Source of the DNA: a virus
Lineage: Duplodnaviria; Heunggongvirae; Uroviricota; Caudoviricetes
Strand: one strand, 5' to 3'
Length of the DNA stretch: 40,068 nt
IMG/VR virus record: IMGVR_UViG_2778261349_000008
Span: 1-40,068 of that record
In this document: piece after piece, positions 1 to 40,068 of the stretch
How positions within the stretch are numbered: the first letter of the stretch is position 1
Layout of the letters: every line of letters begins with the position of its first letter
The notes under the pieces: model-generated
What the model saw: only the letters and a program-made list of their open reading frames with translations
What the model was told of the DNA's origin: nothing
Database searches by the model: none
Made by a program: the position numbers and the translations under genes

Positions 1-1248
1 ATGGCACTGAATATTCCATTCAGAAATGCGTACTATCGTTTTGCATCCAGTTACTCATTTCTCTTTTTTATTTCCTGGTCGCTGTGGTGGTCGTTATACG
101 CTATTTGGCTGAAAGGACATCTAGGGTTGACAGGGACGGAATTAGGTACACTTTATTCGGTCAACCAGTTTACCAGCATTCTATTTATGATGTTCTACGG
201 CATCGTTCAGGATAAACTCGGTCTGAAGAAACCGCTCATCTGGTGTATGAGTTTCATCCTGGTCTTGACCGGACCGTTTATGATTTACGTTTATGAACCG
301 TTACTGCAAAGCAATTTTTCTGTAGGTCTAATTCTGGGGGCGCTATTTTTTGGCTTGGGGTATCTGGCGGGATGCGGTTTGCTTGATAGCTTCACCGAAA
401 AAATGGCGCGAAATTTTCATTTCGAATATGGAACAGCGCGCGCCTGGGGATCTTTTGGCTATGCTATTGGCGCGTTCTTTGCCGGCATATTTTTTAGTAT
501 CAGTCCCCATATCAACTTCTGGTTGGTCTCGCTATTTGGCGCTGTATTTATGATGATCAACATGCGTTTTAAAGATAAGGATCACCAGTGTGTAGCGGCA
601 GATGCGGGAGGGGTAAAAAAAGAGGATTTTATCGCAGTTTTCAAGGATCGAAACTTCTGGGTTTTCGTCATATTTATTGTGGGGACGTGGTCTTTCTATA
701 ACATTTTTGATCAACAACTTTTTCCTGTCTTTTATGCAGGTTTATTCGAATCACACGATGTAGGAACGCGCCTGTATGGTTATCTCAACTCATTCCAGGT
801 GGTACTCGAAGCGCTGTGCATGGCGATTATTCCTTTCTTTGTGAATCGGGTAGGGCCAAAAAATGCATTACTTATCGGAGTTGTGATTATGGCGTTGCGT
901 ATCCTTTCCTGCGCGCTGTTCGTTAACCCCTGGATTATTTCATTAGTGAAGTTGTTACATGCCATTGAGGTTCCACTTTGTGTCATATCCGTCTTCAAAT
1001 ACAGCGTGGCAAACTTTGATAAGCGCCTGTCGTCGACGATCTTTCTGATTGGTTTTCAAATTGCCAGTTCGCTTGGGATTGTGCTGCTTTCAACGCCGAC
1101 TGGGATACTCTTTGACCACGCAGGCTACCAGACAGTTTTCTTCGCAATTTCGGGTATTGTCTGCCTGATGTTGCTATTTGGCATTTTCTTCTTGAGTAAA
1201 AAACGCGAGCAAATAGTTATGGAAACGCCTGTACCTTCAGCAATATAG
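1..1248 (+). CDS. cscB: Sucrose:H+ symporter, LacY-family oligosaccharide permease (host gene)
   Basis: 415-aa ORF with multiple hydrophobic segments; the N-terminus MALNIPFRNAYYRFASSYSFLFF and overall sequence match my memory of CscB and resemble LacY; lies outside the prophage attL. Confidence 0.75.
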   Translation: MALNIPFRNAYYRFASSYSFLFFISWSLWWSLYAIWLKGHLGLTGTELGTLYSVNQFTSILFMMFYGIVQDKLGLKKPLIWCMSFILVLTGPFMIYVYEPLLQSNFSVGLILGALFFGLGYLAGCGLLDSFTEKMARNFHFEYGTARAWGSFGYAIGAFFAGIFFSISPHINFWLVSLFGAVFMMINMRFKDKDHQCVAADAGGVKKEDFIAVFKDRNFWVFVIFIVGTWSFYNIFDQQLFPVFYAGLFESHDVGTRLYGYLNSFQVVLEALCMAIIPFFVNRVGPKNALLIGVVIMALRILSCALFVNPWIISLVKLLHAIEVPLCVISVFKYSVANFDKRLSSTIFLIGFQIASSLGIVLLSTPTGILFDHAGYQTVFFAISGIVCLMLLFGIFFLSKKREQIVMETPVPSAI

Positions 1249-1689
1249 ACGTAAACTTTTTCCGGTTGTTGTCGATAGCTCTATATCCCTCAACCGGAAA
1301 ATAATAATAGTAAAATGCTTAGCCCTGCTAATAATCGCCTAATCCAAACGCCTCATTCATGTTCTGGTACAGTCGCTCAAATGTACTTCAGATGCGCGGT
1401 TCGCTGATTTCCAGGACATTGTCGTCATTCAGTGACCTGTCCCGTGTATCACGGTCCTGCGAATTCATCAAGGAATGCATTGCGGAGTGAAGTATCGAGT
1501 CACGCCATATTTCGCTATCAGGATTCTGTGTGATGGTTACATCGCCCGGCCCAGGGCTGTTTAGTCATCAGCGCTTTCTGACAGTGCTGAGATTTCAACC
1601 TGTTGCAGTAAAAATGAGTAGATATAAGGCAAGTGTGCTGCCAAACCCATCTTTTACGGGGTGAAGGTAGATTTCGTTTGAAGGGTATC

Positions 1690-1704
1690 TGGTGTCCCCT
1701 GCAG
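1690..1704. repeat. attL core: 15-bp direct repeat identical to the 3' end of argW (tggtgtcccctgcag)
   Basis: Exact 15-bp match to 38986-39000 in the same orientation; sequence diverges immediately on both sides. Confidence 0.8.
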
Positions 1705-1777
1705 ACATCTACTTGAAGCGGCAGGGGATTGATTGGAATGGTGTTTTTTAGATGTGAGAAATATTTTACCCGCTATT

Positions 1778-1978
1778 TTACCCATTGGCGCGGCTTAAGA
1801 GCTTATTTTTGAATTCACAATGGTCACGATATAACCATCTTGCTCGCCCGTGGATAACTTTGGCTTTTGGCAGGTCGCCGGACTTAATCCGGTCATAGAT
1901 GAAGGTTTTACCGAAGCCAGTATCGGCCATGATGAATTTCAAATCAACCAGTGAATCAGGCTGTAGTTCGTGTTGCAT
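1778..1978 (-). CDS. torI: Excisionase / recombination directionality factor, AlpA-like winged-helix protein (TorI-like)
   Basis: 66-aa ORF MQHELQPDSLVDLKFIMADTGFGKTFIYDRIKSGDLP... matches my recollection of KplE1 TorI; ATG preceded by GGAG; sits beside attL and across the att junction from the integrase. Confidence 0.7.
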   Translation of the reverse strand: MQHELQPDSLVDLKFIMADTGFGKTFIYDRIKSGDLPKAKVIHGRARWLYRDHCEFKNKLLSRANG

Positions 1979-1997
1979 GAGTGCTATCTCCGAATAG

Positions 1998-2013
1998 GGA
2001 ATCGAACCTGCAA
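1998..2013. repeat. Second argW-derived 16-bp segment (ggaatcgaacctgcaa, T-arm region of the tRNA), about 20 bp upstream of the torI start
   Basis: Exact 16-bp match to 39000-39015 inside argW; in the intact tRNA this segment directly abuts the 15-bp core, here it is separated from the core by the torI gene. Confidence 0.7.
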
Positions 2014-2023
2014 ATCAGGCAAT

Positions 2024-2052
2024 AAAAAACCGCCATCAGGCGTTTTTGTGTT
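2024..2052 (-). terminator. Putative rho-independent terminator at the end of the early-left operon (short GC stem followed by a T-run on the minus strand)
   Basis: cgcc/ggcg stem with ttttttatt on the minus strand, downstream of the 2304-2951 gene; the stem is short, so weak. Confidence 0.3.
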
Positions 2053-2303
2053 CTTTCAGTTCTTCAATTCGAATATTGGTTACGTCTGCATGTGCTATCT
2101 GCGCCCACAGCATCCAGTGGTCATAGCAGTCGTTGATGTCCTCTGCTTCGATAACTCTGTTGAATGGTTCTCCATTCCATTCACCTGTGACTCGGAAGTG
2201 CATTTATCATCTCCATAAAACAAAACTCGCCGTAGCGAGTTCAGATAAAAGAAATCCCCGCGAGTGCGAGGATTGTTATTCACCTTTGACGGCAAGTTGC
2301 AGG

Positions 2304-2951
2304 TTAGCCACGGTTAACCTCCTGCGGCGGTTCTGGCAGCGGCATCCAGTGGGTTACTTTTGATGCAGGTTCTTCTCCAATGTCAGTTACTGCCCACCAT
2401 TTGTTTCTCGACCAATCGTAATACCCTTCGAAGGTATCGCGTCCAGCAAATCCGCGAGACTCCCCAAAAAACCAAACATACTGTTTATCGTCCGGCATTC
2501 GCTCACTACAGCTTATCCAACCATCCGGAGTTACCGGAGAGTTGCCGCGTTCTTTAATGTGCAAGCGAGGCTCACCATCTTTTGGTTCAGGCCACTGGCG
2601 TTCCATGTTGATCTTCAATTTATTTTCCATAGCAGCGGTAATTTCAGCATCACTGATACCAGCACGGCGCTGTGCATCCCACAACAGGAACTGCATATCA
2701 GCCCACTCGCTGAGATCGTCAGGTTCAGCTGCGGCTTCCAGAGCCTCTTTTGAGAGGTGTTTCAGTGGACCAATGGGGCCAACGCAGCCAAATGTGGAGT
2801 CAGACCATTTGGCATGCTCGTGGCGAATCTGTTCGCGTTCCAGTGATGCCAGTGCAATCCGTGCCACTTCCATTTGTTCGCCACGGGTAAGCCCGTTATC
2901 AAGCGGATTTTTAATGAATAATTCGATACGTTCTTTGGTTATAGCGCTCAT
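2304..2951 (-). CDS. Phage early protein with DUF550-like N-terminal and DUF551-like C-terminal regions
   Basis: Start taken at the internal ATG (MSAITKERIEL...) preceded by AAAGGAGAG and overlapping the upstream stop (ATGA); the C-terminal W-rich segment (WISCSERMPDDKQYVWFF...WMPLPEPP) resembles DUF551 as I recall it. Confidence 0.65.
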   Translation of the reverse strand: MSAITKERIELFIKNPLDNGLTRGEQMEVARIALASLEREQIRHEHAKWSDSTFGCVGPIGPLKHLSKEALEAAAEPDDLSEWADMQFLLWDAQRRAGISDAEITAAMENKLKINMERQWPEPKDGEPRLHIKERGNSPVTPDGWISCSERMPDDKQYVWFFGESRGFAGRDTFEGYYDWSRNKWWAVTDIGEEPASKVTHWMPLPEPPQEVNRG

Positions 2952-2952
2952 A

Positions 2953-3903
2953 TCACTCTCCTTTGATGCGAATGCCAGCAAGCCAGTTTCTTATGCCGAT
3001 ATATTCAGCGTTTCTGAAACCGCTTTTTACATATATAAAAGGCAAGCGAAGATTGTGACCATTGGCTGCCAAGTAGTCTTTACAACCCTGCTCGGTGAAA
3101 CAGCAGGTCACGAATTCATCAATATCTTTCACAGCAACGCGACGCCATTTTTCTGGTGGCTCCCGAAAGTTTTCATGAAGTAGTTCGAGACGACGACTTT
3201 GGCGTTTATTGGCTTCATTGCCATCTTCGTCAACCCAGACAATCCGGTCATGGTCATAATCAGCATCAACAACGATTTCGCGCTTTTGATACACACAAAA
3301 CATGGGATCTGACGTTATTCGATTGTCCTGTGTTCGAATATTTTCACCGATGATGCCAAACGAATCTGGTGCAGATTTTGTCTGCATCTCTTCGATACGT
3401 TCAGCCATCGCAGCACACTCTTCAAAGTTGCTTAATGCTTTTCGCTCCCATTCGGCGCATTGTTTTTCCAGTTCTGCTATGTGCTTACTTCCATCCGCGA
3501 TTACTCCCTCGTAATACTCGCGTTGCTCGTTGAGTTTTGATTTTGCTTCCTCAAGCTCAACACGCAGTTTCCCTACCGTTAGCGCAATATCCTCGTTCTC
3601 CTGGTCGCGGCGTTTGATGTATTGCTGGTTTCTTTCCCGTTCATCCAACAGTGCCAGCACGGTAGCTGGACTGGCTGCGGCGATGAATTCAGCATTGGCC
3701 TGCTGTTCCATTTGGAAATCTTCATCGAAACCGCTTTCTGGATGCGCTCCTTCAATTCTGAAAATAGGAATATATCCAGCAGCCTCGCGATGAATTAGTG
3801 CATCATCACCATCAAATCGGCCATCTCCATATTCGAGCGACCACTCGCCACACGTTGCTTTTTCTGCCTTAGCACGCAGTGCCTGATAGTCAATCTTGCT
3901 CAC
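2953..3903 (-). CDS. Ead/Ea22-like early protein
   Basis: 316-aa ORF with N-terminus (M)[21 protein letters not shown] typical of lambdoid Ea22-like proteins; GTG start preceded by AGGAGG; coiled-coil-like acidic middle region. Confidence 0.7.
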
Positions 3904-4067
3904 TGGTTGCCTCCTTTGCGCAACATCGCATTCAGATATTTGTTTTGATTCACTGATGGAAAAGAATTTCTCTTAAGCAATTCCTCTCTCGATGGCATTG
4001 GCTTTACGCGTTGGCGAATAATCATTTCTGCCGGAAGAATGCCGGGATTGTATGCAAGTCCTCTCAT
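3900..4067 (-). CDS. Hypothetical small protein (55 aa), translationally coupled on both sides
   Basis: ATG overlaps the stop of the upstream gene (ATGA) and its stop overlaps the GTG of the Ea22-like gene (GTGA); below the ORF-track size cut-off; translation [55 protein letters not shown]. Confidence 0.4.
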
Positions 4068-4345
4068 GATTTACTCTCAACGAACTGGTCAATAGCCATG
4101 CTAAGTGACATACCTAAAGTTTCGATATGCTGCTGAATATCCTGTAGCGTCTGCGCCTGAGATAACAGGATTTCACGGTTGCATAACTCTTTGACCAGAT
4201 GCTCAAACTTGCTGTAATAACCGATACGACTTAGTGTTTCTTTCCCTGCATTCTCGCCTTCTTTGATAATTCCTCTTTCGCTAAGAATCAGATCGTGTTT
4301 TGTTCCAGTAATAACGTATTTTCCTAGGTCGATGTTTAGCTTCAT
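4064..4345 (-). CDS. Hypothetical early-left protein (93 aa)
   Basis: ORF in the operon orientation, tightly packed with its neighbours; no recognisable family. Confidence 0.5.
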
Positions 4346-4361
4346 TGTTAATTACTCCATG

Positions 4362-4676
4362 TTAATTTATTCGTATGCCTGCTCTTTCTTCATCGAGTTT
4401 TTTTAGCTTGTATCGCATAGCTCTCACTGAATAAATTGAGCGGCAGGTTGCAATTGCTATTTCTTCTGCGGAGAACTTACCGAAAAGTGATACTTCGGCT
4501 CTTGTCCAGCGTCTTCCACGAAGTCGGCTAACAATGTCAGCGCCAATCCTTGTTGCTTTCGCCATTACTGCTTTTTCAGTCCTTTCCAGTTTTTCAGCGA
4601 TAACTTCAACTGGCATTGTCGACGCCACTTCGCGCAAGAAATCGACTTCCCATTTCTCCCATGGAGTCTTTTTCAT
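4362..4676 (-). CDS. Hypothetical early-left protein (104 aa), basic
   Basis: ORF in the operon orientation; no recognisable family. Confidence 0.5.
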   Translation of the reverse strand: MKKTPWEKWEVDFLREVASTMPVEVIAEKLERTEKAVMAKATRIGADIVSRLRGRRWTRAEVSLFGKFSAEEIAIATCRSIYSVRAMRYKLKKLDEERAGIRIN

Positions 4677-4687
4677 AGGCGATACCG

Positions 4688-5170
4688 TTATTTGATAAGA
4701 AGTGAAGGTTTCCCAACTTTGAGTTGAGCGCCGGGGATATTTATTCCTGCTTTTAGTTGGTGTTTGATTGCCAGTTTGTCGGCTTTAATTGTCGTTTCAA
4801 ACTCAACGTATTCAGGAGGAAGGGCGCTTGAGTCGATGATTTCTACAGTTTCTGACGGTTTGCGGATTGTTACCTGGTGAATACCTGCTCGAATCTTTTT
4901 CTTGCCAACCATTTCAAGCGATGACGCTATATACGCCATAATGCTGTCAATCTTATTTTGAATTACTGCTGCTCGTTCATTCAGTGACTTTGCCTCGTCC
5001 TTGAGGCGTTCAGCATAACCAGATTCATTTTTAATAATGGCAAGAAGTTGCTCTATTTTATCGGTAAATTCTCCTTCCATTCCTTCTATTGTGTCAGCAA
5101 TCATCTCTGGCTCTAAATCTGAATCCATCAGCTTTGCGTATTCATTGGCTATTTCATACAGTTTGCTCAC
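4688..5170 (-). CDS. Gp157-family protein (phage recombination-associated, often paired with RecT)
   Basis: Coiled-coil-rich ORF directly downstream of recT; probable GTG start (MSKLYEIANEY...) preceded by GGAGG; family assignment from memory. Confidence 0.6.
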   Translation of the reverse strand: MSKLYEIANEYAKLMDSDLEPEMIADTIEGMEGEFTDKIEQLLAIIKNESGYAERLKDEAKSLNERAAVIQNKIDSIMAYIASSLEMVGKKKIRAGIHQVTIRKPSETVEIIDSSALPPEYVEFETTIKADKLAIKHQLKAGINIPGAQLKVGKPSLLIK

Positions 5171-6065
5171 TGGCAACCTCCAGTTTCGCTTTGCATTCTA
5201 TGTAAATGGCTTGTACGTTCTGCTGCAATTTCATTCCAGATGTCAGGCGATATGCTTCTGCAAAATATCGCTTCAAATCATCCATGTTTTCAGCCTGAGC
5301 CATTTCATCACAAAGAAGTTGTGCTTTATCCGTTATTTCCTGCTGGCGTTTCCGTTCATCTTCGCGGATATCTTCCTCTGATTTGTGCGGCATAACTGGT
5401 TCAGTCCAAACACCTTCTTCTTCGTTTAGTACGTGAATAGCACTATCAAGACGTGATGCCTTAGGCCAATACTTGCTTGCACGCTTTACGACCGTCTTTC
5501 GCGCCATCTCATTCCAGTGATTTACCCATGGTCCTTTATCGCTGAATGCCGCCTTGCTTGTTTTCCTTACAGCCTCAATTTCAGCCAGACTCATCTCTTC
5601 CGTTAGATAATCACCTGCTGGCGTCTTAACTGTGCAGTAAACGCCAACGATATCACCACGATCACCGAAGGCGTTGTATTTATGGGTTGGTGCTTTATCA
5701 AGCCCGTTTGACTCATAGGTATCGTTAGCATGAACAAGTTTTGCCTGACCCCATGAGATAACACCAGACTCCATTGCAATATGGAGCAATCCCATATAAC
5801 TGATATCAAGGCACACCATGCCGTCGCGCGGAACCAGATAAGCCAGTTTGCTAGCCGGGTTTAAGGTGATGCCGATCGCCGCAACATTGATGATGGCGTT
5901 CTGTGCGCTGGTTGGATTTGCCAGTGCTGTTTTAGCCAGGTAATCATTTTTCTGGAAATACTGAATTGCAAACTGGCTTTCCTTAGCCCATGTCACCGTC
6001 TGTTCAGTCAATGCCCCGCAGAATAACTGCTCCTGCTGTTTAACGAATTCAACGATATTGCTCAT
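5154..6065 (-). CDS. recT: RecT-family single-strand annealing recombinase
   Basis: 303-aa ORF with the conserved GPWVNHWNEMARKTVVKRASKYWP block shared with Rac RecT. Confidence 0.85.
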   Translation of the reverse strand: MSNIVEFVKQQEQLFCGALTEQTVTWAKESQFAIQYFQKNDYLAKTALANPTSAQNAIINVAAIGITLNPASKLAYLVPRDGMVCLDISYMGLLHIAMESGVISWGQAKLVHANDTYESNGLDKAPTHKYNAFGDRGDIVGVYCTVKTPAGDYLTEEMSLAEIEAVRKTSKAAFSDKGPWVNHWNEMARKTVVKRASKYWPKASRLDSAIHVLNEEEGVWTEPVMPHKSEEDIREDERKRQQEITDKAQLLCDEMAQAENMDDLKRYFAEAYRLTSGMKLQQNVQAIYIECKAKLEVASEQTV

Positions 6066-6373
6066 GCTGCTTCTCCATAAATGTGTCTGCGTTTGAATAT
6101 TGCGAAGGCATATTCAGCCTTAACTCTTTCGGTTATTGCATCCCAGAACCATTCAGCGGCTTTTTCCTGATAGTTACAGTCATCATCTTCCAGCCAGTCG
6201 ATAGCGTCCTTAGTGTGTTCATCTGGTTTATATGAGCGAAGCATTTCGCTTATTGGGTCGCAACGTTTGCAGAGGCGATCAACTTCACTGTTGATTCGTT
6301 CGTAATCTTCATCAGTAAAACTTGCGATTATTTGCGATATTTCACGCTTATCATTCAGAGTCAGAATCATCAT
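6062..6373 (-). CDS. Hypothetical protein (103 aa) upstream of recT
   Basis: ORF overlapping the recT start; acidic; no recognisable family. Confidence 0.5.
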   Translation of the reverse strand: MMILTLNDKREISQIIASFTDEDYERINSEVDRLCKRCDPISEMLRSYKPDEHTKDAIDWLEDDDCNYQEKAAEWFWDAITERVKAEYAFAIFKRRHIYGEAA

Positions 6374-6458
6374 CTTTCTCCTGTTCTTTGTGCTGATTGA
6401 GCATTTTGTTCATCTGACGAATGAATTCTTCGTCTGACCAGTTATCCGTAAAACTCAT
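6351..6458 (-). CDS. Small acidic protein (35 aa) translationally coupled to cIII; possibly kil-like
   Basis: ATG overlaps the cIII stop (ATGA); translation MSFTDNWSDEEFIRQMNKMLNQHKEQEKDDDSDSE; the position matches kil in P22-like early-left operons, but there is no sequence evidence for that identity. Confidence 0.35.
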   Translation of the reverse strand: MSFTDNWSDEEFIRQMNKMLNQHKEQEKDDDSDSE

Positions 6459-6625
6459 GGACGGCCTTGTTGTTTCAAAATATCCCAAAGCTTTTCGAGC
6501 AAACTTTTCATTCTTGGTTGTTTAAAGTCTGCTCCGGTTAAAATATTTTTTCGTGAATGCTGTACCGATAAAATCGGGTTGAAAGGGCGAACCGATGCCG
6601 CCCCTGCAATAGCGAACTGTTGCAT
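6455..6625 (-). CDS. cIII: CIII-like FtsH-inhibitor protein
   Basis: Internal ATG with AGGAG RBS gives a 56-aa protein MQQFAIAGAASV...KSLLEKLWDILKQQGRP resembling lambda CIII (MQYAIAG...WKRLIDILNQPG); the longer ORF 6455-6730 is an N-terminal over-extension. Confidence 0.65.
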   Translation of the reverse strand: MQQFAIAGAASVRPFNPILSVQHSRKNILTGADFKQPRMKSLLEKLWDILKQQGRP

Positions 6626-6858
6626 AGGATGCTCCTTCTGTTTGATTGCATAACGAAAACGCCTCAAGTGAAGCGTTATTGGTATGCATATAAAAAGGCC
6701 CTCACACTGGAGGGCAAAGAAGATTTCCAATAATCAGAACAAGTCGGCTCCTGTTTAGTTACGAGCGACATTGCTCCGTGTATTCACTCGTTGGAATGAA
6801 TACACAGTGCTGTTTTTATTCTGTTGTTTATGCCAAAAATAAAGGTCGACTATGCGGC

Positions 6859-7329
6859 CTAGTAGAATACCCAATTTTCTGTTTCTTGGTTGTGTCCAAA
6901 GTTATATTCAATATCTGGTGTTGATGTATCAATATTCTTCATCCCATCAACAAGAGTTGATACAATAGCCAAATCTTGTTTGATTCTCATTAAATGGTAT
7001 TTCTTCCGGCGCAATAAACTTTCAATGGCAAGTTTCTTCGTTGGGAATGCAAAAGATCTTTCTGCATTTTTTGCTACTTTCTTAATTGCATATCTATTTC
7101 TCTTTTGTTTCCATTCCTGTAACCACTGATTTGGTGCTGGTTTAAAATTAACAATCCAATGCGCAGGAACCAACCATGCATAATGCTCTGTCTGATGAAA
7201 AGCTATATATTGAAGTGCGAATATTTTGATTCCATCTTCTTCAACTGTCGCCTGGAATCTCCAGAAAACAGGCATTCCATCATGTTCAGTTTCTGATTCA
7301 GGAAAAGGTACGCTCCATGATTTTGTCAT
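6859..7329 (-). CDS. Hypothetical protein (156 aa), AT-rich gene between N and cIII
   Basis: ATG with GAGGTGAG RBS 8 nt after the N stop; codon composition visibly more AT-rich than flanking phage genes; no recognisable family. Confidence 0.65.
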   Translation of the reverse strand: MTKSWSVPFPESETEHDGMPVFWRFQATVEEDGIKIFALQYIAFHQTEHYAWLVPAHWIVNFKPAPNQWLQEWKQKRNRYAIKKVAKNAERSFAFPTKKLAIESLLRRKKYHLMRIKQDLAIVSTLVDGMKNIDTSTPDIEYNFGHNQETENWVFY

Positions 7330-7337
7330 ATCTCACC

Positions 7338-7637
7338 TCAAATAAGTGGTTTGCTGCCTAATTTCATTTTCTGGCGACCAACACATGTCACACCCATTTC
7401 ACTGCGTGGCTTGCGGTAGTAAATACGGTTCTGTTTACGCTCGACTTCTTCTGCCTTCTTGCAGCGAAGGCTTCCGAGTGATGCTGCTTTATCTGCTCTG
7501 ACGCAACCAGAGAGCTTTAGCGCAATTTTTCGCGCCAGTCGCTGCTCTTGCATTGCCTGTTCACGTTGAGCCTGTCTGCGTGCTCTGCGGCGATTTCTGG
7601 CGTTATCGTCAGCCAGATATGTAATGACTACTGTCAT
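7338..7637 (-). CDS. N-like transcription antitermination protein (P22 gene 24 analogue)
   Basis: 99-aa ORF immediately downstream of nutL on the PL transcript; N-terminal arginine-rich motif NARNRRRARRQAQREQ; GGAGG RBS. Confidence 0.7.
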   Translation of the reverse strand: MTVVITYLADDNARNRRRARRQAQREQAMQEQRLARKIALKLSGCVRADKAASLGSLRCKKAEEVERKQNRIYYRKPRSEMGVTCVGRQKMKLGSKPLI

Positions 7638-7745
7638 GTTGACCTCCGATGATTGACTTTGGCGGTGACGCGCCGGGTGCTTATCTTCCGGTTGCCGTCG
7701 TGCAGCTGCACTTCACGTCACCCCAAAGCCAACTACTCTTTGGTT

Positions 7746-7786
7746 CCCGCATTTCGGCGGGACAATCCCATCAATGTTAAAGAGCC
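7746..7786 (-). promoter_or_regulatory. nutL: boxA (GCTCTTTAACA) plus boxB hairpin (CCCGCCGAAATGCGGG) on the leftward transcript
   Basis: Reverse complement of this stretch reads boxA-spacer-boxB; the boxB hairpin is identical to the one downstream of cro. Confidence 0.7.
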
Positions 7787-7825
7787 TGCCAATCTGTTCC
7801 GTTTGGCTTCCAGCGTCCTGCTGAT

Positions 7826-7905
7826 GGCTTAAATTTAAGATCTCTTCAATTAATGGTCAAGAGTATTTTTGAAGAAAACTTAAATTTTCTTTCGTAACTT
7901 AAGTT
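7826..7905. promoter_or_regulatory. OL/PL region with P22-type C2 operator-like sites
   Basis: Repeated ATTTAAGA / CTTAAAT half-site motifs (aaatttaagatctcttcaatt; aacttaaatttt; aacttaagttt) between the repressor gene and nutL. Confidence 0.5.
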
Positions 7906-7925
7906 TAGATTTGATTTTTAAAGGA

Positions 7926-7950
7926 AATAAAAAAAGGGGCGAATGCCCCC
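7926..7950 (-). terminator. Rho-independent terminator downstream of the repressor gene
   Basis: GGGGC-gaat-GCCCC stem followed by a T8 run on the minus strand, immediately after the c2 stop. Confidence 0.7.
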
Positions 7951-8601
7951 TTATGGAAGGTTTGCTAGTTTTGCATCGACAACTACGCCGATGATTTTGC
8001 AGTTTCCGTTGATCTCGATCATCGGATATTGTGGGTTAAGTGGTTTTAGAAACTTCCTGCCTGCATCAATAACTAACTTCTTGAAAGTTGCCTCGTTTTC
8101 TCCTTCGAGCTTTGCAACTACAAGTTTCCCGTTACGCGGCTCTACTTCAGGATCGACGAGTATTATCATTCCTTCAGGGATACTGAGACCGGCTGGAGCC
8201 GTCATTGAGTCTCCCTTCACGTCCAACCAAAACGAATCTTCTGAACAGTCTACGGTTGTATCGTACCAGTTATCTATTGCACGCTTATGATATGGTTCTA
8301 CAGCTTCCATCCAGCATCCTGCGCTCACCCAGCTAATCAGAGGGAATGACCCTCTTGGATCATGCCTACTGTGATAGGCAATGTTTGAAAGACTTTCCTC
8401 TCCTTTCATCAGATAGTCAGGGGAACACTTCAACGCATTAGCCAGGGCGAGAAGGTTCTCTCCATTTGGCTCTGTCTCAGAGCGTTCCCACTGAGATATG
8501 GCAACATTAGACACGCCGACCATCTTTCCAAGTGCGGCCTGCCTGATCTTGAGTTCTTTTCTCCGAGCGCGAATGCGCTCTCCCATCAATTGAGTTTTCA
8601 T
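7951..8601 (-). CDS. c2: Phage repressor, LexA/S24-peptidase type (P22 C2-like)
   Basis: 216-aa ORF matching P22 C2 as I recall it along its whole length (MKTQLMGERIRARRKELKIRQAALGKMVGVSNVAISQWERSE...IIGVVVDAKLANLP); ATG with almost no leader, typical of PRM transcripts. Confidence 0.9.
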   Translation of the reverse strand: MKTQLMGERIRARRKELKIRQAALGKMVGVSNVAISQWERSETEPNGENLLALANALKCSPDYLMKGEESLSNIAYHSRHDPRGSFPLISWVSAGCWMEAVEPYHKRAIDNWYDTTVDCSEDSFWLDVKGDSMTAPAGLSIPEGMIILVDPEVEPRNGKLVVAKLEGENEATFKKLVIDAGRKFLKPLNPQYPMIEINGNCKIIGVVVDAKLANLP

Positions 8602-8667
8602 AGTTAAGACATCTTAAATAAACTTGACTTAAGATTCCTTTAGTGGATAATTTAAGTGTTCTTTAAT
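8602..8667. promoter_or_regulatory. OR operator cluster (three 18-bp sites; the cro-proximal site atttaagtgttctttaat matches P22 OR1 from memory) with PR/PRM
   Basis: agttaagacatcttaaat, acttaagattcctttagt and atttaagtgttctttaat lie between the divergent c2 and cro starts. Confidence 0.7.
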
Positions 8668-8681
8668 TTCGGAGCGAGTCT

Positions 8682-8867
8682 ATGTACAAGAAAGATGTTA
8701 TCGACCACTTCGGAACCCAGCGTGCTGTAGCTAAAGCGTTAGGCATTAGCGACGCAGCAGTCTCTCAGTGGAAGGAAGTCATCCCAGAGAAAGACGCCTA
8801 TCGACTGGAAGTCGTTACAGCTGGCGCCCTGAAGTATCAAGAAAGCGCTTACCGCAAAGCGGCATAA
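8682..8867 (+). CDS. cro: Cro repressor
   Basis: 61-aa ORF MYKKDVIDHFGTQRAVAKALGISDAAVSQWKE... matching P22 Cro from memory; GGAG RBS. Confidence 0.9.
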   Translation: MYKKDVIDHFGTQRAVAKALGISDAAVSQWKEVIPEKDAYRLEVVTAGALKYQESAYRKAA

Positions 8868-8883
8868 GCAAATTGCTCTTTAA

Positions 8884-8925
8884 CAGTCATGGTCCTCATT
8901 CCCGCCGAAATGCGGGAATACAACG
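8884..8925 (+). promoter_or_regulatory. nutR: boxA (GCTCTTTAACA) plus boxB hairpin (CCCGCCGAAATGCGGG)
   Basis: Same boxA and boxB as nutL, located between cro and c1. Confidence 0.7.
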
Positions 8926-8975
8926 CGCATAAGTTGATGCGCATAACTTCTTATTTGTTAAGGAAATACTTACAT

Positions 8976-9254
8976 ATGGAACTTACAAGTACTCGCAAGA
9001 AAGCGAATGCAATTACAAGCAACATCCTGAATCGAATTGCTGTACGTGGTCAGCGAAAGGTTGCTGATGCATTAGGGATCAATGAATCGCAAATTTCGCG
9101 ATGGAAAGACAGCTTTATCCCAAAGATGGCCATGCTTCTGGCTGTACTGGAGTGGGGTGTTGAAGACGAGGAGTTGGCGGAACTGGCTAAGAAAGTAGCC
9201 AGAATGCTGACAAAAGAAAAAGCCCCGAAGAACGGCGAATTCTTCGAGGCCTGA
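8976..9254 (+). CDS. c1: CII-like transcriptional activator (P22 C1-like)
   Basis: Internal ATG with AAGGA RBS gives a 92-aa protein MELTSTRKKANAITSNILNRIAVRGQRKVADALGINESQISRWK... resembling P22 C1; the upstream part of ORF 8889-9254 contains nutR and is not coding. Confidence 0.85.
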   Translation: MELTSTRKKANAITSNILNRIAVRGQRKVADALGINESQISRWKDSFIPKMAMLLAVLEWGVEDEELAELAKKVARMLTKEKAPKNGEFFEA

Positions 9255-9288
9255 TGTAGAAAGACTGGATCAATCCACAGGAGTCATT

Positions 9289-9450
9289 ATGACAAAACGT
9301 CGTAAGAAATACCAGGAAAAAGAAGAGATTCGACACCCTGATTCACCTGAGGGATTAGTGGTAGCCGCAGCAAATAACAGGGCGTTCGCAGAGCGCCTTG
9401 TTGGTGTTTACAGACTAGCCAAAGCAGGAGTGAAACATGGGCGTCGTTAA
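9289..9450 (+). CDS. Hypothetical small basic protein (53 aa) between c1 and the replication gene
   Basis: ATG with AGGAG RBS; stop overlaps the start of the O-like gene; translation MTKRRKKYQEKEEIRHPDSPEGLVVAAANNRAFAERLVGVYRLAKAGVKHGRR. Confidence 0.4.
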   Translation: MTKRRKKYQEKEEIRHPDSPEGLVVAAANNRAFAERLVGVYRLAKAGVKHGRR

Positions 9451-10327
9451 GTTAGCTGATTACAGGCATAACCCTGTACAACATCAGGAGGCATCCAGTA
9501 TGGGGTATGTCTCTATACACCGCCAGTTTATGGACAGCAGGCTCTATAAGGACTCTCAGGCAGTACATCTTTGGCTTCACTTAATCCTCAAGGCTAATCA
9601 CGAATCTACTGTCGTCAATACGGATATCGGGCCGATAACTGTTGATCGCGGTCAGATGATAACTGGACGCCCGTCGCTGGTCAGAGAAACATTCATCCCC
9701 GACAACAAAGTTCGGAGCTTATTGCGGACTTTTGAGTCGAAAGGGATGCTTAATATTTGCTCGATGGGGAAGAAATTTAGCCTGCTTACAATCGTTAAAT
9801 ATGACGATTTTCAGGCAAAAAATTGTCCAACGGTTGTCCAACGGTTGTCCAACGCAAACACCAGTAATGGCGCGGCTCTCAGCGGAGATTGTCCAACGGT
9901 TGTCCAACGGTTGTCCATAAACAATAATATAAATAATATCTCTAATACTGACGTATTAGAGAGTGCCACAGCAGACAAAAAGTCTGACAAGAAAAAACCT
10001 TCCGTTAGCTGTCAGGATGTTGTCGATGCTTACCACGAAATCCTTCCTGAAGCGCCAAGAATCCGCGCACTGAATGACAAGCGTAAAAACCAGATCCGAA
10101 CGTTCTGGCGCAAAGCCGGAGTGATAACCCGCCAGCTTGACGGGCATGGTTTCACGATGCAGGACTGGAGAAATTATTTGAGCTACGTAGGCGAAAATTG
10201 CCGATGGATGTTCGAAGAGCGCCCAAACCATCAGCGCGGAACCGTCTGGCACAAAAAGGGATTTGATTTCCTGCTTAACGATAATACCTACCTGAAAGTT
10301 CGTGAGGGTGAACACGATGACCGATAA
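9437..10327 (+). CDS. Replication initiation protein, lambda O-like (P22 gene 18 analogue), containing the origin iterons
   Basis: 296-aa ORF after c1 in the PR operon; AGGAG RBS; internal iteron arrays and an AT-rich stretch as in lambda ori inside O. Confidence 0.75.
   Translation: MGVVKLADYRHNPVQHQEASSMGYVSIHRQFMDSRLYKDSQAVHLWLHLILKANHESTVVNTDIGPITVDRGQMITGRPSLVRETFIPDNKVRSLLRTFESKGMLNICSMGKKFSLLTIVKYDDFQAKNCPTVVQRLSNANTSNGAALSGDCPTVVQRLSINNNINNISNTDVLESATADKKSDKKKPSVSCQDVVDAYHEILPEAPRIRALNDKRKNQIRTFWRKAGVITRQLDGHGFTMQDWRNYLSYVGENCRWMFEERPNHQRGTVWHKKGFDFLLNDNTYLKVREGEHDDR
9823..9921. repeat. Putative replication origin: two clusters of three 11-bp direct repeats (TTGTCCAACGG) followed by an AT-rich segment
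   Basis: ttgtccaacgg x3 at about 9823-9855 and x3 at about 9889-9921 (last copies degenerate), then aacaataatataaataatatctctaatac. Confidence 0.75.
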
Positions 10328-11753
10328 TTTTTATGCGCCGCCCCATAGCATCGAGGCAGAGCAGGCGGTGATTGGTGGATTGCTTCTGGATGATGACAGC
10401 AGTGAGCGCGTCCAGAAGGTTCTGGCGATGCTGAAGCCTGACTCATTTTACAGCCGGCCACACAAAATCCTTTTCGAAGAAATAACCAGAATGCACCGTG
10501 AGCAAAAGCCAGTAGATGGTCTGACGCTTTTCGATGAACTGGAGCGTAAATCGTTAACGGCGTCTGTTGGCGGTTTTGCTTATATCGCTGAGATCGCAAA
10601 GAACACGCCAAGCGCAGCAAACATCGTTGCCTATGCAATGCAGGTTCGTGAAACCGCAATGGAACGCTACGCCATCAACCGCATGACTGAAGCGACGGAA
10701 TTGCTCTATTCCCGCAACGGAATGACTGCAACGCAGAAGTACGAAGCTATTCAGGCGATTTTCACGCAACTGACAGACCATGCAAAAACCGGATCGCGTC
10801 GCGGCCTTCGCTCATTTGGTGAGGTCATGGAAGACTGGGTTAGCGACCTTGAGAAGCGATTTGACCCGTCAGGCGAACAACGAGGAATGAGCACAGGGAT
10901 CCCATCGCTGGACAGGATGCTGTCACCGAAAGGTCTGGTGAAAGGCTCTCTGTTTGTCATTGGCGCTCGCCCTAAGATGGGGAAAACGACGCTATACAGC
11001 CAGATGGCAATCAACTGCGCAGTGCATGAGAAAAAGCCCGCTCTGATGTTCAGCCTTGAAATGCCCGGTGACCAGATACTGGAAAAACTGGTAGGACAGA
11101 AGTCAGGTGTTAACCCGAATATTTTTTACCTTCCGGCGACAAATGACGCTGATGACGGCTATCAGGGTGATTACGATGGTGACTTCAACAGGGCGATCGA
11201 AACAGCCAATCGCTTGAGTGAAATCGACCTGCTTTACATCGACGACACGCCGGGATTATCTCTGGCTCAAATCGTCAGCGAAAGTCGTCGAATCAAGCGA
11301 GAAAAAGGATGTGTTGGCATGATTCTGGTCGATTACCTGACACTAATGACCGCTGAGAAGGCCGATCGCAACGACCTTGCTTACGGCATGATCACCAAAG
11401 GACTGAAGAACCTTGCCAAAGAGCTTGATTGTGTTGTTGTGCTTCTGACACAGCTTAACCGCGCACTGGAAAGCCGAACCAATAAACGCCCATTACCAAG
11501 TGACTCCCGAGATACAGGGCAGATTGAACAGGATTGCGATTATTGGGTTGGGATCCATCGTGAAGGTGCTTTTGATGACAGTGTTCCACCTGGTGAAACC
11601 GAACTAATCCTTCGTCTCAATCGTCATGGCAATACCGGCACGGTGTATTGCATTCAGGCAAATGGCGCTATTTATGACACAGACCAACAGTCTGCTGAAA
11701 TGCGCCGCCGTGAACGCGAGGAACCGCAATCCAAGAAGAAAGGAGGATTCTGA
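10317..11753 (+). CDS. Replicative DNA helicase, DnaB-like (P22 gene 12 analogue)
   Basis: DnaB N-terminal signature SIEAEQAVIGGLLLD and Walker A GARPKMGKTT; start taken at the internal ATG overlapping the end of the O-like gene. Confidence 0.85.
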   Translation: MTDNFYAPPHSIEAEQAVIGGLLLDDDSSERVQKVLAMLKPDSFYSRPHKILFEEITRMHREQKPVDGLTLFDELERKSLTASVGGFAYIAEIAKNTPSAANIVAYAMQVRETAMERYAINRMTEATELLYSRNGMTATQKYEAIQAIFTQLTDHAKTGSRRGLRSFGEVMEDWVSDLEKRFDPSGEQRGMSTGIPSLDRMLSPKGLVKGSLFVIGARPKMGKTTLYSQMAINCAVHEKKPALMFSLEMPGDQILEKLVGQKSGVNPNIFYLPATNDADDGYQGDYDGDFNRAIETANRLSEIDLLYIDDTPGLSLAQIVSESRRIKREKGCVGMILVDYLTLMTAEKADRNDLAYGMITKGLKNLAKELDCVVVLLTQLNRALESRTNKRPLPSDSRDTGQIEQDCDYWVGIHREGAFDDSVPPGETELILRLNRHGNTGTVYCIQANGAIYDTDQQSAEMRRREREEPQSKKKGGF

Positions 11754-11781
11754 TGACCATCTACATCACTGAGCTAATAAC

Positions 11782-11814
11782 AGGCCTGCTGGTAATCGCA
11801 GGCCTTTTTATTTG
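11782..11814 (+). terminator. Rho-independent terminator between the helicase gene and ninB (tR2-like)
   Basis: AGGCCTGC...GCAGGCCT 8-bp stem followed by TTTTTATTT. Confidence 0.65.
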
Positions 11815-11829
11815 GGGGAGAGGGAAGTC

Positions 11830-12270
11830 ATGAAAAAACTAACCTTTGAAATTCGATCTCCAGCACATCAGCAAAACGCTATTCACGCGGTACAGCAAAT
11901 TCTTCCAGACCCAACCAAACCAATCGTAGTAACCATTCAGGAACGCAACCGCAGCTTAGACCAGAATCGAAAGCTTTGGGCTTGCCTTGGTGACGTCTCT
12001 CGTCAGGTTGAATGGCATGGTCGCTGGCTGGATGCAGAAAGCTGGAAGTGTGTGTTTACCGCAGCATTAAAGCAGCAGGATGTTGTTCCTAACCTTGCCG
12101 GGAATGGCTTTGTGGTAATAGGCCAGTCAACCAGCAGGATGCGTGTAAGCGAATTTGCGGAGTTATTAGAGCTTATACAGGCATTCGGTACAGAGCGTGG
12201 CGTTAAGTGGTCAGACGAAGCGCGACTGGCTCTGGAGTGGAAAGCGAGATGGGGAGATAAAGCTGCATGA
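11830..12270 (+). CDS. ninB: NinB recombination protein
   Basis: MKKLTFEIRSPAHQQNAIHAVQQILPDPTKPIVVTIQERNRSLDQNRKLW... matches lambda NinB from memory. Confidence 0.9.
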   Translation: MKKLTFEIRSPAHQQNAIHAVQQILPDPTKPIVVTIQERNRSLDQNRKLWACLGDVSRQVEWHGRWLDAESWKCVFTAALKQQDVVPNLAGNGFVVIGQSTSRMRVSEFAELLELIQAFGTERGVKWSDEARLALEWKARWGDKAA

Positions 12271-12857
12271 ACAAATACCGACTTATTTACGCAGATCCGC
12301 CTTGGCAATATCGCGACAAAGCCAACGATGGCAATCGCGGTGCTGGACATAAATACGATGTTATGAATGTTCAGGACATTTGCCGACTGCCAGTATGGGA
12401 TTTAGCGGATCCAGAATCTTGCTTGTTAGCGATGTGGTGGGTGCCGACACAGCCAGCCGAAGCGCTAAAGGTAATTGAGGCGTGGGGATTCAGGTTGATG
12501 ACTATGAAAGGCTTTACTTGGCACAAAACCAATAAGCACAAAGGCAACAGTGCGATCGGAATGGGGCATATGACCCGGGCAAATAGCGAGGATTGCTTGT
12601 TTGCCGTTCGAGGGCGGTTGCCTGAGAGAATGGACGCTTCAATATGCCAGCACTTTACCGCACCGAGAATGGAGCACAGTGCAAAACCACCGATCGTAAG
12701 AGACATGTTAGCTAAGTTGCTTGGCGACGTGCCGCGCTGTGAGTTATTTAGCCGCGACAAAGTGACCGGGTGGGATATGTGGGGAAATCAGTGCGACTCC
12801 GATTTTGAACTTGCTCCCGGCATGGCGATTAAACCATGCAAAATGGTGATCGCATGA
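12267..12857 (+). CDS. DNA N6-adenine methyltransferase, MT-A70 (Dam-like) family
   Basis: 196-aa ORF with the catalytic DPPW motif near the N-terminus ([10 protein letters not shown]). Confidence 0.8.
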
Positions 12858-13105
12858 AGCACTGTTATCGATGTGGAGAGCGAAAGGAAGACGATCGCTT
12901 TCGACCAGGACAGCCTTACTGGAATCGATGGTGTCTCCGGTGTGAAAGAACACCAACAGGGGTGTTACCACTACCGCAGGAAAAGGAGGACGTATGGCGA
13001 GACAGCGACGAAGTTTCACCGACATCATCTGCGAAAACTGCAAATACCTTCCAACGAAACGCTCCAGAAATAAACGCAAGCCAATCCCAAAAGAATCTGA
13101 CGTAA
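12854..13105 (+). CDS. Cys-rich nin-region protein (Zn-finger-like)
   Basis: ATG overlaps the methyltransferase stop (ATGA); [31 protein letters not shown] has CxxC...CxxC spacing; the alternative overlapping frame 12873-13073 was judged less likely. Confidence 0.5.
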
Positions 13106-13172
13106 AAACCTTCAATTACACGGCTCACCTGTGGGATATCCGGTGGCTAAGACATCGTGCGAGGAAATGACA

Positions 13173-13532
13173 ATGGATTATTCACAGTTAAGTGATTTTG
13201 AAATTAACGTGGCGGTATTCGAAGCCATTCATAACGGATCACCGGATTACAAAGAAGGTGAGAATGGCGCGATGGTGTTTATCTCATTTGAGGGAGACAT
13301 TGTAAACGGAGACGCAGTTGAAGTAGAAGTTGAGCGCGGCTCCTTTAACCCATGCGCAAACCCAGCAGACGCATGGCCGATTATTGAAAAATACAGGATT
13401 AGCATTATCAATCTCGATGAAGACGAGTGGGGTGCACGCGGTGTGGCCTACTGTAAATCTAAGCGAGCTATACATGAAAATCCCCTCCGCGCCGCCATGA
13501 TTGTCTTTCTCATGATGCAGAGAATCCAATAA
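13173..13532 (+). CDS. NinX-like / DUF2591-family protein
   Basis: MDYSQLSDFEINVAVFEAIHNG... resembles nin-region NinX proteins from memory; start taken at the ATG following GAGGAA. Confidence 0.55.
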   Translation: MDYSQLSDFEINVAVFEAIHNGSPDYKEGENGAMVFISFEGDIVNGDAVEVEVERGSFNPCANPADAWPIIEKYRISIINLDEDEWGARGVAYCKSKRAIHENPLRAAMIVFLMMQRIQ

Positions 13533-13708
13533 TGCTTAGCCCATCCCAATCCATTCAATACCAGAAAGAAAGCGTCGAGCGAGCTTTAACGTGCGCTAAC
13601 TGCGGTCAGAAGCTGCATGTGCTGGAAGTTCACGTGTGTGAGCACTGCTGCGCAGAACTGATGAGCGATCCGAATAGCTCAATGTACGAGGAAGAAGACG
13701 ATGGCTAA
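13532..13708 (+). CDS. Small nin-region Zn-finger protein (NinD/NinE-like, 58 aa)
   Basis: ATG overlaps the upstream stop; translation [58 protein letters not shown]; below the ORF-track size cut-off. Confidence 0.5.
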
Positions 13709-14312
13709 ACCAGCGCGAAGACGATGTAAAAACGAAGAATGTCGGGAATGGTTTCACCCTGCATTCGCCAATCAGTGGTGGTGCTCTCCAGAGTGTGGAA
13801 CCAAGATAGCACTCGAACGACGAAGTAAAGAACGCAAAAAAGCGGAAAAAGCAGCAGAGAAGAAACGACGACGAGAGGAGCAGAAACAGAAAGATAAACT
13901 TAAGATTCGAAAACTCGCCTTAAAGCCCCGCAGTTACTGGATTAAACAAGCCCAACAAGCCGTAAACGCCTTCATCAGAGAAAGAGACCGCGACTTACCA
14001 TGTATCTCGTGCGGAACGCTCACGTCTGCTCAGTGGGATGCCGGACATTACCGGACAACTGCTGCGGCACCTCAACTCCGATTTGATGAACGCAATATTC
14101 ACAAGCAATGCGTGGTGTGCAACCAGCACAAAAGCGGAAATCTCGTTCCGTATCGCGTCGAACTGATTAATCGCATTGGGCAGGAAGCAGTAGACGAAAT
14201 CGAATCAAACCATAACCGCCATCGCTGGACTGTCGAAGAGTGCAGGGCCATCAAGGCGGAGTATCAGCAGAAACTCAAAGACCTGCGAAACAGCAGAAGT
14301 GAGGCCGCATGA
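13701..14312 (+). CDS. ninG: NinG (Rap) recombination protein
   Basis: [44 protein letters not shown]... matches lambda NinG from memory. Confidence 0.9.
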
Positions 14313-14515
14313 CGTTCTCAGTAAAAACCATTCCAGACATGCTCGTTGAAGCATACGGAAACCAGACAGAAGTAGCACGCAGACTGAAATGTAGTCGCGG
14401 TACGGTCAGAAAATACGTTGATGATAAAGACGGGAAAATGCACGCCATCGTCAACGACGTTCTTATGGTTCATCGCGGATGGAGTGAAAGAGATGCGCTA
14501 TTACGAAAGAATTGA
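14309..14515 (+). CDS. ninH: NinH
   Basis: 68-aa [42 protein letters not shown]... matching lambda NinH from memory. Confidence 0.9.
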
Positions 14516-15164
14516 TGGCAGCAAATACCGAAATATTTGGGTAGTTGGCGATCTGCACGGATGCTACACGAACCTGATGAAAAAACTGGAGACGATAGGA
14601 TTCGACACCAAAAAAGACCTGCTTATCTCGGTGGGCGATTTGGTTGATCGCGGTACAGAGAACGTCGAATGTCTGGAATTAATCACATTCCCCTGGTTCC
14701 GAGCTGTACGTGGAAACCATGAGCAAATGATGATTGATGGCTTATCAGAGCGTGGAAACGTCAATCACTGGCTGTTTAATGGCGGTGGCTGGTTCTTTAA
14801 TCTCGATTACGACAAAGAAATTCTGGCTAAAGCTCTTGCCCATAAAGCAGATGAACTTCCGTTAATCATCGAACTGGTGAGCGAAGGTAAAAAATATGTC
14901 ATCTGCCACGCCGATTATCCCTGTGACGAATACGAGTTTGGAAAGCCAGTTGATCATCAGCAGGTAATCTGGAACCGCGAACGAATCAGCAACTCACAAG
15001 ACGGGATCGTGAAAGAAATCAAAGGAGCGGACACGTTCATCTTTGGTCATACGCCAGCAGTGAAACCACTCAAGTTTGCCAACCAGATGTATATCGATAC
15101 CGGCGCAGTGTTCTGCGGAAACCTCACATTGATTCAGGTACAGGGAGAAGGCGCATGGGCATAA
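14493..15164 (+). CDS. Ser/Thr protein phosphatase (lambda NinI-like metallophosphatase)
   Basis: Internal ATG with GGAG RBS; [28 protein letters not shown]...GNHE metallophosphatase motifs matching lambda phosphatase from memory. Confidence 0.9.
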
Positions 15165-15673
15165 GAGAACTAAACCTCACCAAAGAGCAGCACGAGTGGC
15201 TGAATGGCTGGCTTGAACTGTGGGGAGCATGGGTTTATTCAGGTCGTCTGGAAAAGCGCATGAGCAGCGTAATAGCTAAGTTCATGGAGAGCGTAGAGCC
15301 GGGAAGAGTTATGACAAGGCCAATGTGTAATGATGATGATGGAATGTTGATTTCTCAGGTCGTCGATTCCGTCATGTACATTGACAAGAAAGCCTTTGGC
15401 ATCCTCCTCAGCTACTACGCTCATGGTTCATCTAAGCGAGCAATTGCATCCTACTATCACGCGACTGCAAAGCCACGCAAGATGTGTGGGCGTGGTGGCG
15501 AGGGATGGAGAAAACCTTCACTGGCAACCTGTAGAAACGAAATTGACGATATCCTGAAAGCGTCATTATTTGTTTTGTACCAACCAATGCAAAATGCTTT
15601 CAAAATGCGTAAACGTGTTGAGAAAGTTAAGCATATTGCTGTTAAAAGTCTTGACATGCAATTAGCCATTTAG
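15155..15673 (+). CDS. Late-gene antiterminator Q (P22 gene 23 family)
   Basis: 172-aa ORF at the end of the nin region; WGAW and CNDDDGMLI motifs resemble P22 gp23 as I recall it. Confidence 0.7.
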
Positions 15674-15690
15674 CCATAATTAGAAGGTAA

Positions 15691-15732
15691 GCTGCCGTTA
15701 GTGACTCTTAAGTTGCAACGGTGGCTTTTTTT
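15691..15732 (+). terminator. Putative tR'-like terminator downstream of Q
   Basis: Imperfect stem (gctgccgtt...aacggtggc, with G-U pairs) followed by a T7 run. Confidence 0.4.
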
Positions 15733-15736
15733 ATTT

Positions 15737-15811
15737 GGGTCAGTCGTATAAAGGTCATTACGGAAGGCTGTTAACCTTCTTATCGTGGTTCGAGTCCACG
15801 CTGTCCCGCCA
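15737..15811 (+). tRNA. Phage-encoded tRNA candidate, anticodon GUU (Asn)
   Basis: Hand-folded cloverleaf: acceptor stem with one mismatch, GG in the D-loop, perfect 5-bp anticodon stem with loop cuGUUaa, T-arm cgtgg-TTCGAGT-ccacg, 3' CCA encoded. Confidence 0.5.
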
Positions 15812-15816
15812 AATAT

Positions 15817-15892
15817 GCTGGTTTATCTCCAATGGTAGAGCAGTCGCCTTGTAAGCGAATGGGTAGCGGTTCAAGTCCGTTAACCAGCACCA
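15817..15892 (+). tRNA. Phage-encoded tRNA candidate, anticodon UGU (Thr)
   Basis: Hand-folded cloverleaf: perfect 7-bp acceptor stem gctggtt/aaccagc, anticodon loop ctTGTaa, T-loop TTCAAGT, 3' CCA encoded. Confidence 0.55.
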
Positions 15893-16134
15893 TAACTGAG
15901 CCGTAGCCACTGGCTATCATGAATTCATCAGTGATAGTTACGCTGCGGCCTTCTACACATGACCTTCGTGAAAGCGGGTGGCAAGAGGTTGCGCTAACAA
16001 CCTCCTGCCGTTTTGCCCGTGCATATCGGTCACGAACAAATCTGATTACTAAACACAGTAGCCTGGATTTGTTCTATCAGTAATCGACCTTATTCCTAAT
16101 TAAATAGAGCAAATCCCCTTATTGGGGGTAAGAC

Positions 16135-16458
16135 ATGAAGATGCCAGAAAAACATGACCTGTTAGCCGCCATTCTCGCGGCAAAGGAACAAGGCATCGGG
16201 GCAATCCTTGCGTTTGCAATGGCGTACCTTCGCGGCAGATATAATGGCGGTGCGTTTACAAAAACAGTAATCGACGCAACGATGTGCGCCATTATCGCCT
16301 GGTTCATTCGTGACCTTCTCGACTTCGCCGGACTAAGTAGCAATCTCGCTTATATAACGAGCGTGTTCATCGGCTACATCGGTACTGACTCGATTGGTTC
16401 GCTTATCAAACGCTTCGCTGCTAAAAAAGCCGGAGTAGAAGATGGTGGAAATCAATAA
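16135..16458 (+). CDS. Holin (P22 gene 13-like)
   Basis: 107-aa membrane protein [34 protein letters not shown]... matching P22 holin from memory. Confidence 0.85.
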
Positions 16459-16918
16459 TCAACGTAAGGCGTTCCTCGATATGCTGGCGTGGTCAGAGGG
16501 AACTGATAACGGACGACAGAAAACCAGAAATCATGGTTATGACGTCATTGTAGGCGGAGAGCTATTCACTGATTACTCCGATCACCCTCGCAAACTTGTC
16601 ACGCTAAACCCAAAACTCAAATCAACAGCAGCCGGACGTTACCAGCTTCTTTCCCGTTGGTGGGATGCCTATCGTAAGCAGCTTGGCCTGAAAGACTTCT
16701 CTCCGAAAAGTCAGGACGCTGTGGCACTGCAACAGATTAAAGAGCGTGGCGCTTTACCGATGATTGATCGCGGTGATATTCGTCAGGCTATCGACCGTTG
16801 CAGCAATATCTGGGCTTCACTTCCGGGGGCTGGTTATGGTCAGTTCGAGCATAAGGCTGACAGCCTGATTGCAAAATTCAAAGAAGCAGGCGGAACGGTC
16901 AGAGAGATTGAGGTATGA
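16442..16918 (+). CDS. R: Endolysin, lambda R-type lytic transglycosylase
   Basis: 158-aa [54 protein letters not shown]... matching lambda R from memory. Confidence 0.9.
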
Positions 16919-17352
16919 GCAGAGTAACCGCGATTATCTCCGCTCTGGTTATCTGCATCATCGTCTGCCTGTCATGGGCTGTTAATCATTACCGTGATAA
17001 CGCAATCGCCTACAAAGAGCAGCGCGATAAAGCCACATCCATCATCGCTGACATGCAGAAGCGTCAACGTGATGTAGCAGAACTCGACGCCAGATACACA
17101 AAGGAGCTTGCTGATGCTAACGCGACTATCGAAAGTCTCCGTGCTGATGTTTCTGCTGGTCGTAAGCGCCTGCAAGTCGCCGCCACCTGTGCAAAGTCAA
17201 CGACCGGAGCCAGCAGCATGGGCGATGGAGAAAGCCCAAGACTTACAGCAGATGCTGAACTCAATTATTACCGTCTCCGAAGTGGAATCGACAGGATAAC
17301 CGCGCAGGTTAACTACCTGCAGGAATACATCAGGACGCAATGCCTTCGATGA
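16915..17352 (+). CDS. Rz: Rz i-spanin
   Basis: 145-aa ORF with N-terminal transmembrane segment and coiled-coil periplasmic domain, following the endolysin. Confidence 0.8.
17108..17299 (+). CDS. Rz1: Rz1 o-spanin lipoprotein, embedded in Rz in the +1 frame
   Basis: Lipobox LVVSAC followed by a Pro-rich segment; fully nested in Rz; true start may be an internal Met. Confidence 0.65.
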
Positions 17353-17492
17353 TAGCGATAATTTTACTCATCATCCTTCACATCTGGCTCTGTAGGCAGG
17401 GTGGTGAACACTTCTGGAGTGAATCCGGATTAAATATCTCATTGCTGATGCTTGATATTGAGCATCTGGCGCGCGGTAAGGGGCTGCGTTGA
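17349..17492 (+). CDS. Hypothetical small hydrophobic protein (47 aa) coupled to the Rz stop
   Basis: ATG overlaps the Rz stop (ATGA); N-terminal hydrophobic stretch [14 protein letters not shown]; below the ORF-track cut-off. Confidence 0.3.
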
Positions 17493-17693
17493 GATAAGAG
17501 CCAGTCATTACAAATACCAGGATTTAGCCTCGCATTCGCGGGGCTTTTTATATCTGAATTTCACAGCGCATCTCACGCGCATATTAACGAGAGCCTTTCA
17601 GTAAGCGAGCCTGAGAAATGCCGTTATAGGTGGCGACCTCTCTCGGGCGGCTTTTCTGTGAGACAGGCTCACTTTCTAAAAGGTAAAGACGCT

Positions 17694-18212
17694 ATGAATC
17701 ATCAATTGGCTAATCTCGATTTCCGGGACATGGTGGTTGTTTCTGGTGATCGCGTGATCACAACCTCCCGCAAGGTAGCAGCTTACTTCGACAAGCAGCA
17801 TCACCACATCATTCAGAAAATCGAAAAGCTAGACTGTTCGGATGAATTTCTAACCAGCAACTTTTCGCGGGTTACCTATGAACACAAGGGTAATCAGTAT
17901 GTTGAATATGAAATTTCCAAAGACGGCGCGATGTACATCATCATGTCGTTTACCGGCAAAAAAGCTGCCGCCATCAAAGAGGCGTTTATCAAAGCATTTA
18001 ATTGGATGCGTGACAGGCTGATGGAGATGGCTCACTCATACCAAAGAGAGCACAACGAGTTAATGCTGGAGTTCATGAAGGAAAAGGATGTTGCCAGTAT
18101 GTCAGGACGCTTGCTGAACCGCTGGGGCAGGATCAAAAAACCGCAACTCATAGCAAGAATCGAAAGGCTTGAGCAGCAGGCGCAAATATCGATCCCCGGA
18201 CTGCCAAAGTGA
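17694..18212 (+). CDS. rha: Rha-family phage regulatory protein
   Basis: Position between the lysis cassette and terminase, as rha in P22; N-terminal DNA-binding-like domain; start taken at the internal ATG (MNHQLANLDF). Confidence 0.6.
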   Translation: MNHQLANLDFRDMVVVSGDRVITTSRKVAAYFDKQHHHIIQKIEKLDCSDEFLTSNFSRVTYEHKGNQYVEYEISKDGAMYIIMSFTGKKAAAIKEAFIKAFNWMRDRLMEMAHSYQREHNELMLEFMKEKDVASMSGRLLNRWGRIKKPQLIARIERLEQQAQISIPGLPK

Positions 18213-18564
18213 CCATTCCAAAGCCCATCTACGGGTGGGCTTGATAATGAAACCGTGATTTACATCCCCACAATCCGGGTATGTAAAAGATAGTTCAGGC
18301 GAGAACAGATTTAACTAAATCTGTGCACCTCCAGTTGCGGCAGTACAGCGAAACAACCCAAGCCAGTAAGTGGGGAAATAACACTGGCAGCCACTGAAAG
18401 ATGAACCTCCTGCCTTATGGCAAAAAAGATTCTTTGTGGTGGCGGACTGATGGAAAGACATCGGTTATTGCAGAGACCATTCAATGAGTGGTCTCGACAA
18501 TGGCTTATACCCTACACGGGATAACTTAACTGATATCCCTTTTAACGGATAAACGGAGCCAACA

Positions 18565-18807
18565 ATGGCAGAGATTATTCCCATGACTGAAGAACAGAAA
18601 TTCCAGCTAGAGATTTACAAACTGGTCATGAACCAGAACGCAGCCGCAGAGGAAGCATTTCAGTTCATTGGCACTGACGAACTGAAGCTTGAGCTATTCA
18701 AAATTCACTTCCAGTCAGGCGGCGCTAATTCAGATATCACGACCCGCACTATCGAAGCGGTGCGCAAATCGAAGGAAGCGTTAGACCTGTTCACCACCGG
18801 AGCATGA
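18565..18807 (+). CDS. Hypothetical protein (80 aa) upstream of terminase
   Basis: ATG with GGAG RBS; no recognisable family. Confidence 0.5.
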   Translation: MAEIIPMTEEQKFQLEIYKLVMNQNAAAEEAFQFIGTDELKLELFKIHFQSGGANSDITTRTIEAVRKSKEALDLFTTGA

Positions 18808-18808
18808 T

Positions 18809-18988
18809 GTGAGCCGCGTAATCAATTTGGGTAAGGAGAAGAAATTCCCAATTACTCAAGAGCTATACGAGCGGCTGGAAAGCGTCATCCATGATTACGA
18901 TGGTGAAATCAGTTTATGCGAGGCGATTGGTACACTCGAATTGCTGAAGCAGTCACTGATTGAAGGCGCGAAAGAGTCCTCAGCCTGA
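18809..18988 (+). CDS. Hypothetical small protein (59 aa)
   Basis: GTG start adjacent to the upstream stop; translation VSRVINLGKEKKFPITQELYERLESVIHDYDGEISLCEAIGTLELLKQSLIEGAKESSA. Confidence 0.35.
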   Translation: MSRVINLGKEKKFPITQELYERLESVIHDYDGEISLCEAIGTLELLKQSLIEGAKESSA

Positions 18989-19011
18989 AATGGCAATTAA
19001 GTGAGATGAAT

Positions 19012-19434
19012 ATGGCGACTGAACCAAAAGCTGGTCGCCCCTCTGATTATATGCCGGAGGTGGCTGACGATATCTGCTCGTTGCTTTCTTCTGGCGAAAG
19101 TTTGCTGAAAGTATGTAAGCGTCCTGGTATGCCGGATAAGTCCACTGTTTTCCGCTGGTTGGCAAAGCATGAGGATTTTCGCGACAAGTACGCGAAGGCA
19201 ACTGAGGCACGAGCTGATTCTATTTTCGAAGAGATATTCGAAATTGCTGACAATGCGATTCCAGATGCTGCTGAGGTGGCAAAGGCAAGACTTCGCGTTG
19301 ATACCCGCAAATGGGCGCTGGCCCGAATGAATCCCCGTAAGTATGGCGACAAGGTAACTAACGAGCTTGTCGGTAAGGACGGCGGCGCAATCCAGATTGA
19401 AACATCACCGATGAGTACTCTATTCGGAAAATGA
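19012..19434 (+). CDS. Terminase small subunit (Sf6 gp1-like)
   Basis: 140-aa protein MATEPKAGRPSDYMPEVADDICSLLSSGESLLKVCKRPGMPDKSTVFRWL... matching Sf6 TerS from memory. Confidence 0.85.
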   Translation: MATEPKAGRPSDYMPEVADDICSLLSSGESLLKVCKRPGMPDKSTVFRWLAKHEDFRDKYAKATEARADSIFEEIFEIADNAIPDAAEVAKARLRVDTRKWALARMNPRKYGDKVTNELVGKDGGAIQIETSPMSTLFGK

Positions 19435-20843
19435 CCTCGATTAATCCTATCTTTGAACCGTTCATTGAGGCGCATCGCTACAAAGTCGCCAAAGGCGGTC
19501 GAGGTAGCGGTAAATCATGGGCAATTGCGAGACTGCTTGTTGAAGCGGCGCGTCGGCAGCCTGTGCGTATTCTCTGCGCTCGTGAACTGCAAAACAGTAT
19601 CAGCGATTCGGTAATCAGGTTACTTGAAGATACCATCGAGCGGGAAGGGTATTCGGCTGAGTTTGAAATTCAGCGTTCAATGATTCGTCATCTCGGAACG
19701 AATGCTGAGTTCATGTTCTACGGCATCAAAAACAACCCGACGAAGATTAAATCGCTCGAAGGCATTGATATCTGCTGGGTGGAAGAAGCGGAAGCGGTAA
19801 CGAAGGAATCGTGGGATATCCTGATTCCAACCATCCGTAAGCCGTTCTCTGAAATATGGGTAAGTTTCAACCCGAAAAACATCCTCGACGATACCTATCA
19901 GCGATTCGTCGTAAATCCTCCCGATGATATTTGTCTGCTGACGGTGAACTACACCGACAACCCGCATTTTCCTGAAGTTCTCCGTCTGGAGATGGAAGAG
20001 TGCAAACGCAGAAATCCGACACTGTATCGTCACATCTGGCTTGGTGAGCCAGTAAGCGCAAGTGATATGGCAATCATCAAACGTGAATGGCTTGAAGCCG
20101 CAACCGATGCGCACAAGAAACTCGGATGGAAAGCGAAAGGCGCTGTTGTTTCTGCACATGACCCGTCAGATACAGGGCCAGATGCTAAAGGTTACGCATC
20201 GCGTCACGGTTCGGTGGTTAAGCGCATTGCCGAAGGTCTGCTGATGGACATCAACGAGGGTGCTGACTGGGCTACTTCGCTGGCGATTGAAGACGGTGCT
20301 GACCATTACCTGTGGGATGGTGATGGTGTTGGTGCCGGGCTACGCAGACAGACAACGGAAGCGTTCTCCGGCAAGAAAATCACCGCCACGATGTTCAAGG
20401 GCAGTGAATCGCCATTCGATGAAGATGCGCCGTATCAGGCCGGAGCATGGGCTGATGAAGTCGTACAGGGTGACAACGTTCGCACTATTGGCGATGTGTT
20501 CCGCAATAAGCGAGCACAATTCTATTACGCGCTGGCTGACAGGCTGTATCTGACATATCGGGCGGTTGCCCACGGTGAGTATGCAGACCCCGACGACATG
20601 CTGAGTTTCGACAAAGAAGCGATAGGCGAGAAGATGCTGGAGAAGCTGTTTGCAGAACTGACGCAGATTCAGCGCAAATTCAATAACAACGGGAAGCTGG
20701 AGCTTATGACTAAGGTCGAAATGAAGCAGAAGCTCGGTATCCAATCACCTAACCTGGCTGATGCGCTGATGATGTGTATGCATTGCCCGGCATTGGTCCG
20801 CGAAGAAACAGAAATATACGTTCCCTCATCCTCCGGTTGGTAA
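19431..20843 (+). CDS. Terminase large subunit
   Basis: 470-aa ORF with Walker A KGGRGSGKS and a C-terminal nuclease-like region; overlaps the TerS stop. Confidence 0.9.
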   Translation: MTSINPIFEPFIEAHRYKVAKGGRGSGKSWAIARLLVEAARRQPVRILCARELQNSISDSVIRLLEDTIEREGYSAEFEIQRSMIRHLGTNAEFMFYGIKNNPTKIKSLEGIDICWVEEAEAVTKESWDILIPTIRKPFSEIWVSFNPKNILDDTYQRFVVNPPDDICLLTVNYTDNPHFPEVLRLEMEECKRRNPTLYRHIWLGEPVSASDMAIIKREWLEAATDAHKKLGWKAKGAVVSAHDPSDTGPDAKGYASRHGSVVKRIAEGLLMDINEGADWATSLAIEDGADHYLWDGDGVGAGLRRQTTEAFSGKKITATMFKGSESPFDEDAPYQAGAWADEVVQGDNVRTIGDVFRNKRAQFYYALADRLYLTYRAVAHGEYADPDDMLSFDKEAIGEKMLEKLFAELTQIQRKFNNNGKLELMTKVEMKQKLGIQSPNLADALMMCMHCPALVREETEIYVPSSSGW

Positions 20844-20845
20844 AC

Positions 20846-22972
20846 ATGGCAGAGACATTAGAGAAAAAACATGAGCGGATCATGCTCAGGTTTGACCGCG
20901 CCTATTCTCCACAGCAGGAAGTGCGCGAAAAGTGCATTGAAGCTACGAGGTTTGCTCGTGTCCCCGGAGGTCAATGGGAAGGAGCAACGGCGGCTGGGAC
21001 TAAGCTTGATGAGCAGTTCGAGAAGTATCCTAAGTTTGAAATCAATAAGGTAGCAACTGAACTTAACCGCATCATTGCAGAATACCGCAATAACAGAATC
21101 ACCGTTAAGTTTCGTCCTGGTGACAGAGAGGCAAGCGAAGAGTTAGCCAATAAATTAAATGGTCTGTTCCGTGCTGACTACGAAGAAACTGATGGCGGTG
21201 AGGCTTGCGATAATGCATTTGACGACGCTGCTACTGGTGGTTTCGGTTGCTTCCGTTTGACGTCGATGCTGGTCAATGAATACGACCCCATGGACGATCG
21301 TCAGCGCATTGCTATTGAACCAATATACGACCCGTCGCGCTCTGTGTGGTTTGACCCTGACGCTAAGAAGTACGACAAATCTGACGCGTTGTGGGCGTTC
21401 TGCATGTATTCGTTGTCACCTGAAAAATATGAGGCTGAATACGGAAAGAAACCTCCTGCTTCTCTGGATGTAACGTCTATGACCAGTTGGGAATATGACT
21501 GGTTTGATGCAGATGTTATTTACATAGCGAAGTATTACGAAGTTCGTAAAGAGTCTGTTGACGTCATCAGTTATCGACATCCAATCACTGGAGAGATTGC
21601 AACATACGACAGTGATCAGGTTGAAGATATTGAAGATGAACTGGCAATAGCTGGATTTCATGAAGTGGCAAGGCGCTCAGTGAAGCGCCGTCGTGTGTAT
21701 GTATCCGTAGTGGATGGTGATGGTTTCCTTGAGAAACCTCGACGTATTCCTGGTGAGCATATCCCCCTCATCCCGGTTTATGGAAAACGCTGGTTCATTG
21801 ATGACATTGAGCGTGTCGAAGGACATATTGCAAAAGCAATGGATCCACAGCGTTTGTATAACCTTCAGGTATCAATGCTGGCTGATACTGCAGCGCAAGA
21901 CCCCGGTCAGATCCCTATAGTTGGCATGGAGCAAATTCGTGGACTTGAGAAGCACTGGGAGGCTCGTAACAAGAAACGCCCAGCGTTCTTGCCGTTGCGC
22001 GAAGTGAGAGATAAATCTGGCAACATTATCGCTGGAGCTACCCCGGCAGGATATACACAGCCTGCGGTTATGAATCAGGCATTGGCTGCATTACTACAGC
22101 AAACCAGTGCTGATATTCAGGAGGTTACAGGTGGCAGTCAGGCCATGCAGCAGATGCCAAGTAATATTGCTCAGGAAACGGTTAACAACTTGATGAACAG
22201 AGCAGATATGGCTTCGTTTATCTATCTGGACAATATGGCGAAAAGTCTTAAACGCGCTGGTGAAGTATGGCTGTCAATGGCGCGTGAAGTGTACGGTTCA
22301 GAGCGTGAAGTGCGCATAGTTAACGAAGATGGAAGTGATGATATCGCTGTCCTGAGCGCACAGGTTGTTGACAGGCAAACAGGGGCTGTTGTTGCGTTAA
22401 ATGACCTTTCTGTCGGTCGATACGATGTGACGGTTGATGTTGGACCAAGCTACACAGCACGACGTGATGCAACGGTTTCTGTACTGACAAATGTCCTTAG
22501 CTCTATGCTTCCAACAGACCCAATGCGCCCGGCAATTCAGGGTATTATTCTGGACAATATCGATGGCGAAGGCCTTGATGACTTCAAAGAGTACAACCGA
22601 AACCAACTGCTGATATCTGGTATTGCAAAACCACGCAATGAGAAAGAGCAGCAGATTGTTCAACAGGCGCAAATGGCAGCACAAAGCCAGCCAAATCCTG
22701 AAATGGTTCTCGCTCAGGCGCAAATGGTAGCAGCGCAGGCAGAAGCGCAAAAAGCAACTAACGAAACCGCTCAAACTCAAATCAAAGCATTTACTGCCCA
22801 GCAGGATGCGATGGAGAGTCAGGCAAACACTGTCTATAAACTGGCTCAAGCCAGAAACATCGATGACAAAGCAGTGATGGAGGCAATACGCCTTCTGAAA
22901 GATGTCGCCGAGTCACAACAACAGCAATTCCAGTCACCACCACAGTCACCGGCAGACTTAATGCCGAGTTAA
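20846..22972 (+). CDS. Portal protein (P22 gp1-like)
   Basis: 708-aa protein starting MAETLEKKHERIMLRFDRAYSPQQEVREKCIEATRF... directly after the terminase; the upstream part of ORF 20774-22972 overlaps the terminase and is not coding. Confidence 0.9.
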   Translation: MAETLEKKHERIMLRFDRAYSPQQEVREKCIEATRFARVPGGQWEGATAAGTKLDEQFEKYPKFEINKVATELNRIIAEYRNNRITVKFRPGDREASEELANKLNGLFRADYEETDGGEACDNAFDDAATGGFGCFRLTSMLVNEYDPMDDRQRIAIEPIYDPSRSVWFDPDAKKYDKSDALWAFCMYSLSPEKYEAEYGKKPPASLDVTSMTSWEYDWFDADVIYIAKYYEVRKESVDVISYRHPITGEIATYDSDQVEDIEDELAIAGFHEVARRSVKRRRVYVSVVDGDGFLEKPRRIPGEHIPLIPVYGKRWFIDDIERVEGHIAKAMDPQRLYNLQVSMLADTAAQDPGQIPIVGMEQIRGLEKHWEARNKKRPAFLPLREVRDKSGNIIAGATPAGYTQPAVMNQALAALLQQTSADIQEVTGGSQAMQQMPSNIAQETVNNLMNRADMASFIYLDNMAKSLKRAGEVWLSMAREVYGSEREVRIVNEDGSDDIAVLSAQVVDRQTGAVVALNDLSVGRYDVTVDVGPSYTARRDATVSVLTNVLSSMLPTDPMRPAIQGIILDNIDGEGLDDFKEYNRNQLLISGIAKPRNEKEQQIVQQAQMAAQSQPNPEMVLAQAQMVAAQAEAQKATNETAQTQIKAFTAQQDAMESQANTVYKLAQARNIDDKAVMEAIRLLKDVAESQQQQFQSPPQSPADLMPS

Positions 22973-22985
22973 CCAGGAGTAATCA

Positions 22986-23870
22986 ATGGAAAACGAACTG
23001 ATCATCGACGGTCAGGTTATTGACCTGTCTGAAACACAGGAAAATGCAGAAGAAACCATCATCCAAACAGAGTCACATCCTGAGAATGAAAGCCAGGATG
23101 ACAACGGAAAAGAGATGGCAACTGATCCTGAAAAAACCGAAGAGACACCAGAAGATTACGCCTTGCGTATTGGTGATGAAGAAATTCAGCTTAACGCTGA
23201 CGATGATGATCACATTGACGGGCAGCCTGCACCGCAATGGGTGAAAGATCTTCGCAAAGGCTTCAAAGAAACACAGAAAGAAAACCGTGAGTTGCGCCGC
23301 CAGCTTGAGGAAGCATTAGCCAAGCCTGCGGAACATCAGCAACCACAACCAGACGCTATTCCACCAAAACCGACTCTTGAGTCGTGTGATTATGACGAAC
23401 AGGCGTTTGAACAGGCATTGACTGATTGGCATGAGAAAAAAGGCCGTGTCGAACAGCAGCAGCAACAAAAACTACGTCAGCAACAGGAATACCAACAGCG
23501 TTTCCAGCAAAGGGTAGAAGCGCATAAACAACGGGCAGCCAAACTTCCTGTGAAAGATTATCAGGAAATGGAGGCCATTGTTCTTAGTGAGCTACCACCA
23601 ATTCAGCAGGAAATCATCATTCACTGTGCAGACGAAGGCTCTGAACTACTCGCCTATGGCTTAGGTAAGAGCCAGCAATTACGCCAGCGTGTAGCCGCTG
23701 AGACAGATCCAATTCGCGCAGCATTCCTCTTGGGGCAGATTAGCAAACAGGTAAGCCTTGCTCCAAAACCAAAGAAAGCCATCAAGCCAGAGCCGGAAGT
23801 ACGTGGTGGCGGTGCTGATGCGAAACAAGACGAATTCAACAAATTATGCCCCGGCGCAAAAATCGAATAA
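22986..23870 (+). CDS. Scaffolding protein (P22 gp8-like)
   Basis: 294-aa acidic, Q/E-rich coiled-coil protein between portal and coat. Confidence 0.8.
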   Translation: MENELIIDGQVIDLSETQENAEETIIQTESHPENESQDDNGKEMATDPEKTEETPEDYALRIGDEEIQLNADDDDHIDGQPAPQWVKDLRKGFKETQKENRELRRQLEEALAKPAEHQQPQPDAIPPKPTLESCDYDEQAFEQALTDWHEKKGRVEQQQQQKLRQQQEYQQRFQQRVEAHKQRAAKLPVKDYQEMEAIVLSELPPIQQEIIIHCADEGSELLAYGLGKSQQLRQRVAAETDPIRAAFLLGQISKQVSLAPKPKKAIKPEPEVRGGGADAKQDEFNKLCPGAKIE

Positions 23871-23881
23871 GGAAAAGATAA

Positions 23882-25153
23882 ATGCTTAACAATCTCGACA
23901 GTAACGTCAGTCAAATCGTTCTGAAAAAATTCCTTCCGGGTTTTATGTCAGATTTAGTTCTGGCGAAAACCGTAGACCGTCAGTTGCTGGCAGGTGAAAT
24001 CAACTCCAGCACTGGCGATAGCGTTAGCTTTAAACGTCCGCATCAATTCTCATCCCTCCGTACTCCCACTGGTGATATTTCAGGGCAAAATAAAAACAAC
24101 CTGATCTCAGGTAAAGCTACGGGGCGTGTAGGTAACTACATCACTGTTGCTGTTGAATATCAGCAACTGGAGGAAGCGATCAAGCTTAACCAACTGGAAG
24201 AAATTCTCGCGCCGGTTCGCCAGCGAATCGTTACCGACCTTGAAACAGAGCTTGCTCACTTCATGATGAATAACGGTGCGTTGTCACTTGGTAGCCCCAA
24301 TACTCCAATCACCAAATGGTCTGATGTTGCGCAGACGGCATCTTTCCTGAAAGACCTCGGCGTTAATGAAGGTGAAAACTATGCTGTAATGGATCCATGG
24401 TCTGCACAGCGACTTGCTGATGCGCAGACTGGTTTGCACGCTTCAGATCAATTGGTTCGTACTGCATGGGAGAATGCGCAGATCCCAACCAATTTTGGCG
24501 GCATTCGCGCACTGATGTCTAATGGGCTTGCCTCTCGTACGCAGGGGGCATTTGGCGGAACACTGACAGTCAAAACACAGCCAACTGTTACCTATAACGC
24601 AGTTAAAGACTCATACCAGTTCACTGTAACATTGACCGGGGCGACAGCCAGCGTTACAGGTTTCCTGAAAGCTGGTGATCAGGTTAAATTCACCAATACC
24701 TACTGGCTGCAACAGCAGACCAAACAGGCGTTGTATAACGGAGCCACACCAATTAGCTTCACAGCAACGGTTACTGCTGATGCTGATTCAGACAGCAGTG
24801 GCGATGTGACGGTTACGCTTTCTGGTGTTCCGATTTATGACACTACAAACCCGCAGTACAACTCTGTAAGTCGTCAGGTAGCGGCAGGCGATGCCGTATC
24901 TGTGGTAGGCACTGCTAGCCAGACAATGAAGCCAAACCTGTTCTATAACAAGTTCTTCTGTGGACTTGGCTCTATCCCACTGCCGAAACTGCACAGTATT
25001 GATTCTGCTGTTGCAACATATGAAGGTTTCTCCATCCGCGTACATAAATACGCAGATGGCGATGCCAACGTGCAAAAAATGCGCTTTGACTTACTGCCTG
25101 CATATGTGTGCTTTAACCCTCACATGGGCGGTCAGTTCTTCGGTAATCCGTAA
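23882..25153 (+). CDS. Major coat protein (P22 gp5-like)
   Basis: 423-aa ORF in the canonical position, followed by a strong terminator. Confidence 0.85.
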   Translation: MLNNLDSNVSQIVLKKFLPGFMSDLVLAKTVDRQLLAGEINSSTGDSVSFKRPHQFSSLRTPTGDISGQNKNNLISGKATGRVGNYITVAVEYQQLEEAIKLNQLEEILAPVRQRIVTDLETELAHFMMNNGALSLGSPNTPITKWSDVAQTASFLKDLGVNEGENYAVMDPWSAQRLADAQTGLHASDQLVRTAWENAQIPTNFGGIRALMSNGLASRTQGAFGGTLTVKTQPTVTYNAVKDSYQFTVTLTGATASVTGFLKAGDQVKFTNTYWLQQQTKQALYNGATPISFTATVTADADSDSSGDVTVTLSGVPIYDTTNPQYNSVSRQVAAGDAVSVVGTASQTMKPNLFYNKFFCGLGSIPLPKLHSIDSAVATYEGFSIRVHKYADGDANVQKMRFDLLPAYVCFNPHMGGQFFGNP

Positions 25154-25157
25154 TAAC

Positions 25158-25185
25158 AAGGGGCTTACGCCCCTTTTATGTTTTA
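25158..25185 (+). terminator. Rho-independent terminator after the coat gene
   Basis: AAGGGGC-ttac-GCCCCTT stem followed by TTATGTTTT. Confidence 0.7.
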
Positions 25186-25195
25186 AGGAAAAAAT

Positions 25196-25381
25196 ATGGA
25201 TCGCATGAGTGTATTCCTTGCCGCAGATAACGAATCCTGGCATGTACAGGCCGTTATCGCAGAAAAAGACTTCCAGTTTTTCGAAAAGTTGGGCTTTGTT
25301 GCCTCAGTTGATGAATTGAAACCGACCAGTAAGCGAGGTCGTAAGGCGGCAGACAATGGCAACAGTACTGACAAAGGGTGA
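25196..25381 (+). CDS. Hypothetical small protein (61 aa) between coat and gp4-like gene
   Basis: ATG with AAGGA RBS immediately after the terminator; overlaps the next gene start by about 26 nt. Confidence 0.4.
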   Translation: MDRMSVFLAADNESWHVQAVIAEKDFQFFEKLGFVASVDELKPTSKRGRKAADNGNSTDKG

Positions 25382-25838
25382 GATCGTCCTTTTTGCGCTT
25401 CGTAAGTTTGCTATTGCTTCTAATGCATCGCTGACTGATGTTGAGCCGCAATCAATTGAAGATGGTGTAAATGATCTGGAAGATATGATGTCCGAGTGGA
25501 TGATTAACCCCGGCGACATTGGTTACGCTTTCTCAACTGGAGATGAGCAGCCATTACCAGATGATGAGTCAGGTCTTCCAAGAAAATACAAACACGCAGT
25601 AGGCTATCAGTTATTGCTGAGAATGCTATCTGATTACAGCCTTGAACCAACTCCGCAAGTTCTCAGTAACGCCCAACGCTCATATGATGCCTTGATGACC
25701 GACACTCTGGTTGTTCCTTCAATGCGACGACGTGGAGATTTTCCTGTAGGACAGGGTAATAAATATGACGTGTTCACATCTGACCGATATTATCCAGGCG
25801 ATCTCCCTCTGATTGATGGCGATATCCCAAACGCATAG
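25356..25838 (+). CDS. Head completion / tail accessory factor (P22 gp4-like)
   Basis: 160-aa ORF with ALRKFAIASNASLTDVEPQSIEDGVNDLEDMMSEW resembling P22 gp4. Confidence 0.8.
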   Translation: MATVLTKGEIVLFALRKFAIASNASLTDVEPQSIEDGVNDLEDMMSEWMINPGDIGYAFSTGDEQPLPDDESGLPRKYKHAVGYQLLLRMLSDYSLEPTPQVLSNAQRSYDALMTDTLVVPSMRRRGDFPVGQGNKYDVFTSDRYYPGDLPLIDGDIPNA

Positions 25839-25846
25839 GTGAATAA

Positions 25847-27265
25847 ATGCCTATTCAGCAACTTCCGCTTATGAAAGGTGTCGGCAAAGACTTCAGAAAC
25901 GCCGACTATATCGACTATCTGCCAGTGAATATGTTGGCTACACCCAAAGAAATCCTGAACAGCAGCGGATATCTTCGCTCATTTCCGGGCATTGCCAAAC
26001 GCTCTGATGTGAACGGTGTATCTCGCGGCGTTGAGTACAACATGGCGCAGAATGCTGTTTATCGCGTATGTGGTGGCAAGCTGTATAAGGGCGAAAGTGA
26101 AGTCGGTGACGTCGCCGGAAGTGGTCGCGTATCAATGGCGCATGGTCGAACATCTCAGGCGGTAGGCGTTAATGGTCAACTGGTCGAGTATCGCTATGAT
26201 GGCACGGTTAAAACAGTCTCAAACTGGCCTACAGACAGCGGATTCACGCAGTATGAGTTAGGTTCAGTCCGCGACATTACGCGCTTACGTGGGCGTTATG
26301 CGTGGTCAAAAGACGGCACTGATTCATGGTTTATCACTGACCTTGAAGACGAATCACATCCTGACCGATACAGCGCACAATATCGCGCAGAGTCGCAGCC
26401 TGACGGCATCATCGGCATAGGTACATGGCGAGACTTCATAGTCTGCTTTGGTTCATCGACTATTGAATATTTCTCCCTGACTGGCGCAACCACCGTTGGT
26501 GCTGCTTTGTATGTCGCACAGCCATCACTGATGGTGCAAAAAGGCATCGCCGGGACTTACTGCAAAACGCCGTTTGCTGATTCTTATGCATTCATCAGCA
26601 ATCCGGCAACAGGTGCGCCGTCTGTATACATCATCGGCTCCGGTCAGGTGTCACCAATCGCCAGCGCGAGCATTGAGAAAATCCTCCGTTCCTACACTGC
26701 TGATGAACTGGCTGATGGCGTGATGGAATCGCTGCGATTTGATGCGCATGAGCTGCTGATTATCCATCTTCCGCGCCATGTCCTCGTATACGACGCATCT
26801 TCAAGTGCCAATGGTCCGCAATGGTGTGTACTGAAAACAGGCCTGTATGACGATGTGTACCGCGCTATCGACTTCATTTACGAAGGCAATCAAATAACGT
26901 GCGGCGATAAGCTGGAGTCCGTGACCGGGAAATTGCAATTCGATATCAGCAGCCAGTACGACAAGCAACAGGAACACCTGCTGTTTACTCCGTTGTTCAA
27001 AGCGGATAACGCCAGAGTTTTCGACCTTGAAGTTGAATCTTCAACTGGCGTTGCGCAGTATGCTGACCGCCTGTTCCTCTCTGCAACCACTGACGGCATA
27101 AATTACGGTCGTGAGCAGATGATTGAGCAGAATGAACCGTTCGTTTACGACAAGCGCGTTTTGTGGAAGCGTGTCGGGCGAATCAGGAAAAATGTTGGCT
27201 TCAAATTGCGCGTTATCACGAAGTCACCTGTCACTCTGTCTGGCTGCCAGATAAGGATTGAGTAA
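25847..27265 (+). CDS. Tail accessory factor / packaged-DNA stabilisation protein (P22 gp10-like)
   Basis: 472-aa ORF, same length and position as P22 gp10. Confidence 0.8.
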
Positions 27266-28113
27266 TGGCGGATTCGAATCTCAATGTGCCGGTAATCATC
27301 CAGGCTACGCGGCTCGATACATCAATCCTTCCACGCAATATCTTCTCGCAGTCGTATCTGCTTTACGTTATCGCACAGGGTACTGATGTTGGTAATGTGG
27401 CTAACAAGGCCAACGAGGCCGGACAGGGCGCTTATGACGCACAATTCAGGAACGATGAGCAGGATGTGATTCTCGCTGACCATGAGCAGCGAATTTCTGC
27501 TGCGGAAGCAACGCTTGTTAATCATGAGGAGCGAATCAGCCAGGCAGAATCAACTCTTCAGGAACATGAAACACGAATAGCTCAGAATGAAAGCGATATT
27601 GCGTCGCTTGATACCAGAGTTCAGTCGCTGGAATTGCAGGTTTCAGACCATGAAACTCGCATCGATGCTCTGGAGTATGCAACCACACGCAAGAAGTCAG
27701 AGGTTGTTTACTCTGGCGTATCTGTAACCATCCCGACAGCGCCGACCAACCTTGTTAGCCTGCTGAAAACGCTCACGCCGTCATCCGGCTCGTTGGCACC
27801 ATTCTTCGACACCGTTAACAACAAGATGGTTGTGTTCAACGAGAACAAAACCCTGTTCTTCAAGCTGTCGATTGTCGGGACGTGGCCCAGCGGAACCGCA
27901 AACAGGTCAATGCAGCTAACCTTTTCCGGCTCTGTTCCTGACACACTGGTCAGCAGTCGTAATGCGGCGACAACAACCGATAACATCCTGTTAGCTACGT
28001 TCTTCAGCGTAGATAAAGACGGCTTTCTTGCCACAAATGGCAGTACGTTAACCATTCAGTCAAATGGTGCGGCGTTTACTGCCACAACCATCAAGATAAT
28101 CGCGGAGCAGTAA
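27265..28113 (+). CDS. Tail needle protein (P22 gp26 family) with a non-P22 C-terminal domain
   Basis: N-terminus [43 protein letters not shown] is gp26-like with heptad repeats; the C-terminal ~120 aa differ from P22 and resemble an Sf6-type knob. Confidence 0.8.
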
Positions 28114-28568
28114 TGATTCAGTTCAAACCAACGCGAAACATCGACCTGATCGAAGCAGTCGGAAATCACCCTGACATTATTGCCGGAAGCAACAACGGTG
28201 ATGGATACGACTACAAGCCTGAATGCCGTTACTTCGAGGTGAACGTGCACGGGCAGTTCGGCGGCATTGTTTACTATCAGGAGATTCAGCCGCTTACATT
28301 CGATTGCCACGCCATGTACCTGTCAGAGATTCGAGGCTTCAGCAAGGAAATCGGGCTGGCGTTCTGGCGATACATTCTGACTAACACCACCGTTCAGTGC
28401 GTCACATCGTTCGCCGCACGCAAATTCCGCCACGGTCAGATGTACTGCGCAATGATTGGCCTTAAGCGTGTAGGAACCATCAAGAAATACTTCAAAGGCG
28501 TGGATGACGTGACTTTTTACAGCGCCACACGAGAAGAACTAATCGACTTCCTGAATCACGGGAGATAG
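28113..28568 (+). CDS. gp14-like virion assembly / ejection-associated protein
   Basis: 151-aa ORF in the position of P22 gene 14 between the needle and the ejection proteins. Confidence 0.6.
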   Translation: MIQFKPTRNIDLIEAVGNHPDIIAGSNNGDGYDYKPECRYFEVNVHGQFGGIVYYQEIQPLTFDCHAMYLSEIRGFSKEIGLAFWRYILTNTTVQCVTSFAARKFRHGQMYCAMIGLKRVGTIKKYFKGVDDVTFYSATREELIDFLNHGR

Positions 28569-28570
28569 CC

Positions 28571-29263
28571 ATGTTATATGCATTTAAGCTGGGCAGAAAA
28601 CTGCGCGGCGAGGAACCTTATTGCCCTGAAAAGGGTGGGAAAGGTGGCAGTTCTGATAAAAGCGCAAAGTATGCAGCAGAAGCTCAGAAGTATGCCGCAG
28701 ACCTGCAAAATCAGCAGTGGCAGACGATCATGAAAAACCTTGCTCCGTTCACGCCGCTTGCGGAGCAGTATGTTAACCAGCTTCAGAACCTTTCCAGTTT
28801 AGAAGGACAGGGTCAGGCACTTAATCAGTATTACAACTCTCAGCAGTATAAAGACCTTGCAGGCCAGGCTCGTTACCAGAGTCTTGCTGCTGCGGAGGCG
28901 ACGGGGGGACTTGGTTCGACAGCCACAAGCAATCAACTGGCTACGATCGCGCCGACACTCGGTCAGTCTTGGTTATCAAATCAGATGAGCAATTACAACA
29001 ATCTGGCAAACGTTGGGCTTGGTGCTCTGCAAGGTCAGGCAAACGCCGGGCAGACGTACGCCAACAACATGAGCAGCATTGCACAGCAAAGCGCAGCTCT
29101 TGCCGCTGCTAATGCCAATAAACCATCAAGTCTTCAGACTGCAATTAGCGGCGGCACGTCTGGTGCGATTGCCGGTGCAGGTCTTGCCAGCCTTTTGGGA
29201 ACATCAACGCCTTGGGGCGCTGGCATTGGTGCTGGTATCGGATTGCTTGGCTCGTTGTTTTAA
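28571..29263 (+). CDS. Ejection protein (P22 gp7-like)
   Basis: 230-aa Q/N/A/G-rich protein with a C-terminal Gly-rich hydrophobic tail; canonical position. Confidence 0.75.
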   Translation: MLYAFKLGRKLRGEEPYCPEKGGKGGSSDKSAKYAAEAQKYAADLQNQQWQTIMKNLAPFTPLAEQYVNQLQNLSSLEGQGQALNQYYNSQQYKDLAGQARYQSLAAAEATGGLGSTATSNQLATIAPTLGQSWLSNQMSNYNNLANVGLGALQGQANAGQTYANNMSSIAQQSAALAAANANKPSSLQTAISGGTSGAIAGAGLASLLGTSTPWGAGIGAGIGLLGSLF

Positions 29264-29272
29264 GGGGTAATC

Positions 29273-30679
29273 ATGGCTACTTGGCAAGGAACAAACGGCG
29301 GATTGTTGGCTGGTATCGGCGGCGTCAACTCAAACGCCCCGAGCGTAAATGACATCGGCAATACGCTTCAACTTATCAGGCAGAACAATGATATTGAGCG
29401 TTCAGGCTCTAACAATGTTGGGCTGACTGCTTTGCAAGGCCTTTCAGGTATTGCGGGGGTGTTTCAGCAGGAAAAGCAGGCTCAGCGGCAGAAAGAATTT
29501 CAGCAGGCATACGCTAATGCTTATGCGTCTGGTGATCGCGGTGCTTTGCGTCAGTTGGCTACTCAATATCCAGACCAGATTGAATCCGTTCGTAAAGGCA
29601 TGGGATTCATTGATGAAGACCAACGTAATTCTATCGGCACCTTAGCGGCTGGCGCACGCCTTGCGTCATCGTCTCCAGAAGCAATGCAATCATGGCTGCA
29701 AAACAACGCCAAGGAACTGACTCGCGTCGGTGTTGACCATAACAGCGTTGCTCAGATGTATCAGCAGAACCCTTCAGGATTTGGTGAGTTTGTTGATCAC
29801 CTTGGAATGGCTGCTCTTGGTCCGATTGATTACTTCAATGTTCAGGACAAGATGGCTGGTCGTGAAATTGACCGAGGCAGGCTGGCAGAGACAATCCGCA
29901 GCAATCAGGCTGGAGAAGCACTTCAGGCGAGAGGGCAAAACCTTTCCTATCAGTCAGCAATGACTGGGCACAATATCGCAGCACAACGCTTGGCTCTGGA
30001 TCAGCAGGAGTTCGGGTTTAAGATGCAGCAAGCGCAGGAAAAGGCTCAGCAGTTGATTAGCGAAGCACCTAAGCTGTCAGTAAACATGGAAAAAGGCATC
30101 GAGACGGCTGTAAACAATGCCACAGCATCATCAAACTCAGCCAATTCTATGAGTGCGCTTGCTCAACAGTTCAGAGCAGAAAAACCAACGACAGGTTTGT
30201 TCGGTAACGCACAGAACATGTTCGCAAAACTTACCGGAAGCGATACGACATTGCGTGATTTACGCATTCGCCAAAATGCCCTTGTTAACAGTCAGGTTCT
30301 TAAATTCCTACCTCCCGGCCCCGCAACGGATAAAGACGTTGAGATCGTTCGTCAGGGTGCACCAACTGACATGGATAACCCTGAGACGGTCGCAAGATGG
30401 CTTGATGCTATGGCAAACCTTGAGCGACGAAACGCGCAGTTTAATGAGTTTAAAGCCGAGTGGATGAGCGCGAATGGCAATCCAGGACAATCGCGTAATG
30501 GCGGTCAGATATTGGGGTTGGATGTTAAAAAAGGTGAATCATTGGGGAGTGCCGTTAAGCGGTATATGTCAATGAATACTGACGCAGCGCCAGCACAAGA
30601 TTCGACACCTTCAGGAGAACCAAGGAATCAGGTTGGATCATATACCTCAAAATCAGGCATTCAATTTACGGTGGAATGA
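29273..30679 (+). CDS. Ejection protein (P22 gp20-like)
   Basis: 468-aa ORF, size and position of P22 gp20. Confidence 0.75.
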   Translation: MATWQGTNGGLLAGIGGVNSNAPSVNDIGNTLQLIRQNNDIERSGSNNVGLTALQGLSGIAGVFQQEKQAQRQKEFQQAYANAYASGDRGALRQLATQYPDQIESVRKGMGFIDEDQRNSIGTLAAGARLASSSPEAMQSWLQNNAKELTRVGVDHNSVAQMYQQNPSGFGEFVDHLGMAALGPIDYFNVQDKMAGREIDRGRLAETIRSNQAGEALQARGQNLSYQSAMTGHNIAAQRLALDQQEFGFKMQQAQEKAQQLISEAPKLSVNMEKGIETAVNNATASSNSANSMSALAQQFRAEKPTTGLFGNAQNMFAKLTGSDTTLRDLRIRQNALVNSQVLKFLPPGPATDKDVEIVRQGAPTDMDNPETVARWLDAMANLERRNAQFNEFKAEWMSANGNPGQSRNGGQILGLDVKKGESLGSAVKRYMSMNTDAAPAQDSTPSGEPRNQVGSYTSKSGIQFTVE

Positions 30680-32682
30680 TGAAAGTAACTGCAAACGGTA
30701 AGACATTTACCTTTCCTGATGGTACGAGCACCGAAGATATTGGCACCGCCATTGATGAGTATTTTGCTGGTCAGTCAGCACCAACACAACAAGGTGTTCA
30801 GCAATCTCCAGCAGACAACTCACTTGCATCAGGATATGCACAGCTTGCCACTCAGCAGAAGGAAGGACTAGATCGCTCTGCTGAGCAAGGGGCTGTTTTA
30901 GGTGCTGCAATGCGCGATGCCGTTACCGGTGAAAGCCGAATGACACCAGAAATGGAGAGACTGCAAAATGTTGGGTCTGCTCCAGAGCTTAATAGCTTAA
31001 GCACTGATGCGCTGCGTGCTGGACTGGGGCAGCTATTTGGTTCCGACGCTTCACAGGAGAAAATACTGCAAAGTATTGGCGGGAAAATCCGGAAGGATGA
31101 GAAGGGAAATTCCATAGTCACCCTTCCTTCAGGGGAATATGCACTTAACAAGCCTGGTTTGTCACCGCAGGATATAACGTCATTCTTGGCAAATGCTCTT
31201 GCATTCACTCCAGCAGGTAGAGCTGCGTCTGTTGTAGGTGCAACACTAAAATCAGGCGCTACTGATTTAGCTTTACAGGGTGCCACTAAGATCGCTGGCG
31301 GTGAGAATGTTAATCCAGTTCAAACTGCAATTTCTGCTGGTCTTGGTGGGGTACTGAAGGGTGTAGAAAACACCGCAAGCGCAGTGTCTCGTTCTGCTAT
31401 GGGTAAGATTGCTCCTGAAAAACAAGCTCAGATTGACTTTGCCAAGCAGAACAACTTGCCACTGATGACAACAGATCTTGTGGAACCGGGAACAAATATT
31501 GGTAAGCAAGCACGAGCTATGGCTGAGCGAATCCCAATAGCCGGAACAGGTGGGATAAGAAATGCACAGCAAAAGGCCAGGGAAGATTTAGTTAGAACAT
31601 TTAGCGATAATGTTGGTGGAATATCTGACGCACAACTTTACCAATCAGCTACTCGTGGTCAGCAGCAATTTATTCAGGCTGCTGGCAAGCGGTACGACAG
31701 GATCATCAGTTTGATGGGGGATACTCCTGTTGACATCACTGGAACAGTGAAAGCAATTGATGAGCAGATTTCCAAGTTAACTCGCCCAGGAGTATCGCAA
31801 GACCGCTCAGCTGTTTCTGTCCTTCAACAGTTTAGAAATGACATCACCAGCGGTCCAAATAACCTGCAATTAGCTAGAGAAAACCGTACAAACTTACGTA
31901 AGCGCTTTATGGCAGCACCTGACGAGGTCGATAGAGATACGTTGGAGAAAGCTGCGCAGTCTGTTTATAACGCATACACAACAGACATGAAAAAAGCGGT
32001 TGGCGCAAAACTAGGTGCGAAGGAAGCGCAAAACATGTCGCGTGTTGATCGTTCTTGGGCAAAGTTCAACGACATGATGAGCAATACACGTGTCCAAAAA
32101 GCTATTCAGAGTGGTAAAACAACGCCAGAAGATGTCACTAAACTAGTATTCAGCCAAAGCCCAGCGGAAAGGGCGCAACTTTATCGATTGCTTGATGATA
32201 GTGGGCGTCAAAATGCTAGAGCAGCACTTGTTCAGCGTGCAATGGATAAGGCGACAAGCGATTCAGGAAAGCTTAGCGTTGAGAAGTTTATTAATGAAAT
32301 GAAAAGGAATCGGAAGCAGGCTGAGACGTTCTTCAGAGGAGAGCATGGGAAACAGCTTGATGGGATAATGAAATATCTTGATTCCACTAGACAGGCAGCT
32401 ACTGCTGCCGCAAGCCCACTAACAGGGCAAATGGTAGCTGGTCCAGCAGCGCTGATAACAGCTCTTGCGTCTGTTACAAATCCAATGTTTGCAAAAGTTG
32501 CGGCAGTTGGAGCTGGTATCGGTATGGCTGGCAGGGGCTATGAGTCACGCGCGATGAGGAACGCATTACTAAAGTTAGCAAACACGCCAAAAGGAAGTAC
32601 TGCTTATGATAGAGCGATCAGACGGGTATCTGAAACTCTTACACCTCTAATTCAGGCTTCAAGTGAGAAAGCCCAGCAGTAA
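30676..32682 (+). CDS. Ejection protein (P22 gp16-like)
   Basis: 668-aa ORF, last of the three ejection-protein genes. Confidence 0.75.
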   Translation: MMKVTANGKTFTFPDGTSTEDIGTAIDEYFAGQSAPTQQGVQQSPADNSLASGYAQLATQQKEGLDRSAEQGAVLGAAMRDAVTGESRMTPEMERLQNVGSAPELNSLSTDALRAGLGQLFGSDASQEKILQSIGGKIRKDEKGNSIVTLPSGEYALNKPGLSPQDITSFLANALAFTPAGRAASVVGATLKSGATDLALQGATKIAGGENVNPVQTAISAGLGGVLKGVENTASAVSRSAMGKIAPEKQAQIDFAKQNNLPLMTTDLVEPGTNIGKQARAMAERIPIAGTGGIRNAQQKAREDLVRTFSDNVGGISDAQLYQSATRGQQQFIQAAGKRYDRIISLMGDTPVDITGTVKAIDEQISKLTRPGVSQDRSAVSVLQQFRNDITSGPNNLQLARENRTNLRKRFMAAPDEVDRDTLEKAAQSVYNAYTTDMKKAVGAKLGAKEAQNMSRVDRSWAKFNDMMSNTRVQKAIQSGKTTPEDVTKLVFSQSPAERAQLYRLLDDSGRQNARAALVQRAMDKATSDSGKLSVEKFINEMKRNRKQAETFFRGEHGKQLDGIMKYLDSTRQAATAAASPLTGQMVAGPAALITALASVTNPMFAKVAAVGAGIGMAGRGYESRAMRNALLKLANTPKGSTAYDRAIRRVSETLTPLIQASSEKAQQ

Positions 32683-32690
32683 AAAGTTGG

Positions 32691-33083
32691 TTAGCGGTTG
32701 ATGGTTGCTTTTTTCGGGTCATACCATCTCGGCCATTCTTTCAGGAATGGGAATGAGTCGGGTGCGTGGTTCTTTTTGTACGATTTAAGCAGCCTTAACC
32801 GCTCAATCGCACACTCATAAACCTCTTGTTGCCCTGTAGTCATCTCGGTCCATGAAAGGTGATCCATTGATAAGACAACGTTTTCAGCTTCTTTTATGAG
32901 GGCGTTTTTATTTCTCACCGCAGCAGCATGGCTGACAGAGCAATCCTGCCATATTCTTAAAAGCCAAATAGCTAAGCAGATGAAAAAAATGGTAGATAGC
33001 GATATATACACACCAACCTCTTTAGTTTTTCTAGTTACTTTGTCACGATAGGATATGCGAAATGATAAAACTAAATTGCGCAC
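32691..33083 (-). CDS. Hypothetical membrane-anchored protein (130 aa as listed; an alternative GTG start at about 33011 has an AAGAGG RBS)
   Basis: Single N-terminal hydrophobic segment YISLSTIFFICLAIWLLRIW; AT-rich; downstream of the mnt operon; no recognisable family. Confidence 0.5.
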   Translation of the reverse strand: MRNLVLSFRISYRDKVTRKTKEVGVYISLSTIFFICLAIWLLRIWQDCSVSHAAAVRNKNALIKEAENVVLSMDHLSWTEMTTGQQEVYECAIERLRLLKSYKKNHAPDSFPFLKEWPRWYDPKKATINR

Positions 33084-33271
33084 ATGATAACTCAGTAATA
33101 ATTGTTAATGAAAACATGATCACCTATATTGCACAAGGCGAAACAGGAAGCATAATCTGGTTTCATGAGAGTGATCACGCTTGGGTAAATCAAAGTCAAG
33201 AGGAAATACTTGAAATTATCAAAAATAACTATCTAAACGTTGCACACGACTCATCTATCCATTTTTCATAA
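33062..33271 (+). CDS. Hypothetical small acidic protein (69 aa) antisense to the mnt-operon cargo
   Basis: ATG with a possible AGGA RBS; overlaps the 3' end of the 33229-33810 gene and the listed start of the 32691-33083 gene. Confidence 0.3.
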   Translation: MIKLNCAHDNSVIIVNENMITYIAQGETGSIIWFHESDHAWVNQSQEEILEIIKNNYLNVAHDSSIHFS

Positions 33272-33810
33272 AATTGTATACCGAGATAGGCAAGAACAGA
33301 TGGATGTATATCAACAAGCTTTTCGCCAAGATGTTCTGTTGGAGGTGGATAATCTTTGCCTTGGTTTCTTACGGTTATAGGCATAGTTGTTGCTGGATGA
33401 AACTCAACTATCATAGGGTCGCCTTCGTATTTTGCTATTTTCCCTGTTGAATCAATGATTAACTCTTTAATATAATGGCTTCTTGCTCCCGGAAATGCCC
33501 CAAGAGTAGTATAAGGAGGTTCAAGTTTTGAGATTTCCATAGTGGAATGATGATCAGCATTTCTTGCTTGGTGAAGGTAAGCAAGTGTTTTGTCTGTTTT
33601 TCTAAGCATGAACTTTTGGTTGAAGTGGCTGCTAAATTTTCCACTAACCGGCTTTGTTGCACAGAGCAACTTACTGAAAGACTTTTCTATATGCCCAAGA
33701 CATTCTCGCCAGTGCATTTCAAAATCATCATGGTTTGTAGATGATTTCATCTGCTCTAGGCACTTTTTAGCTGCGATTATTTCTTTTTTTGCTGGGTTGT
33801 AATCGATCAT
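33229..33810 (-). CDS. Hypothetical protein (193 aa), AT-rich cargo gene translationally coupled to mnt
   Basis: ATG overlaps the mnt stop (ATGA); composition distinct from the flanking structural genes; no recognisable family. Confidence 0.65.
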   Translation of the reverse strand: MIDYNPAKKEIIAAKKCLEQMKSSTNHDDFEMHWRECLGHIEKSFSKLLCATKPVSGKFSSHFNQKFMLRKTDKTLAYLHQARNADHHSTMEISKLEPPYTTLGAFPGARSHYIKELIIDSTGKIAKYEGDPMIVEFHPATTMPITVRNQGKDYPPPTEHLGEKLVDIHPSVLAYLGIQFYEKWIDESCATFR

Positions 33811-34058
33811 TTTGCATTCTTGCCATACATGGTTTTCAGCGTCTCAACATCGTGTTCAAGATCTATCAATCGTGATGCTATAGTTGCAAGGTCTAGTGCT
33901 TGAATGTGTTTATTTTTTTCTGTCCACGCCTCAAGTGCCGCGACCATCTCAGCATTTAATGAACGAGAATTAGCCTCAGCCAGTTCAATAAGACGTTCCT
34001 TTATCTCTACAGGAAGCCTCAGATTCACTTGAGGGTTTTTGTACTTACGATCAGACAT
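33807..34058 (-). CDS. mnt: Mnt-like ribbon-helix-helix repressor
   Basis: 83-aa protein from the internal ATG (MSDRKYKNPQVNLRLPVEIKERLIELAEANSRSLNAEMVAAL) resembling the P22 Mnt N-terminal RHH domain; the listed ORF start is a GTG two codons upstream. Confidence 0.7.
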   Translation of the reverse strand: MSDRKYKNPQVNLRLPVEIKERLIELAEANSRSLNAEMVAALEAWTEKNKHIQALDLATIASRLIDLEHDVETLKTMYGKNAK

Positions 34059-34064
34059 CGGCAC

Positions 34065-34162
34065 ATCCTGAATAATTTTTTACCACAGGATATGTAGGTA
34101 TCTATTGACTATCAATGCGTACCTAAATACTATGTATGCGTACCACATACAAAGGAGCAAAA
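34065..34162. promoter_or_regulatory. Divergent mnt/arc promoter-operator region
   Basis: 98-bp AT-rich spacer between the divergent mnt and arc starts, with partially palindromic elements (ggtatctattgactatcaatgcgtacc). Confidence 0.4.
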
Positions 34163-34309
34163 ATGAAAGTTAAGACATTAAGGATGCCAGAATGGCTGGA
34201 AAAGGCTTTGGAGCAGTCCGCGAAAAAGGATGATCGGTCGTTCAGTAATGAGGTATTGAGGAGACTAAAGGAGTCAGTAGCTAAGGATGGAATTGTTTGT
34301 CCAGAATGA
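34163..34309 (+). CDS. arc: Arc-like ribbon-helix-helix repressor (48 aa)
   Basis: ATG with AAAGGAG RBS; translation MKVKTLRMPEWLEKALEQSAKKDDRSFSNEVLRRLKESVAKDGIVCPE has an RHH-like pattern; divergent from mnt and upstream of ant; below the ORF-track cut-off. Confidence 0.6.
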   Translation: MKVKTLRMPEWLEKALEQSAKKDDRSFSNEVLRRLKESVAKDGIVCPE

Positions 34310-34375
34310 GTAAAGCCCAAGCTATTGCGAGTAGCTCGGGCTTAAATCGCCAGTAAATTTTGAGGAAAAACTGAC

Positions 34376-35305
34376 ATGAAAAGTATAGCAACAGCAGTAT
34401 CTACTATCAACGTGCCATTCCACGGCGCAGAGCTTTATGTCGTCAATCACAACGGTGAGCCGTACACCCCAATGAAACCTATCGTTGAAGGTATGGGTAT
34501 GGATTGGGCTTCACAGTTTACGAAAATAAAGCAACGGTTTAAAACCTCCATTGTGAAAATCACAATGCAGCTTCCTGGTGATGAACAGTGCCGTGAGATT
34601 ATTTGTTTGGCACTTCGCAAACTTGCTGGCTGGCTGCAAACCATCAGCCCTAACAAAGTCCGCCCTGAAATCCGCGACAAGGTAATCCAGTATCAGGAAG
34701 AGTGTGACGATGTGCTCTATGAGTACTGGACTAAAGGCCATGTGGTTAATCCACGCAAAGCTAAAAAGGCGTTGCCGGGCAAAATCACCACTGAACAGCA
34801 GGAAGCCATTAAACAACTCGTCATGAGTCGCGGTCAGTCTCTGCCAAAAGAAAAACAGGCTAAGGCGATGATCACCATGTGGTCGTCACTAAAATCCCAT
34901 TTTGGATGTTCGTACAAAGAAATCAGTGAGGAGCAGTTTACCGAAGCACTATCACTTGCAGCTCGAGTTCCACTTGAAGGCGAGTTTATCGGCAAACAAG
35001 AGAAGAAAACCAACGAGCTTTCTGCAAAAGAAGCAAACAGCCTTGTATGGTTATGGGATTATGCCAACCGTTCACAGGCATTATTCCGCGAACTGTATCC
35101 GGCATTAAAACAAATTCAATCGAACTATTCCGGGAGATGCTACGACTACGGTCATGAGTTCTCGTATGTTATCGGAATGGCGAGAGACGTTTTAATCAAT
35201 CACACACGAGATGTTGATATCAATGAGCCAGACGGACCAACGAATCTTTCCGCATGGATGAGACTTAAGAATAAAGAATTACCTCCTTCAGTACATAACT
35301 ACTGA
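34376..35305 (+). CDS. ant: Antirepressor (Ant-like)
   Basis: 309-aa ORF downstream of arc, in the position of P22 ant. Confidence 0.7.
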
Positions 35306-35323
35306 CAGATAACCAACGCAACG

Positions 35324-35347
35324 ACCCAGCTTCGGCTGGGTTTTTTT
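35324..35347 (+). terminator. Rho-independent terminator after ant
   Basis: ACCCAGC-ttcg-GCTGGGT stem followed by a T7 run. Confidence 0.75.
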
Positions 35348-35405
35348 ATGCCCAAAATTCACCGTAGCCACGCTGCGGCGATTCCTTGCATCTGGAGCAA
35401 ATTAA

Positions 35406-37472
35406 ATGACAGACATTACAGCCAATGTGATCGTATCGATGCCTTCGCAACTCTTCACTATGGCGCGTTCTTTTAAAGCTGTAGCCAATGGAAAAATTTA
35501 TATCGGTAAAATTGACACTGACCCTGTAAATCCTGAAAACCAGATTCAGGTTTATGTGGAGAACGAAGACGGCTCTCACGTTCCCGTTTCGCAACCAATC
35601 ATCATTAACGCTGCTGGATATCCGGTATATAACGGACAGATTGCCAAATTTGTAACTGTGCAAGGCCATTCTATGGCTGTTTATGATGCATACGGTGCTC
35701 AGCAGTTTTATTTTCCTAATGTGCTGAAGTATGACCCTGATCAGCTAAGACAAGAATTAGAGAGTGGTATCGGAGCTTCAATAATAGGTTACGGATCATC
35801 GACAGTAAAAGATGCTCTTGATTCGGTTGTAAATAAACGTGTTTTGTACTTTTCCAGATTTGGCACACTGCAATCGCTGCAATCTTACATCACATCTAAC
35901 AACCTTAAAAACGTTGAAATTATTTTTGATCAGGTTGTGAATTTTGGCCCAGGAAGCGGAGGGTTGGGTACAATTGTTTCATTAAGCGACATGGACTATC
36001 TCGCCGTTAAGGGTTTGGTAATCAGAGACACTCTGCTTTATTCCGGCGCATTTGACCTGACGCGTGTGTTCGACCTGACGAATATCACCAATCTGGTGTT
36101 TGAAGTTGATGCCTCTTCCACACTTGAGTATGTCGGTGATGATAAGCGCGGACTGACCACACTGCGCCTGAATGGATGCGATAACTTCACATTTATCGGT
36201 AAGACTAGCAAGTGCTATCAGGGTTACGAATGCACTAATGTAAAAAATCTCTATGCTCGTAGTGTGAATAATGACACCCGCTACCCTCATCTTATGAGCA
36301 ATATAGGTTTGGTAGATATCAATACAAAAAACAATGGATGCCGCAGGGATTTCTTTCTTCAAAACAACTGCGCTGGCGGGCAAATCACAGTTGATGCCGT
36401 TGACACCCAGCAGGGTACGCCCATAAAGATGTATTTCTTTAACGGAAATATGGACAACCAGATATCTAATCTTGTTATAAAATATAAATATAGGAGCACA
36501 GGGAGATACACATTGCCATATCGTGTGGCTCCAATTTGGTTAGATTGGGGGTGGGATAGCTCGACAACAGAGACACTTATATCTGGTGTAATGCGTAATA
36601 TCACCATAGAGTATGATGTTGTAGGAGGCAATTGGGGTAGTGTCATTGGTACAACCAAACTAATAGATGAAACTATTGGGGATGGTGTAGCAAGAGGATA
36701 TGTTTATTCAAACATATTAATCAAAGGAAGAATTGAGTTAGGAGGAGGAGACTCCAATAATAAAGCGTGGGTATATAATTTTAACACTACCGATAACTGG
36801 AAAGATGGAGATGATATTAATGGATTTTACCTAAAAGACATTGTAATAAGAAAGTTAAATGGCGGTGAGGTGTATCTCAATACAAATCAATTAGCTGGGG
36901 CAGTGAAATCTAGTGGGCAAATAGTTTTGGATAATGTTTCTGCACCAGAGCTGATACTTTCAGCTCAAAGTTATGGCGATAAGGTCATGTTTAATAACTG
37001 CAATCTTTATGATTTCACAACTAAAAATGCTGTTAAAAATGCATATCAATCGCTTAAAACTACATGTACGATAAGAAAAGCATCAGGCGATGCCTCAAGC
37101 TTCCAAATTGGGTCAATGAGTGTATATAGAACAATCTGTTTCCTTTCGGTAGATATTAAAGCGACATCACCTTCATCAGGAAGTGTAAGTACATGGGGTG
37201 GTAATATAACTGGACAGTTGGTGCAAGGTACTACAGCAGGAAATGTAACATTAACTGGCAATACAAATACTTTGTACACAACAGGAACGGCATTAAATCC
37301 GTCTATTAGGTGCGAGACAGACGGCAGGATTATAATTACATTTGCAGGGTGGGAGTCGCTTGAAGCATTCATAACGTGCGATATTGCAATGGTTTACAAT
37401 GAATATTCAGGTGGATCTAATAACACAGTTCTCGGCCTGGTAAACAAGAAATTTGCTGTTGGAACTGTTTAA
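35406..37472 (+). CDS. Tailspike protein: P22/HK620-type N-terminal head-binding domain fused to a divergent beta-helix receptor-binding domain
   Basis: N-terminal ~110 aa ([46 protein letters not shown]...NVLKYDPDQ) match the conserved head-binding domain; the remaining ~575 aa do not resemble P22 or HK620 tailspikes as I recall them. Confidence 0.85.
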
Positions 37473-37666
37473 ATAGAAAGGTTTACTTATTGTAAATAAC
37501 AAATGTTTAACATTTCTTCTATCAGCTAATAATCAAAGGCATGAAGTCTATCATCCAAGTCTCAATCGATCGATGACTTGCTGTGGTTGATGAGACAAAA
37601 CTGATGCACACAAAGCTTTGCACTGGATTGCTAGACTTTGCGCTCTTCGATAATGGTTAAGGTGGA

Positions 37667-38824
37667 TCACTCCACCTTTTCATCAATCCAGTCCGCCCAC
37701 CACTGCATCATTTCTCTGCGCTTATCGAGATACTGAGCATGGTTGTAAATCCCGCGCACAGATCCGCCGTTGGCATGTGCCAGTTGCACTTCAATAGCGT
37801 CAGCAGGCCATTCGTGCTCGTTCATAATCGTGCTGAATTCATGCCTGAATCCGTGACCGCTTTCCAGACCCTCATAGCCGATTTGTTTGATCACAAGTAG
37901 CACCGCGTTCTCGCAGATTGGCTTCTTCTTATCGTTGCGTCCGGCAAAAACAAACTCTGATACTGGTTTAGTGATGGAGCTTAGCGTAGTGAGAAGTTCA
38001 ACCACCTGGTCCGACATCGGGACCACATGAATCTTGCGTCCCTTCATCACACTGGCGTCGATGGTGATAATCTTGTTTTCAAAATCGACGTTCTTCCATT
38101 GCATGGAACGAAGCTCTTTCGTTCTTAGGGCTGTGTAGCGTAAAACCTTGGTGGCAATGAGCGATACGATACTTCCTGAAAATGTTGCCAGTGCTTTGTT
38201 GAATTCCGGGATCTGGTCTGCAGGAAGAAACGGGAAGTTCTTCTTGCGGTATCCCTTCATGGCGTCAGCAAGGTCAGGTGCCGGGTTATATTTAGCCCTA
38301 CCAGTGACAATAGCGTAACGGAAAACCTCGCCGCATCTTCTGCGTGCTTTGTTGGCTCGCTCCATTGCGCCGCGATCTTCAAATCTGCGGATTACTTCCA
38401 GCAGTTGCATCGGCTCAATATCCTGAATTTCAAGGCCGCCGATGATAGGTAAAATGTCGTCATCAAACATTTTTGCAAGTTCATTCGCATACCCTACTGA
38501 CCAGACTTGCTTCTTGTGCTCGTACCATTCCTTGTAAATCGCACTAAAGGAATTGTTGTTAGACGAAGCCTTTTTCGCTTTTACCGGATCGATGCCAACC
38601 GAGATGTCTTTCCTCGCGGTCCATGCTTTATCTCTTGCCTCCTGCAAAGTCATTAGCGGATATTTTCCTACGGTCAGGATTTTCTCCTTACCGTCAATCT
38701 TGTAGCGAAGCTGCCATACCTTTTTACCTGACACAGGGACATAAAGGTACAGGCCATTACCATCGAGTAGGCGGTATGGTTTTTCTTTCGGCTTTGCTGC
38801 TTCAATCTGCTTAACGGTGAGCAT
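37667..38824 (-). CDS. intS: Tyrosine integrase, P4-type (KplE1/CPS-53 IntS-like)
   Basis: Matches my recollection of K-12 IntS from MLTVKQIEAAKPKEKPYRLLDGNGLYLYVPVSGKK...; C-terminal catalytic region with R...HxxR...Y; directly next to argW in the same orientation; the listed ORF start at 38860 is an upstream GTG. Confidence 0.85.
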   Translation of the reverse strand: MLTVKQIEAAKPKEKPYRLLDGNGLYLYVPVSGKKVWQLRYKIDGKEKILTVGKYPLMTLQEARDKAWTARKDISVGIDPVKAKKASSNNNSFSAIYKEWYEHKKQVWSVGYANELAKMFDDDILPIIGGLEIQDIEPMQLLEVIRRFEDRGAMERANKARRRCGEVFRYAIVTGRAKYNPAPDLADAMKGYRKKNFPFLPADQIPEFNKALATFSGSIVSLIATKVLRYTALRTKELRSMQWKNVDFENKIITIDASVMKGRKIHVVPMSDQVVELLTTLSSITKPVSEFVFAGRNDKKKPICENAVLLVIKQIGYEGLESGHGFRHEFSTIMNEHEWPADAIEVQLAHANGGSVRGIYNHAQYLDKRREMMQWWADWIDEKVE

Positions 38825-38985
38825 GGGTAAAAATCCGGTGGGTAAAATTATTTTATCCACTTTTTACCCGTCATGGAGTGCGGATGTCAACGATCTGACG
38901 CGAACCATTACGAACTGTGAATCTACGGAAGGCTTGATATTCAGGGGATTTTGCGGACTGGTACGGATGGGAGAGAACTGATAAA

Positions 38986-39000
38986 TGGTGTCCCCTGCAG
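38986..39000. repeat. attR core: 15-bp direct repeat (tggtgtcccctgcag), the 3' end of argW
   Basis: Identical to 1690-1704. Confidence 0.8.
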
Positions 39001-39060
39001 GAATCGAACCTGCAATTAGCCCTTAGGAGGGGCTCGTTATATCCATTTAACTAAGAGGAC
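38986..39060 (-). tRNA. argW: tRNA-Arg (anticodon CCU)
   Basis: Reverse complement reads GTCCTCTTAGTTAAATGGATATAACGAGCCCCTCCTAAGGGCTAATTGCAGGTTCGATTCCTGCAGGGGACACCA: 75 nt, cloverleaf with anticodon loop CTCCTAA and 3' CCA. Confidence 0.9.
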
Positions 39061-39135
39061 AATGCGGCATGAGTATACCCGCTAATGGACTGCGGGGTAA
39101 GTACGCTGCCGCTCGATTGCTTAAACCCTCGCCAT

Positions 39136-40068
39136 TTATGCTGGGTTTTTATCATTTTTCTTAATGTTTTCCGCACGTTCTGCTTTTTGGCGTGCTTCTG
39201 CTTTACGCTTGTTGCTCATGTCGTTACGAATCTGTGCATGACTCATTAACGCGAAGATAAAGGTGCCGCCGCAGATGTTCCCCGCTAAAGTAGGTAGTGC
39301 GAAGGGCCAGATGAAATCGCTCCAGTGCAGCGTGCCGTTAAACACCAGATAGAGGATTTCAACAGAACCGACAACGATGTGGGTGGTGTCACCCAGTGCA
39401 ATAAGCCAGGTCATCAATATAATCACCACAATCTTTGCCGCACCCGCAGCAGGAAACATCCAAACCATAGTGGCGATCAGCCAGCCGGAAATGATCGCGT
39501 TGGCAAACATCTCGCTGGGGGTGTTCTTCATCACATCCATGCCGATTTTGACAAATGCATCGCGAGTTTCTTCATTGAAGATAGGCATATATTCAAATGC
39601 CCATGCAGCAATACCTGTCCCGAGAATATTACCCAGCAGCACGACGCCCCATAATCGCATAAGTAAGCCGACGTTGCTCATTGTCGGTTTTTGCATGACG
39701 GGTAGTACCGCAGTCACGGTGTTTTCGGTAAATAATTGCTGGCGGGCCATAATGACGATAATAAAACCAAAGGTATAACCGAGATTCTCCAGTAAGAAGC
39801 TGCCTGGCACTCCTTCCAGTTCGACATGAAATATCCCTTTTGCCAGTAGCGAAGCGCCCATCGACAGACCCGCCGCAATGGCTGACCACAGTAGCGCCAT
39901 TGCGTCGCGTTCCAGCTCTTTTTCACCATCCTGGCGGATATGCTCATGAATTGCCATCGCCCGGGAGGGGAGTCGATCTTCATCTATTTCTATTTTTTTG
40001 CCGCGCTCTTTTTCTTCGCTCTCAACTTCAATTTCGTCGCTGTGTTGATCAATTTTGTCGTTGTCCAT
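39136..40068 (-). CDS. yfdC: Inner-membrane protein of the formate/nitrite transporter (FNT) family (host gene)
   Basis: 310-aa ORF with multiple transmembrane segments; in K-12 the gene next to argW is yfdC; the start codon sits at the window edge. Confidence 0.7.
   Translation of the reverse strand: MDNDKIDQHSDEIEVESEEKERGKKIEIDEDRLPSRAMAIHEHIRQDGEKELERDAMALLWSAIAAGLSMGASLLAKGIFHVELEGVPGSFLLENLGYTFGFIIVIMARQQLFTENTVTAVLPVMQKPTMSNVGLLMRLWGVVLLGNILGTGIAAWAFEYMPIFNEETRDAFVKIGMDVMKNTPSEMFANAIISGWLIATMVWMFPAAGAAKIVVIILMTWLIALGDTTHIVVGSVEILYLVFNGTLHWSDFIWPFALPTLAGNICGGTFIFALMSHAQIRNDMSNKRKAEARQKAERAENIKKNDKNPA

Follow-up and report, generated by a model that had tools for sequence, protein, structure and literature searches.

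The window, meaning the whole 40,068-nucleotide stretch of DNA analysed here, carries between positions 1690 and 39000 approximately 59 genes matching homologues in Sf6, HK620, N7, the 683R2 record or the WCHEC115106 prophage (Table 1). These three isolated phages, the record and the prophage formed the comparison set for completeness. The interval is bounded by a 15-bp direct repeat, has a unique length of 37,296 bp, and is flanked by the csc sucrose locus on one side and yfdC on the other.

Table 1. Features of the argW-associated interval (positions in the window).
Feature	Position	Strand	Content or evidence
attR core, left prophage boundary	1690..1704	.	15-bp copy of argW 3' end, one of only two
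P arm of att site	1705..1777	-	GGGTAAAA direct arm-type repeats at 1764-1771 and 1776-1783
torI, recombination directionality factor (excisionase), 66 aa	1778..1978	-	PGAP name TorI for the identical protein
Second argW-derived 16-mer GGAATCGAACCTGCAA	1998..2013	.	just upstream of torI
Early-left operon	2036..7637	-	small ea genes, dATP/dGTP pyrophosphohydrolase-DUF551 protein, Ea22-like protein, Gp157/Gam-like protein, RecT; full-length alignment to ORFs of 683R2, Sf6, N7 and WCHEC115106 prophage; Pfam and PHROGs families
cIII	6455-6628	-	early-left operon
N	7338-7637	-	early-left operon
Prophage repressor, P22 C2 type, 216 aa	7951..8601	-	Pfam HTH_3 and Peptidase_S24
OR/PR/PRM control region	8602..8681	.	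between repressor gene and cro
Early-right operon	8682..15673	+	full-length, 97-100% aa identity to Sf6, HK620, N7 or WCHEC115106 prophage; Pfam
cro		+	first in early-right operon
cII/C1	8976-9254	+	early-right operon
O	9437-10327	+	early-right operon
P, DnaB-type helicase	10317-11753	+	early-right operon
nin region		+	early-right operon; ninB, MT-A70 methylase, ninD/E/X/F/G/H, NinI phosphatase
Q	15155-15673	+	early-right operon
tRNA-Asn(GTT) and tRNA-Thr(TGT), phage-borne	15737..15892	+	downstream of Q; ARAGORN, Rfam
Lysis cassette: holin S, endolysin R, Rz with embedded Rz1	16135..17352	+	Pfam Phage_holin_3_1, Phage_lysis
Rha-like regulator	17658..18212	+	Phage_pRha and ORF11CD3 domains; Pfam, PHROGs
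Sf6-type small terminase, large terminase, P22-type portal, scaffold, coat protein	19012..25153	+	Pfam matches cover full profiles
gp4, gp10, needle gp26 (Sf6-type knob), gp14, ejection gp7/gp20/gp16	25196..32682	+	full-length alignments, Pfam
immI-type region	32691..35305	.	Pfam Arc (two), P22_AR_N/C
Two ORFs without assigned function	32691-33083, 33229-33810	-	immI-type region; 193-aa ORF matches phrog_23516 (function unknown)
Mnt-like Arc-family repressor	33807-34064	-	immI-type region
Arc	34136-34309	+	immI-type region
Antirepressor Ant	34376-35305	+	immI-type region
Tailspike, 688 aa	35406..37472	+	P22-type head-binding domain (aa 1-113) and foreign receptor-binding domain; Pfam Head_binding
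Tailspike-intS spacer, 194 bp	37473..37666	-	vestigial int-gtrA leader, gtrA start codon and few codons
intS, tyrosine integrase, 385 aa	37667..38824	-	Pfam Arm-DNA-bind_3, Phage_int_M, Phage_integrase
P' arm of att site and intS promoter region	38825..38985	-	three GGGTAAAA-type repeats (38825-38832, 38840-38847, 38862-38869)
attL core, right prophage boundary	38986..39000		last 15 nt of argW
argW, tRNA-Arg(CCT)	38986..39060	-	ARAGORN and Rfam

The recombination genes and att arms lie at the two ends of the interval. TorI is identical (66/66) to K-12 TorI, the Sf6 gene 18 protein and HK620 HkaC, and IntS shares 380 of its 385 residues with K-12 IntS. The P arm differs by one base from that of K-12 KplE1, Sf6 and HK620 and is otherwise identical. 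Five of the six copies of GGGTAAAA in the window fall within the two att arms. A promoter-like site at 38874-38847 overlaps the P' sites, and the last ~60 bp ahead of the intS ATG are identical in K-12, Sf6, HK620 and N7. In KplE1, PintS has been mapped in the corresponding region, and its overlap with the P' sites has been described (PMC2951348). These identities and the near-identical att arms bear out the KplE1-type intS/torI module proposed in the preliminary description, and intS and torI, together with the cores and arms of the att sites, are essentially the experimentally characterised KplE1/HK620 recombination module.

The order torI-attP-intS, with int beside the tailspike gene, had also been regarded as a departure from P22 and Sf6. 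This was correct for P22, which has the order tailspike-gtrCBA-attP-int-xis, but wrong for Sf6. In the Sf6 record, the attP core (18099-18114) is flanked by int (16781-17938) and gene 18, the TorI homologue (18188-18388), and in the HK620 record the core (1368-1383) lies between int and hkaC, so both give int-attP-xis too. This split arrangement is common to KplE1, HK620, Sf6, CUS-3 and Kapi1 (PMC2951348, Panis et al. 2010; PMC8787464, Pick et al. 2022). What stands of the adjacency claim is that oac of Sf6 and the wzy-like gene of HK620 are absent here. The true difference from these two phages is smaller, namely that no O-antigen-modification gene lies between tailspike and int; the two genes are adjacent because the O-antigen-conversion cassette is missing. 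The spacer between them matches the K-12 intS-yfdG(gtrA) spacer at 89% identity and has a further homologue in the int-gtrA spacer of HF4s, and the homology to this leader stops at the tailspike stop codon.

The repressor is identical to that of phage N7 (216/216) and matches P22 C2 at 198 of 216 residues, and the adjoining control region matches, in 77 of 80 nt, the part of P22 that bears the OR1-3, PRM and PR annotation. The Rha-like gene sits at the position of P22 rha, which is located between the lysis and terminase genes. Prophages of E. coli PSJ-36 and LR-25 carry the immI segment at 99.8% identity. The tRNA-Asn/tRNA-Thr pair occupies the same position in Sf6. The lysis proteins match their Sf6, HK620 and N7 counterparts along the whole length at 97-100% identity, and the proteins from terminase to coat likewise match those of Sf6, HK620, N7 or 683R2 along the whole length at 99-100%. 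The head-completion and tail-hub genes are gp4 and gp10; gp16 is 100% identical to N7 gp16, and gp20 is mosaic. The immunity region is of the P22 type and the virion genes are of the Sf6 type. Residues 133-681 of the tailspike are ~70% identical to the tailspike of Ag3, a 158-kb Shigella boydii phage. When a 2-kb query covering the spacer and the greater part of the tailspike gene was compared with 5426 complete E. coli genomes, the best match showed 92% identity at 89% coverage. The receptor-binding domain is a rare chimera, and its putative compatibility with the head-binding domain and with the host O-antigen is a point against the reading as a complete phage genome.

Every essential gene aligns end to end with its counterpart, mostly at 97-100% amino acid identity, and Pfam matches span the entire profile for the portal, coat, gp4, gp10, needle knob, gp7, TerS domain, integrase, and repressor HTH and S24 domains. 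No insertion sequence was found between the repeats, and no frameshift or truncation in any recognisable gene. The earlier claims of a full gene set, from integration through tailspike, and of unbroken reading frames both hold: every listed module is present, and the only ORF-length anomaly found is a stop-loss (TAA to TCA), through which NinD grows from 57 to 83 aa. Lambda can do without its nin genes. In addition, kil and the O-antigen-conversion cassette are absent from the prophage; these losses and the ninD change concern functions that are dispensable in related phages, and Louie is without a conversion gene. With 37.3 kb, the prophage is near its isolated relatives Louie (38,040 bp) and HK620 (38,297 bp) in size and is slightly shorter than every relative compared. 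Missense or cis-regulatory defects, if there are any, would escape a reading of the sequence.

The ends of the element were examined against two other readings. The 15-mer TGGTGTCCCCTGCAG has exactly two exact copies in the window, both on the plus strand, and no third copy was found there with one mismatch allowed; no one-base extension is possible at either side, and the flanks are only ~30% identical. Apart from its shortness, nothing favours a chance match without biological meaning, to which we give practically no credence. In 100 shuffles, two matches never arose, the right-hand copy forms the argW 3' end including CCA (ARAGORN, Rfam), and the outer edge of the attR core, whose K-12 equivalent carries the annotation pawZ, is the exact stop of homology to K-12 KplE1, Sf6 and HK620; moreover, the 15 bp are the published core of KplE1, Sf6, HK620 and Kapi1 (PMC2951348, PMC8787464). 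Joining the outer flanks yields a contiguous empty argW site that many E. coli genomes contain with 100% identity over 815 bp (1414 genomes at a coverage of at least 80%), and joining the inner flanks yields a contiguous attP with 97-98% identity in HF4s, N7, Sf6, HK620 and HK633. The occurrence of both rebuilt sites in natural genomes refutes a chance match, and both the direct repeat and the boundaries given in the preliminary description are confirmed. An argW-intS junction is present in 1880 of the 5426 complete E. coli genomes. It is likewise highly improbable that two elements, in tandem or nested, make up the interval, or that the true prophage ends lie elsewhere. This reading could draw on the argW-dsdCXA/csc region, a known variable hotspot according to the reference list of PMC8787464, and on the internal 16-mer GGAATCGAACCTGCAA, whose sole other copy (39000-39015) abuts the core within argW. 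However, the 16-mer is conserved in KplE1, Sf6 and HK620, and since it is carried by the free phages Sf6 and HK620, it is no junction of this insertion. Only two core copies, one integrase, one repressor and one virion gene set were found, and the flank joins described above give natural sites.

We also consider it unlikely that a recent inactivation has made this prophage cryptic, with a missense or regulatory mutation or an ill-fitting chimeric tailspike blocking productive induction or infectivity, so that, like KplE1, it would at most excise. All essential genes are complete in length and share 97-100% identity with their counterparts in plaque-forming phages, which argues against it, as do the conserved att arms, PintS region and OR operators and the lack of any insertion sequence here, while viable Sf6 tolerates IS911 in ninG. 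On the other hand, function is not demonstrable from a sequence, the closest phage relative of the rare chimeric receptor-binding domain is an unrelated large phage, and the loss of the gtr cassette and kil together with the ninD stop-loss points to some ongoing decay or remodelling.

Based on these observations, we suggest, with a probability of roughly 0.8, that positions 1690-39000 represent the complete genome of a single temperate podovirus from the P22-like group (Lederbergvirus, Sf6/HK620 subgroup) in the 3' end of argW, in agreement with the initial view of a P22/Sf6-like prophage with an apparently intact gene set. Inducibility of this prophage is plausible. By analogy with P22, lambda and KplE1, lysogeny would be kept by the C2-type repressor bound at OL and OR, and SOS-activated RecA would trigger self-cleavage of the repressor's S24 domain. 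Upon loss of the repressor, PL and PR would fire, and N would extend the leftward transcript to torI at the far left end, while IntS would be produced from its own promoter inside attL. TorI, IntS and host bending proteins would then recombine the two 15-bp cores, releasing a circle with attP between intS and torI and leaving argW intact. The circle would be replicated by O and the DnaB-type P protein, and Q would switch on the late operon, comprising the two tRNAs, the lysis genes, an Sf6-type terminase that would package by headful, the genes for capsid, tail hub, needle and ejection proteins, and a tailspike predicted to recognise an O-antigen. The Mnt/Arc/Ant immI region may provide a second layer of immunity control.

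The element is an ordinary member of the well-known P22/Sf6/HK620 group, and its IntS/TorI recombination system has already been characterised. Sf6 (AF547987, a Shigella phage of Lederbergvirus) matches ~60% of the prophage at 97% nucleotide identity. The terminase, portal, scaffold, coat, gp4/gp10, knobbed needle, gp14 and gp7 proteins are 97-100% identical, and Q, the tRNA pair, the lysis genes, the int-attP-xis order and the core are shared. Sf6 differs in having the oac O-acetylase between tailspike and int, a 434-like immunity region, Erf/SSB recombination genes and IS911 in ninG, in lacking an immI region, and in its gp16 and tailspike receptor-binding domain. The coliphage HK620 (AF335538) shares the int-attP core-hkaB-hkaC(TorI) module, with 98% identity over the rebuilt attP, and its P helicase, TerS and gp10 are each 100% identical; it differs in the wzy-like O-antigen modification gene beside int, cI/cro, a lambda-type Q, the tailspike domain, and an immI region reduced to remnants. 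Among phages, Escherichia phage N7 (MH717096) matches the right half best (79% coverage at 96.6%), with identical repressor, Cro and gp16 and an immI region with Ant in the same layout, while it has other replication genes (O and an ATPase), a lambda-type Q, an HNH gene, another tailspike domain and an additional ORF that separates tailspike from int. P22 (NC_002371, a Salmonella phage) resembles the prophage in overall gene order, immC (C2 92%, Cro 95%, besides the OR match), the mnt-arc-ant layout of immI, rha position, nin region and tailspike head-binding domain. However, its integrase is unrelated (51/385 identical residues), int and xis are adjacent on the same side of attP, gtrABC lies between tailspike and attP, and the coat (68/423 identical residues) and terminase are of another sequence type. 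Among isolated argW-type P22-like coliphages, Kapi1 demonstrably integrates at argW through the same core, its attP lying between int and xis (PMC8787464), HF4s has the ancestral-looking order tailspike-gtrC-gtrB-gtrA-int, and in Louie the tailspike directly adjoins int, as here, through a spacer without homology to the present one; the tailspike domains and accessory genes of all three differ from those here. Finally, the K-12 cryptic prophage KplE1/CPS-53 shares the argW site, near-identical attL/intS/torI/attR and the common int-gtrA leader, but it is a 10.2-kb remnant without repressor, replication and virion genes that keeps the gtrABS-like yfdGHI (PMC2951348). Its core is 16 bp rather than 15 bp because the K-12 downstream flank (dsdC side) matches one extra base, whereas the flank here is the csc locus.

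The prophage is bounded by two copies of a 15-mer, TGGTGTCCCCTGCAG, and these are the only copies in the 40,068-bp window, where they lie on the same strand. No third copy was found in the window even when one mismatch was permitted, and none of 100 dinucleotide-preserving shuffles contained two matches. The copies cannot be extended by a single further base, and the adjoining 40 bp are unrelated (about 30% identical). Because ARAGORN and Rfam both placed a tRNA-Arg(CCT) gene at the right end, the right copy is the final 15 nt of argW with its CCA, so that the copy count and the tRNA searches both bear out the preliminary description of an exact 15-bp repeat of the argW 3' end. E. coli K-12 has the identical 15 bp where CPS-53 (the cryptic prophage KplE1) ends, and they are annotated there as the pseudogene pawZ. 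The published core of KplE1 comprises 16 nt, CTGCAGGGGACACCAT (PMC2951348), and the core of phage Sf6 agrees with it. The core identity here covers only 15 nt, since the base following CCA in the csc-side flank is G and not T. Integration at the 3' end of argW with a duplicated core CTGCAGGGGACACCA(T) is a property of KplE1-type modules, and the prophage shows it.

When the outer flanks were joined as an empty-site query (1290-1704 plus 39001-39400, 815 bp), all 815 bp were recovered in one piece at 100% identity in many E. coli chromosomes, and 1414 genomes matched the query at a coverage of at least 80%. When the inner flanks were joined as an attP query (38500-39000 plus 1705-2210), they were contiguous at 97-98% identity in the isolated phages HF4s, N7, Sf6, HK620, HK633 and others, with the match running across the integrase, the att site and the excisionase. 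The predicted junction sequences are ...GATAAATGGTGTCCCCTGCAGACATCT... for attP and ...GGTATCTGGTGTCCCCTGCAGGAATCG... for attB. Tandem elements and alternative boundaries were rejected in view of the two core copies and these natural reconstructions. On the attR side, homology to K-12 KplE1, Sf6 and HK620 breaks off precisely at the core's outer edge, and on the attL side it carries on through argW into yfdC. The prophage is 37,311 bp long including both cores, and its unique genome is 37,296 bp with a G+C content of 46.7%.

Features of the prophage and its host flanks, in window coordinates
Feature	Position	Strand	Remarks
cscB	1-1248		sucrose permease, left host flank; annotation of near-identical loci
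hkaB/gene 17 ORF	1654-1785	minus	first 32 codons kept at attR
Core, left copy	1690-1704		attR
torI	1778-1978	minus	adjoins attR
16-mer, phage copy	1998-2013
Terminator-like hairpins	2274-2253, 2242-2223	minus	upstream of torI
cIII-like gene	about 6455-6628
MT-A70-family DNA methyltransferase	12267-12857		nin region; PADLOC type II methyltransferase model
ninD	12854-13105		changed stop codon at about 13025-13027
tRNA-Asn and tRNA-Thr	15737-15892		after Q; same pair in Sf6
TerS gene	19012-19434	plus	small terminase
Two ORFs before the Mnt-like gene	32691-33083, 33229-33810 (193 aa)	minus	position of P22 sieA, orf59a
Tailspike	35406-37472		chimera of P22-type head-binding domain and Ag3-like receptor-binding domain
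Tailspike-intS spacer	37473-37666		194 bp
intS	37667-38824	minus	adjoins attL
Core, right copy	38986-39000		attL
argW, tRNA-Arg(CCT)	38986-39060	minus	ARAGORN, Rfam
16-mer, argW copy	39000-39015		1-base overlap with the core
yfdC	39136-40068	minus	right host flank; annotation of near-identical loci

The assignment of the int/xis module to the KplE1 type was also confirmed. The directionality factor TorI is identical in all 66 residues to K-12 TorI, to the Sf6 gene 18 protein and to HkaC of HK620, and the integrase IntS is identical to K-12 IntS in 380 of 385 residues. IntS belongs to the IntS family with an arm-binding N-terminal domain and matches the Pfam profiles Arm-DNA-bind_3, Phage_int_M and Phage_integrase. 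int and the directionality-factor gene flank attP, and torI and intS are therefore found at opposite ends of the prophage. Across the P' arm and the ~60 bp that directly precede the intS start codon, the sequence does not vary among the window, K-12, Sf6, HK620 and N7, and the P arm differs from those of K-12, Sf6 and HK620 by one base. Of the six GGGTAAAA octamers in the window, five fall within the att arms, where attR contains two and attL three. A predicted sigma-70-like promoter site overlaps the GGGTAAAA P' repeats of attL, which matches the published overlap of PintS with the IntS arm sites in KplE1 (PMC2951348). The IntS arm-type and TorI sites are predicted to be kept, as the arms are nearly identical to those of KplE1, where the sites were mapped. 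In every sequence-level feature compared, the module fits the KplE1 type. Integration interrupts the attP-spanning small ORF of the free phages (HK620 hkaB, Sf6 gene 17, 46 aa), whose frame enters host DNA beyond the part kept at attR.

The module of CUS-3, HK620 and Sf6 has been described as 'highly conserved' with that of KplE1, and in this type of module int is transcriptionally uncoupled from the directionality-factor gene (PMC2951348). Kapi1, 'like these phages', has attP between int and xis, and both genes therefore lie at opposite prophage ends (PMC8787464). The TorI of the lysogen is the TorI of K-12, an inhibitor of the TorR response regulator (PMC3509656).

A curated set of about 59 ORFs was aligned against every ORF in the records of the isolated phages Sf6, HK620 and N7, in the phage record 683R2 and in the annotated prophage of E. 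coli WCHEC115106. All genes of known essential role align from the first to the last residue, mostly at 97-100% identity, and the gene families are backed by end-to-end Pfam profile matches, in agreement with the full gene set described from the sequence alone. The genes aligned encode the integrase, TorI, N, repressor, Cro, CII, O, DnaB-type P, NinB through NinI, Q, holin, endolysin, Rz/Rz1, TerS, TerL, portal, scaffold, coat, gp4, gp10, needle, gp14, gp7, gp20 and gp16. The virion families comprise P22_portal, P22_CoatProtein, P22_Tail-4, Phage_stabilise, Phage_tail_NK, P22_gp7 and Inj_translocase, and the P22-type portal, coat, scaffold, gp4, gp10, gp26, gp7, gp20 and gp16 stand in the canonical order of a Lederbergvirus. 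The early region is lambdoid (repressor/cro/cII, N, O/P, nin and Q), and the terminase, whose small subunit belongs to the Sf6_terminase family in Pfam, is predicted to be of the headful type.

The recognisable genes were likewise found to be free of frameshifts. The only ORF-length anomaly in the prophage is in ninD, where the stop codon TAA reads TCA. NinD thereby grows from 57 to 83 aa, and for the overlapping ninE the change is synonymous. Lambdoid phages can do without the nin genes, as illustrated by the nin5 deletion of lambda. No transposase is present in the prophage, while the viable phage Sf6 carries IS911 in ninG. Every essential gene is uninterrupted and both att sites are intact, as would be expected of an inducible prophage. 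In the early-left arm, kil is absent from 6373-6859, between the RecT-region genes and a 156-aa ORF, and a cIII-like gene is present. The arm was also seen to be without a homologue of the 969-bp Sf6 gene 33 found in several relatives. At the Rfam gathering thresholds, the whole window contains no RNA genes beyond the three tRNAs; two candidates near torI/attR, STnc130 (30 bits, cut-off 55) and STnc420 (25 bits, cut-off 70), were rejected. When the unassigned ORFs were searched for defence genes, PADLOC matched only the MT-A70 methylase, which is probably an orphan anti-restriction methylase because a cognate nuclease is absent nearby.

The prophage is mosaic. Any one record accounts for at most about 65% of it, and Sf6, HK620 and N7 jointly cover 79% at 97.5% identity. 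The repressor is identical to P22 C2 in 198 of 216 residues (92%), Cro is identical in 58 of 61, and the OR interval agrees with that of P22 at 77 of 80 bases. In contrast, just 68 of 423 residues of the coat protein are identical to P22. The immunity region is of P22 type and the virion genes are of Sf6 type and not of P22 type. The repressor matches the full HTH_3 and Peptidase_S24 profiles of Pfam, as predicted for a RecA-cleavable repressor of the LexA/S24 type. An immI-type region encoding a Mnt-like Arc-family protein, Arc and the Ant antirepressor follows the ejection genes. Two small ORFs come before it, and the stretch that includes them matches prophages of E. coli PSJ-36 and LR-25 at 99.8% identity. 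The 193-aa ORF matched only phrog_23516, an unannotated PHROG family, and had no match in Pfam or PADLOC; its position makes it a candidate superinfection-exclusion or defence gene.

By analogy with P22, lambda and KplE1, the C2-type repressor would keep PL and PR off until its RecA-stimulated self-cleavage derepressed them. The leftward transcript, antiterminated by N, would then traverse the early-left operon as far as its distal gene torI, upstream of which we observed the two terminator-like hairpins, and IntS would be supplied by its own autoregulated promoter embedded in attL. TorI and IntS, together with host factors, would recombine both cores, which would release a 37.3-kb circle and leave argW intact. 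Replication of the circle would fall to the O and P proteins, Q would switch on the late genes, and the Sf6-type terminase would package by headfuls. The tailspike would bind, and presumably cleave, an O-antigen, and Mnt, Arc and Ant may form a second immunity circuit. We suggest, with a probability above 0.95, that the prophage is one complete phage genome, and we consider it likely that it can be induced to infectious particles.

Residues 1-113 of the tailspike match the Head_binding profile of Pfam (P22 gp9 N-terminal; E = 1.6e-66), and residues 133-681 share ~70% identity with the tailspike of Ag3, a Shigella boydii phage of 158 kb, so that the protein offers a natural example of module exchange between this large phage and a small podovirus. 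The receptor-binding domain is rare: 5426 complete E. coli genomes were searched with a 2-kb query that takes in most of the gene, and the best match, in strain LR-50, had 92% identity over 89% of the query. The spacer between tailspike and intS shares 89% identity with the intS-yfdG(gtrA) spacer of K-12 and has a further homologue in the int-gtrA interval of HF4s, a phage with the complete order tailspike-gtrC-gtrB-gtrA-int. The homologous stretch takes in the gtrA ATG with a small number of degenerate codons and ends at the tailspike stop codon, and this vestigial leader points to the loss of a gtrABC serotype-conversion cassette. An exact 56-mer across the junction of the tailspike stop and the gtrA remnant had no match in genome_contigs and viral_contigs. 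The simplest reading is that the gtrABC cassette was lost or replaced when the present tailspike end was gained. A smaller possibility is that the tailspike domain was swapped with a large Ag3-like phage and the cassette was lost simultaneously.

A further observation concerns the 16-mer GGAATCGAACCTGCAA, which has only two copies. The argW copy abuts the 15-bp core. The phage copy is separated from the core by 293 bp, which correspond exactly to the P arm and to torI with its ribosome-binding site. In the phage, the final 30 nt of argW thus occur as two pieces, the core and the 16-mer, and GGAATCGAACCTGCAA is conserved in KplE1, Sf6 and HK620. The arrangement might be the fossil of an insertion of the directionality-factor gene and the P arm into a longer ancestral block of tRNA identity, which, if true, would explain the unusual split int/xis architecture of the KplE1/Sf6/HK620 lineage. 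We regard this origin as unlikely. The unsplit arrangement, in which the early-left end would run through the 16-mer directly into the core without torI, had no exact match in viral_contigs, and Klebsiella phage Chronis, which is more distant (78% identity across int-attP-xis), lacks the 16-mer upstream of xis, so that a split tRNA block is unsupported beyond the E. coli/Shigella lineage. Alternatively, GGAATCGAACCTGCAA could be kept as part of a CII-dependent promoter, and in the HK620 record it lies inside a predicted CII-dependent 'integration' promoter. The ancestral remnant is offered as a lead only.

P22-like prophages at argW with IntS/TorI are common and well studied (Sf6, HK620, CUS-3, Kapi1 and KplE1), and the argW-attL-intS junction is present in 1880 of 5426 complete E. 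coli genomes when at least 80% of a 661-bp probe had to be covered. At a coverage of at least 80%, none of the complete E. coli genomes matched the left 25 kb and just two matched the right 20 kb. The exact mosaic of P22-type immunity, Sf6-type virion, immI and Ag3-like tailspike domain without a conversion cassette was not found in the collections searched (complete E. coli genomes, genome_contigs and viral_contigs). The record 683R2 (ON470594.1, 'Escherichia phage vB_EcoP-683R2') has the same csc-attR-torI host flank as the window, and since its left end (389-5493) holds cscR, cscA, cscK and cscB, it is a prophage excerpt and not a virion genome. Outside annotation the prophage matters little; as a new mosaic that is probably viable, it could give the host serotype an O-antigen-specific phage for generalised transduction.

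The order torI-attP-intS had been thought to set the prophage apart from both P22 and Sf6. According to the GenBank records this is correct for P22, which alone has the order tailspike, gtrCBA, attP, int and xis, but not for Sf6, where the tailspike (13719-15590) is followed by oac, int (16781-17938), the attP core (18099-18114) and gene 18, the TorI homologue (18188-18388). HK620 similarly has the tailspike, an O-antigen modification gene, int, the attP core (1368-1383) and hkaC. The genuine difference from Sf6 and HK620 is the absence of an O-antigen-modification gene between tailspike and int. The resulting adjacency of these two genes, which had also been singled out, is indeed unlike Sf6, HK620 and P22, but it is known in the isolated phage Louie, where the tailspike lies directly beside int with a spacer unrelated to the one described here.

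Follow-up and report, generated by a model that had tools for sequence, protein, structure and literature searches.

A copy of the argW T-arm in the torI leader is the Escherichia coli form of a leader cassette conserved across genera

The excisionase gene torI of a P22-like prophage carries in its leader an exact 16-nt copy of part of argW, the tRNA gene that the prophage occupies. The copy is not specific to this strain: it is a conserved, phage-borne piece rather than a strain scar, and what is new here is that it represents the E. coli form of a 25-nt torI-leader cassette conserved across genera. We place good confidence in the features demonstrated below (a genuine argW copy, its placement in the leader and its position outside the attachment site), together with the origin that we infer for it. 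As an overall explanation we lean, on the comparative evidence, toward an ancient argW fragment at the edge of the recombination module that has probably been kept for the control of torI in cis. The cassette offers a concrete target for the study of torI control, which reportedly decides excision (PMC2951348), and the repeat has misled annotation, the CUS-3 reference record having been cut there. Nothing in the finding lies outside known biology.

The window, i.e. the whole stretch of 40,068 nt that was analysed, is mostly filled by the prophage, which is integrated in argW and carries an IntS-TorI module of the KplE1/HK620/Sf6 type. Both the prophage and its recombination module are of an ordinary, well-described kind, another member of the KplE1/HK620-type set. 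A defining trait of modules in this set is that integration and excision depend on IntS, TorI and IHF. ARAGORN places argW, encoding tRNA-Arg(CCT), on the minus strand at 38986-39060. There is one integrase gene in the prophage, intS (37667-38824, minus strand), identified by Pfam and by identity to HK620 Int. Its product, a P4-like tyrosine integrase of 385 aa from the ATG with an N-terminal arm-binding domain (Pfam domains Arm-DNA-bind_3, Phage_int_M and Phage_integrase), is close to IntS/HK620 Int and shares 377 of 385 residues (98%) with HK620 Int. The excisionase, or recombination directionality factor (RDF), is encoded by torI (1778-1978, minus strand), which was recognized as an open reading frame and by identity; all 66 residues are the same in HK620 HkaC and Sf6 gp18, the protein is the same as the RefSeq product named TorI, and a Pfam search with it gave no match at E <= 0.001. 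From left to right, the left end of the window reads permease, short flank, core, torI, 16-mer, hairpin with T-run, and phage early genes. The permease ORF (1-1248; complete, 415 aa, sugar/H+ symporter type) belongs to the prophage flank, where K-12 has dsdC, and near the right end a tailspike gene encodes a P22-type head-binding domain. The prophage also contains adjacent genes for tRNA-Asn(GTT) and tRNA-Thr(TGT) at 15737-15892 and, at 9811-9917, two iteron-like clusters of 11-bp direct repeats (ATTGTCCAACGGTTGTCCAACGG…), which may be the phage replication origin.

The 16-mer GGAATCGAACCTGCAA occupies 1998-2013, and its minus strand reads TTGCAGGTTCGATTCC, positions 47-62 of argW. Exact copies occur in the window only there and at 39000-39015, inside argW, so the repeat reported in the initial annotation is real. 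A chance match can be ruled out: allowing up to 2 mismatches, one expects 0.03 matches and observes 2, a number that none of 100 shuffles reached. The right copy spans the end of the variable loop, the 5' T-stem, the T-loop and two bases of the 3' T-stem. Within argW the 16-mer and the 15-nt core abut and share one base, G39000, a small refinement of the description of the segment as directly following the core in the intact tRNA. At the left end the two are separated by 293 bp (1705-1997) with torI in between; the tRNA-derived sequence is thus split as had been described, at a distance first given as about 290 bp. Identity to the tRNA ends exactly at both edges of the 16-mer, which contains the decamer GTTCGATTCC whose conservation is described below (GTTCGATTYC, argW G53-C62).

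The left copy belongs to the leader of torI, whose ATG follows 19 nt downstream. The Shine-Dalgarno (SD) sequence GGAGA (1987-1991, minus strand) comes 6 nt after the copy and appears as a near-invariant GGAGAT in an alignment of 24 leaders. The copy forms part of a 25-nt cassette, TTTGCAGGTTCGATTCCCTATTCGG (1990-2014, minus strand), that is a clean indel relative to leaders lacking it. Further upstream, a terminator-like hairpin, CGCCTGATGGCG followed by a T-run (2021-2042, minus strand), marks the end of the early-left gene block. The hairpin is common to HK022, where it is annotated as the tL4 terminator, and HK140, where it is annotated as a rho-independent terminator; its stem has 4 pairs only, for which reason our terminator scan missed it. 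The 16-mer sits between the last early-left terminator and the torI ribosome-binding site and is the outermost piece of a module that runs cassette, SD, torI, arm, core, arm, intS.

The initial annotation had both the promoter and the 5' UTR of torI overlapping tRNA-like sequence. The part concerning the leader stands; for the promoter, a simple consensus scan of 1600-2400 (-35/-10 hexamers, 16-18 nt spacing) finds no sigma-70-like site, which an activator-dependent promoter could escape. Such a promoter is in fact annotated over this stretch in related phages, as a 'phage integration' promoter with a cII site in HK620 and as pI in Sf6. Lambda cII sites have a spacing of 6 (TTGCN6TTGC), whereas the TTGC repeats here are 5 nt apart and lack conservation in other lineages. 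Between the end of the element and the SD there are 6 nt, with no space for a -10 hexamer and a transcript start. A cII-activated, pI-type promoter is therefore a most improbable account of the element. The lambda pI/cII control of int resembles the present case in its location, ahead of the recombination genes and where the pL operon ends, and differs from it in that here there are no promoter-like hexamers, the TTGC spacing is off and the stretch precedes xis instead of lying inside it.

The working attachment site is elsewhere. The core CTGCAGGGGACACCA(T) is duplicated at both ends of the prophage at the argW 3' end, with int and xis at opposite prophage ends. The left copy, TGGTGTCCCCTGCAG at 1690-1704, is the reverse complement of the argW 3' end and forms the junction of prophage and chromosome on the torI side; the right copy, also TGGTGTCCCCTGCAG, is its direct repeat inside argW (38986-39000). 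The att repeat is 15 nt long here, not 16, the flank on the permease (cscB) side differing at the 16th base. For free phage genomes, which carry attP (HK620, HK633, Sf6, Kapi1, N7 and others), 1690 is the exact point from which they are homologous to the window, and what stands left of the core in HK620 and Sf6 is the window's right junction. Where argW is unoccupied in other E. coli genomes, the sequence agrees with the window flank as far as 1704 and is tRNA beyond that point. Because phage homology starts at 1690 and empty sites match to 1704, the crossover takes place at the 15/16-nt core, as already published (PMC2951348, PMC8787464) and as assumed in the initial annotation; the 16-mer is not the crossover sequence.

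Nor does the 16-mer belong to the minimal functional arm. In vitro, a 135-bp torI-side arm (attR) suffices for excision, its inner primer being attR-IHF2 (PMC3509656). This primer maps to 1782-1801 of the window, so that the arm takes in no more than the final 24 nt of torI, and the 16-mer lies ~200 bp beyond the end of this minimal arm at 1801. About a third of related argW-targeting modules are also without the element. The 16-mer is no component of the minimal att site, and the suggestion that the excisionase gene is embedded in att reduces to the published xis-attP-int layout (PMC2951348, PMC8787464). In the naming of the Ansaldi laboratory, the intS side is attL and the torI side attR, the reverse of the usage in the initial annotation.

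The torI-side recombination arm (1705-1801, minus strand) contains two GGGTAAAA repeats, on the minus strand at 1764-1771 and 1776-1783, together with the inverted core bases CCCCTGC. From their behavior across lineages, the GGGTAAAA repeats are putative IntS arm-type sites: the repeats by the xis stop and those at the int promoter (38840-38880) change together, GGGTAAAA versus GGGCATAA, as would be expected for sites of this type. Other lineage forms of these paired repeats are TATACA-type and GATGGTAT-type (L012, L013, L119, L121, L142 and L167), and the first GGGTAAAA-type repeat overlaps the torI stop codon. On the other side, the stretch from the core to the intS promoter contains blocks of TorI sites, which on the reverse complement of 38880-38985 run CAGTTCT, CAGTCCG, CAGTTCG, GGTTCG, AGATCG, followed by TTGACA, a layout that matches the published one (PMC2951348).

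The initial annotation had considered that the 16-bp segment might be a chance relic absent from related sites. Comparison with K-12 KplE1 and other strains finds the split arrangement recurring, with the 16-mer at the same place, in K-12 KplE1, HK620, Sf6 and the CUS-3-type prophage of IHE3034. The KplE1 (CPS-53)/HK620/Sf6/CUS-3 module agrees with this prophage in its integrase (98%), TorI (100%) and core at the argW 3' end, and also in having attP between xis and int, the TorI-site blocks and the GGGTAAAA arm repeats; the 16-mer is present in all, and there is no structural difference from this prophage. These five close relatives (the window, K-12, HK620, Sf6 and IHE3034) are 94-100% identical from the core to ~2028 and are therefore uninformative on any constraint on the 16-mer. 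Across a wider set, 79 of 84 E. coli-type loci keep it exactly, and the five exceptions are all singletons; singleton mutations fall inside the 16-mer at about the same density as in the rest of the leader in these modules, and retention at this level fits weak purifying selection or simply low diversity.

The initial annotation also raised the possibility of two successive integrations at argW. In this reading the T-loop of argW served as a second attachment or crossover site in a separate integration, and a direct tRNA repeat does flank all of the prophage except torI. The CUS-3 GenBank record CP000711 (L001/L002) even starts and ends at the 16-mer, labelling the copies 'attL core' and 'attR core'. 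Prophages identical to the CUS-3 right end (IHE3034, UTI89 and others; L008:681-881) carry torI and the real core just outside the limits of that record, however, so the record was cut at the wrong repeat; CP000711 lacks the excisionase gene and the true 15/16-nt core. Moreover, the prophage has a single integrase, 98% identical to HK620 Int, and the T-stem symmetry that such a crossover would need is not kept. The junctions that it would leave were not found: argW-16mer-torI deletion junctions occur in none of 5426 E. coli genomes, and no IMG/VR contig has core, 16-mer and phage sequence contiguous. Successive integration, for which we find no support, with one integrase, no 16-mer junction and an old element, is possible as a remote origin, and a second attachment site is very unlikely.

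The informative comparison comes from more distant modules. Homologues of the excisionase were collected from phage records (L009-L013), from one genome per species (L014-L034) and from IMG/VR (L035-L201). A scan of IMG/VR with a TorI alignment kept 80 loci, every one a 100%-identical E. coli copy; the diverse loci were supplied by the genome scan together with the Emek and phiEt88 queries. Each collected locus either has the order xis, ~250 bp, int or represents the xis end of a prophage, and all readable downstream sequences carry a core of the TGCAGGGGAC type that tracks the host tRNA. An exact GTTCGATT within 45 nt of the start codon is found in 63 of 94 distinct upstream regions from across Enterobacterales, with 6 more degenerate and ~25 lacking it. 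In most argW-targeting modules, the decamer sits 3-9 nt upstream of the excisionase SD. It occurs in Escherichia, Salmonella, Citrobacter, Enterobacter, Serratia, Pantoea, Erwinia and Edwardsiella, and in diverged modules with the motif, Xis is 36-88% identical while the motif is at the same place.

When 24 diverse leaders were aligned, the GTTCGATT columns were 100% identical, a figure conditioned on these leaders having been picked for carrying the motif (the unconditioned figure being the 63 exact and 6 degenerate of 94). The 5' flank averages 62% identity, the next eight columns on the 3' side 77% and the SD 90%. The motif with the leader that follows it reads TTGCAGGTTCGATTCCC in E. coli, CCAGGTTCGATTCCTG in Serratia, CCGGTTCGATTCCTG in Pantoea, GACAGGTTCGATTCCCTGTC in Edwardsiella and P. 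stewartii, CCAGGTTCGATTTCC in Citrobacter, TAGGTTCGATTTCTA in Enterobacter, CCAAGTTCGATTCCC in the Salmonella Emek group and CTAGGTTCGATTCCC in Erwinia phiEt88. In Erwinia phage Midgardsormr38 the motif stands twice upstream of xis, in tandem at a 16-nt period (AGGTTCGATTCCCGTCAGGTTCGATTCCC; L009:2157-2187). Uninterrupted identity to argW runs to 16 nt in E. coli (T47-C62) and to 15 nt in Serratia (C50-G64), and many other loci reach 13 nt. Because these runs extend differently by lineage, the ancestral module would have carried at least T47-G64 of argW at this place, the flanks then decaying in each lineage as the decamer held.

About a quarter to a third of the modules are without the cassette, including Chronis, EhrS_49, Dryocola and L191-L201, and it is therefore dispensable. 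Leaders lacking it (HK140, Dryocola, L191-L201) run from the terminator through TTTTTGCCTGG|AGA to the ATG, and relative to HK140, L194 and Dryocola L022 (...GCCTGG|AGA...) the cassette amounts to 25 extra bases; HK140 has a different integrase. Homology to lambdoid phages with other integration modules starts at 2016-2020, only 2-6 nt outside the 16-mer: at 2016 for HK140 and HK106 and at 2020 for HK022 and mEp213. Near-identical leaders precede different xis genes in Citrobacter L021 and L172, pointing to leader exchange between modules, and recent common descent may therefore account for some of the apparent conservation. Just upstream of the cassette, K-12 (L004:1540-1640) and Salmonella Emek (L012:2100-2165) retain the first ~17 codons of another AlpA/P22-Xis-like gene (…SLTLDEAC.FLKIS), presumably the remnant of a displaced integration module. 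Since the start of lambdoid homology, the indel, the leader exchange and this xis stump all coincide here, the cassette is the outer edge of the IntS-TorI module and travels with it.

This setting gives weight to the view that the 16-mer is an inert relic, a one-time capture of argW at the module junction (by aberrant excision or an illegitimate join, for example) that has no present function. Its conservation would then be apparent only, the leader being a 'boundary sequence' swapped among lambdoid and P22-like phages. We regard this as a serious alternative, if an unlikely one. The mosaic boundary falls exactly there, the Sf6 record AF547987 annotates torI and the adjoining stretch as boundary sequence bsq2, exchanged leaders and a clean 25-nt indel missing from many modules are what it leads one to expect, and singleton mutations are tolerated. 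Against it, the decamer is invariant in the 24 leaders when the adjoining columns (homologous on the 3' side) are only 70-90% identical, and it persists though Xis diverges to 36%; a neutral 10-mer is not expected to outlive its flanks.

Several schemes for the origin of the element were considered. A torn-off piece of core beside the 16-mer was sought, and GGAGATAGCA and GGGGACACCA agree at 7 of 10 positions after a 2-nt shift, a marginal likeness that is unconserved elsewhere and a hint at most. An integrase-mediated join of argW CC|TGCAGGG with the linker CC|TGGAGAT of leaders lacking the cassette predicts TTCC|TGGAGAT, whereas the leaders have 5-7 extra bases, so this scheme fails. The simple schemes worked out on paper, whether tandem integration of prophages or transducing-type, aberrant excision, each put intS, not torI, beside the T-arm.

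The most likely mechanism would be that the decamer serves as a DNA site controlling torI in cis, recognized by the recombination proteins that the module itself encodes. A protein-binding regulatory role of this kind is possible but doubtful, judged from the leader comparisons. The decamer consists of the tRNA bases bordering directly on the attP/attB identity block (C62/T63), the place expected for a B-type core half-site, and integrase anchored on the GGGTAAAA arm sites downstream of torI could contact the torI leader through it. It also contains GTTCG, the published TorI recognition pentamer, which could be read by the excisionase itself. The identity block starts at C62 or T63 in every lineage, and cassette-bearing modules have the argW target in common despite differing arm-type and RDF repeats.

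The pentamers GTTCG, GATCG and GTCCG define TorI sites, GTTCG is the one that was mutated to abolish them, and TorI represses the intS promoter (all PMC2951348). A further candidate is an operator at which the excisionase would bind GTTCG in its own leader and so autoregulate torI. CAGTTCGA and GGTTCGAT match I-sites at 7 of 8 positions, a second GTTCG/GTCCG lies 12 nt downstream, overlapping the SD, in Enterobacter, P. stewartii and Edwardsiella, and Midgardsormr38 has its two copies in tandem. The distribution, however, speaks against it: phiEt88 and L182, L188, L189 and L192 keep GTTCGATTCC though RTTACC-type repeats replace the GTTCG sites, Chronis and EhrS_49 have GTTCG repeats but lack the cassette, and the motif does not covary across lineages with the type of RDF site in the int-side arm repeats. 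In addition, conservation continues as far as ATTCC, which has no counterpart in I-sites, and GTTCG is always followed by A, not C or T. We consider a TorI operator improbable; from the comparisons, a B-type half-site fits the distribution best and a TorI site less well.

A specific form of the half-site reading has the decamer as a leader copy of the attB 'B' half-site to which arm-bound integrase reaches back, looping out torI (225 bp). This too appears quite unlikely. If it were true, the low, autoregulated IntS of a lysogen would lock torI off, which would explain a silent excisionase in modules whose int and xis are uncoupled in transcription. Binding by integrase would not by itself require the decamer to be invariant, because attP C half-sites vary freely (TTAGGTGCC, GTAGATGTC, TTCGATGTA). 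Control of the RDF gene is the key step still to be explained in modules of this kind (PMC2951348).

Another reading places an RNA element in the torI transcript, with either a T-arm-like hairpin or an anti-SD stretch gating translation or processing. AUUYCC can pair with GGAGAU, and T-arm-like stems form, by chance, in Serratia, Edwardsiella and Enterobacter. Yet RNAalifold gives a consensus energy of -0.24 kcal/mol, T-stem pairing is 43.7% against 44.1% in shuffles, and the E. coli leader folds with z = -1.6. For the torI-leader 16-mer there is no Rfam match at gathering score and no ARAGORN tRNA call. Neither a conserved T-arm nor an SD-sequestering hairpin gains support from the consensus fold, the stem pairing or the leader z score, and an RNA role is extremely unlikely.

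The KplE1 IntS-TorI recombination module was reportedly described by Panis, Mejean and Ansaldi in 2007, and work by Menouni in 2013 is said to deal with Rho control of torI. In the literature on the module we found no T-arm copy upstream of torI, split tRNA or cross-genus conservation of the decamer; Panis 2007, King 2007 and Menouni 2013 may mention them. Elements integrated in tRNA genes can have a displaced 3' fragment of the tRNA at their far junction, as reportedly described by Reiter et al. in 1989 (cited in PMC8787464) and Williams in 2002. Like them, the 16-mer is tRNA-derived, in direct orientation and at the int-distal end, but such fragments are normally the core itself and contiguous, whereas the present copy is an additional segment from further 5' in the tRNA, set 293 bp into the element and carried along in free phages (HK620, Sf6). 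For the joints between modules of lambdoid phages, the concept of 'boundary sequences' reportedly goes back to Clark et al. in 2001. Sf6 bsq2 likewise marks a mosaic joint and is common to phages with differing neighbor modules, but it is defined by phage-phage similarity only, and its tRNA-derived, base-conserved outer end is absent from that annotation.

One further observation concerns the torI-side arm of the IntS-TorI module, which is described in Panis et al. 2010 (PMC2951348) and for Kapi1 (PMC8787464). We found no mention in the literature on the module of a core-base inverted repeat in this arm. An inverted copy of the core bases, CCCCTGC(A)-N17-22-TGCAGGGG, is present there (in the window, 1697-1704 with ~1724-1731), and it changes with the host tRNA, reading CCCCTACA/TGTAGGGG in Rouxiella and TCCCTGCA/TGCAGGGA in Edwardsiella (L018-L032, L009-L013). 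These compensatory changes suggest a functional inverted repeat, which might be a pair of protein sites or a hairpin in the xis 3' UTR.

What the first reader, a model, noticed from the sequence alone, without database searches (positions are those of the whole stretch)
6859..7329. AT-rich unknown gene immediately downstream of N in the early-left operon
A 156-aa ORF with a strong RBS starts 8 nt after the N stop and is markedly more AT-rich than its neighbours, suggesting recent acquisition. The N-to-cIII interval is where lambda and P22 carry ral, sieB and gene 17, that is anti-restriction and exclusion functions. The protein has no family I can recognise, so it is a candidate single-gene defence or anti-defence factor expressed early after infection or induction.
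Basis: partly seen in the sequence, partly recalled or inferred. Interest (0 to 1): 0.7.

Follow-up and report, generated by a model that had tools for sequence, protein, structure and literature searches.

The report
HK97 gp45-family early phage gene
The AT-rich gene just after N is real and conserved, but it is the long-catalogued "hypothetical" HK97 gp45 / 933W ORF (PHROG 1636), found in about 11% of complete E. coli genomes, and its function is still unknown, so it is a reasonable screening candidate rather than a discovery.

Summary
A 156-aa ORF lies at 6859-7329 on the minus strand. Its ATG is 8 nt after the N stop and is preceded by GAGGTGA. Its GC is 35.9% against 46.6% for the window.

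The gene is not new. It is 98-99% identical to HK97 Gp45 and to the ORF after N in 933W, H-19B, BP-4795 and many Stx phages. It matches PHROG 1636 (unknown function) over its full length and occurs in 598 of 5426 complete E. coli genomes.

It is not related to Ral, SieB, Ea10 or P22 gp17 (hhalign probability below 3%), and it sits beside Ral, a gp17-like gene or Ea10 in the same slot in other phages. No Pfam, NCBIfam or PADLOC family matches.

The family is phage-restricted, stands alone as a single gene, and is under purifying selection. Every member has a basic centre, and most have an acidic C-terminal tail.

My best guess (confidence about 0.4) is an early lytic-cycle binding protein that targets nucleic acid or another acidic ligand. 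An anti-defence role is possible but untested. Defence of the lysogen is unlikely. Low GC is a trait of the whole family, not proof of recent acquisition.

The parts
6859..7329 (-). 156-aa ORF, the HK97 gp45 / PHROG 1636 family protein. It is 18.6 kDa, has pI 9.05 and has no transmembrane segment.
   Evidence: The ORF is listed. It matches PHROG 1636 at E 1.2e-111 over 1-156/156. It is 98-99% identical to HK97 Gp45 and to the 933W and H-19B ORFs. It is under purifying selection. The AF2 model has pLDDT 95.6.
7333..7339 (-). Shine-Dalgarno sequence GAGGTGA. It overlaps the N stop codon (7340-7338) and ends 3 nt before the ATG; its GAGG core ends 6 nt before.
   Evidence: Read from the sequence. 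The sequence is identical in HK97, 933W and vB_EcoP-611R6.
7338..7637 (-). N-like antiterminator gene (99 aa). Its last 54 nt (7338-7391) lie inside the module shared with HK97 and 933W.
   Evidence: PHROG 271 at E 4.8e-37. Pfam N_peptide at E 8e-4, below its cut-off. The mosaic junction at about 7391 is seen.
7832..7860 (-). pL-like promoter (TTGACC, 17-nt spacer, TAAATT). This is a consensus match only.
   Evidence: Found. It lies between the cI-like repressor gene (7951-8601) and N.
7745..7785 (-). Putative nutL. On the minus strand, a boxA-like GCTCTTTAACA (7785-7775) is followed 12 nt later by a boxB-like hairpin UCCCGC-CGAAAU-GCGGGA (7762-7745).
   Evidence: Read directly from the sequence. 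Calling it nutL rests on my knowledge of lambdoid nut sites and was not tested.
6778..6805 (-). A 12-bp stem-loop with no U-tract in the 3' untranslated region of the gene. Its role is unknown.
   Evidence: Found by RNA folding. The 219-nt region downstream of the gene folds at z = -5.2 against shuffles.
6698..6715 (-). The first intrinsic-terminator-like hairpin downstream of pL (GCCCTCCAGTGTGAGGGC followed by CTTTTTATAT). It would correspond to tL1.
   Evidence: Found. The same element in HK97 is annotated as a putative terminator.
6658..6677 (-). A second terminator-like hairpin, just upstream of cIII.
   Evidence: Found and conserved in HK97.
6455..6625 (-). cIII-like gene (56 aa). It marks the downstream boundary of the slot.
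   Evidence: PHROG 550 'CIII' at E 1.1e-22.

Best explanation
The ORF encodes a soluble, non-enzymatic accessory protein of the HK97 gp45 / PHROG 1636 family. It is transcribed from pL together with N. In this module it lies upstream of the first terminators, so it should be made in the first minutes of infection or induction, without needing antitermination.

The protein has a long three-stranded beta-sheet (residues 19-55), short helices, a small beta unit (83-95), a 33-residue helix (98-130) and an acidic C-terminal tail.

I propose that it serves the phage's lytic programme by binding a negatively charged partner through its conserved basic face. Nucleic acid is the most likely partner. 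A nucleotide-like ligand or an acidic host protein are alternatives. The basic face comprises K84, K87, R91/92, R108 and K109, alongside conserved aromatic residues and E46-T47. The acidic tail may fold back on that face as a regulator or as a partner-binding element.

Shown here: gene reality, family membership, operon position, predicted fold, the charge layout, phage restriction and the lack of any fixed partner gene. Inferred: timing of expression, ligand class and the benefit to the phage.
For: Transcription unit:
- There is an 8-nt gap to N, a strong RBS, and no promoter-like site between pL and the ORF.
- The first terminator-like hairpins come only after the ORF, both here and in HK97.

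Lytic-cycle role:
- A 62%-identical homologue heads a small cassette in phage Bas81, which has no annotated integrase or repressor.
- Structural relatives occur in phages I know as virulent (Erwinia phiEa2809, Achromobacter phiAxp-3, Delftia RG-2014).

Binding protein rather than enzyme:
- Across 67 diverse members, only G33, T47, K87 and A101 are nearly invariant. There is no catalytic-looking constellation.
- No enzyme family matches in Pfam or NCBIfam for any member.

Conserved electrostatics:
- Residues 75-120 carry net +5 to +14 in 67 of 67 members (median +10).
- The C-terminal tail is acidic in 88% of members and ends in an aromatic plus an acidic residue.

Single-gene module:
- Flanking genes show no conserved neighbour in an all-against-all comparison.

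Phage-specific:
- Only 11 of 72,556 plasmids carry it, and none is mobilizable.

Strong constraint:
- 40 of 156 residues are invariant across enterobacterial genera.
- pN is 0.21 against saturated pS.
Against: - No direct evidence for any ligand exists.
- Basic patches also occur in proteins that bind acidic proteins or membranes.
- Immediate-early timing is not a family trait. [quoted passage not shown] In phi367 and JX2, other genes separate it from N.
- Promoter and terminator calls are simple consensus matches.
- I could not inspect the 3D coordinates, so the 'basic face' is inferred from sequence and secondary structure only.
Confidence: 0.4

Rival explanations
1. It is an anti-defence protein. 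An early-made inhibitor binds and neutralises a host immune component, such as a restriction or other nucleic-acid-targeting system. This is the anti-defence half of the first reader's idea.
For: - It sits in the N-cIII accessory hotspot, which holds ral in lambda, P22 and phi367.
- In this module it is co-transcribed with N, ahead of the first terminators.
- In distant members, Lar-like or orphan DNA methylase genes lie in the same operon in 5 of 7 loci. Bas81 also carries Lar and Stp-like genes elsewhere in its genome.
- It is a single-gene cassette with mosaic spread.
Against: - Orphan methylases and Lar are common in early-left operons in any case, and none is adjacent.
- The family is absent from conjugative plasmids, where generic anti-restriction genes such as ardA and klcA are common.
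- It is basic (pI 9.05), so it is not a DNA mimic.
- It has no structural similarity to any solved anti-defence protein.
- Its wide distribution and strong conservation across genera fit a conserved target better than a fast-evolving immune target.
- It coexists with Ral, so it does not replace Ral.
Confidence: 0.27
2. It is an accessory factor for phage DNA transactions (recombination, replication or excision). It would bind DNA ends or intermediates alongside the Rec module.
For: - In every temperate context it lies in the operon that carries RecT, YqaJ, SSB, RdgC, Gam and xis-int.
- In Bas81 its cassette contains ParB-like and RusA genes.
- It combines a basic core with an acidic C-terminal tail ending in an aromatic residue. 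From my own knowledge, this is reminiscent of SSB and T7 gp2.5 tails.
Against: - It has no fixed neighbour and no consistent partner among the Rec genes.
- A recent survey of lambdoid early-left operons does not list such a protein as a Rec-module component (PMC12315714).
- It shows no OB fold and no similarity to any known recombination protein.
Confidence: 0.15
3. It is a prophage-encoded defence or superinfection-exclusion gene. It would be expressed in the lysogen and protect it from other phages. This is the defence half of the first reader's idea.
For: - The slot also holds sieB and gene 17-type exclusion genes.
- It is an AT-rich cassette with its own terminators, which resembles a moron.
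Against: - No sigma-70-like promoter lies upstream of the ORF, so the gene depends on pL, which is repressed in lysogens.
- No PADLOC model matches any of the 67 members consistently.
- The protein has no membrane segment, unlike SieB.
- A close homologue sits in a phage with no annotated integrase or repressor.
- It coexists with a gp17-like exclusion gene in one prophage.
Confidence: 0.08
4. It is a spurious or decaying ORF with no function.
For: There is no annotation anywhere and no experimental record.
Against: - The probability of a chance ORF of this length is about 4e-6.
- Length and 40 invariant residues are conserved across genera.
- pN is far below pS.
- The profile search lists 87 representative sequences at E up to 0.001 (two long ones checked are repetitive false positives), and the AF2 model is very confident.
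Confidence: 0.01

Closest known systems
HK97 Gp45 (AAF31125) and the 933W ORF NP_049479; PHROG 1636
   Same: - 98-99% amino-acid identity over all 156 residues.
- The same position downstream of N and upstream of the tL-type terminators and cIII.
- The same RBS and 3' untranslated region.
   Different: The upstream N allele differs. Here a 99-aa N reads 54 nt into the shared module and stops 8 nt before the ATG. In HK97 and 933W, N stops 58 nt upstream. None of these proteins has an assigned function.
Lambda/P22 Ral (restriction alleviation)
   Same: It occupies the same N-cIII interval of the early-left operon and is an early-expressed, small, basic accessory protein.
   Different: There is no sequence relationship (hhalign probability 0.1%). 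Ral has 66 aa against 156 aa here. Both genes occur together in phage phi367.
P22 gene 17 product (allows growth on Fels-2 lysogens) and its 'superinfection exclusion' homologues
   Same: It occupies the same slot, is a single gene, and is followed by a terminator before c3/cIII.
   Different: The hhalign probability is 2.4%. A gp17-like gene sits directly downstream of this ORF in E. coli EC01307, so the two are separate cassettes.
SieB (lambda, P22)
   Same: It lies in the same interval.
   Different: According to the lambda and P22 annotation, SieB is on the opposite strand; the P22 record also annotates its own promoter. From my own knowledge it is membrane-associated. This protein is on the pL strand, has no predicted membrane segment, and gives an hhalign probability of 0.7%.
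SSB and T7 gp2.5-type proteins (functional analogy only)
   Same: Both combine a basic nucleic-acid-binding-like core with an acidic C-terminal tail that carries a conserved terminal aromatic residue. What I say about the SSB and gp2.5 tails comes from my own knowledge.
   Different: No OB fold was detected, and there is no sequence or structural match to an SSB. The analogy is a lead and has not been tested.

Membership tests
PHROG 1636 / HK97 gp45 family | Full-length profile match | tested here: met
   E 1.2e-111, residues 1-156 aligned to profile positions 1-156 of 156.
PHROG 1636 / HK97 gp45 family | High identity to the founding members (HK97 Gp45 and the 933W and H-19B ORFs) | tested here: met
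   98.1-99.4% identity over 100% of the query by tblastn.
PHROG 1636 / HK97 gp45 family | Location in the early-left (pL) operon between the immunity region and int | tested here: met
   Seen in the window, HK97 and 933W, distant members and Brenneria and Pectobacterium.
Ral restriction-alleviation family | Sequence or profile similarity to lambda Ral | tested here: not met
   hhalign probability 0.14%.
P22 gp17 family | Sequence or profile similarity to P22 gp17 | tested here: not met
   hhalign probability 2.4% over 24 columns. A gp17-like gene also co-occurs with this ORF in the same slot.
SieB superinfection exclusion | Sequence similarity to SieB, plus membrane association and its own promoter | tested here: not met
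   hhalign probability 0.7%. The maximum 19-residue hydropathy is 0.56, so no transmembrane segment is predicted. No promoter-like site precedes the ORF.
Ea10/Ssb of lambda | Sequence similarity | tested here: not met
   hhalign probability 0.18%. Both genes are present in 933W.
DNA-mimic anti-restriction proteins (Ocr, ArdA) | A strongly acidic protein that mimics DNA | tested here: not met
   pI is 9.05, and the centre carries 17 K/R against 5 D/E. No structural match was found in the PDB.
Known anti-phage defence systems (PADLOC-DB 2.0) | A match to any defence-protein model | tested here: not met
   Only chance-level hits, with E at best about 0.001, and no model shared by more than 4 of 67 members.
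AP2 / integrase-arm-type DNA-binding fold | A three-stranded sheet packed on a helix, with significant structural similarity to a known member | tested here: inconclusive
Anti-defence proteins in general | Inhibition of a host immune system | not testable with these tools
   This needs plating assays against cloned defence systems.

The most novel reading that the evidence does not exclude
The HK97 gp45 family may be a founding member of a new fold class of phage early effectors. On this reading it is a small basic protein that disables a conserved host nucleic-acid-targeting immune or surveillance component, or sequesters an anionic signalling molecule. That would explain its spread across lambdoid, T1-like, marine Vibrio and other phages. 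The evidence does not exclude this reading, and it also does not specifically support it.
Probability: 0.25. Interest if true: 0.7.

Novelty: already known. Interest (0 to 1): 0.33.

Why it matters
The gene is carried by the model phage HK97, by the clinically important Stx phages 933W and H-19B, and by prophages in roughly one in nine complete E. coli genomes. It sits next to the master early regulator N, yet nobody has assigned it a function. Its confidently predicted fold has no solved relative.

Finding its target would fill a gap in the early programme of lambdoid and Stx phages, and could add a new type of host-takeover or counter-defence protein.

As it stands, it is one of many conserved phage unknowns. 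The value of this analysis is in narrowing the options. It is not Ral, gp17 or SieB. It is probably not a lysogen defence gene. It is not an enzyme by any visible signature. It is phage-specific, and its electrostatic layout is conserved across the family.

Tried and rejected
Family libraries:
- Pfam, NCBIfam and PADLOC scans of the protein and of all 67 diverse family members gave nothing consistent.
- PHROGs gave only unknown-function families: 1636, 13631, 25384 and 28215.

Solved structures:
- PDB sequence-profile searches with both alignments gave nothing below E 0.39.
- Foldseek against the PDB with the first, poor model (pLDDT 66.5) gave only noise.
- The afdb50 library was unavailable.
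- I suspected an AP2-like 'RFAFxT..A' DNA-binding motif and a GIY-YIG resemblance (1zg2, E 0.41). Neither was supported.

Other tests:
- hhalign against Ral, SieB, Ea10, gp17, and P22 orf87 and orf78 was negative in every case.
- The search for a conserved neighbour gene found none.
- The apparent domain fusions are not real. P0062 and P0080 are repetitive false positives, and P0051 has only a Cys-rich N-terminal extension.
- Rfam found no RNA family in 6300-8100.
- The search for related loci with the diverse alignment failed because it has no sufficiently conserved stretch.

Literature:
- Searches used HK97 gp45, protein accessions, slot phrases and anti-defence terms. None found a functional report.
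- A 2025 survey of lambdoid early-left operons does not assign this gene.

Full report
**1. The observation**

The window has a 156-aa ORF at 6859-7329 on the minus strand.
- Directly upstream on that strand is a 99-aa N-like antiterminator at 7338-7637. It matches PHROG 271 at E 4.8e-37. Its Pfam N_peptide match is below the cut-off.
- Downstream is a cIII-like gene at 6455-6625 (PHROG 550).
- Eight nucleotides separate the N stop from the ATG. The sequence TTTGAGGTGAGAT-ATG provides a strong Shine-Dalgarno that overlaps the N stop.
- The gene has 35.9% GC, against 46.6% for the window and 49.3% for N. Only 1% of windows of the same length are as AT-rich.
- GC3 is 0.287, the lowest of 16 genes compared.
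- A chance ORF of this length at this composition has a probability of about 4e-6.

**2. Setting**

The window is a P22-like (Lederbergvirus; Sf6/HK620/N7-like) prophage.
- It is integrated at a tRNA-Arg(CCT) gene (38986-39060). A 20-nt repeat of the tRNA end lies at 1690-1709.
- It is flanked by a LacY-family permease and a formate/nitrite-transporter-family gene.
- Reading leftward from a cI-like repressor (7951-8601) and a pL-like promoter (7860-7832), the operon runs in this order: N, the 156-aa ORF, two terminator-like hairpins, cIII, a kil-like ORF, an unknown ORF, RecT, a Mu-Gam-like gene, further small genes, an Ead/Ea22-like gene and a dATP/dGTP pyrophosphohydrolase-DUF551 gene.

**3. 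Identity**

The protein matches PHROG 1636 ('unknown function') end to end at E 1.2e-111.
- tblastn finds it in 83 phage records. It is 98-99% identical in HK97 (annotated Gp45), 933W, H-19B, BP-4795, Stx2 phage 86 (orf57), Min27 and many Stx1 and Stx2 phages. It is always labelled 'hypothetical protein'.
- In HK97 the order is N, gp45, a putative terminator, then cIII. In 933W it is N, the ORF, ea10/ssb, then cIII.
- The DNA occurs in 598 of 5426 complete E. coli genomes, in 834 copies.
- The exact protein is in the public collections as WP_097493482.1, 'hypothetical protein'.
- Pfam, NCBIfam and PADLOC do not recognise it.
- I found no paper that assigns a function.

This is therefore a long-known ORF of unknown function, not a new gene.

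**4. The module and the 'recent acquisition' idea**

The homology with HK97 and 933W is sharply bounded.
- It starts about 54-62 nt upstream of the ATG, at window position ~7391, which is inside the 3' end of this phage's N gene.
- It runs through the gene and its terminators to 6632 in HK97, or to 6688 in 933W.
- Upstream of the junction the N alleles are unrelated. HK97 and 933W N stop right at the junction, 58 nt before the ATG. This window's N reads on and stops 8 nt before it.
- Near-identical modules next to different N alleles in three lambdoid lineages show recent recombinational spread of the cassette.

Low GC, however, is not specific to this phage. In 9 of 9 loci from unrelated phages, the family member is 3-11 GC points below its surroundings. 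AT-richness is therefore a family trait and cannot date the acquisition.

**5. The slot**

The annotated lambda and P22 records confirm that ral, sieB, ea10, gene 17 and small ORFs lie between N (gene 24 in P22) and cIII (c3 in P22).
- Profile comparison of the family with lambda Ral, SieB and Ea10, and with P22 gp17, orf87 and orf78, gives probabilities of 0.1-2.4%.
- The ORF shares the slot with Ral in phage phi367, with a gp17-like 'superinfection exclusion' gene in E. coli EC01307, with Ea10 in 933W, and with two other small ORFs in strain JX2.

It is an additional, independent cassette in a variable hotspot. It is not a variant of a known occupant.

**6. The wider family**

An exhaustive profile search lists 87 representative sequences at E up to 0.001, most of them proteins of 130-160 aa that match residues 19-140.
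- A 67-sequence alignment shows few conserved positions: an aromatic-basic pair (W23-R24), G33, E/Q46-T47, aromatics at 41 and 52, K87 (basic in 100% of members), R91/92, A94, A101 (100%), K109, a heptad of hydrophobic residues at 113/116/120/127, and a C-terminal aromatic residue.
- No member hits a Pfam, NCBIfam or PADLOC family in a consistent way.
- Seven distant members sit in phage or prophage accessory gene regions, six of them in early operons that carry RecT, YqaJ, SSB, RdgC or integrase genes. An orphan DNA methylase or a Lar-like gene lies in the same operon in 5 of 7, but never adjacent. No neighbouring gene is conserved.
- In Brenneria and Pectobacterium prophages, the 63%-identical homologue is the last gene before xis-int. 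Adjacency to N is therefore a feature of the E. coli module only.
- A 62%-identical homologue heads a small cassette (with ParB-like and RusA genes) in Escherichia phage Bas81, which has no annotated integrase or repressor.
- Only 11 of 72,556 plasmid records carry the gene. All are non-mobilizable, and most are phage-sized.

**7. Structure**

- With the shallow alignment, AlphaFold gave a poor model (pLDDT 66.5).
- With the diverse alignment it gave pLDDT 95.6 and pTM 0.82.
- The confident model has strands at 19-30, 33-46 and 50-55, helices at 56-61 and 66-74, a strand at 83-86, a 33-residue helix at 98-130, and an ordered, extended C-terminal tail.
- Foldseek against BFVD gives 12 hits at E below 1e-3 (TM 0.44-0.63). 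All are 'uncharacterized' proteins from diverse phages, including Erwinia phiEa2809, Achromobacter phiAxp-3, Delftia RG-2014, and Rhizobium, Sinorhizobium, Tenacibaculum and Cellulophaga phages.

The fold is thus a phage-specific one with no characterised member.

**8. Properties**

- The protein is 18.6 kDa, has pI 9.05 and has no membrane segment.
- The charge layout holds across the family. Residues 75-120 have net charge +5 to +14 in 67 of 67 members (median +10).
- The C-terminal tail is acidic in 88% of members and usually ends in FD, FE or WE.
- Against the Bas81 homologue, pN is 0.21 while synonymous sites are saturated at pS 0.82.

**9. Likely mode of action**

What is shown:
- The gene is a real, constrained, phage-restricted single-gene module.
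- In this cassette it lies between N and the first intrinsic-terminator-like hairpins, and no promoter of its own was detected.

What I infer:
- It is made with N in the N-independent immediate-early transcript.
- It acts in the lytic programme.
- It works by binding rather than by catalysis.
- Its partner is probably nucleic acid or another anionic ligand, bound by its conserved basic surface, with the acidic tail modulating that surface.

I give this reading a confidence of about 0.4. The rivals are:
- a protein-targeting anti-defence inhibitor (0.27);
- a DNA-transaction accessory factor (0.15);
- a lysogen-expressed exclusion gene (0.08);
- a spurious ORF (0.01).

None of these can be settled without experiments.

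**10. Verdict**

The gene is nevertheless the already-catalogued HK97 gp45 / PHROG 1636 ORF. The recent-acquisition argument from GC is unsound. The defence/anti-defence assignment is only one of several open possibilities.

I rate interest as moderate-low (0.33). It is a good, well-defined candidate for a functional screen because of its prevalence in Stx phages and its unassigned fold, but a specialist would not find it surprising.

Noticed in passing
window 38986-39060 and 1690-1709: A tRNA-Arg(CCT) gene lies next to the integrase (37667-38860, minus strand). A 20-nt, 90%-identical direct repeat of its end lies at 1690-1709. These are probably the att sites of a prophage of about 37.3 kb. 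The flanking genes are a LacY-family permease (1-1248) and a formate/nitrite-transporter-family gene (39136-40068)..
   Followed up: partly
window 7338-7391: A mosaic junction lies inside the 3' end of N. The last 54 nt of this N ORF are identical to what is non-coding N-gp45 spacer in HK97 and 933W, whose N genes stop at the junction. Different N alleles therefore end at different points in one shared module.
   Followed up: yes
window 6640-6858, especially 6778-6805: The 3' untranslated region of the ORF is unusually structured (z = -5.2 against shuffles). It contains a 12-bp stem-loop with no U-tract, ahead of two terminator-like hairpins. It could be a processing or stability element, or a protein-binding palindrome. 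It is conserved with the module in HK97.
   Followed up: partly
window 9811-9917: Five copies of an 11-nt-spaced repeat (TTGTCCAACGG) lie inside the O-like replication gene (9437-10327). They are probably origin iterons.
   Followed up: no
window 36571-37180: This is the most AT-rich stretch of the window (GC about 0.34-0.35). It lies in the C-terminal part of the tailspike-like gene (35406-37472), whose N-terminus is a P22 head-binding domain. That pattern is consistent with a swapped receptor-binding module.
   Followed up: no
window 15737-15892: Two phage-borne tRNA genes, Asn(GTT) and Thr(TGT), lie 5 nt apart, upstream of the late region.
   Followed up: no
window 6062-6373 and 4362-4676: These are further early-left ORFs without a function. 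A 103-aa protein matches only PHROG 3486 (unknown function) and has no Pfam hit. A 104-aa protein matches unknown-function or 'D5-like regulator' PHROGs.
   Followed up: no
window 2304-2981 and 2953-3903: The distal early-left genes are a dATP/dGTP pyrophosphohydrolase domain fused to DUF551, and an Ead/Ea22-like protein.
   Followed up: no
window 34376-35305: A P22-type antirepressor (P22_AR_N plus P22_AR_C domains) lies between the DNA-transfer-type genes and the tailspike. This indicates an immI-like region.
   Followed up: no
L004/L018 (Escherichia phage Bas81) 19698-20174: The 62%-identical homologue heads a leftward cassette (gp45-like, ParB-like, two unknown genes, RusA) inserted among structural genes. 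The phage has no annotated integrase or repressor.
   Followed up: partly

Follow-up and report, generated by a model that had tools for sequence, protein, structure and literature searches.

Two tandem tRNA genes between Q and the lysis genes

Two tRNA genes, one for tRNA-Asn(GUU) and one for tRNA-Thr(UGU), lie in tandem behind a late leader terminator and ahead of the lysis genes of a prophage. The window, by which we mean the whole 40,068-nucleotide stretch of DNA that was analysed, represents an Sf6/HK620-like (P22-type) prophage, and its first 25 kb are about 98% identical to Sf6, HK620 and several vB_EcoP phages, in mosaic blocks. The features of the late region are as follows.

15155-15673, plus strand: Q21-family late antiterminator gene, 172 aa (Pfam Phage_antitermQ, 1.1e-25)
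15651-15680, plus strand: pR' late promoter, TTGACA, 18-nt spacer, CATAAT (11/12 sigma-70 match in a promoter scan)
15689-15736, plus strand: tR' leader terminator, with a long hairpin (core 15691-15725) and, behind it, the tract UUUUUUUAUUU (RNA fold and alignment)
15737-15811, plus strand: tRNA-Asn(GUU), 75 nt, CCA encoded, discriminator G73 (ARAGORN, Rfam)
15812-15816, plus strand: 5-nt spacer AATAT between both tRNAs
15817-15892, plus strand: tRNA-Thr(UGU), 76 nt, CCA encoded, G1-C72, C2-G71, A73 (ARAGORN, Rfam)
15826, plus strand: G10->T substitution in tRNA-Thr, breaking the D-stem pair G10-C25 (U.C)
15893-15952, plus strand: conserved downstream segment that travels with the tRNA pair
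16135-17352, plus strand: lysis cassette of a lambda-S-type holin, an R-type endolysin and Rz, with which the late genes downstream begin (Pfam, Sf6 annotation)
16135-16458, plus strand: lambda-S-type holin (Pfam Phage_holin_3_1)
16442-16918, plus strand: putative endolysin ORF, at the position of the lambda-R-like endolysin annotated in Sf6
16915-17352, plus strand: Rz gene (Pfam Phage_lysis)

The prophage is integrated at argW, the host tRNA-Arg(CCU) gene, with the following features at and around its ends.

1-1248: LacY-family sugar permease gene, flanking the prophage
1998-2013 and 39000-39015: the two copies of a 16-bp direct repeat, GGAATCGAACCTGCAA
37667-38860, minus strand: tyrosine integrase gene, adjoining the tRNA-Arg gene
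38986-39060, minus strand: tRNA-Arg (anticodon CCT), the third tRNA call of ARAGORN in the window
39136-40068, minus strand: gene of the formate/nitrite-transporter family, flanking the prophage

The earlier note had read the pair from the letters as tandem Asn-GUU and Thr-UGU cloverleaves with canonical T-loops, 7-nt anticodon loops with U33 and an encoded CCA, and had named ARAGORN as a check. ARAGORN calls both candidates and rejects neither, Rfam places them at the same coordinates (15737-15811 and 15817-15892), and the cloverleaf features are borne out by the sequence and by Rfam. The Rfam RF00005 scores are 55.3 bits for tRNA-Asn (E-value of 2e-9) and 51.8 bits for tRNA-Thr (E-value of 2e-8), with E-values calculated for the 40-kb window. 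The gathering score of this family is 29 bits, and the window tRNA-Thr is still 23 bits over the threshold.

The 7-nt anticodon loops are CUGUUAA (Asn) and CUUGUAA (Thr), both with U33 and a purine at position 37. The T-loops, UUCGAGU in tRNA-Asn and UUCAAGU in tRNA-Thr, are of the UUCRANY type, and each D-loop contains GG. The complete anticodon arm, with the loop in brackets, reads GAAGG[CUGUUAA]CCUUC in tRNA-Asn and GUCGC[CUUGUAA]GCGAA in tRNA-Thr, the latter being exactly the arm of phage 21. The identity elements in Escherichia coli are G34, U35, U36 and G73 for AsnRS, and G1-C72, C2-G71, G35 and U36 for ThrRS. Read from the sequence, all of them are present in the respective window tRNA, and aminoacylation with Asn and Thr would be expected. 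tRNA-Asn also has the conserved G10-C25 pair and A14, whereas tRNA-Thr departs from the conserved G10-C25 and U8-A14 pairs, with U10.C25 and C14. This is a departure within tRNA-Thr and no ground for denying it the status of a tRNA gene. Both are real tRNA genes, Asn-GUU and Thr-UGU, far beyond chance.

Late leader, terminator and lysis genes

Annotations of Sf6 and of E. coli genomes name the homologue of the gene at 15155-15673 as the Q antiterminator, and pR' aligns to the annotated pR' of Sf6 and phage 21. Between the pR' hexamers, at 15661-15676, the direct repeats ATTAGCCA/TTTAGCCA occupy the site of the Q-binding elements (QBE) of phage 21, which at the equivalent place have the sequence ATTGAGCA/AATGAGCA. 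Alignment to the phage 21 annotation puts the probable transcription start at about 15687. The tR' region folds with -20.8 kcal/mol (z -4.3; 0 of 200 shuffles equally stable), its hairpin matches the terminators annotated in phage 21 and Sf6 without a difference, and its end directly abuts the start of tRNA-Asn. A simple terminator scan with a loop rule of 3-8 nt missed tR', and the hairpin was found by direct folding of the region. In the lysis cassette, the ORF at 16442-16918 did not yield a Pfam match.

The GenBank records of Sf6 and phage 21 show the same series of Q, pR', qut/QBE, tR', tRNA-Asn, tRNA-Thr and lysis genes, and the tandem has been described downstream of Q in SfI, Sf6, ST64T, PS3 and p21 (PMC3636060). 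The position after Q and tR' and before the lysis genes, which had been recognised from the letters, is therefore the one already annotated for this module. The shared order, including the 5 nt between the tRNA genes, extends from phage 21 and Sf6 to SfI, ST64T, PS3, BTP1, SPN9CC and Bas106. Compared with phage 21, the Q protein and the Q-binding repeats of the window are of the Sf6 type, and the lysis cassette is lambda-type, in contrast to the pinholin/SAR-endolysin type of phage 21.

With this arrangement, pR' would fire and its transcript would end at tR' (15689-15736) unless Q modifies RNA polymerase, and the Q-modified polymerase would read through tR' into both tRNA genes and on into the lysis and virion genes. 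The tRNAs would be made only in late lytic growth, because their expression would need Q read-through of tR'. Host tRNA-processing enzymes would presumably excise them from the late transcript, with the CCA being already encoded. A search of the literature on expression of the pair, in BTP1 or in further lambdoid prophages, yielded nothing useful.

Distribution and conservation of the module

The module is already known, being annotated in phages 21, Sf6, SfI and BTP1. A 301-nt query around the pair matched 98 phage records, 44 of them mostly covered, which include Sf6, phage 21, BTP1, SPN9CC, Oslo and Bas106 and many of which annotate both tRNAs. Of 5,426 complete E. coli genomes, 346 (about 6%) carry the tRNA-Thr gene. 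All 60 IMG/VR loci that were scanned have Asn followed by Thr with a 5-nt spacer, and a third tRNA nearby in none of them; the spacer alleles AATAT and AACAT are both common. C14 in tRNA-Thr is common to the whole lambdoid family.

In 89 of 119 viral contigs, the pair is directly preceded by the 21-type tR' hairpin, which is combined with several QBE types. On the other side, 109 of 112 contigs agree in the first 60 nt 3' of tRNA-Thr, and the first long downstream ORF encodes at least five different proteins. The pair thus forms its own mosaic unit, because its edges are conserved and both the QBE types upstream and the ORF products downstream vary.

This mosaic behaviour, and the start of the pair directly after the U-tract of tR', would also suit an explanation in which the main use of the tRNA folds is to let RNase P/RNase E in, so that the qut/tR' leader is severed from the late mRNA, or to offer a conserved sequence for recombination between lambdoid modules. 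However, a leader of the same architecture but lacking tRNAs is found in many lambdoid phages, such as lambda itself, and a processing site needs neither a fixed Asn and Thr identity, as seen in 60 of 60 loci, nor intact identity elements. Decoding of ACA by the tRNA-Thr has moreover been demonstrated (PMC12445682). We regard this explanation as unlikely to the point of being hardly credible.

Across phages of E. coli, Shigella, Salmonella and Klebsiella, the identity within the family is 97-100%. The multi-copy polymorphisms of tRNA-Thr in 120 viral contigs (A26G and C14T) are all at unpaired positions, and the stem-breaking changes are singletons, a pattern that looks like purifying selection on a working tRNA. 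Occasional degenerate copies carry indels or a GTT->GAT anticodon change.

A substitution in the D-stem of tRNA-Thr

Compared with phage 21 and Sf6, the window tRNA-Asn is 100% identical, and tRNA-Thr is identical at 75 of 76 positions (98.7%), the sole difference being G10->T. None of the 5,426 complete E. coli genomes has this T10 allele (no match of >=99%), and it is absent from phage records and, by an exact 31-mer scan, from 185,579 GTDB species-representative genomes. It occurs in one of 120 IMG/VR contigs (L020), there alongside further changes, and the allele is essentially private. A search for a near-identical G10 prophage by which the mutation could be dated gave a best match of about 98% over 5 kb. 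T10 may be a recent mutation or a sequencing error. The lesion had been overlooked in the earlier note.

With T10, the Rfam score is 51.8 bits instead of 61.5 (-9.7). The substitution changes the cloverleaf energy from -23.1 to -18.7 kcal/mol (4.4 lost), and the minimum-energy fold is then not a cloverleaf, in a prediction that ignores tertiary contacts and modifications and in which the minimum-energy fold of the host thrU is likewise not a cloverleaf. The folding model is only suggestive of a weakened tRNA-Thr cloverleaf. What the tRNA contributes to phage fitness could be gauged from the G10->T copy as a natural experiment.

These losses raise the question of whether the tRNA-like genes, or at least the T10 tRNA-Thr, are inactive relics that hitch-hike with the pR'-tR' leader. 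The Rfam scores of 52-61 bits, compared with 72-78 bits for the host, P7 and N4 tRNAs, would agree with decay, as would the degenerate copies found elsewhere and the non-canonical features of both molecules: the mismatches U4.U69 and U13.U22 with a variable loop of 4 nt in tRNA-Asn, and C14 and the G27.A43 mismatch in tRNA-Thr, plus U10.C25 in the window copy only. The 97-100% conservation with variation mostly at unpaired positions argues for working genes, however, and the folding result loses weight as evidence of decay, since it fails for the host thrU too. The G10 version works in vivo, and G27.A43 is itself a determinant of nuclease resistance (PMC12445682). We therefore consider it unlikely, and indeed very improbable, that the genes are mere passengers.

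Codon supply

Codon usage in 19 late ORFs and 22 early ones, all picked from the ORF lists, was set against that of 42 annotated K-12 genes, which stood for the host. ACA, the codon decoded by tRNA-Thr(UGU), occurs 20.7 times per 1000 codons in the late set, 12.8 times in the early set and 5.4 times in K-12, with odds ratios of 3.9 (late) and 2.4 (early). With its 3.8-fold enrichment in late genes, it ranks third among the enriched codons. It makes up 12 of the 422 codons of the ORF at 23882-25153 and 31 of the 687 codons of the ORF at 35406-37472, which also has 58 Asn codons; gene order and the match to Sf6 suggest that these ORFs encode the probable coat protein and the probable tailspike, respectively. 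The host has a single tRNA with a UGU anticodon. The tRNA-Thr would thus provide extra capacity for ACA-rich late genes that otherwise rely on the single-copy host tRNA-ThrU.

Supplementation of late-gene codons was one of two functions that the earlier note had suggested, and the comparison separates the two tRNAs in this respect. It is well supported for Thr and weak for Asn, with AAT being 1.9-fold and AAC 1.0-fold in late genes. An ACA codon bias was also described for SfI in 2013, in a paper that saw none for Asn and regarded the role of tRNA-Asn as unclear (PMC3636060).

The pair could serve codon supply only, for ACA and for the Asn codons of the tailspike, with any nuclease resistance being an accidental by-product of divergence. 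The ACA bias in the window and in SfI, the lone UGU tRNA of the host, the AAT enrichment and the many Asn codons of the probable tailspike all favour this explanation, which we see as the main rival to the account given below. However, AAC is not enriched, and AGA and AGG (6.9-fold) and ATA (3.4-fold) are enriched to the level of ACA or beyond, with phage tRNAs for them being absent. Because these codons are enriched yet unsupplied, codon supply alone leaves the choice of Asn and Thr unexplained.

Comparison with the targets of P2 Old and PARIS AriB

The P2 Old nuclease kills by cleaving tRNA-ThrU(UGU) of the host at two sites of the anticodon stem, one behind C28 and one behind C40, both of them in paired CNG motifs (PMC12445682). 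Phage tRNA-Thr(UGU) genes, that of phage 21 included, rescue cells hit by Old, if only partially; with the tRNA-Thr of phage 21, Old+Gam+ cells are protected, and the molecule withstands purified Old (PMC12445682). The rescue works by a cleavage-resistant phage tRNA replacing the host tRNA and involves no shielding; with tRNA-Thr6, host tRNA-ThrU is still depleted, and the authors conclude that replacement, and not competitive inhibition, is at work (PMC12445682). For resistance, changes in the CNG motifs at 28-30 and 40-42 have to be combined with a shortened anticodon stem, and anticodon-arm swaps showed that particular arm changes confer protection, the G27.A43 mismatch among them (PMC12445682).

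The second nuclease, AriB of the PARIS system, targets the tRNAs Lys(UUU), Thr(UGU) and Asn(GUU) and cuts between positions 40 and 41 in UAAUC|N, and U39->A in tRNA-Lys abolishes cleavage (PMC12409363). The Lys, Thr and Asn tRNAs of T5 jointly neutralise PARIS, with tRNA-Lys(UUU) being the primary target and required for bypass (PMC12409363).

The corresponding positions are given below, in a numbering that was validated by its reproduction of the published changes in T5 tRNA-Lys (UAAACC).

Host ThrU: 28-30/40-42 CUG/CAG; 27:43 A-U; 36-41 UAAUCA
Window and phage 21 Thr: 28-30/40-42 UCG/CGA; 27:43 G.A mismatch; 36-41 UAAGCG
Host Asn: 28-30/40-42 CGG/CCG; 27:43 G-U; 36-41 UAAUCC
Window Asn: 28-30/40-42 AAG/CUU; 27:43 G-C; 36-41 UAACCU

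The window tRNA-Thr combines the UGU anticodon of the preferred host target with altered CNG motifs and a shortened stem, and its arm is an experimentally validated resistant arm, because it is identical to that of phage 21. In the terms of Govande et al. 2025 (PMC12445682), who studied tRNA-Thr6 and tRNA-Thr21, the anticodon arm is that of tRNA-Thr21, in which neither CNG motif is preserved and positions 27 and 43 are unpaired. tRNA-Thr21 as assayed has G10 and was plasmid-borne in the rescue, whereas the window copy has T10 and belongs to a P22-like prophage. tRNA-Asn shows one of the two determinants: its CNG motifs are lost, and its stem keeps 5 pairs. U39 is absent from both window tRNAs, as in the PARIS-neutralising T5 tRNA-Thr (G39). 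The inference of resistance is weak for tRNA-Asn, because any diverged tRNA may lose U39 or the CNG motifs by chance.

The other function that the earlier note had suggested, a decoy against tRNA-targeting defences, holds as far as the defence is concerned, since the phage 21 tRNA-Thr, one base off, protects against P2 Old; the word decoy does not fit, the published mechanism being replacement (PMC12445682).

Compared with the T5 set (PMC12409363, PMC11464382), the pair shares two of three anticodons, UGU and GUU, and in both tRNAs the U39 next to the 40|41 cut is lost; the sequences are no close homologues of the T5 genes. A tRNA-Lys(UUU) that would complete an anti-PARIS set was found neither in the window (ARAGORN) nor beside the pair in 60 related loci. 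Because the phage is without this tRNA, the pair would not be expected to overcome, by itself, the PARIS system studied.

A homologue of lambda Gam or of the P22 Abc2-type RecBCD inhibitor, the trigger of Old, was not recognised in the window, where RecT was found. One window protein is Mu-Gam-like according to PHROGs and Sipho_Gp157 according to Pfam. HepS, a prophage nuclease acting on tRNA-Thr, was also considered and judged irrelevant, as its trigger is siphovirus J tail-tip proteins and the phage here is P22-like.

Proposed role of the pair

P1/P7 and N4 carry homologous tRNA-Thr(UGU) genes with 79-86% identity, sharing the acceptor and T arms; from the MAFFT alignment of N4, only the Thr part was used. 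The order of Asn before Thr is shared with P7, where the two are adjacent, and with N4 (Asn-Ser-Thr-Pro), whereas the tRNA-Asn genes of P1/P7 and N4 are not obviously homologous to that of the window and the genomic context differs. T5, too, has tRNAs of both specificities. In the P7 tRNA-Thr the two CNG motifs (CUG/CAG) are intact, which predicts sensitivity to Old, and because of this not every homologous tRNA-Thr looks resistant. We infer that the recurrence of Asn and Thr in unrelated coliphages fits the target lists of Old and AriB better than a shared codon bias. Together with the arm swaps, which pin the protection on specific arm changes (PMC12445682), this speaks against codon supply as the sole role of the pair, an explanation that we hold to be rather unlikely.

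The account that we prefer, and consider probable on balance, has the pair expressed late in dependence on Q, with a dual role for tRNA-Thr in ACA decoding and nuclease resistance. With its altered anticodon stem, tRNA-Thr would resist the Toprim nuclease Old of P2, and probably AriB of PARIS, and would substitute for the destroyed host tRNA-ThrU. tRNA-Asn(GUU) would most likely have the same replacement role for the secondary nuclease target tRNA-Asn, and T10 would be a rare and possibly weakening allele in this phage.

A stronger form, which we put forward tentatively from the anticodon arms, is that the Asn(GUU) and Thr(UGU) tandem may be a dedicated cassette against Toprim tRNA nucleases, with tRNA-Asn being the resistant replacement for a secondary target of Old and AriB. 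If true, this would explain the joint recurrence of Asn and Thr in lambdoid and P22-like phages, P1/P7, N4 and T5. As a corollary, the private T10 allele would be a weakened copy and the prophage newly sensitive to P2 interference. The anticodons of the pair coincide with targets of two nucleases that are borne by P2-like phages and P4-like satellites of the same hosts, and a nuclease-resistant tRNA-Asn would resolve an old puzzle, the presence of an Asn tRNA in lambdoid phages despite the lack of a bias towards Asn codons.

The pair carries little weight as a discovery: its annotation goes back to the sequences of phages 21 and Sf6, a discussion for SfI followed in 2013, and a mechanism for the Thr member in 2025. 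It provides a worked example of a temperate-phage tRNA pair behind a Q-dependent terminator, probably made late, as the ACA-rich virion genes are translated.

The same lambdoid late-leader site is used in Stx phages such as 933W, where the tRNA genes ileZ-argN-argO lie downstream of Q/pR' and upstream of morons and lysis genes. Their specificities differ from those of the window pair, and the genes are without sequence relationship to it. They serve rare Ile and Arg codons, and the usual explanation for them is codon supply for stx and the late genes.

tRNA-Asn and tRNA-Thr alleles

The tRNA-Thr(UGU) gene of the window carries T at position 10 (15826), in contrast to phage 21, Sf6, and 119 of 120 viral contigs, which have G10. 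The change creates a U10.C25 mismatch in the D-stem. The T10 allele was found in none of 5,426 E. coli genomes, in no phage record, and in none of the GTDB representative genomes; it may reflect either a sequencing error or a weakening mutation of recent origin.

The position immediately 5' of tRNA-Thr is occupied by different genes among the related contigs. Four IMG/VR contigs (L089, L092, L098, and L122) have a variant tRNA-Asn allele there. Its acceptor stem, with the U4.U69 mismatch and G73, and its anticodon loop are those of the usual allele, but its D, anticodon-stem, and T arms are wholly unlike. Its anticodon stem reads UUCGG/CCGAA, so that positions 28-30 and 40-42 are UCG/CGA, matching tRNA-Thr. 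The variant looks like a mosaic tRNA. On contig L017 (13532-13606), the Asn gene has its anticodon changed from GTT to GAT, along with two further changes, and is called as tRNA-Ile. An unlike tRNA replaces the Asn gene on contig L095, with an anticodon loop that by eye is that of Gly(UCC).

Phage P7 (L006, 523-676) has a tRNA-Asn gene followed immediately by a homologous tRNA-Thr(UGU), and N4 (L005, 427-676) has the tRNA order Asn-Ser-Thr-Pro. In the P7 tRNA-Thr, the two CNG motifs (CUG/CAG) are intact and the stem is full, which predicts sensitivity to the tRNA nuclease P2 Old. From the tRNA-Thr genes of N4 and T5, the CNG motifs are gone.

Late promoter and region downstream of the tRNA pair

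The tRNA pair is flanked by the following features:

15661-15676: direct repeats ATTAGCCA/TTTAGCCA, between the -35 and -10 hexamers of the late promoter pR'
15919-16083 (+): putative 54-aa ORF, within the 240 nt that separate tRNA-Thr from the holin gene

Phage 21 has the Q-binding elements ATTGAGCA/AATGAGCA in the place equivalent to the pR' repeats, and its homology to the window starts only near the transcription start. The different repeats, together with this late onset of homology, suggest that the window encodes a Q21-family antiterminator with a DNA specificity differing from that of phage 21 (Sf6 type). At least four variants of the repeats occur among the related contigs. The beginning of the gap between tRNA-Thr and holin is conserved together with the tRNA pair among carriers.

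Prophage ends and recombination module

These features lie at or near the prophage ends:

1-1248: LacY-family sugar permease gene, host flank
1998-2013 and 39000-39015: 16-bp direct repeat GGAATCGAACCTGCAA, marking both prophage ends
37667-38860 (-): tyrosine integrase gene, adjoining tRNA-Arg(CCU)
38986-39060 (-): tRNA-Arg(CCU), the third tRNA of the window
39136-40068: formate/nitrite-transporter family gene, opposite host flank

The tRNA-Arg(CCU) is the attachment-site tRNA of the host, likely argW.

The early-left accessory genes close to the prophage end (2304-2981 and 2953-3903, both on the minus strand) encode a fusion of a dATP/dGTP pyrophosphohydrolase domain with DUF551, and an Ead/Ea22-like protein.

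The recombination module comprises two genes:

4688-5176 and 5154-6065 (both -): RecT-family annealing protein and its neighbour

No homologue of lambda Gam or P22 Abc2, RecBCD inhibitors of the kind that would trigger P2 Old, was recognised in the window. The RecT neighbour is assigned to Mu Gam-like end protection by PHROGs and to Sipho_Gp157 by Pfam.

What the first reader, a model, noticed from the sequence alone, without database searches (positions are those of the whole stretch)
17349..17492. Small hydrophobic ORF coupled to the Rz stop
A 47-aa ORF with a hydrophobic N-terminus starts with an ATG overlapping the Rz stop. It could be an extra lysis-associated membrane peptide or a chance ORF.
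Basis: seen in the sequence. Interest (0 to 1): 0.2.

Follow-up and report, generated by a model that had tools for sequence, protein, structure and literature searches.

The report
Small membrane-peptide gene ending lysis cassette
The 47-codon reading frame that starts on the Rz stop codon is most likely a real but uncharacterised small membrane-peptide gene. It closes the lysis gene cluster of many temperate phages of E. coli, Salmonella, Shigella and Klebsiella, and databases already list it as a hypothetical protein.

Summary
ATG 17349-17351 overlaps the Rz stop TGA 17350-17352, and the frame runs to TGA 17490-17492, giving 47 aa with a hydrophobic N-terminus. GenBank and PGAP annotate the same frame from ATG 17340 as 50 aa (Sf6 gene 65, epsilon34 gp67, PHROG 11822, "hypothetical protein").

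The ORF lies in a discrete module of about 170 nt (17346-17514). This module is absent from phi80-type phages and present in 1945 of 5426 complete E. coli genomes.

Relatives at 40-60% identity occur in Klebsiella, Raoultella and Kluyvera genomes and in metagenome contigs. They are 44-47 aa and always form the last ORF of a lysis cluster, behind unrelated holins, endolysins and spanins. In each case the homology begins at the start codon.

- **Selection signal.** Selection is patchy. The hydrophobic N-terminal codons and the C-terminal E-H-P-A-R-G-K-G-L-R codons show codon-phase constraint. The middle evolves neutrally.
- **Weak points.** Within E. coli alone no constraint is detectable, and broken copies exist.

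Best reading: a dispensable, late-expressed small inner-membrane peptide, translationally coupled to the preceding lysis gene. Its role in lysis is inferred, not shown. I found no literature on it. Interest is modest.

The parts
16135..16458 (+). Holin S (lambda S107/S105 type), first gene of the lysis cassette (context)
   Evidence: ORF list. Annotated as holin in Sf6, epsilon34 and by PGAP at the homologous position.
16442..16918 (+). Endolysin R (context)
   Evidence: Under strong purifying selection in the same loci: 85% synonymous variants.
16915..17352 (+). Rz i-spanin. Its stop TGA 17350-17352 overlaps the small ORF's ATG.
   Evidence: PF03245 E = 1.9e-36 and phrog_13 E = 9.9e-73.
17114..17299 (+). 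Rz1 o-spanin, embedded in the +1 frame of Rz (context)
   Evidence: Position transferred from the Sf6, epsilon34 and CUS-3 annotations. The frame is open and carries a lipobox, VVSAC.
17332..17335 (+). Shine-Dalgarno-like AGGA, 4 nt before ATG 17340 and 13 nt before ATG 17349
   Evidence: Read from the sequence. It lies inside the Rz codons ATC AGG ACG.
17340..17348 (+). Optional N-terminal extension (MPS) of the database-annotated 50-aa form
   Evidence: The same ATG also exists in phi80-type phages that lack the ORF, where it opens only a 13-codon frame. Its presence is therefore explained by the Rz codons CAA TGC.
17349..17492 (+). The small ORF: 47 aa. It has a hydrophobic N-terminal helix ending in IWLCR, a variable linker with an invariant Trp, and a conserved basic C-terminus [10 protein letters not shown].
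   Evidence: phrog_11822 E = 4.5e-36. Family alignments. Regional selection tests.
17346..17514 (+). The mobile module that carries the ORF. It is a present/absent polymorphism, with mosaic junctions at 17317 or 17346 on the left and 17514 or 17551 on the right.
   Evidence: megablast break points. Absent in phi80, L213 and L214.
17493..17514 (+). Conserved 3' untranslated stretch GATAAGAGCCAGTCATTAC. CATTAC is the 5' arm of a stem-loop that is complete in relatives but truncated here.
17526..17552 (+). Intrinsic terminator: AGCCTCGC-ATTC-GCGGGGCT followed by TTTTTAT
   Evidence: Terminator scan. Annotated as a rho-independent terminator in epsilon34 and phi80.

Best explanation
The ORF is a genuine but dispensable protein-coding gene, the last cistron of the lysis cassette.

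- **Transcription (inferred).** It is transcribed only as part of the late, Q-dependent transcript that carries S, R and Rz/Rz1.
- **Translation (inferred).** Ribosomes finishing the preceding gene initiate on it. In this window that means ATGA stop-start coupling at 17349, possibly with some initiation at 17340.
- **Product (inferred).** The peptide is 47 aa. Its uncharged hydrophobic N-terminus inserts into the inner membrane, N-terminus out, with the invariant Arg and the basic ARGKGLR tail on the cytoplasmic side.
- **Role (inferred, least certain).** It most likely acts as an accessory factor that tunes lysis through holin or spanin function or timing, rather than as a required component.

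Shown here: the ORF, its conservation and synteny, the module boundaries, and the phase-specific constraint.
For: 1. **Synteny with non-homologous neighbours.** Homologues of 44-47 aa lie at the end of lysis clusters built from different parts. The holins are lambda S, Phage_holin_2_1, 3_1, 3_3 and 3_7/8. The endolysins are lambda R type, Phage_lysozyme and GH19. The spanins are phrog_13, phrog_312/DUF2514 and phrog_1026.
2. **Homology starts at the ATG.** Upstream DNA is unrelated between contexts. Even so, the start codon always lies -4 to +7 nt from the upstream stop, and most contexts have a Shine-Dalgarno-like motif (GAGG, AGGTGA, AAGGTGA).
3. **Module boundaries hug the ORF.** The module 17346-17514 spans the ORF at 17349-17492.
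4. **Codon-phase constraint.** In N-terminal codons 2-8, inferred changes fall 26/5/36 on codon positions 1/2/3. In C-terminal codons 36-45 they fall 37/10/42, with 42 synonymous changes against 29.8 +/- 4.0 expected (P = 0.0013). The middle region shows 87/104/92 and serves as an internal negative control.
5. **Invariant Arg.** The Arg after IWLC is encoded by five different codons: AGA, AGG, CGA, CGG and CGT.
6. **Best of six frames.** The ORF frame has 8 codon columns with only synonymous variation, against 0-4 in the other five frames.
7. **Nonsense depletion.** 6 inferred nonsense changes against 13.4 +/- 3.4 expected, P = 0.019.
8. **Hydropathy.** The uncharged N-terminal run is 13-18 residues (Kyte-Doolittle 11-residue mean about 3.0-3.4), followed by an invariant Arg. 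AlphaFold2 gives a helix, with pLDDT 88 for residues 1-10.
9. **No own promoter.** The consensus scan found none. A terminator follows the ORF.
Against: - Over the whole ORF there is no excess of synonymous change. Tree-based counts give 106 against 104.5 expected. The M0 codon model gives omega = 0.99. Pairwise omega is 0.3-1.2.
- Within the E. coli type alone, 35% of variants are synonymous against a null of 29% (P = 0.22), and nonsense variants occur at the expected rate. In the same loci S, R and Rz show 74%, 85% and 54% synonymous variants and no nonsense.
- Nucleotide diversity in the ORF (0.034) is no lower than in the adjacent untranslated 22 nt (0.028).
- Broken copies exist: two independent W13 nonsense alleles, 3'-end frameshifts, a stop loss and five recombinant loci; a transposon insertion in phage SEN22; and a stop codon or degenerate copies in Klebsiella phages.
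- The hydrophobic run in the 45-aa forms is only 13 residues, which is short for a membrane span.
- The divergent members came partly from protein databases, which list only open frames.
- There is no Pfam, NCBIfam, PADLOC or PDB relative. I found no expression data and no literature.
Confidence: 0.6

Rival explanations
1. Chance ORF. The ~170-nt module is non-coding spacer or a recombination boundary at the end of the lysis cassette, and the frame is open only because the copies are young and similar.
For: - Within the E. coli type the substitution pattern cannot be told from neutral, and nonsense alleles occur at the expected rate.
- Diversity equals that of the flanking untranslated DNA.
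- Whole-ORF omega is about 1.
- DNA conservation continues past the stop codon into GAGATAAGAGCC.
- Several disrupted copies exist.
Against: - It does not explain an open frame of constant length at 40-60% identity in at least 10 clusters.
- It does not explain a left homology boundary that falls at an ATG in several unrelated upstream contexts.
- It does not explain the depletion of second-codon-position changes in the N- and C-terminal blocks, which is absent from the middle.
- It does not explain the five synonymous Arg codons at an invariant position or the two-fold nonsense depletion.
Confidence: 0.12
2. A real small membrane protein whose job is not lysis: a late-expressed cargo gene parked at the lysis/packaging junction. 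Possible roles are exclusion of superinfecting phage, a membrane effect that benefits particle release, or interaction with the packaging genes that follow it in some phages.
For: - It is a present/absent module with its own downstream hairpin or terminator, like a moron.
- It is dispensable, since lambda and phi80 lack it.
- Its linker region evolves at the neutral rate or faster, as expected for a surface that tracks a variable partner.
- In Klebsiella-type phages the next gene is the small terminase.
Against: - No promoter of its own was found, so it would not be expressed from a repressed prophage as classic morons are.
- Its upstream neighbour is always a lysis-cluster gene with a gap of 8 nt or less, whereas its downstream neighbour varies: Rha, terminase or unknown genes.
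- No match to known defence families.
Confidence: 0.18
3. A cis-acting regulatory ORF, meaning a leader or nascent arrest peptide. What matters is that a ribosome translates to, or pauses at, the conserved C-terminal codons. That would affect the stem-loop or terminator that begins 12-14 nt (in relatives) or 34 nt (here) after the stop. The N-terminal hydrophobic segment would report membrane insertion, as in SecM, MifM or VemP.
For: - Selection acts on openness, on the N-terminal hydrophobic segment and on the last 10 codons, but not on the linker, whose length is nevertheless fixed.
- Trp and the C-terminal ARGKGLR-stop are invariant.
- A covarying stem-loop lies at a constant 12-14 nt after the stop in most relatives.
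- At 45 aa, the N-terminal segment would just be leaving the ribosome tunnel when the stop codon is reached. This point is my inference from published work on force-sensing arrest peptides, not a test.
Against: - The stem-loop does not sequester the next gene's ribosome-binding site.
- The stem-loop is replaced by an ordinary terminator in this window.
- Q-modified RNA polymerase should ignore terminators anyway (established lambda biology).
- There is no resemblance to known arrest motifs and no experimental hint.
- A small membrane protein with a basic cytoplasmic tail explains the same pattern more simply.
Confidence: 0.06

Closest known systems
Shigella phage Sf6 gene 65 protein / Salmonella phage epsilon34 gp67 / PHROG phrog_11822 (all annotated with unknown function)
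   Same: Same gene family and same position. The match to phrog_11822 is full-length (E = 4.5e-36, 50/50 positions). Protein identity is 92-94%. It follows Rz and overlaps its end.
   Different: Nothing substantive. The window's exact 50-aa sequence is already present on 240 public contigs. The databases start it at ATG 17340 rather than 17349.
The four-gene lambda lysis cassette S-R-Rz/Rz1
   Same: The window carries that cassette. The ORF is co-oriented with it, overlaps its last stop codon and precedes the terminator.
   Different: Lambda and phi80 themselves lack the ORF (for phi80; my knowledge of the lambda map). The epsilon34 genome paper describes the lambdoid lysis module as four genes and does not discuss gp67 (PMC2629481). 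The ORF would be a fifth, optional cistron.
Small accessory lysis regulators encoded in lysis clusters (antiholins such as lambda S107, P1 LydB and T4 RI/RIII; P2 LysA/LysB; Mu releasin gp25). These are recalled from the literature, not tested here.
   Same: Small, often membrane-associated, non-essential proteins encoded inside lysis clusters that modulate timing or completion of lysis. That is the working model proposed for this ORF.
   Different: No sequence similarity was found to any annotated family. The position is after the spanin rather than next to the holin. No functional data exist.
Morons: single genes inserted between conserved phage genes with their own promoter and terminator (concept cited in PMC2629481)
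   Same: A discrete insertion present in some phages and absent from otherwise collinear relatives. A hairpin or terminator follows it.
   Different: No promoter of its own was found. It starts within a few nucleotides of the upstream stop, so it depends on late transcription and on upstream translation.
Membrane-insertion-monitoring arrest peptides (SecM, MifM, VemP). Recalled from the literature as a resemblance only.
   Same: An N-terminal hydrophobic targeting segment, an unconstrained linker of fixed length, a conserved C-terminal motif, and an mRNA stem-loop just downstream.
   Different: The stem-loop does not mask the next ribosome-binding site. There is no shared motif. The stem-loop is missing in this window. 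Stalling has not been tested.

Membership tests
PHROG phrog_11822 (Sf6 gp65-like small proteins, unknown function) | Significant full-length match to the family profile | tested here: met
   E = 4.5e-36, residues 1-50 on profile positions 1-50 of 50.
PHROG phrog_11822 (Sf6 gp65-like small proteins, unknown function) | Same genomic position as named members: directly after Rz/Rz1 and before a terminator | tested here: met
   Sf6 gene 65, epsilon34 gp67 and PGAP WP_053878044 occupy the homologous coordinates.
Holin / antiholin | Match to a holin family profile | tested here: not met
   No Pfam or NCBIfam hit at E <= 0.1. The only PHROG hit is the family of unknown function.
Holin / antiholin | At least one full transmembrane domain plus a charged C-terminal tail | tested here: inconclusive
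   The uncharged hydrophobic run is 15-18 residues here but only 13 in the 45-aa relatives. A basic C-terminal tail is present. AlphaFold2 gives one long helix at low confidence, pLDDT 66.
Holin / antiholin | Controls the timing of membrane permeabilisation | not testable with these tools
   Needs lysis curves of mutants.
o-spanin / u-spanin (outer-membrane lipoprotein) | Signal peptide ending in a lipobox, [LVI][ASTVI][GAS]C | tested here: not met
   The only Cys sits in I-W-L-C-R, with Leu at -1 and no basic n-region. Some copies have Tyr or Phe in place of Cys. The true o-spanin Rz1 is present separately at 17114-17299.
Moron | Discrete insertion relative to collinear relatives | tested here: met
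   Absent in phi80, L213 and L214, with junctions at 17346 and before the terminator.
Moron | Own promoter allowing expression from the prophage | tested here: not met
   No sigma-70-like site on the + strand in 16000-18300. This is a consensus scan only, so it is weak evidence.
Moron | Own terminator | tested here: met
   Terminator at 17526-17545 plus T-run. Relatives have a covarying stem-loop instead.
Type I toxin-antitoxin (Hok/Ldr/TisB-like small hydrophobic toxins) | Overlapping or adjacent antisense RNA gene with its own promoter | tested here: not met
   No promoter-like site on the - strand near the ORF. No Rfam family in 15600-18300 apart from two tRNAs.
Nascent arrest peptide / monitoring substrate (SecM, MifM, VemP class) | N-terminal targeting segment and a C-terminal motif conserved at the amino-acid level | tested here: met
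   Phase-specific constraint in codons 2-8 and 36-45.
Nascent arrest peptide / monitoring substrate (SecM, MifM, VemP class) | Downstream mRNA structure that masks the regulated gene's ribosome-binding site and is opened by the stalled ribosome | tested here: not met
   A stem-loop exists in relatives 12-14 nt after the stop, but the next gene's Shine-Dalgarno lies outside it. In the window it is replaced by a terminator.
Nascent arrest peptide / monitoring substrate (SecM, MifM, VemP class) | Translation arrest at the motif | not testable with these tools
   Needs toeprinting or ribosome profiling.

The most novel reading that the evidence does not exclude
The ORF is not primarily a protein product but a translated sensor. 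Its N-terminal hydrophobic segment and its conserved C-terminal ARGKGLR-stop motif would make the ribosome's dwell time at the end of the lysis cassette depend on membrane insertion. That in turn would change the fate of the adjacent conserved stem-loop or terminator, through mRNA processing, stability or read-through into the packaging genes. It would be a phage counterpart of SecM, MifM or VemP.

A less exotic but still new reading is a fifth, optional lysis-cassette component that regulates spanin or holin action. I put that at about 0.25-0.3.
Probability: 0.05. Interest if true: 0.75.

Novelty: new member of a known kind. Interest (0 to 1): 0.35.

Why it matters
The lambdoid lysis cassette is one of the best-studied gene sets in virology and is usually described as four genes. 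A fifth, conserved, translationally coupled small membrane-peptide gene sits at its end in about a third of complete E. coli genomes (1945 of 5426, including O157:H7 prophages) and in model phages Sf6, HK620, CUS-3 and epsilon34. It has never been tested.

If it modulates lysis timing or spanin or holin action, it would add an overlooked regulator to a textbook system and could affect phage and Shiga-toxin release. If it has no phenotype, it is one more dispensable small ORF. For annotation, the family evidence favours the start at 17349 over the start at 17340 that the databases use.

Tried and rejected
- **Family searches.** Pfam, NCBIfam, PADLOC and PDB sequence searches gave nothing.
- **RNA families.** Rfam found only two tRNAs upstream in the window and nothing for the stem-loop in relatives.
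- **Structure.** AlphaFold2 gave a single long helix at low confidence (pLDDT 66), so I ran no fold search.
- **Minus-strand ORF.** The 45-aa ORF at 17371-17508 has no family match and no better synonymous pattern than the other frames. Rejected.
- **Lipoprotein or second o-spanin.** Rejected because the lipobox fails.
- **Rz-ORF fusion by frameshifting.** Rejected. I saw no slippery site in 17311-17349, and relatives with unrelated upstream genes have stops and spacers before the ATG.
- **Whole-ORF dN/dS.** Pairwise NG86, M0 and tree counts gave omega of about 0.6-1 and were uninformative. M1a against omega = 1 was significant in frame 0 (LRT 82.7) but also in the two control frames (31.8 and 40.3), so I do not rely on it.
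- **Alternative 34-aa tail.** Five recombinant loci carry a different 34-aa hydrophobic tail. I judged this uninformative because it is AT-rich junction DNA.
- **RNA pairing.** A small hairpin inside the last codons and a possible antiterminator pairing with the downstream hairpin rest on only 5-7 bp and no convincing covariation. Not pursued beyond the folds.
- **Literature.** Searches by locus tag, peptide string, accession numbers and topic found nothing on this ORF.
- **Genome-collection scan.** It found only 6 loci: E. coli, E. albertii and MAGs assigned to unrelated taxa (Bacillota, Cellvibrionaceae, Collinsella), which I take to be mis-binned.

Full report
**What is in the window.** The window is a P22-like (Lederbergvirus-type) prophage. 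It carries a lambda-type lysis cassette:
- S at 16135-16458.
- R at 16442-16918.
- Rz at 16915-17352, with Rz1 embedded at 17114-17299.

Downstream come a Rha-family gene (17658-18212), two small ORFs and Sf6-like terminase genes.

Rz ends ...TGC CTT CGA TGA. The ATG at 17349 overlaps that stop as ATGA, and the frame stays open to TGA 17490-17492. It encodes [47 protein letters not shown]. An in-frame ATG three codons upstream (17340) has an AGGA 4 nt before it. A terminator hairpin with a T-run follows at 17526-17552.

**Already in the databases.** The same frame, started at 17340 and giving 50 aa, is annotated as Sf6 gene 65, as epsilon34 gp67 and by PGAP as "hypothetical protein". CUS-3 and HK620 leave it unannotated.

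It matches PHROG phrog_11822, a family of unknown function, over its full length (E = 4.5e-36). It matches nothing in Pfam, NCBIfam, PADLOC or the PDB. The window's exact protein is present on 240 public contigs. Source names are "hypothetical protein", "Bacteriophage protein (Gene 65)" and an evidently spurious "FliO".

ORF-only megablast finds the ORF in 1945 of 5426 complete E. coli genomes, at 2289 places. I found no paper that mentions it. The epsilon34 genome paper describes the lambdoid lysis module as four genes (PMC2629481).

**A discrete module.** BLAST break points are sharp, at 17317, 17514 and 17551. In phi80 and in two E. coli prophages, Rz ends ...TGC CTG AAA TAA. About 35 nt of unrelated sequence then lead straight into the same terminator. 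The segment 17346-17514 is therefore present in some phages and absent from others. Its ends lie 3 nt before the ATG and 22 nt after the stop. In mosaic phage genomes, junctions that hug an ORF are what one expects of a gene-sized unit.

**Within the E. coli type, no sign of constraint.** I sampled by DNA, not by gene calls. I scanned IMG/VR for a 20-mer spanning the start and obtained 118 loci:
- 108 keep the 47-aa frame.
- 2 carry independent nonsense changes at Trp13.
- 2 have a frameshift near the 3' end.
- 1 has lost its stop.
- 5 are recombinants that diverge after codon 5.

Variant types were then compared with a permutation null that keeps the mutation spectrum. In the ORF, 35% are synonymous against 29% expected (P = 0.22), and nonsense variants occur at the expected rate. 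In the same loci S, R and Rz show 74%, 85% and 54% synonymous variants (P < 0.0005) and no nonsense. Nucleotide diversity in the ORF (0.034) equals that of the untranslated 22 nt after it (0.028). Salmonella phage SEN22 has a transposon inserted in codon 7.

Taken alone, these data would favour a chance ORF in young DNA.

**Diverged relatives change the picture.** A sensitive blastn of the module found Klebsiella phages. In phage ST16-OXA48phi5.2 a 45-aa ORF, MLILFILLSIWLCRLSEKPGWFKVSHIISMLALEDEHPARGKGLR, starts 2 nt after the Rz stop, behind a GAGG motif.

Protein and profile searches then found members in Klebsiella, Raoultella, Kluyvera and metagenomes, down to about 40-60% identity. All are 44-47 aa. 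There are only 28 clusters among 1.84 billion representative proteins, so the family is small and confined to Enterobacteriaceae.

Their contexts are informative:
- The ORF is always the last ORF of a lysis cluster.
- The clusters differ in their holins (Phage_holin_2_1, 3_1, 3_3, 3_7/8), endolysins (Phage_lysozyme, GH19) and spanins (phrog_312/DUF2514 and phrog_1026, with embedded or overlapping o-spanins).
- In three contexts one more small unknown gene lies between the spanin or endolysin and the ORF.
- The downstream gene varies: small terminase, unknown genes, or Rha.

The DNA upstream of the ATG is unrelated between contexts, so homology begins at the start codon. That codon lies -4 to +7 nt from the upstream stop, usually behind a Shine-Dalgarno-like motif. 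In some Klebsiella prophages the ORF sits behind an unrelated gene and has kept only the last 10 codons of Rz. It therefore moved together with its own initiation region.

**Selection by region.** I added a second DNA-anchored sample, a 17-mer in the IWLC codons of the non-E. coli types, and pooled it with the first. This gave 103 unique sequences, of which 96 were colinear. Changes were inferred on a neighbour-joining tree.

Over the whole ORF, synonymous changes are not enriched (106 against 104.5 expected). Nonsense changes are halved (6 against 13.4 +/- 3.4, P = 0.019). Splitting by region resolves the apparent conflict:

| Region | Changes at codon positions 1/2/3 | Synonymous, observed vs expected |
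|---|---|---|
| Middle, codons 15-35 | 87/104/92 | 64 vs 75.9 |
| C-terminal, codons 36-45 | 37/10/42 | 42 vs 29.8 +/- 4.0 (P = 0.0013) |
| N-terminal hydrophobic, codons 2-8 | 26/5/36 | 36 vs 29.3 +/- 3.4 (P = 0.038) |

In the N-terminal block nearly all replacements are hydrophobic for hydrophobic.

Two further points support coding. The invariant Arg after IWLC uses five different codons. The ORF frame has 8 codon columns with purely synonymous variation, against 0-4 in the other five frames.

The picture is a hydrophobic N-terminal helix and a basic tail, EH(P/L)AR(G/S)KGLR, that are constrained as protein. They are joined by a free linker of fixed length with one invariant Trp.

Caveats:
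- Recombination violates the single-tree assumption.
- Part of the diverged set came from protein databases.
- My M1a likelihood test was also significant in the control frames, so I do not lean on it.

**Which start.** Both ATGs are present in every E. coli-type copy I examined, but those copies were selected with probes that include them. The ATG at 17340 is made by the Rz codons CAA TGC. It also exists in phages that lack the ORF, where it opens only a 13-codon frame. In relatives behind unrelated genes the protein begins directly with the hydrophobic segment, next to the upstream stop. Use of 17340 cannot be excluded.

**Mechanism.**
- *Shown.* A conserved ORF at the 3' end of lysis clusters, tight spacing to the upstream stop, no promoter of its own by consensus scan, a terminator or stem-loop after it, and protein-level constraint at both ends.
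- *Inferred.* It is transcribed only on the late transcript. It is translated by ribosomes coming off the previous gene. It inserts N-out/C-in into the inner membrane: the N-terminal run has no charge, Arg follows directly and the tail is basic. AlphaFold2 gives a helix that is confident only for the first ~10 residues.
- *Least certain.* It acts as a non-essential modulator of lysis.

It is dispensable, since many functional phages lack it or carry broken copies. My estimates are about 0.8 that it is translated, about 0.65-0.7 that it is membrane-anchored, and about 0.3-0.35 that its role is specifically in lysis.

**Rivals.**
- A chance ORF (about 0.12) cannot explain the diverged, length-preserving, start-anchored copies or the phase-specific constraint.
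- A late cargo gene unrelated to lysis (about 0.18) fits the moron-like insertion and the fast linker, but not the invariable attachment to lysis genes.
- A cis-acting leader or arrest peptide (about 0.06) is suggested by the pattern of a constrained N-terminal segment, a free linker and a constrained last 10 codons next to a structured RNA. However, the stem-loop does not mask the next ribosome-binding site and is missing in this window.

**Seen on the way.**
- In most relatives a 36-38-nt stem-loop, CATTAC...GATAATG, starts 12-14 nt after the stop. It has compensatory changes in 8 of 15 pairs and no Rfam match. In the window only its 5' arm survives (17509-17514), before a mosaic junction and a canonical terminator.
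- Two tRNA genes, Asn-GTT and Thr-TGT, lie between the Q-like gene and S.

**Verdict.** The finding is real, and the ORF is very probably a genuine gene. It is already catalogued as a hypothetical protein but functionally untouched. It is an optional fifth cistron of lysis cassettes in enterobacterial temperate phages. Novelty is limited, because it belongs to a known kind (small accessory membrane proteins in lysis clusters) and the ORF is already annotated. Interest is modest (0.35) and rests on its wide distribution and the ease of a decisive genetic test.

Noticed in passing
Relatives: L216:1571-1607, L002 about 1461-1496, L241, L242, L244 and L248 just after the ORF. In the window only 17509-17514 (CATTAC).: A conserved 36-38-nt stem-loop starts 12-14 nt after the ORF's stop in most relatives. 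It has a CAUUA/UAAUG lower stem and a 10-bp upper stem, and 8 of 15 pairs show compensatory changes. It lacks a T-run and matches no Rfam family. In the window a mosaic junction at 17514 replaces all but its 5' arm with a canonical terminator.
   Followed up: partly
window 15737-15811 and 15817-15892 (+): Two tRNA genes, Asn (GTT) and Thr (TGT), lie between the Q-like antiterminator gene (15155-15673) and holin S, at the start of the late operon.
   Followed up: partly
L119, L152, L190, L198, L201 (IMG/VR): Five loci keep only the first five codons of the ORF (ATGATAGCGATAATT). They then switch to unrelated AT-rich DNA that encodes a different 34-aa hydrophobic ORF (MIAIIFPLSFICVILVSFSRNTNKTENHPLYEWF) running into another hairpin.
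   Followed up: partly
L212 (Salmonella phage SEN22, KT630648.2 about 40555-40776): A transposon with a frameshifted transposase is inserted in about codon 7 of the ORF. Rz is no longer adjacent to the remaining part of the ORF.
   Followed up: partly
L217, L237, L239 (Klebsiella prophages): The ORF is found behind an unrelated gene together with only the last ~10 codons of Rz (QEYITTQCLR-stop). The ORF and its initiation region therefore moved as one piece. L217 also has a premature stop at codon 36.
   Followed up: partly
window 17317-17352: The last 12 codons of Rz ([11 protein letters not shown]) are shared by two otherwise different Rz alleles (...VNYLQEY... and ...LRTLQEY...). This makes 17317 a recurrent recombination junction inside Rz.
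   Followed up: partly
Family-wide, codons 15-35 of the ORF (window about 17397-17459): The linker region has slightly fewer synonymous changes than the neutral expectation (64 against 75.9 +/- 7.1). This could be a hint of diversifying selection, or just noise.
   Followed up: no
Public annotations of the same protein: Some IMG copies are named "flagellar biogenesis protein FliO", and some NCBI fragments are named "lysis protein, partial". Both look like artefacts of automatic annotation.
   Followed up: no

Follow-up and report, generated by a model that had tools for sequence, protein, structure and literature searches.

Solo HEPN proteins have been described as prophage-encoded defences: HepS is the solo HEPN defence protein of the Gifsy-1 prophage of Salmonella (STM14_3211; PDB ID:9OIK) (PMC13043305), and Tha is the HEPN defence protein of a Staphylococcus aureus prophage, expressed in the lysogen, where self-targeting at induction is avoided by a small, overlapping antisense gene (PMC11087260). 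HepS was also sought in the Gifsy-1 prophage of LT2 for comparison, and no copy was found there. According to the survey of the HEPN superfamily (PMC3710099), the fold is a four-helix up-down bundle that is formed from two α-hairpins, with an Rx4-6H motif located at the end of helix 3, a polar residue (N, D or H) located after the arginine, and a second acidic residue located in helix 2, often as part of an Ex3[KR] motif; in Csx1, an insert (a hairpin) is situated straight after the HEPN motif. In P22-like phages, the stretch from gene 16 to the tailspike gene is a slot for variable cargo (PMC8022706).

Here, we have analysed two cargo genes that occupy this slot, orf193 and orf106, within the window, i.e. 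the whole stretch of 40,068 nucleotides of DNA under analysis. The reading that we prefer, with a probability of roughly 0.5, is that they are two separate cargo genes: orf193 would encode a HEPN-type abortive-infection protein, while the unrelated orf106 would encode an exclusion-type membrane protein.

Layout of the gene 16-mnt interval

ORF calling has placed both cargo genes on the minus strand of a P22-like Escherichia coli prophage, and the order of the genes, from the gp16-like gene through the two cargo genes to mnt, arc, ant and the tailspike gene, is the layout of P22 immI (Table 1). The genes that follow mnt differ from phage to phage, including sieA, YobH together with a 122-aa gene, a YafO-family toxin (in CUS-3) and other unknowns; together with the published description of the slot, this variety bears out the earlier claim of the first-pass annotation that a cargo slot lies between the gp16-like gene and the tailspike gene. 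Our comparison shows that the gene 16-mnt interval has two independently exchangeable positions, one immediately downstream of mnt and the other against gene 16, a finding that is of use for anticipating the host range of phages, or resistance to phage therapy, in lysogens of E. coli and Salmonella.

Table 1. Features of the gene 16-tailspike stretch, in positions of the window
Feature	Position	Strand	Remarks
gp16-like gene	30676-32682	+	
orf106, 106 aa	32691-33011	-	GTG at 33011; SD AAAGAGG; phrog_10450, E 1.8e-51 (function unknown)
24-codon upstream extension of the "130-aa" ORF (also RefSeq's)	33012-33083	-	not conserved; lacking in homologues
AT-rich spacer, 217 nt	33012-33228	-	GC 0.33; accompanies orf193 whatever gene comes next
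Weak promoter-like site	33090-33062		within the spacer
ORF69, 69 aa	33062-33271	+	antisense; probably not a gene
orf193, 193 aa, soluble	33229-33810	-	phrog_23516, E 7e-120 (function unknown); no TM segment
β-rich inserted domain, codons 94-154 of orf193	33349-33531	-	DSSP of the AF2 model
Candidate HEPN Rx4H motif, codons R83-N84-A85-D86-H87-H88 of orf193	33547-33564	-	R83 and H88 invariant in 48 members
mnt-like Arc/RHH repressor gene, 85 aa	33807-34064	-	Pfam Arc, E 3.3e-10
Candidate Pmnt, TTGATA-17-TATCCT	34087-34115	-	consensus scan alone
Pant-like site	34105-34133	+	divergent; overlaps candidate Pmnt
arc	34136-34309		beyond mnt
ant	34376-35305		after arc
Tailspike gene	35406-37472		after ant

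Both cargo genes had been described as more AT-rich than their flanks; relative to gp16 (GC 0.471), this is true of orf193 (0.385) and of the spacer (0.332), but orf106 stands at only 0.433, and the tailspike gene (0.401) comes close to orf193 in AT-richness. Neither gene had been assigned to any recognisable family, in agreement with the lack of Pfam, NCBIfam and PADLOC matches; nevertheless, both belong to PHROGs, of unknown function, and orf193 carries a HEPN signature. The search of PADLOC-DB v2.0 has returned no family at E <= 1 for orf193, orf106, mnt or ORF69, and the sequence profile search of the PDB has returned no meaningful match for orf193 or orf106. Each of the two genes, taken singly, could reasonably be proposed to protect the lysogen.

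The start codon of orf193 (ATG, 33810-33808) overlaps the stop codon of mnt (TGA, 33809-33807) as ATGA; this overlap, already pointed out in the first-pass annotation, recurs in 8 of the 8 related loci that have been read at sequence level, i.e. in seven of the 14 IMG/VR contigs that carry orf193 and in L019, the locus of a 62%-identical homologue. In the remaining seven contigs, the tblastn coordinates place a Mnt-type gene directly against orf193, and the annotation of each of the 21 E. coli genomes with orf193 shows an Arc-family gene under the match. The candidate Pmnt overlaps the divergent Pant-like site, as in P22 immI, and would drive mnt-orf193, possibly with read-through to orf106. 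As orf193 is translationally coupled to mnt, we may fairly infer that it is expressed in the lysogen from Pmnt. The mnt gene of the window is 96% identical to CUS-3 mnt at the DNA level and is, judging by its sequence, a hybrid allele, in which a CUS-3-type RHH ends with the last ~13 codons of the P22-type Mnt allele; the RHH alleles that we have compared have a common ETLK.MYGK.AK tail, with the junction of the blocks located near 33847.

The orf193 family and its predicted HEPN fold

The family of orf193 comprises 1,777 cluster representatives at 50% identity, nearly all of them stand-alone proteins of about 190-200 aa, and by exact sequence it is common in E. coli (at least 1,000 contigs). 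The tblastn search of orf193 against 50,697 deposited phage genomes has found no match, yet 14 IMG/VR contigs carry the gene. The profile searches, conducted with 48 diverse members (24-47% identical to orf193), describe a large and unnamed family that is at present covered by no curated library: no Pfam model matches any of the 48, HEPN families included; NCBIfam matches neither these members nor the two cargo proteins; and PADLOC gives scattered weak matches, with RTasHEPN occurring in two of the 48 (E 0.035). The alignment of the family with one Ymh HEPN protein by hhalign has also produced no match (probability 0.3%).

Across the same 48 members, the invariant residues are W34, D73, Y78, A82, R83, H88 and P157, with H160 also named as invariant. 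Position 84, directly after the invariant arginine, is polar in 45 of the 48 (N in 24, D in 13 and H in 8), while position 31, located in helix 2, is occupied by E in 30 and by D in 3, and position 35 by K or R in 24; these two positions are only moderately conserved, and orf193 itself has E31-x3-R35.

The AF2 model of orf193 (pLDDT 88.8, pTM 0.79) is a four-helix bundle, formed by helices 5-23, 27-52, 60-83 (kinked) and 170-191. R83 is modelled as the last residue of helix 74-83, i.e. at the end of helix 3, with H88 located in the loop that follows, and the β-rich domain, as an insert, separates the Rx4H motif from the last helix of the bundle, with strands assigned by DSSP at residues 94-97, 100-105, 114-119, 125-130, 133-138, 141-144, 147-149 and 152-154. 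The insert of Csx1 is a precedent for this placement.

Thus, of the characteristics of the HEPN superfamily, orf193 displays the four-helix bundle, the position of the Rx4H motif and the polar residue after the arginine, but no profile match to an established HEPN family. The same bundle, Rx4-6H motif and polar residue are found in the HEPN families AbiV, Abi2/AbiD/F and Ymh, which the model resembles (PMC3710099); the HEPN families of abortive-infection and restriction-modification systems are also often stand-alone and located near restriction-modification loci or mobile elements (PMC3710099), as are the relatives of orf193 beside HsdR and Ymh. On the other hand, the Pfam models of these families match none of the 48 members, and a large β insert before helix 4 is not described for them, Csx1 having only a hairpin (PMC3710099). 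From the model and the conserved residues, orf193 probably represents a new family of the HEPN superfamily with an inserted β-rich domain, and its best reading, by analogy with the described systems, is that of a predicted HEPN-type RNase, acting as a solo abortive-infection protein that would be expressed in the lysogen.

We consider it rather unlikely that orf193 is instead a metal-binding enzyme (with H88, H160 and D73) or a binding or regulatory protein, serving lysogenic conversion or phage regulation and not defence. The invariant D73, Y78, H160 and W34 could indeed form a different, e.g. metal-binding, site, no sequence method ties orf193 to the HEPN families, and Foldseek has found no significant match to the model in the PDB or BFVD; however, the invariant R83 and H88, with N, D or H after the arginine, are placed as the HEPN survey describes (PMC3710099).

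Following the preferred reading, the mnt promoter would provide the lysogen with a small and steady supply of orf193, as expected from the overlap of its start codon with the mnt stop codon, and the protein would rest as an inactive oligomer, by analogy with HepS and Tha. A protein of the infecting phage would switch it on, possibly through the β-rich insert, which is a candidate trigger-sensing surface, and the activated protein would cut RNA, perhaps tRNA or other cellular RNA, with the result that the infection is aborted. If orf193 is an active HEPN RNase, a name and a function would be given to a large family that is in no curated library; if this is true, HepS and Tha would be joined by a third "solo HEPN" defence of a prophage that is open to experiment, located in the classic P22 immI region, whose mnt, arc, ant and sar genetics are thoroughly understood. 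The locus would then offer a clear-cut way of testing how a prophage can tie a suicide nuclease to its lysogeny circuit without killing itself on induction.

A more far-reaching version, which we find quite unlikely, holds that orf193 founds a widespread, unrecognised HEPN family (~1,800 clusters at 50% identity), that the β-rich insert is a sensor for an incoming P22-like structural or ejection protein, and that the antisense position of the gene solves the problem of self-targeting. In this version, orf193 would be hard-wired to the translation of Mnt in the lysogen, while being antisense inside the late operon; on induction, the late transcription from gene 16 to gene 9 would collide with mnt-orf193 (and orf106, where co-transcribed) and silence it, as an equivalent of the Tha/Ith antisense switch that needs no protein.

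The coupling with mnt also permits the reading of mnt-orf193 as a type II toxin-antitoxin-like addiction cassette, where the RHH protein would both repress transcription and neutralise an orf193 toxin, and the prophage would be stabilised, not defended; this we regard as very unlikely. A small RHH gene located upstream of a putative RNase, with a 4-nt overlap, is the classic type II layout, but the usual partner of orf193 is a canonical P22-type Mnt, which is the established repressor of Pant. Every related locus that has been read at sequence level has the overlap, including L019, where the two genes are located beside a umuC fragment, outside the normal immI context, and the last ~13 RHH codons travel with orf193 across RHH alleles; yet the RHH alleles coupled to one and the same orf193 are just 33% identical to each other. 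Although the RHH protein weakly matches FitA-like and RelB-like antitoxin models, an RHH neighbour is absent from 8 of the 8 sampled relatives outside P22-like phages: the conserved upstream antitoxin of type II systems is not found, as the RHH coupling occurs only in the P22-like and L019 contexts. The resemblance to the HepT/MntA (HEPN/MNT) system is a coincidence of names: MntA of that system is a nucleotidyltransferase antitoxin, whereas no nucleotidyltransferase occurs here, and Mnt is an Arc-family RHH repressor. Lastly, no antitoxin is needed for HepS, itself a solo HEPN protein, to be non-toxic (PMC13043305).

Independent assortment of orf193 and orf106

Among 5,426 complete E. coli genomes, orf193 is found in 21, orf106 in 57, and both, contiguous, in two. 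In the 14 IMG/VR contigs, the gene that follows orf193 is of the SieA type in 10, orf106 in three and another gene in one, and orf106 occurs without orf193 in phage N7, in loci L017 and L018, and in mEp043. A mosaic breakpoint is located between the blocks of the two genes, near 33008-33029. Therefore, orf193 and orf106 assort independently: they are separate cargo and not a matched pair.

These counts do not support the sensor-effector arrangement that the first-pass annotation had suggested, taken here as one two-gene defence module that works only as a pair, with orf193 as the soluble sensor and the membrane protein as the effector. The two genes are adjacent and co-oriented, with no predicted terminator between them, and the pair recurs in two E. 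coli genomes and in three IMG/VR contigs, but these two genomes are all that the 21 carriers of orf193 and the 57 carriers of orf106 have in common. With the independent assortment, the SieA-type successors, the solitary orf106 homologues and the breakpoint all standing against it, this model is close to refuted and we give it hardly any credence. The distant relatives of orf193 argue in the same direction, as they have no conserved membrane neighbour.

The evidence on the distant relatives comes from eight sampled loci; in the contig scan of the neighbourhoods, near-invariant peptides were used as the query, leading to a single locus. In all eight, the relative of orf193 is a solo gene without a conserved neighbour, whether a membrane or an RHH protein. 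One adjoins a tailspike gene at the end of a prophage and another adjoins a lambda-type terminase, while one has a type I HsdR on one side and a large nuclease-helicase on the other, with Fic close by, and one is located beside a Ymh HEPN gene, Phd/PIN and IS1; these contexts are prophage ends and defence islands, whereas three of the eight are ordinary chromosomal neighbourhoods.

The block 33008-33847, which includes the spacer, is common to E. coli genomes with different downstream genes. Neither a terminator nor any unusual RNA structure (z 0.30) was found in the spacer, and it probably carries the promoter or the 5' UTR of the downstream slot gene; the weak promoter-like site that is listed in Table 1 is located there.

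On the plus strand, ORF69 was considered as an Ith-like antisense inhibitor or antitoxin and rejected: three of its three variant sites are non-synonymous, one of them changing ATG to TTG, it matches no family, and no homologue is found beside the distant relatives of orf193. By this pattern of substitutions, ORF69 is probably not a gene. Compared with Tha/Ith, orf193 is alike in being prophage-encoded, HEPN-type (as predicted here) and expressed in the lysogen (as deduced here), but it comes from another host and another family, and the sole antisense ORF shows no sign of selection.

orf106 as the occupant of the sieA position

The protein encoded next to gene 16 had been described as 130 aa long with a single N-terminal membrane anchor. 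The anchor is upheld, as there is only one TM-like segment (residues 1-26), located at the extreme N-terminus, but the length is not, the protein being 106 aa long from a conserved GTG: the match to phrog_10450 begins at residue 25 of the "130-aa" ORF, the homologue of phage N7 is annotated with 106 aa, and the same GTG opens the homologues of L017 and L018, with an in-frame stop codon 48 nt upstream in L018. The 24-codon extension falls in the block that is linked to orf193, outside the block of orf106, and, from this comparison of homologues, it is probably not translated. In the AF2 model (pLDDT 86), helices are located at residues 5-48 and 59-77, and the C-terminal part is helical.

In all of the P22-like loci that we have examined (N7, L017 and L018), orf106 abuts gene 16, convergent with it, in the slot of sieA. 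Both SieA (PMC10883804) and the product of orf106 are membrane-anchored and encoded downstream of mnt, convergent with gene 16, and the slot after orf193 can be filled by a SieA-type gene or, in its stead, by orf106. SieA proteins, however, have about 160-190 aa, two broad hydrophobic regions and several TM helices, as opposed to the 106 aa and the one N-terminal TM helix of orf106. A comparison with SieA had been proposed earlier as a check, and it has revealed no similarity: no alignment with the annotated E. coli SieA was obtained at E <= 100, and the motif FxRYPxEAxxFNK (types A-C) is absent from orf106. From its position, orf106 is probably independent cargo in the place of sieA, encoding an exclusion-type membrane protein that would be expressed in the lysogen; we propose that its N-terminal anchor sits in the inner membrane and that it would act at the membrane, as a candidate alternative to SieA in the position that abuts gene 16.

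A tenable alternative, with the odds moderately against it, is that orf106 is not an exclusion protein but a small membrane-anchored regulator, or an entry or lysis factor of its own phage that is tied to the type of gp16. It is consistent with the DNA-level linkage between orf106 and one gp16 allele, at the 3' end of the latter, as well as with the absence of SieA similarity and of any PADLOC match and with a single TM helix where SieA has several. However, the gene runs opposite to the late operon and follows a lysogeny repressor gene in each of two unrelated types of phage, after mnt in P22-like phages and after cI in mEp043, a placement that is typical of lysogen-expressed cargo and argues against a role in the virion or in lysis.

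The homologue in mEp043, gp49, is situated directly after cI in the same orientation, i.e. in the position of lambda rexAB, a likeness that is positional only. In this rexAB-like placement, both orf193, located after mnt, and the orf106 homologue, located after cI, appear set to ride on the transcript of a lysogeny repressor.

The immI region and the overlap of orf193 with mnt

The window is an E. coli prophage of the P22-like type (Lederbergvirus); over its left 25 kb, it shares 97-98% identity with Sf6, HK620 and their relatives along long stretches. Three minus-strand genes are located between the gp16-like gene and arc: mnt, the 193-aa gene joined to it (orf193), and a membrane-protein gene (orf106). 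A sub-threshold Rfam match to the sar RNA (RF00262, over the full length of the model, with E 0.0043 and 29.3 bits where the gathering score is 43) falls between arc and ant, where sar is located in P22. The gene order and this match are those of the canonical immI region, and the match suggests that antisense control of ant is retained. As the first-pass annotation had stated, the slot between the gp16-like gene and the tailspike gene is a known place for cargo, the gene 16-gene 9 interval being already a known variable region.

Features of the immI region in the window
Feature	Position	Strand	Remark
gp20-like gene	29273-30679	+	
gp16-like gene	30676-32682	+	
orf106	stop end 32691	-	
E. coli mobile unit	33008-33847		spacer, orf193, last ~40 nt of mnt
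69-aa ORF	33062-33271	+	overlaps orf193 3' end by 43 nt
orf193	33229-33810	-	
Terminator-like hairpin	33563-33585	+	antisense in orf193
mnt	33807-34064	-	85-aa Arc/ribbon-helix-helix (RHH); Pfam Arc, E 3.3e-10
P22-type mnt tail	33807-33847	-	
Terminator-like hairpin	34017-34034	+	antisense in mnt
Candidate Pmnt	34115-34087		divergent from Pant-like site
ATGCGTACC, copy 1	34115-34123	+	
Imperfect palindrome	34133-34151		contains copy 2
ATGCGTACC, copy 2	34136-34144	+	
arc	34136-34309	+	
sar-like match	34309-34375	-	
ant	34376-35305	+	P22_AR_N and P22_AR_C domains
Tailspike gene	35406-37472	+	

The overlap of the orf193 start (ATG, 33810-33808) with the mnt stop (TGA, 33809-33807), which had been read from the sequence, is confirmed as an ATGA at 33810-33807. 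The same overlap is found in all eight related loci that were read at the sequence level, i.e. seven IMG/VR contigs and the comparison locus L019; in the other seven of the 14 IMG/VR contigs with orf193, located by tblastn coordinates, a Mnt-type gene lies directly against orf193, and in each of the complete E. coli genomes that carry orf193 (21), the annotation places an Arc-family gene under the match. The overlap is no local accident.

The usual gene upstream of orf193 is the canonical P22-type Mnt (MARDDPHFNFRMP...). Comparison of the mnt tail with loci L024, L028, L035 and L026 and with phage CUS-3 has revealed that the mnt of the window is a hybrid, in which a CUS-3-type RHH body is joined to the last ~13 codons (ETLKTMYGKNAK) of the P22-type allele; as both RHH genes occur in tandem in L028, L035 and CUS-3, the arrangement in the window looks, from sequence, like a product of recombination or deletion. 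In the divergent Pant/Pmnt region, ATGCGTACC occurs as two direct copies, 21 bp apart; these are possibly operator half-sites for RHH repressors.

Family and predicted fold of orf193

Both orf193 and orf106 are hypothetical in every source examined, and no mention of their RefSeq accessions was found in the literature searched. The view that neither belongs to a recognisable family stands for Pfam and PADLOC, where neither is matched (nor is orf193 in NCBIfam), but not for PHROGs, which place them in phrog_23516 and phrog_10450, respectively, both of unknown function; nor does it account for the HEPN-like motif of orf193. A word-indexed protein search returned only seven relatives of orf193, which was not found in deposited phage genomes; with an exhaustive profile search, the family grew to 1,777 cluster representatives (E <= 1e-3), 1,304 of them at E <= 1e-10. 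Nearly all members of this large family stand alone and are about 190-200 aa long. Across an alignment of 48 members, 24-47% identical to orf193 and all without a Pfam family match, W34, D73, Y78, A82, R83, H88 and P157 are invariant, and R70, L75, L76 and H160 are near-invariant.

The AlphaFold2 model of orf193 is confident (pLDDT 88.8, pTM 0.79), and in it a beta-rich domain (94-154) precedes the last of the helices (5-23, 27-52, 60-72/74-83 and 170-191); a HEPN-like core with an invariant Rx4H and an inserted beta domain is predicted. In HEPN proteins, the Rx4-6H motif is placed at the end of helix 3, its arginine is followed mostly by N, D or H, helix 2 frequently carries a conserved acidic residue, often as Ex3[KR], and Csx1 has a beta-hairpin inserted right behind the motif (PMC3710099). 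Correspondingly, in orf193, R83 ends the third helix and H88 is located in the loop after it, 45 of the 48 members have N, D or H at position 84, helix 2 has a moderately conserved E31 (E in 30/48, with K/R four residues on in 24/48), and the beta domain is likewise located directly behind the motif. A non-HEPN function would agree with the profile methods (Pfam, NCBIfam, PADLOC, PDB-sequence profile search, hhalign), none of which confirmed the HEPN assignment, and with a negative Foldseek search; on the strength of the motif position, residue 84, the helix-2 acid and the insert, we consider it probable (about 70%) that orf193 represents a new HEPN family. Solo HEPN prophage defences are of a known kind; what would be new, judging by sequence and predicted structure, is a family with this unusual insert.

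Eight orf193 relatives were sampled for their contexts, which include prophages and defence islands: one adjoins a tailspike gene at a prophage end, one a lambda-type terminase gene, and one a Ymh gene (a HEPN family), Phd/PIN and IS1; another is flanked by type I HsdR on one side and a large PDDEXK/AAA helicase on the other and has Fic close by, another is located near a DDE transposase, and three have unremarkable neighbourhoods. No neighbour is conserved among the eight, and thus orf193 is a solo gene. In L019 (1015-2157), a 62%-identical homologue is ATGA-coupled to an mnt-like RHH gene and adjoins a umuC C-terminal fragment (weak DUF4113 match) and a 210-aa membrane protein; as this pair lies outside any recognisable immI region, RHH-orf193 may move as a two-gene cassette. 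The L019 pair and the gene layout would also suit the suggestion that mnt-orf193 is a type II TA-like RHH-toxin cassette, but the RHH alleles are interchangeable and RHH partners are absent elsewhere, which argues against it. In CUS-3, the slot after the two mnt genes holds a YafO-family toxin gene (2668-3087, -; PF13957, E 3.2e-11), overlapped and preceded by a 199-aa gene (3072-3671, -); RNase-toxin-like cargo thus recurs at the post-mnt position.

The orf106 gene and its position

Within 5,426 complete E. coli genomes, orf193 occurs in 21 and orf106 in 57, the two being contiguous in only 2; in the 14 viral contigs, the gene after orf193 is SieA-type (10), orf106 (3) or a 122-aa gene (1), and a mosaic junction separates orf193 from orf106. 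The two genes are no pair, and these counts do not support the proposed sensor-effector arrangement.

The orf106 reading frame is open back to GTG 33083 (130 aa), while its conserved start is GTG 33011, behind AAAGAGG. Alignment with the PHROG profile begins at residue 25 of the 130-aa form; the relative in phage N7 is annotated with 106 aa; divergent homologues (65-77% identity) have 103-106 aa and start with MYISLS; loci L017 and L018 have the same GTG behind a strong Shine-Dalgarno, with an in-frame stop 48 nt upstream in L018; and the 24-codon extension lies within orf193-block DNA, outside the orf106 block. By these sequence comparisons, the true length is 106 aa, and of the 130-aa protein with one N-terminal membrane anchor that had been described, the anchor is retained: a single hydrophobic helix at the extreme N-terminus, followed by helical segments (AF2 pLDDT 86). 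RefSeq NZ_CP082824 has orf106 in the over-extended 130-aa form (L001 4092-4484), and in strain MB53 (L002 3510-4076) the SieA gene is also extended into the same shared upstream block; both N-termini are therefore probably about 24-25 codons too long.

The two cargo genes had been described as more AT-rich than the ejection and tailspike genes. This applies to orf193 (GC 0.385) and the 217-nt spacer (0.332) against gp16 (0.471; whole window 0.466), but orf106 is only at 0.433 and the tailspike gene itself at 0.401.

The orf106 relatives of P22-like prophages are always convergent with gene 16, as in N7; in L017 the relative follows mnt and two other genes, and in L018 it directly follows a 116-aa Mnt. 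In phage mEp043, gp49 (L021 2989-3285, +), a 31%-identical homologue (E 9e-5), is located between cI and PL, immediately behind the repressor gene and co-oriented with it; in lambda, rexAB occupies this position. Placement after mnt and after cI in two unrelated phage types would let orf106 ride the lysogeny-repressor transcript and points to a lysogen-expressed membrane function. As the slot may instead hold a SieA-type gene, the obvious guess from position is superinfection exclusion (PMC10883804). The orf106 protein has no similarity to an annotated SieA.

Proposed expression and action

Mnt is active in the P22 lysogen; mnt-orf193 would be transcribed from the candidate Pmnt in the lysogen, with translation of orf193 coupled to that of Mnt. 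By analogy with the solo HEPN defences HepS (PMC13043305) and Tha (PMC11087260), orf193 would be inactive at rest. A phage protein would activate it, perhaps via the beta domain, and its cleavage of RNA would lead to abortive infection.

Between orf193 and orf106, no terminator was predicted, and the only promoter-like site in the spacer is weak and has an altered -10 element in two further strains; expression of orf106 may thus depend on read-through, on a weak PsieA-like promoter, or on both. The putative promoter of P22 sieA is located <=85 bp from its start.

The 69-aa ORF antisense to the spacer, called by some pipelines (protein GDO12305.1), would be read by late-operon transcription; it is probably non-coding, as 3/3 variant sites among strains are non-synonymous, including ATG>TTG. 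The two terminator-like hairpins, which have T-rich tails, are located where late-operon transcription passes on its way from gene 16 to the tailspike gene.

What the first reader, a model, noticed from the sequence alone, without database searches (positions are those of the whole stretch)
35406..37472. Chimeric tailspike with conserved head-binding domain and a divergent receptor-binding domain
The first ~110 residues match the conserved P22/HK620-type head-binding domain, but the remaining ~575 residues do not resemble the P22, Sf6 or HK620 tailspikes as I recall them. This domain determines the O-antigen receptor and likely carries a glycosidase, so it predicts host range.
Basis: partly seen in the sequence, partly recalled or inferred. 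Interest (0 to 1): 0.45.

Follow-up and report, generated by a model that had tools for sequence, protein, structure and literature searches.

The report
Modular tailspike, probably O113-specific
The last late gene of this P22-like E. coli prophage encodes a mosaic tailspike: a standard particle-attachment domain joined to a rare, structurally unsolved beta-helix receptor module whose carriers are almost all hosts with an O113-type O-antigen, which makes it an ordinary kind of phage protein with a probable new specificity.

Summary
ORF 35406..37472 encodes 688 aa. Residues 1-113 are the Pfam Head_binding domain, 89-99% identical to Sf6, HK620 and CUS-3. The rest has no sequence match to any solved structure or any Pfam family.

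The C-terminal part is not an orphan. It belongs to a very small receptor-module family (PHROG 34575; 18 clusters among 1.84 billion representative proteins). The same module sits on other adaptors: Agtrevirus Ag3/Gloob TSP3 (70% identity), SU10-like and T7-like podoviruses, and E. coli and Enterobacter hormaechei prophages.

Among 5,426 complete E. coli genomes, 8 carry the module and 7 of those have the O113 (or O113-like) wzx-wzy cluster, which only 25 genomes have. The exception is a decayed prophage remnant. E. hormaechei genomes with the module also carry an O113-like, syntenic O-antigen cluster.

Best reading: an O113-type O-antigen-specific tailspike depolymerase. Its activity and chemistry are untested. 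It is a new member of a known kind, of modest interest.

The parts
35406..37472 (+). Tailspike gene, 688 aa plus stop
   Evidence: ORF list. Identical 688-aa proteins occur in at least 10 other E. coli assemblies.
35393..35396 (+). GGAG ribosome-binding site, 10 nt before the ATG
   Evidence: Read from the sequence.
35406..35744 (+). Head-binding (particle attachment) domain, aa 1-113
   Evidence: PF09008, E 1.6e-66. Sequence matches to Sf6, P22 and HK620 solved structures.
35742..35837 (+). Linker/neck, aa 113-144 ([28 protein letters not shown]). It contains the recombination junction at about 35755-35765.
   Evidence: Head-domain similarity ends at aa 118-119. Similarity to the module family on other adaptors begins at aa 112-120.
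35838..36815 (+). Conserved core of the receptor module, aa 145-470: N-terminal cap and the first ~10 rungs of the beta-helix. Holds the invariant motifs Nx[14 protein letters not shown] and [10 protein letters not shown].
   Evidence: 75-99% identity to all family members. Model pLDDT above 90.
36816..37469 (+). Variable distal third, aa 471-688: the last beta-helix rungs and the C-terminal domain. GC is 0.36-0.38.
   Evidence: Two sequence classes: 61-95% identity within the window class, 38-49% to the Ag3 class. GC profile. Only 3 of 5,426 genomes match it.
37050..37403 (+). Predicted C-terminal beta-sandwich domain, aa 549-666
   Evidence: Eight strands following the beta-helix in model mbb394706096c.
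35323..35342 (+). Terminator-like hairpin after the antirepressor gene, upstream of the tailspike
   Evidence: 8-pair stem followed by a T run.
34376..35305 (+). Antirepressor (Ant), part of the immI region upstream of the spike, as in P22
   Evidence: PF10547 and PF10548.
37667..38860 (-). Prophage integrase. No O-antigen modification gene lies between it and the tailspike.
   Evidence: PF00589, PF22022, PF13356. ORF list.
38986..39060 (-). tRNA-Arg(CCT) = argW, the attachment site. The 15-bp attR core at 38986-39000 is repeated at attL 1690-1704.
   Evidence: ARAGORN. Exact repeat. Phage homology starts at 1690.

Best explanation
This is the tailspike of a complete P22-like (Sf6/HK620-type, Lederbergvirus-like) prophage integrated at argW. 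Residues 1-113 dock a trimer onto the tail hub, as in P22 and Sf6. After a short linker that serves as the recombination joint, residues ~145-688 form a receptor module: a right-handed parallel beta-helix followed by a beta-sandwich. This module most likely binds the long O-antigen chains of E. coli O113-type lipopolysaccharide and cleaves them along the helix groove, which brings the virion to the outer membrane. The module was acquired horizontally. The same module is used by Agtrevirus myoviruses (TSP3 of Ag3 and Gloob), SU10-like and T7-like podoviruses, and prophages of E. coli and Enterobacter hormaechei. What is shown: the architecture, the junction, the module sharing, the confident fold prediction and the host association. 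What is inferred: that O113 O-antigen is the receptor, that the spike is enzymatically active, and that the active site uses the conserved carboxylates and arginines (E275, R292, Y293, R314, D315, D333) that lie at the turns of consecutive rungs.
For: Architecture and junction.

Prophage context: the structural genes are 98% identical to Sf6, with an immI region, integrase, argW and att repeats.

Host association: the module core is in 8 of 5,426 complete E. coli genomes and O113 wzx-wzy is in 25. The overlap is 7, nominal Fisher p 1.4e-16. The only full-length close relative in that set (LR-50, 92% nt) is in a host whose genes PGAP annotates as O113 family flippase and polymerase. A 95%-identical protein comes from a strain named E. 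coli O113:H4.

The exception, EC23HZZ201 (O10 cluster), carries the spike in an IS1-truncated remnant. It shares identical flanking proteins with LR-50.

Cross-genus check: the O113 Wzy family has only 9 clusters in 5.8 billion proteins, and the named non-E. coli ones are E. hormaechei and Citrobacter. The E. hormaechei cluster has the same gene order as O113.

Neighbouring genes: other temperate carriers have gtrABC or O-antigen acyltransferase genes next to the spike.

Method: the prophage-RBP-to-serogroup logic is published practice (PMC10408124).
Against: The serotype of the window's own host could not be determined.

All evidence for the receptor is correlative. The 7 O113 carriers are not phylogenetically independent, although they represent three spike variants, at least two insertion sites and several continents.

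The window's distal third (aa 471-688) differs from that of most O113-associated copies. Only LR-50 and the O113:H4 protein share it closely.

Ag3 was isolated on Shigella boydii and did not infect the E. coli strains tested. However, it has four spikes and the serotypes tested are not given.

No catalytic motif of a known glycoside hydrolase or lyase family is detectable by sequence.

The model is a monomer, so trimer formation is assumed.
Confidence: 0.62

Rival explanations
1. The spike targets an O113-derived but modified antigen (glucosylated or differently O-acetylated), or a related non-O113 O-type. In this reading the variable distal third (aa 471-688) sets that fine specificity, so the window's host range differs from that of the Ag3-class copies.
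For: The distal third falls into two classes at only 38-49% identity while the core stays at 75-99%. LR-50 holds a class-A spike remnant with gtrABC and a full prophage with the window-class spike plus a second, different gtrC. Several other strains also carry two variants. Carriers differ in their neighbouring conversion genes, gtrABC versus acyltransferase.
Against: Both classes occur in O113 E. coli and in E. hormaechei. There is no clean pairing between class and type of conversion gene. In solved tailspikes the C-terminal part mainly serves trimerisation (established knowledge of P22 and HK620), so the divergence may be neutral.
Confidence: 0.18
2. The receptor is another surface glycan, such as a capsule or K antigen, colanic acid or enterobacterial common antigen, and the O113 link is a lineage artefact.
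For: PHROG 8280, labelled 'colanic acid degradation', matched aa 1-246. The O113 carriers are few and may be related.
Against: The PHROG 8280 match is mostly the head-binding domain. Residues 120-260 occur in only three phage records (Ag3 twice and Gloob) out of 50,697. The association follows the O113-type cluster across two genera. It breaks only in a decayed remnant in a genome that shares identical flanking proteins with LR-50 but has an O10 cluster. O-antigen conversion genes lie next to the spike in other carriers.
Confidence: 0.08
3. The module only binds the O-antigen, or modifies it without chain cleavage, rather than acting as a glycosidase or lyase.
Confidence: 0.12

Closest known systems
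HK620, Sf6, CUS-3 and P22 tailspikes (Lederbergvirus-type modular tailspikes)
Tailspike orf00212 (TSP3 position) of Shigella phage Ag3, and its counterpart in phage Gloob (Ackermannviridae, Agtrevirus)
   Same: Same receptor module: 70% identity over aa 133-681, rising to 90% over aa 145-300 and 81% over aa 301-470. PHROG 34575.
   Different: The N-terminal adaptor is different (PF18668, not PF09008). The distal third is only 42-46% identical. The virion is a myovirus with four spikes. Its receptor has never been determined.
RBP subtype to O-serogroup catalogue of Pas et al. 2023 (PMC10408124)
   Same: Same principle: Lederbergvirus prophage spikes track the host O serogroup, and modules move between phage genera.
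   Different: That catalogue covers 14 serogroups and O113 is not among them.
Pectin-lyase-like beta-helix enzymes (GH28 polygalacturonases, RbmB lyase, GH110)
   Different: Identity is 10-14%. There is no Pfam or profile match, the catalytic residues are not alignable by sequence, and the chemistry is unknown.

Membership tests
P22-like (Lederbergvirus-type) tailspike | N-terminal head-binding domain (Pfam PF09008) | tested here: met
   Full-length profile match, E 1.6e-66. 89-99% identity to Sf6, HK620, CUS-3 and HZ41.
P22-like (Lederbergvirus-type) tailspike | Encoded at the end of the late region of a P22-like genome, after immI/ant and next to int-att | tested here: met
P22-like (Lederbergvirus-type) tailspike | Homotrimer with a parallel beta-helix receptor domain | tested here: inconclusive
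   The beta-helix is predicted with pLDDT 90.9 in a monomer model. The trimer was not modelled.
P22-like (Lederbergvirus-type) tailspike | Endoglycosidase activity on the host O-antigen | not testable with these tools
   Needs purified protein and LPS.
P22, Sf6 and HK620 receptor-domain families | Sequence homology of the C-terminal ~550 residues | tested here: not met
   PDB phmmer and profile searches find nothing beyond residue ~143.
PHROG 34575 / Ag3 orf212-type receptor module | Sequence homology over the whole module | tested here: met
   1,198 bits over aa 112-688. 70% identity to Ag3. The family has 18 representative clusters.
Pectin-lyase-like right-handed beta-helix fold | Three-dimensional fold | tested here: met
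Pfam or CAZy beta-helix enzyme families (GH28, Pectate_lyase_3, Beta_helix) | Profile match and catalytic motifs | tested here: not met
   No Pfam hit in any of 33 family members.
O113-specific receptor-binding protein (proposed) | Carriers are hosts with the O113-type O-antigen cluster | tested here: met
   7 of 8 E. coli carriers versus 25 of 5,426 overall. The O113:H4 source strain. Co-occurrence in E. hormaechei.
O113-specific receptor-binding protein (proposed) | Binding or cleavage of O113 polysaccharide and serogroup-restricted activity | not testable with these tools
   Experimental.

The most novel reading that the evidence does not exclude
The module founds a polysaccharide-degrading enzyme family that has not been described: no Pfam or CAZy signature, and no solved relative above 14% identity. 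It would be specific for O113-type O-antigens of E. coli and E. hormaechei. Its swappable distal third (last rungs plus beta-sandwich) would tune the spike to the glucosylated or acetylated forms produced by resident converting prophages, which would let a second P22-like phage superinfect an already converted lysogen, as the two-spike genomes such as LR-50 suggest.
Probability: 0.15. Interest if true: 0.55.

Novelty: new member of a known kind. Interest (0 to 1): 0.3.

Why it matters
O113 (for example O113:H21) is a clinically relevant Shiga-toxin-producing serogroup. It is absent from the published catalogue of serogroup-specific E. coli tailspikes (PMC10408124), and five literature searches found no characterised O113 spike. 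If the prediction holds, this protein and its relatives would be ready-made reagents for detecting O113, for engineering phage host range and for decolonisation. They would also predict an unrecognised E. coli O113 or E. hormaechei host for one spike of Agtrevirus Ag3. The module would also add a new sequence family to the beta-helix depolymerases. Conceptually nothing is new: modular exchange of receptor domains at the head-binding junction is textbook for P22-like phages.

Tried and rejected
- The first structure prediction used the full-length protein with a shallow alignment (24 sequences, all at least 54% identical to the query). It gave pLDDT 65 and uninformative Foldseek matches with TM 0.2-0.3. 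It was replaced by a module-only model using distant homologues.
- A profile search of the PDB and a Pfam scan of all 33 family members found nothing for the module.
- The PHROG 8280 'colanic acid' match to aa 1-246 was followed up. Residues 120-260 occur only in Ag3 and Gloob among phage records, so this is not evidence for a colanic acid target.
- The published O113 repeat-unit structure could not be retrieved. A hydrolase-versus-lyase argument from the sugar chemistry was therefore not made. The review states only that O113 has one GlcNAc, as the initial sugar, and one GalNAc.
- The serotype of the window's own host could not be obtained: the O-antigen locus is about 350 kb from argW, and the source genome is not in the complete-genome collection (best hit 92% nt).
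- Model coordinates are not exposed to scripts, so conserved residues were placed on rungs only through the secondary-structure string.
- A link between distal-third class and the type of neighbouring conversion gene was looked for and not found.

Full report
**1. What is there**

The window holds a complete prophage of the P22/Sf6/HK620 type.
- Phage homology starts at 1690, and the structural genes are about 98% identical to Sf6.
- The 15-bp core at 1690-1704 is repeated at 38986-39000, the 3' end of tRNA-Arg(CCT), argW.
- The integrase is at 37667..38860. The immI-type region (two Arc-like genes and the antirepressor at 34376..35305) lies just upstream of the finding.

The finding itself is an intact 688-codon ORF at 35406..37472, with a GGAG ribosome-binding site 10 nt upstream of the start codon. 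Identical 688-aa proteins are present in at least ten other E. coli assemblies, so this is a maintained allele and not a decayed gene.

**2. The mosaic is real**

The N-terminal domain:
- Residues 1-113 match Pfam Head_binding end to end (E 1.6e-66).
- They are 99% identical to phage HZ41, 98% to CUS-3, 93% to HK620 and 89% to Sf6. Every one of these alignments ends at residue 118-119.
- Solved structures of Sf6 and P22 spikes match only residues 1 to about 125-143.

The junction:
- At nucleotide level, 1,139 records among the complete E. coli genomes match the gene. In almost all of them the match stops at nt 350-357, i.e. window about 35755-35762.
- Only 8 genomes contain the next 735 nt.

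The rest of the protein:
- It has no Pfam hit.
- It has no PDB hit, either with the single sequence or with a family profile.
- GC falls from 0.46-0.49 in the structural genes to 0.36-0.38 in the last 650 nt of the gene.

**3. The C-terminal part is a shared module**

Residues 112-688 match PHROG 34575 ('tail spike protein', 1,198 bits). The family is very small. An exhaustive HMMER scan of 1.84 billion representative proteins found only 18 clusters at E below 0.001.

The same module is attached to different N-terminal adaptors:
- PF09008 in E. coli P22-like prophages.
- PF18668 in the Agtrevirus phages Ag3 and Gloob, the only cultured phages with it among 50,697 records.
- PF18668 in E. hormaechei siphovirus-like prophages.
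- PF18668 plus the T7 tail-fibre N-terminus in 790-aa proteins.
- A 960-aa protein of an SU10-like podovirus on a 70-kb contig.
- A 786-aa protein of an E. coli prophage with T7_gp14-like internal proteins.

In all of these the common sequence begins at the linker LRxxL...GYGxxTVxxALD.

The module is itself mosaic:
- Residues 145-470 are 75-99% identical across the family.
- Residues 471-688 split into a 'window class' (88-95% identity in P0036 and P0037, 61-72% in P0039, P0040 and P0042) and an 'Ag3 class' (38-49% identity).
- The overall 70% identity to Ag3 orf212 therefore hides 81-90% identity in the core and about 44% in the distal third.

**4. Fold**

A first full-length model was poor (pLDDT 65). 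Adding homologues down to 20% identity and modelling residues 113-688 alone gave pLDDT 90.9 and pTM 0.86. The secondary-structure string shows:
- a helical cap (aa ~114-165);
- about 13 coils with a period of 20-30 residues (aa ~169-530);
- an eight-stranded C-terminal domain (aa ~549-666).

Sequence identity in all of these is only 8-14%.

Across the 33-sequence alignment, D208, R292, Y293, R314 and D469 are invariant, and E275, D315, D333, D404 and D426 are nearly so. E275, R292/Y293 and R313-D315 sit at the starts of three consecutive coils. I take this, as an inference only, to mark the substrate groove.

**5. What it recognises**

I applied the published logic that a single-spike prophage carries a spike that fits its host's O-antigen (PMC10408124).

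In E. coli:
- The O113 wzx-GT-wzy segment of strain LR-50 (PGAP: 'O113 family' flippase and polymerase) occurs in 25 of 5,426 complete genomes.
- The module core occurs in 8.
- Seven genomes are in both lists: strain 10, JNE120393, JNE131328, LR-50, PSJ-16, PKF8, and P276M with a 92%-identical variant cluster. The nominal Fisher p is 1.4e-16.
- The p-value overstates independence. Even so, the carriers come from several countries and sources (human isolates, ground beef and a kite), have three spike variants, and use at least two insertion sites (sbcB-dacD and argW).
- The one exception, EC23HZZ201, has an O10 cluster. Its spike sits in an IS1-truncated remnant (spike-gtrABC-intS) at argW. LR-50 has the same kind of remnant, with identical GtrA, GtrB and EvgS proteins. 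This looks like a relic that outlived an O-antigen switch.
- For the window's own class, the two carriers with known type are both O113: LR-50 (92% nt over the whole gene) and a 95%-identical protein from 'E. coli O113:H4'.

Across genera:
- The O113 Wzy polymerase family is tiny, with 9 clusters in 5.8 billion proteins. Its named non-E. coli members are from E. hormaechei / E. cloacae complex (47-49% identity) and Citrobacter.
- The E. hormaechei locus has the same gene order as O113: galF, wzx, GT2, wzy, GT1, acetyltransferase, GT, GT4, epimerase, gnd.
- At least five E. hormaechei genomes contain both this wzy and a module-family spike.
- I could not measure how common this O-type is in E. 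hormaechei overall, so this is corroboration, not proof.

Neighbouring genes: the other temperate carriers have O-antigen conversion genes directly after the spike. These are gtrABC in LR-50, strain 10, EC23HZZ201 and E. hormaechei, and an acyltransferase in PSJ-16 and the P0039 prophage. The window has none.

**6. Mechanism proposed**

- The trimeric spike is anchored by residues 1-113 to the tail hub. This is by homology with Sf6 and P22, for which in situ structures exist.
- The beta-helix binds O113-type O-antigen chains and, most likely, cleaves them. This gives processive access to the outer membrane before the tail needle triggers ejection.
- Whether the chemistry is hydrolysis or beta-elimination cannot be decided. 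The best structural neighbours include both, no known catalytic motif is detectable, and I could not retrieve the O113 repeat structure.
- The function of the variable distal third is open. It could be neutral trimerisation scaffolding or fine tuning to modified O113.

**7. Comparison with what is known, and novelty**

- Modular replacement of the receptor domain at the head-binding junction is classical for P22-like phages.
- Exchange of such modules between prophages and Ackermannviridae spikes is published (PMC10791037 and PMC8432352).
- The nearest named protein, Ag3 orf212, has no assigned receptor.
- O113 is absent from the 14-serogroup catalogue, and five literature searches found no O113 spike.
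- The finding is therefore a new member of a known kind. It has a probable new specificity and a fold family without a solved representative.

**8. Verdict**

Interest is modest (0.3). The value is practical, as a candidate O113-specific reagent and a host-range predictor that includes a prediction for Ag3, rather than conceptual.

Noticed in passing
window 33229..33810 (-), with 33807..34064 (-): A 193-aa ORF overlaps the stop of the Arc/Mnt-like gene and lies in a low-GC stretch (0.36-0.40, about 32750-34000) between the DNA-transfer gene and the immI region. It has no Pfam or PADLOC hit and matches PHROG 23516, of unknown function. It sits where P22 carries sieA (from memory), so it may be a moron or a superinfection-exclusion gene.
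   Followed up: partly
window 32691..33083 (-): A 130-aa ORF with a hydrophobic segment, PHROG 10450 (unknown function), in the same low-GC island.
   Followed up: partly
window 37473..37666: There is no O-antigen conversion gene (gtrABC or acyltransferase) between the tailspike and the integrase, only 194 bp. Every other temperate carrier of this module that was inspected has one there.
   Followed up: partly
L019 (LR-50, 1367037-1373800) and L007 (EC23HZZ201, 1616714-1626874): Both genomes keep an IS1-truncated prophage remnant at argW consisting of spike, gtrABC and intS. In EC23HZZ201 the host now has an O10 cluster, which suggests that the gtr-bearing remnant persisted through an O-antigen switch.
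   Followed up: partly
L001 and L019 (LR-50); protein names: Several strains (LR-50, JML83, GV963, 88817(10j)) carry two different variants of this receptor module in one genome.
   Followed up: partly
window 15737..15892 (+): Two tRNA genes, Asn(GTT) and Thr(TGT), lie inside the prophage.
   Followed up: no
window 1..1248 (+) and 1998..2013: A 415-aa ORF at the left end matches what induced-phage records annotate as sucrose permease, so it appears to be host flank. A second 16-bp match to argW (39000-39015) lies about 300 bp inside attL.
   Followed up: no
L013 (E. hormaechei GCA_018596985.1, contig JAHEUT010000002.1, 500026-521207): This E. hormaechei O-antigen gene cluster has the same gene order as E. 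coli O113, with Wzy 47% identical. Citrobacter also has a homologue (P0204).
   Followed up: partly
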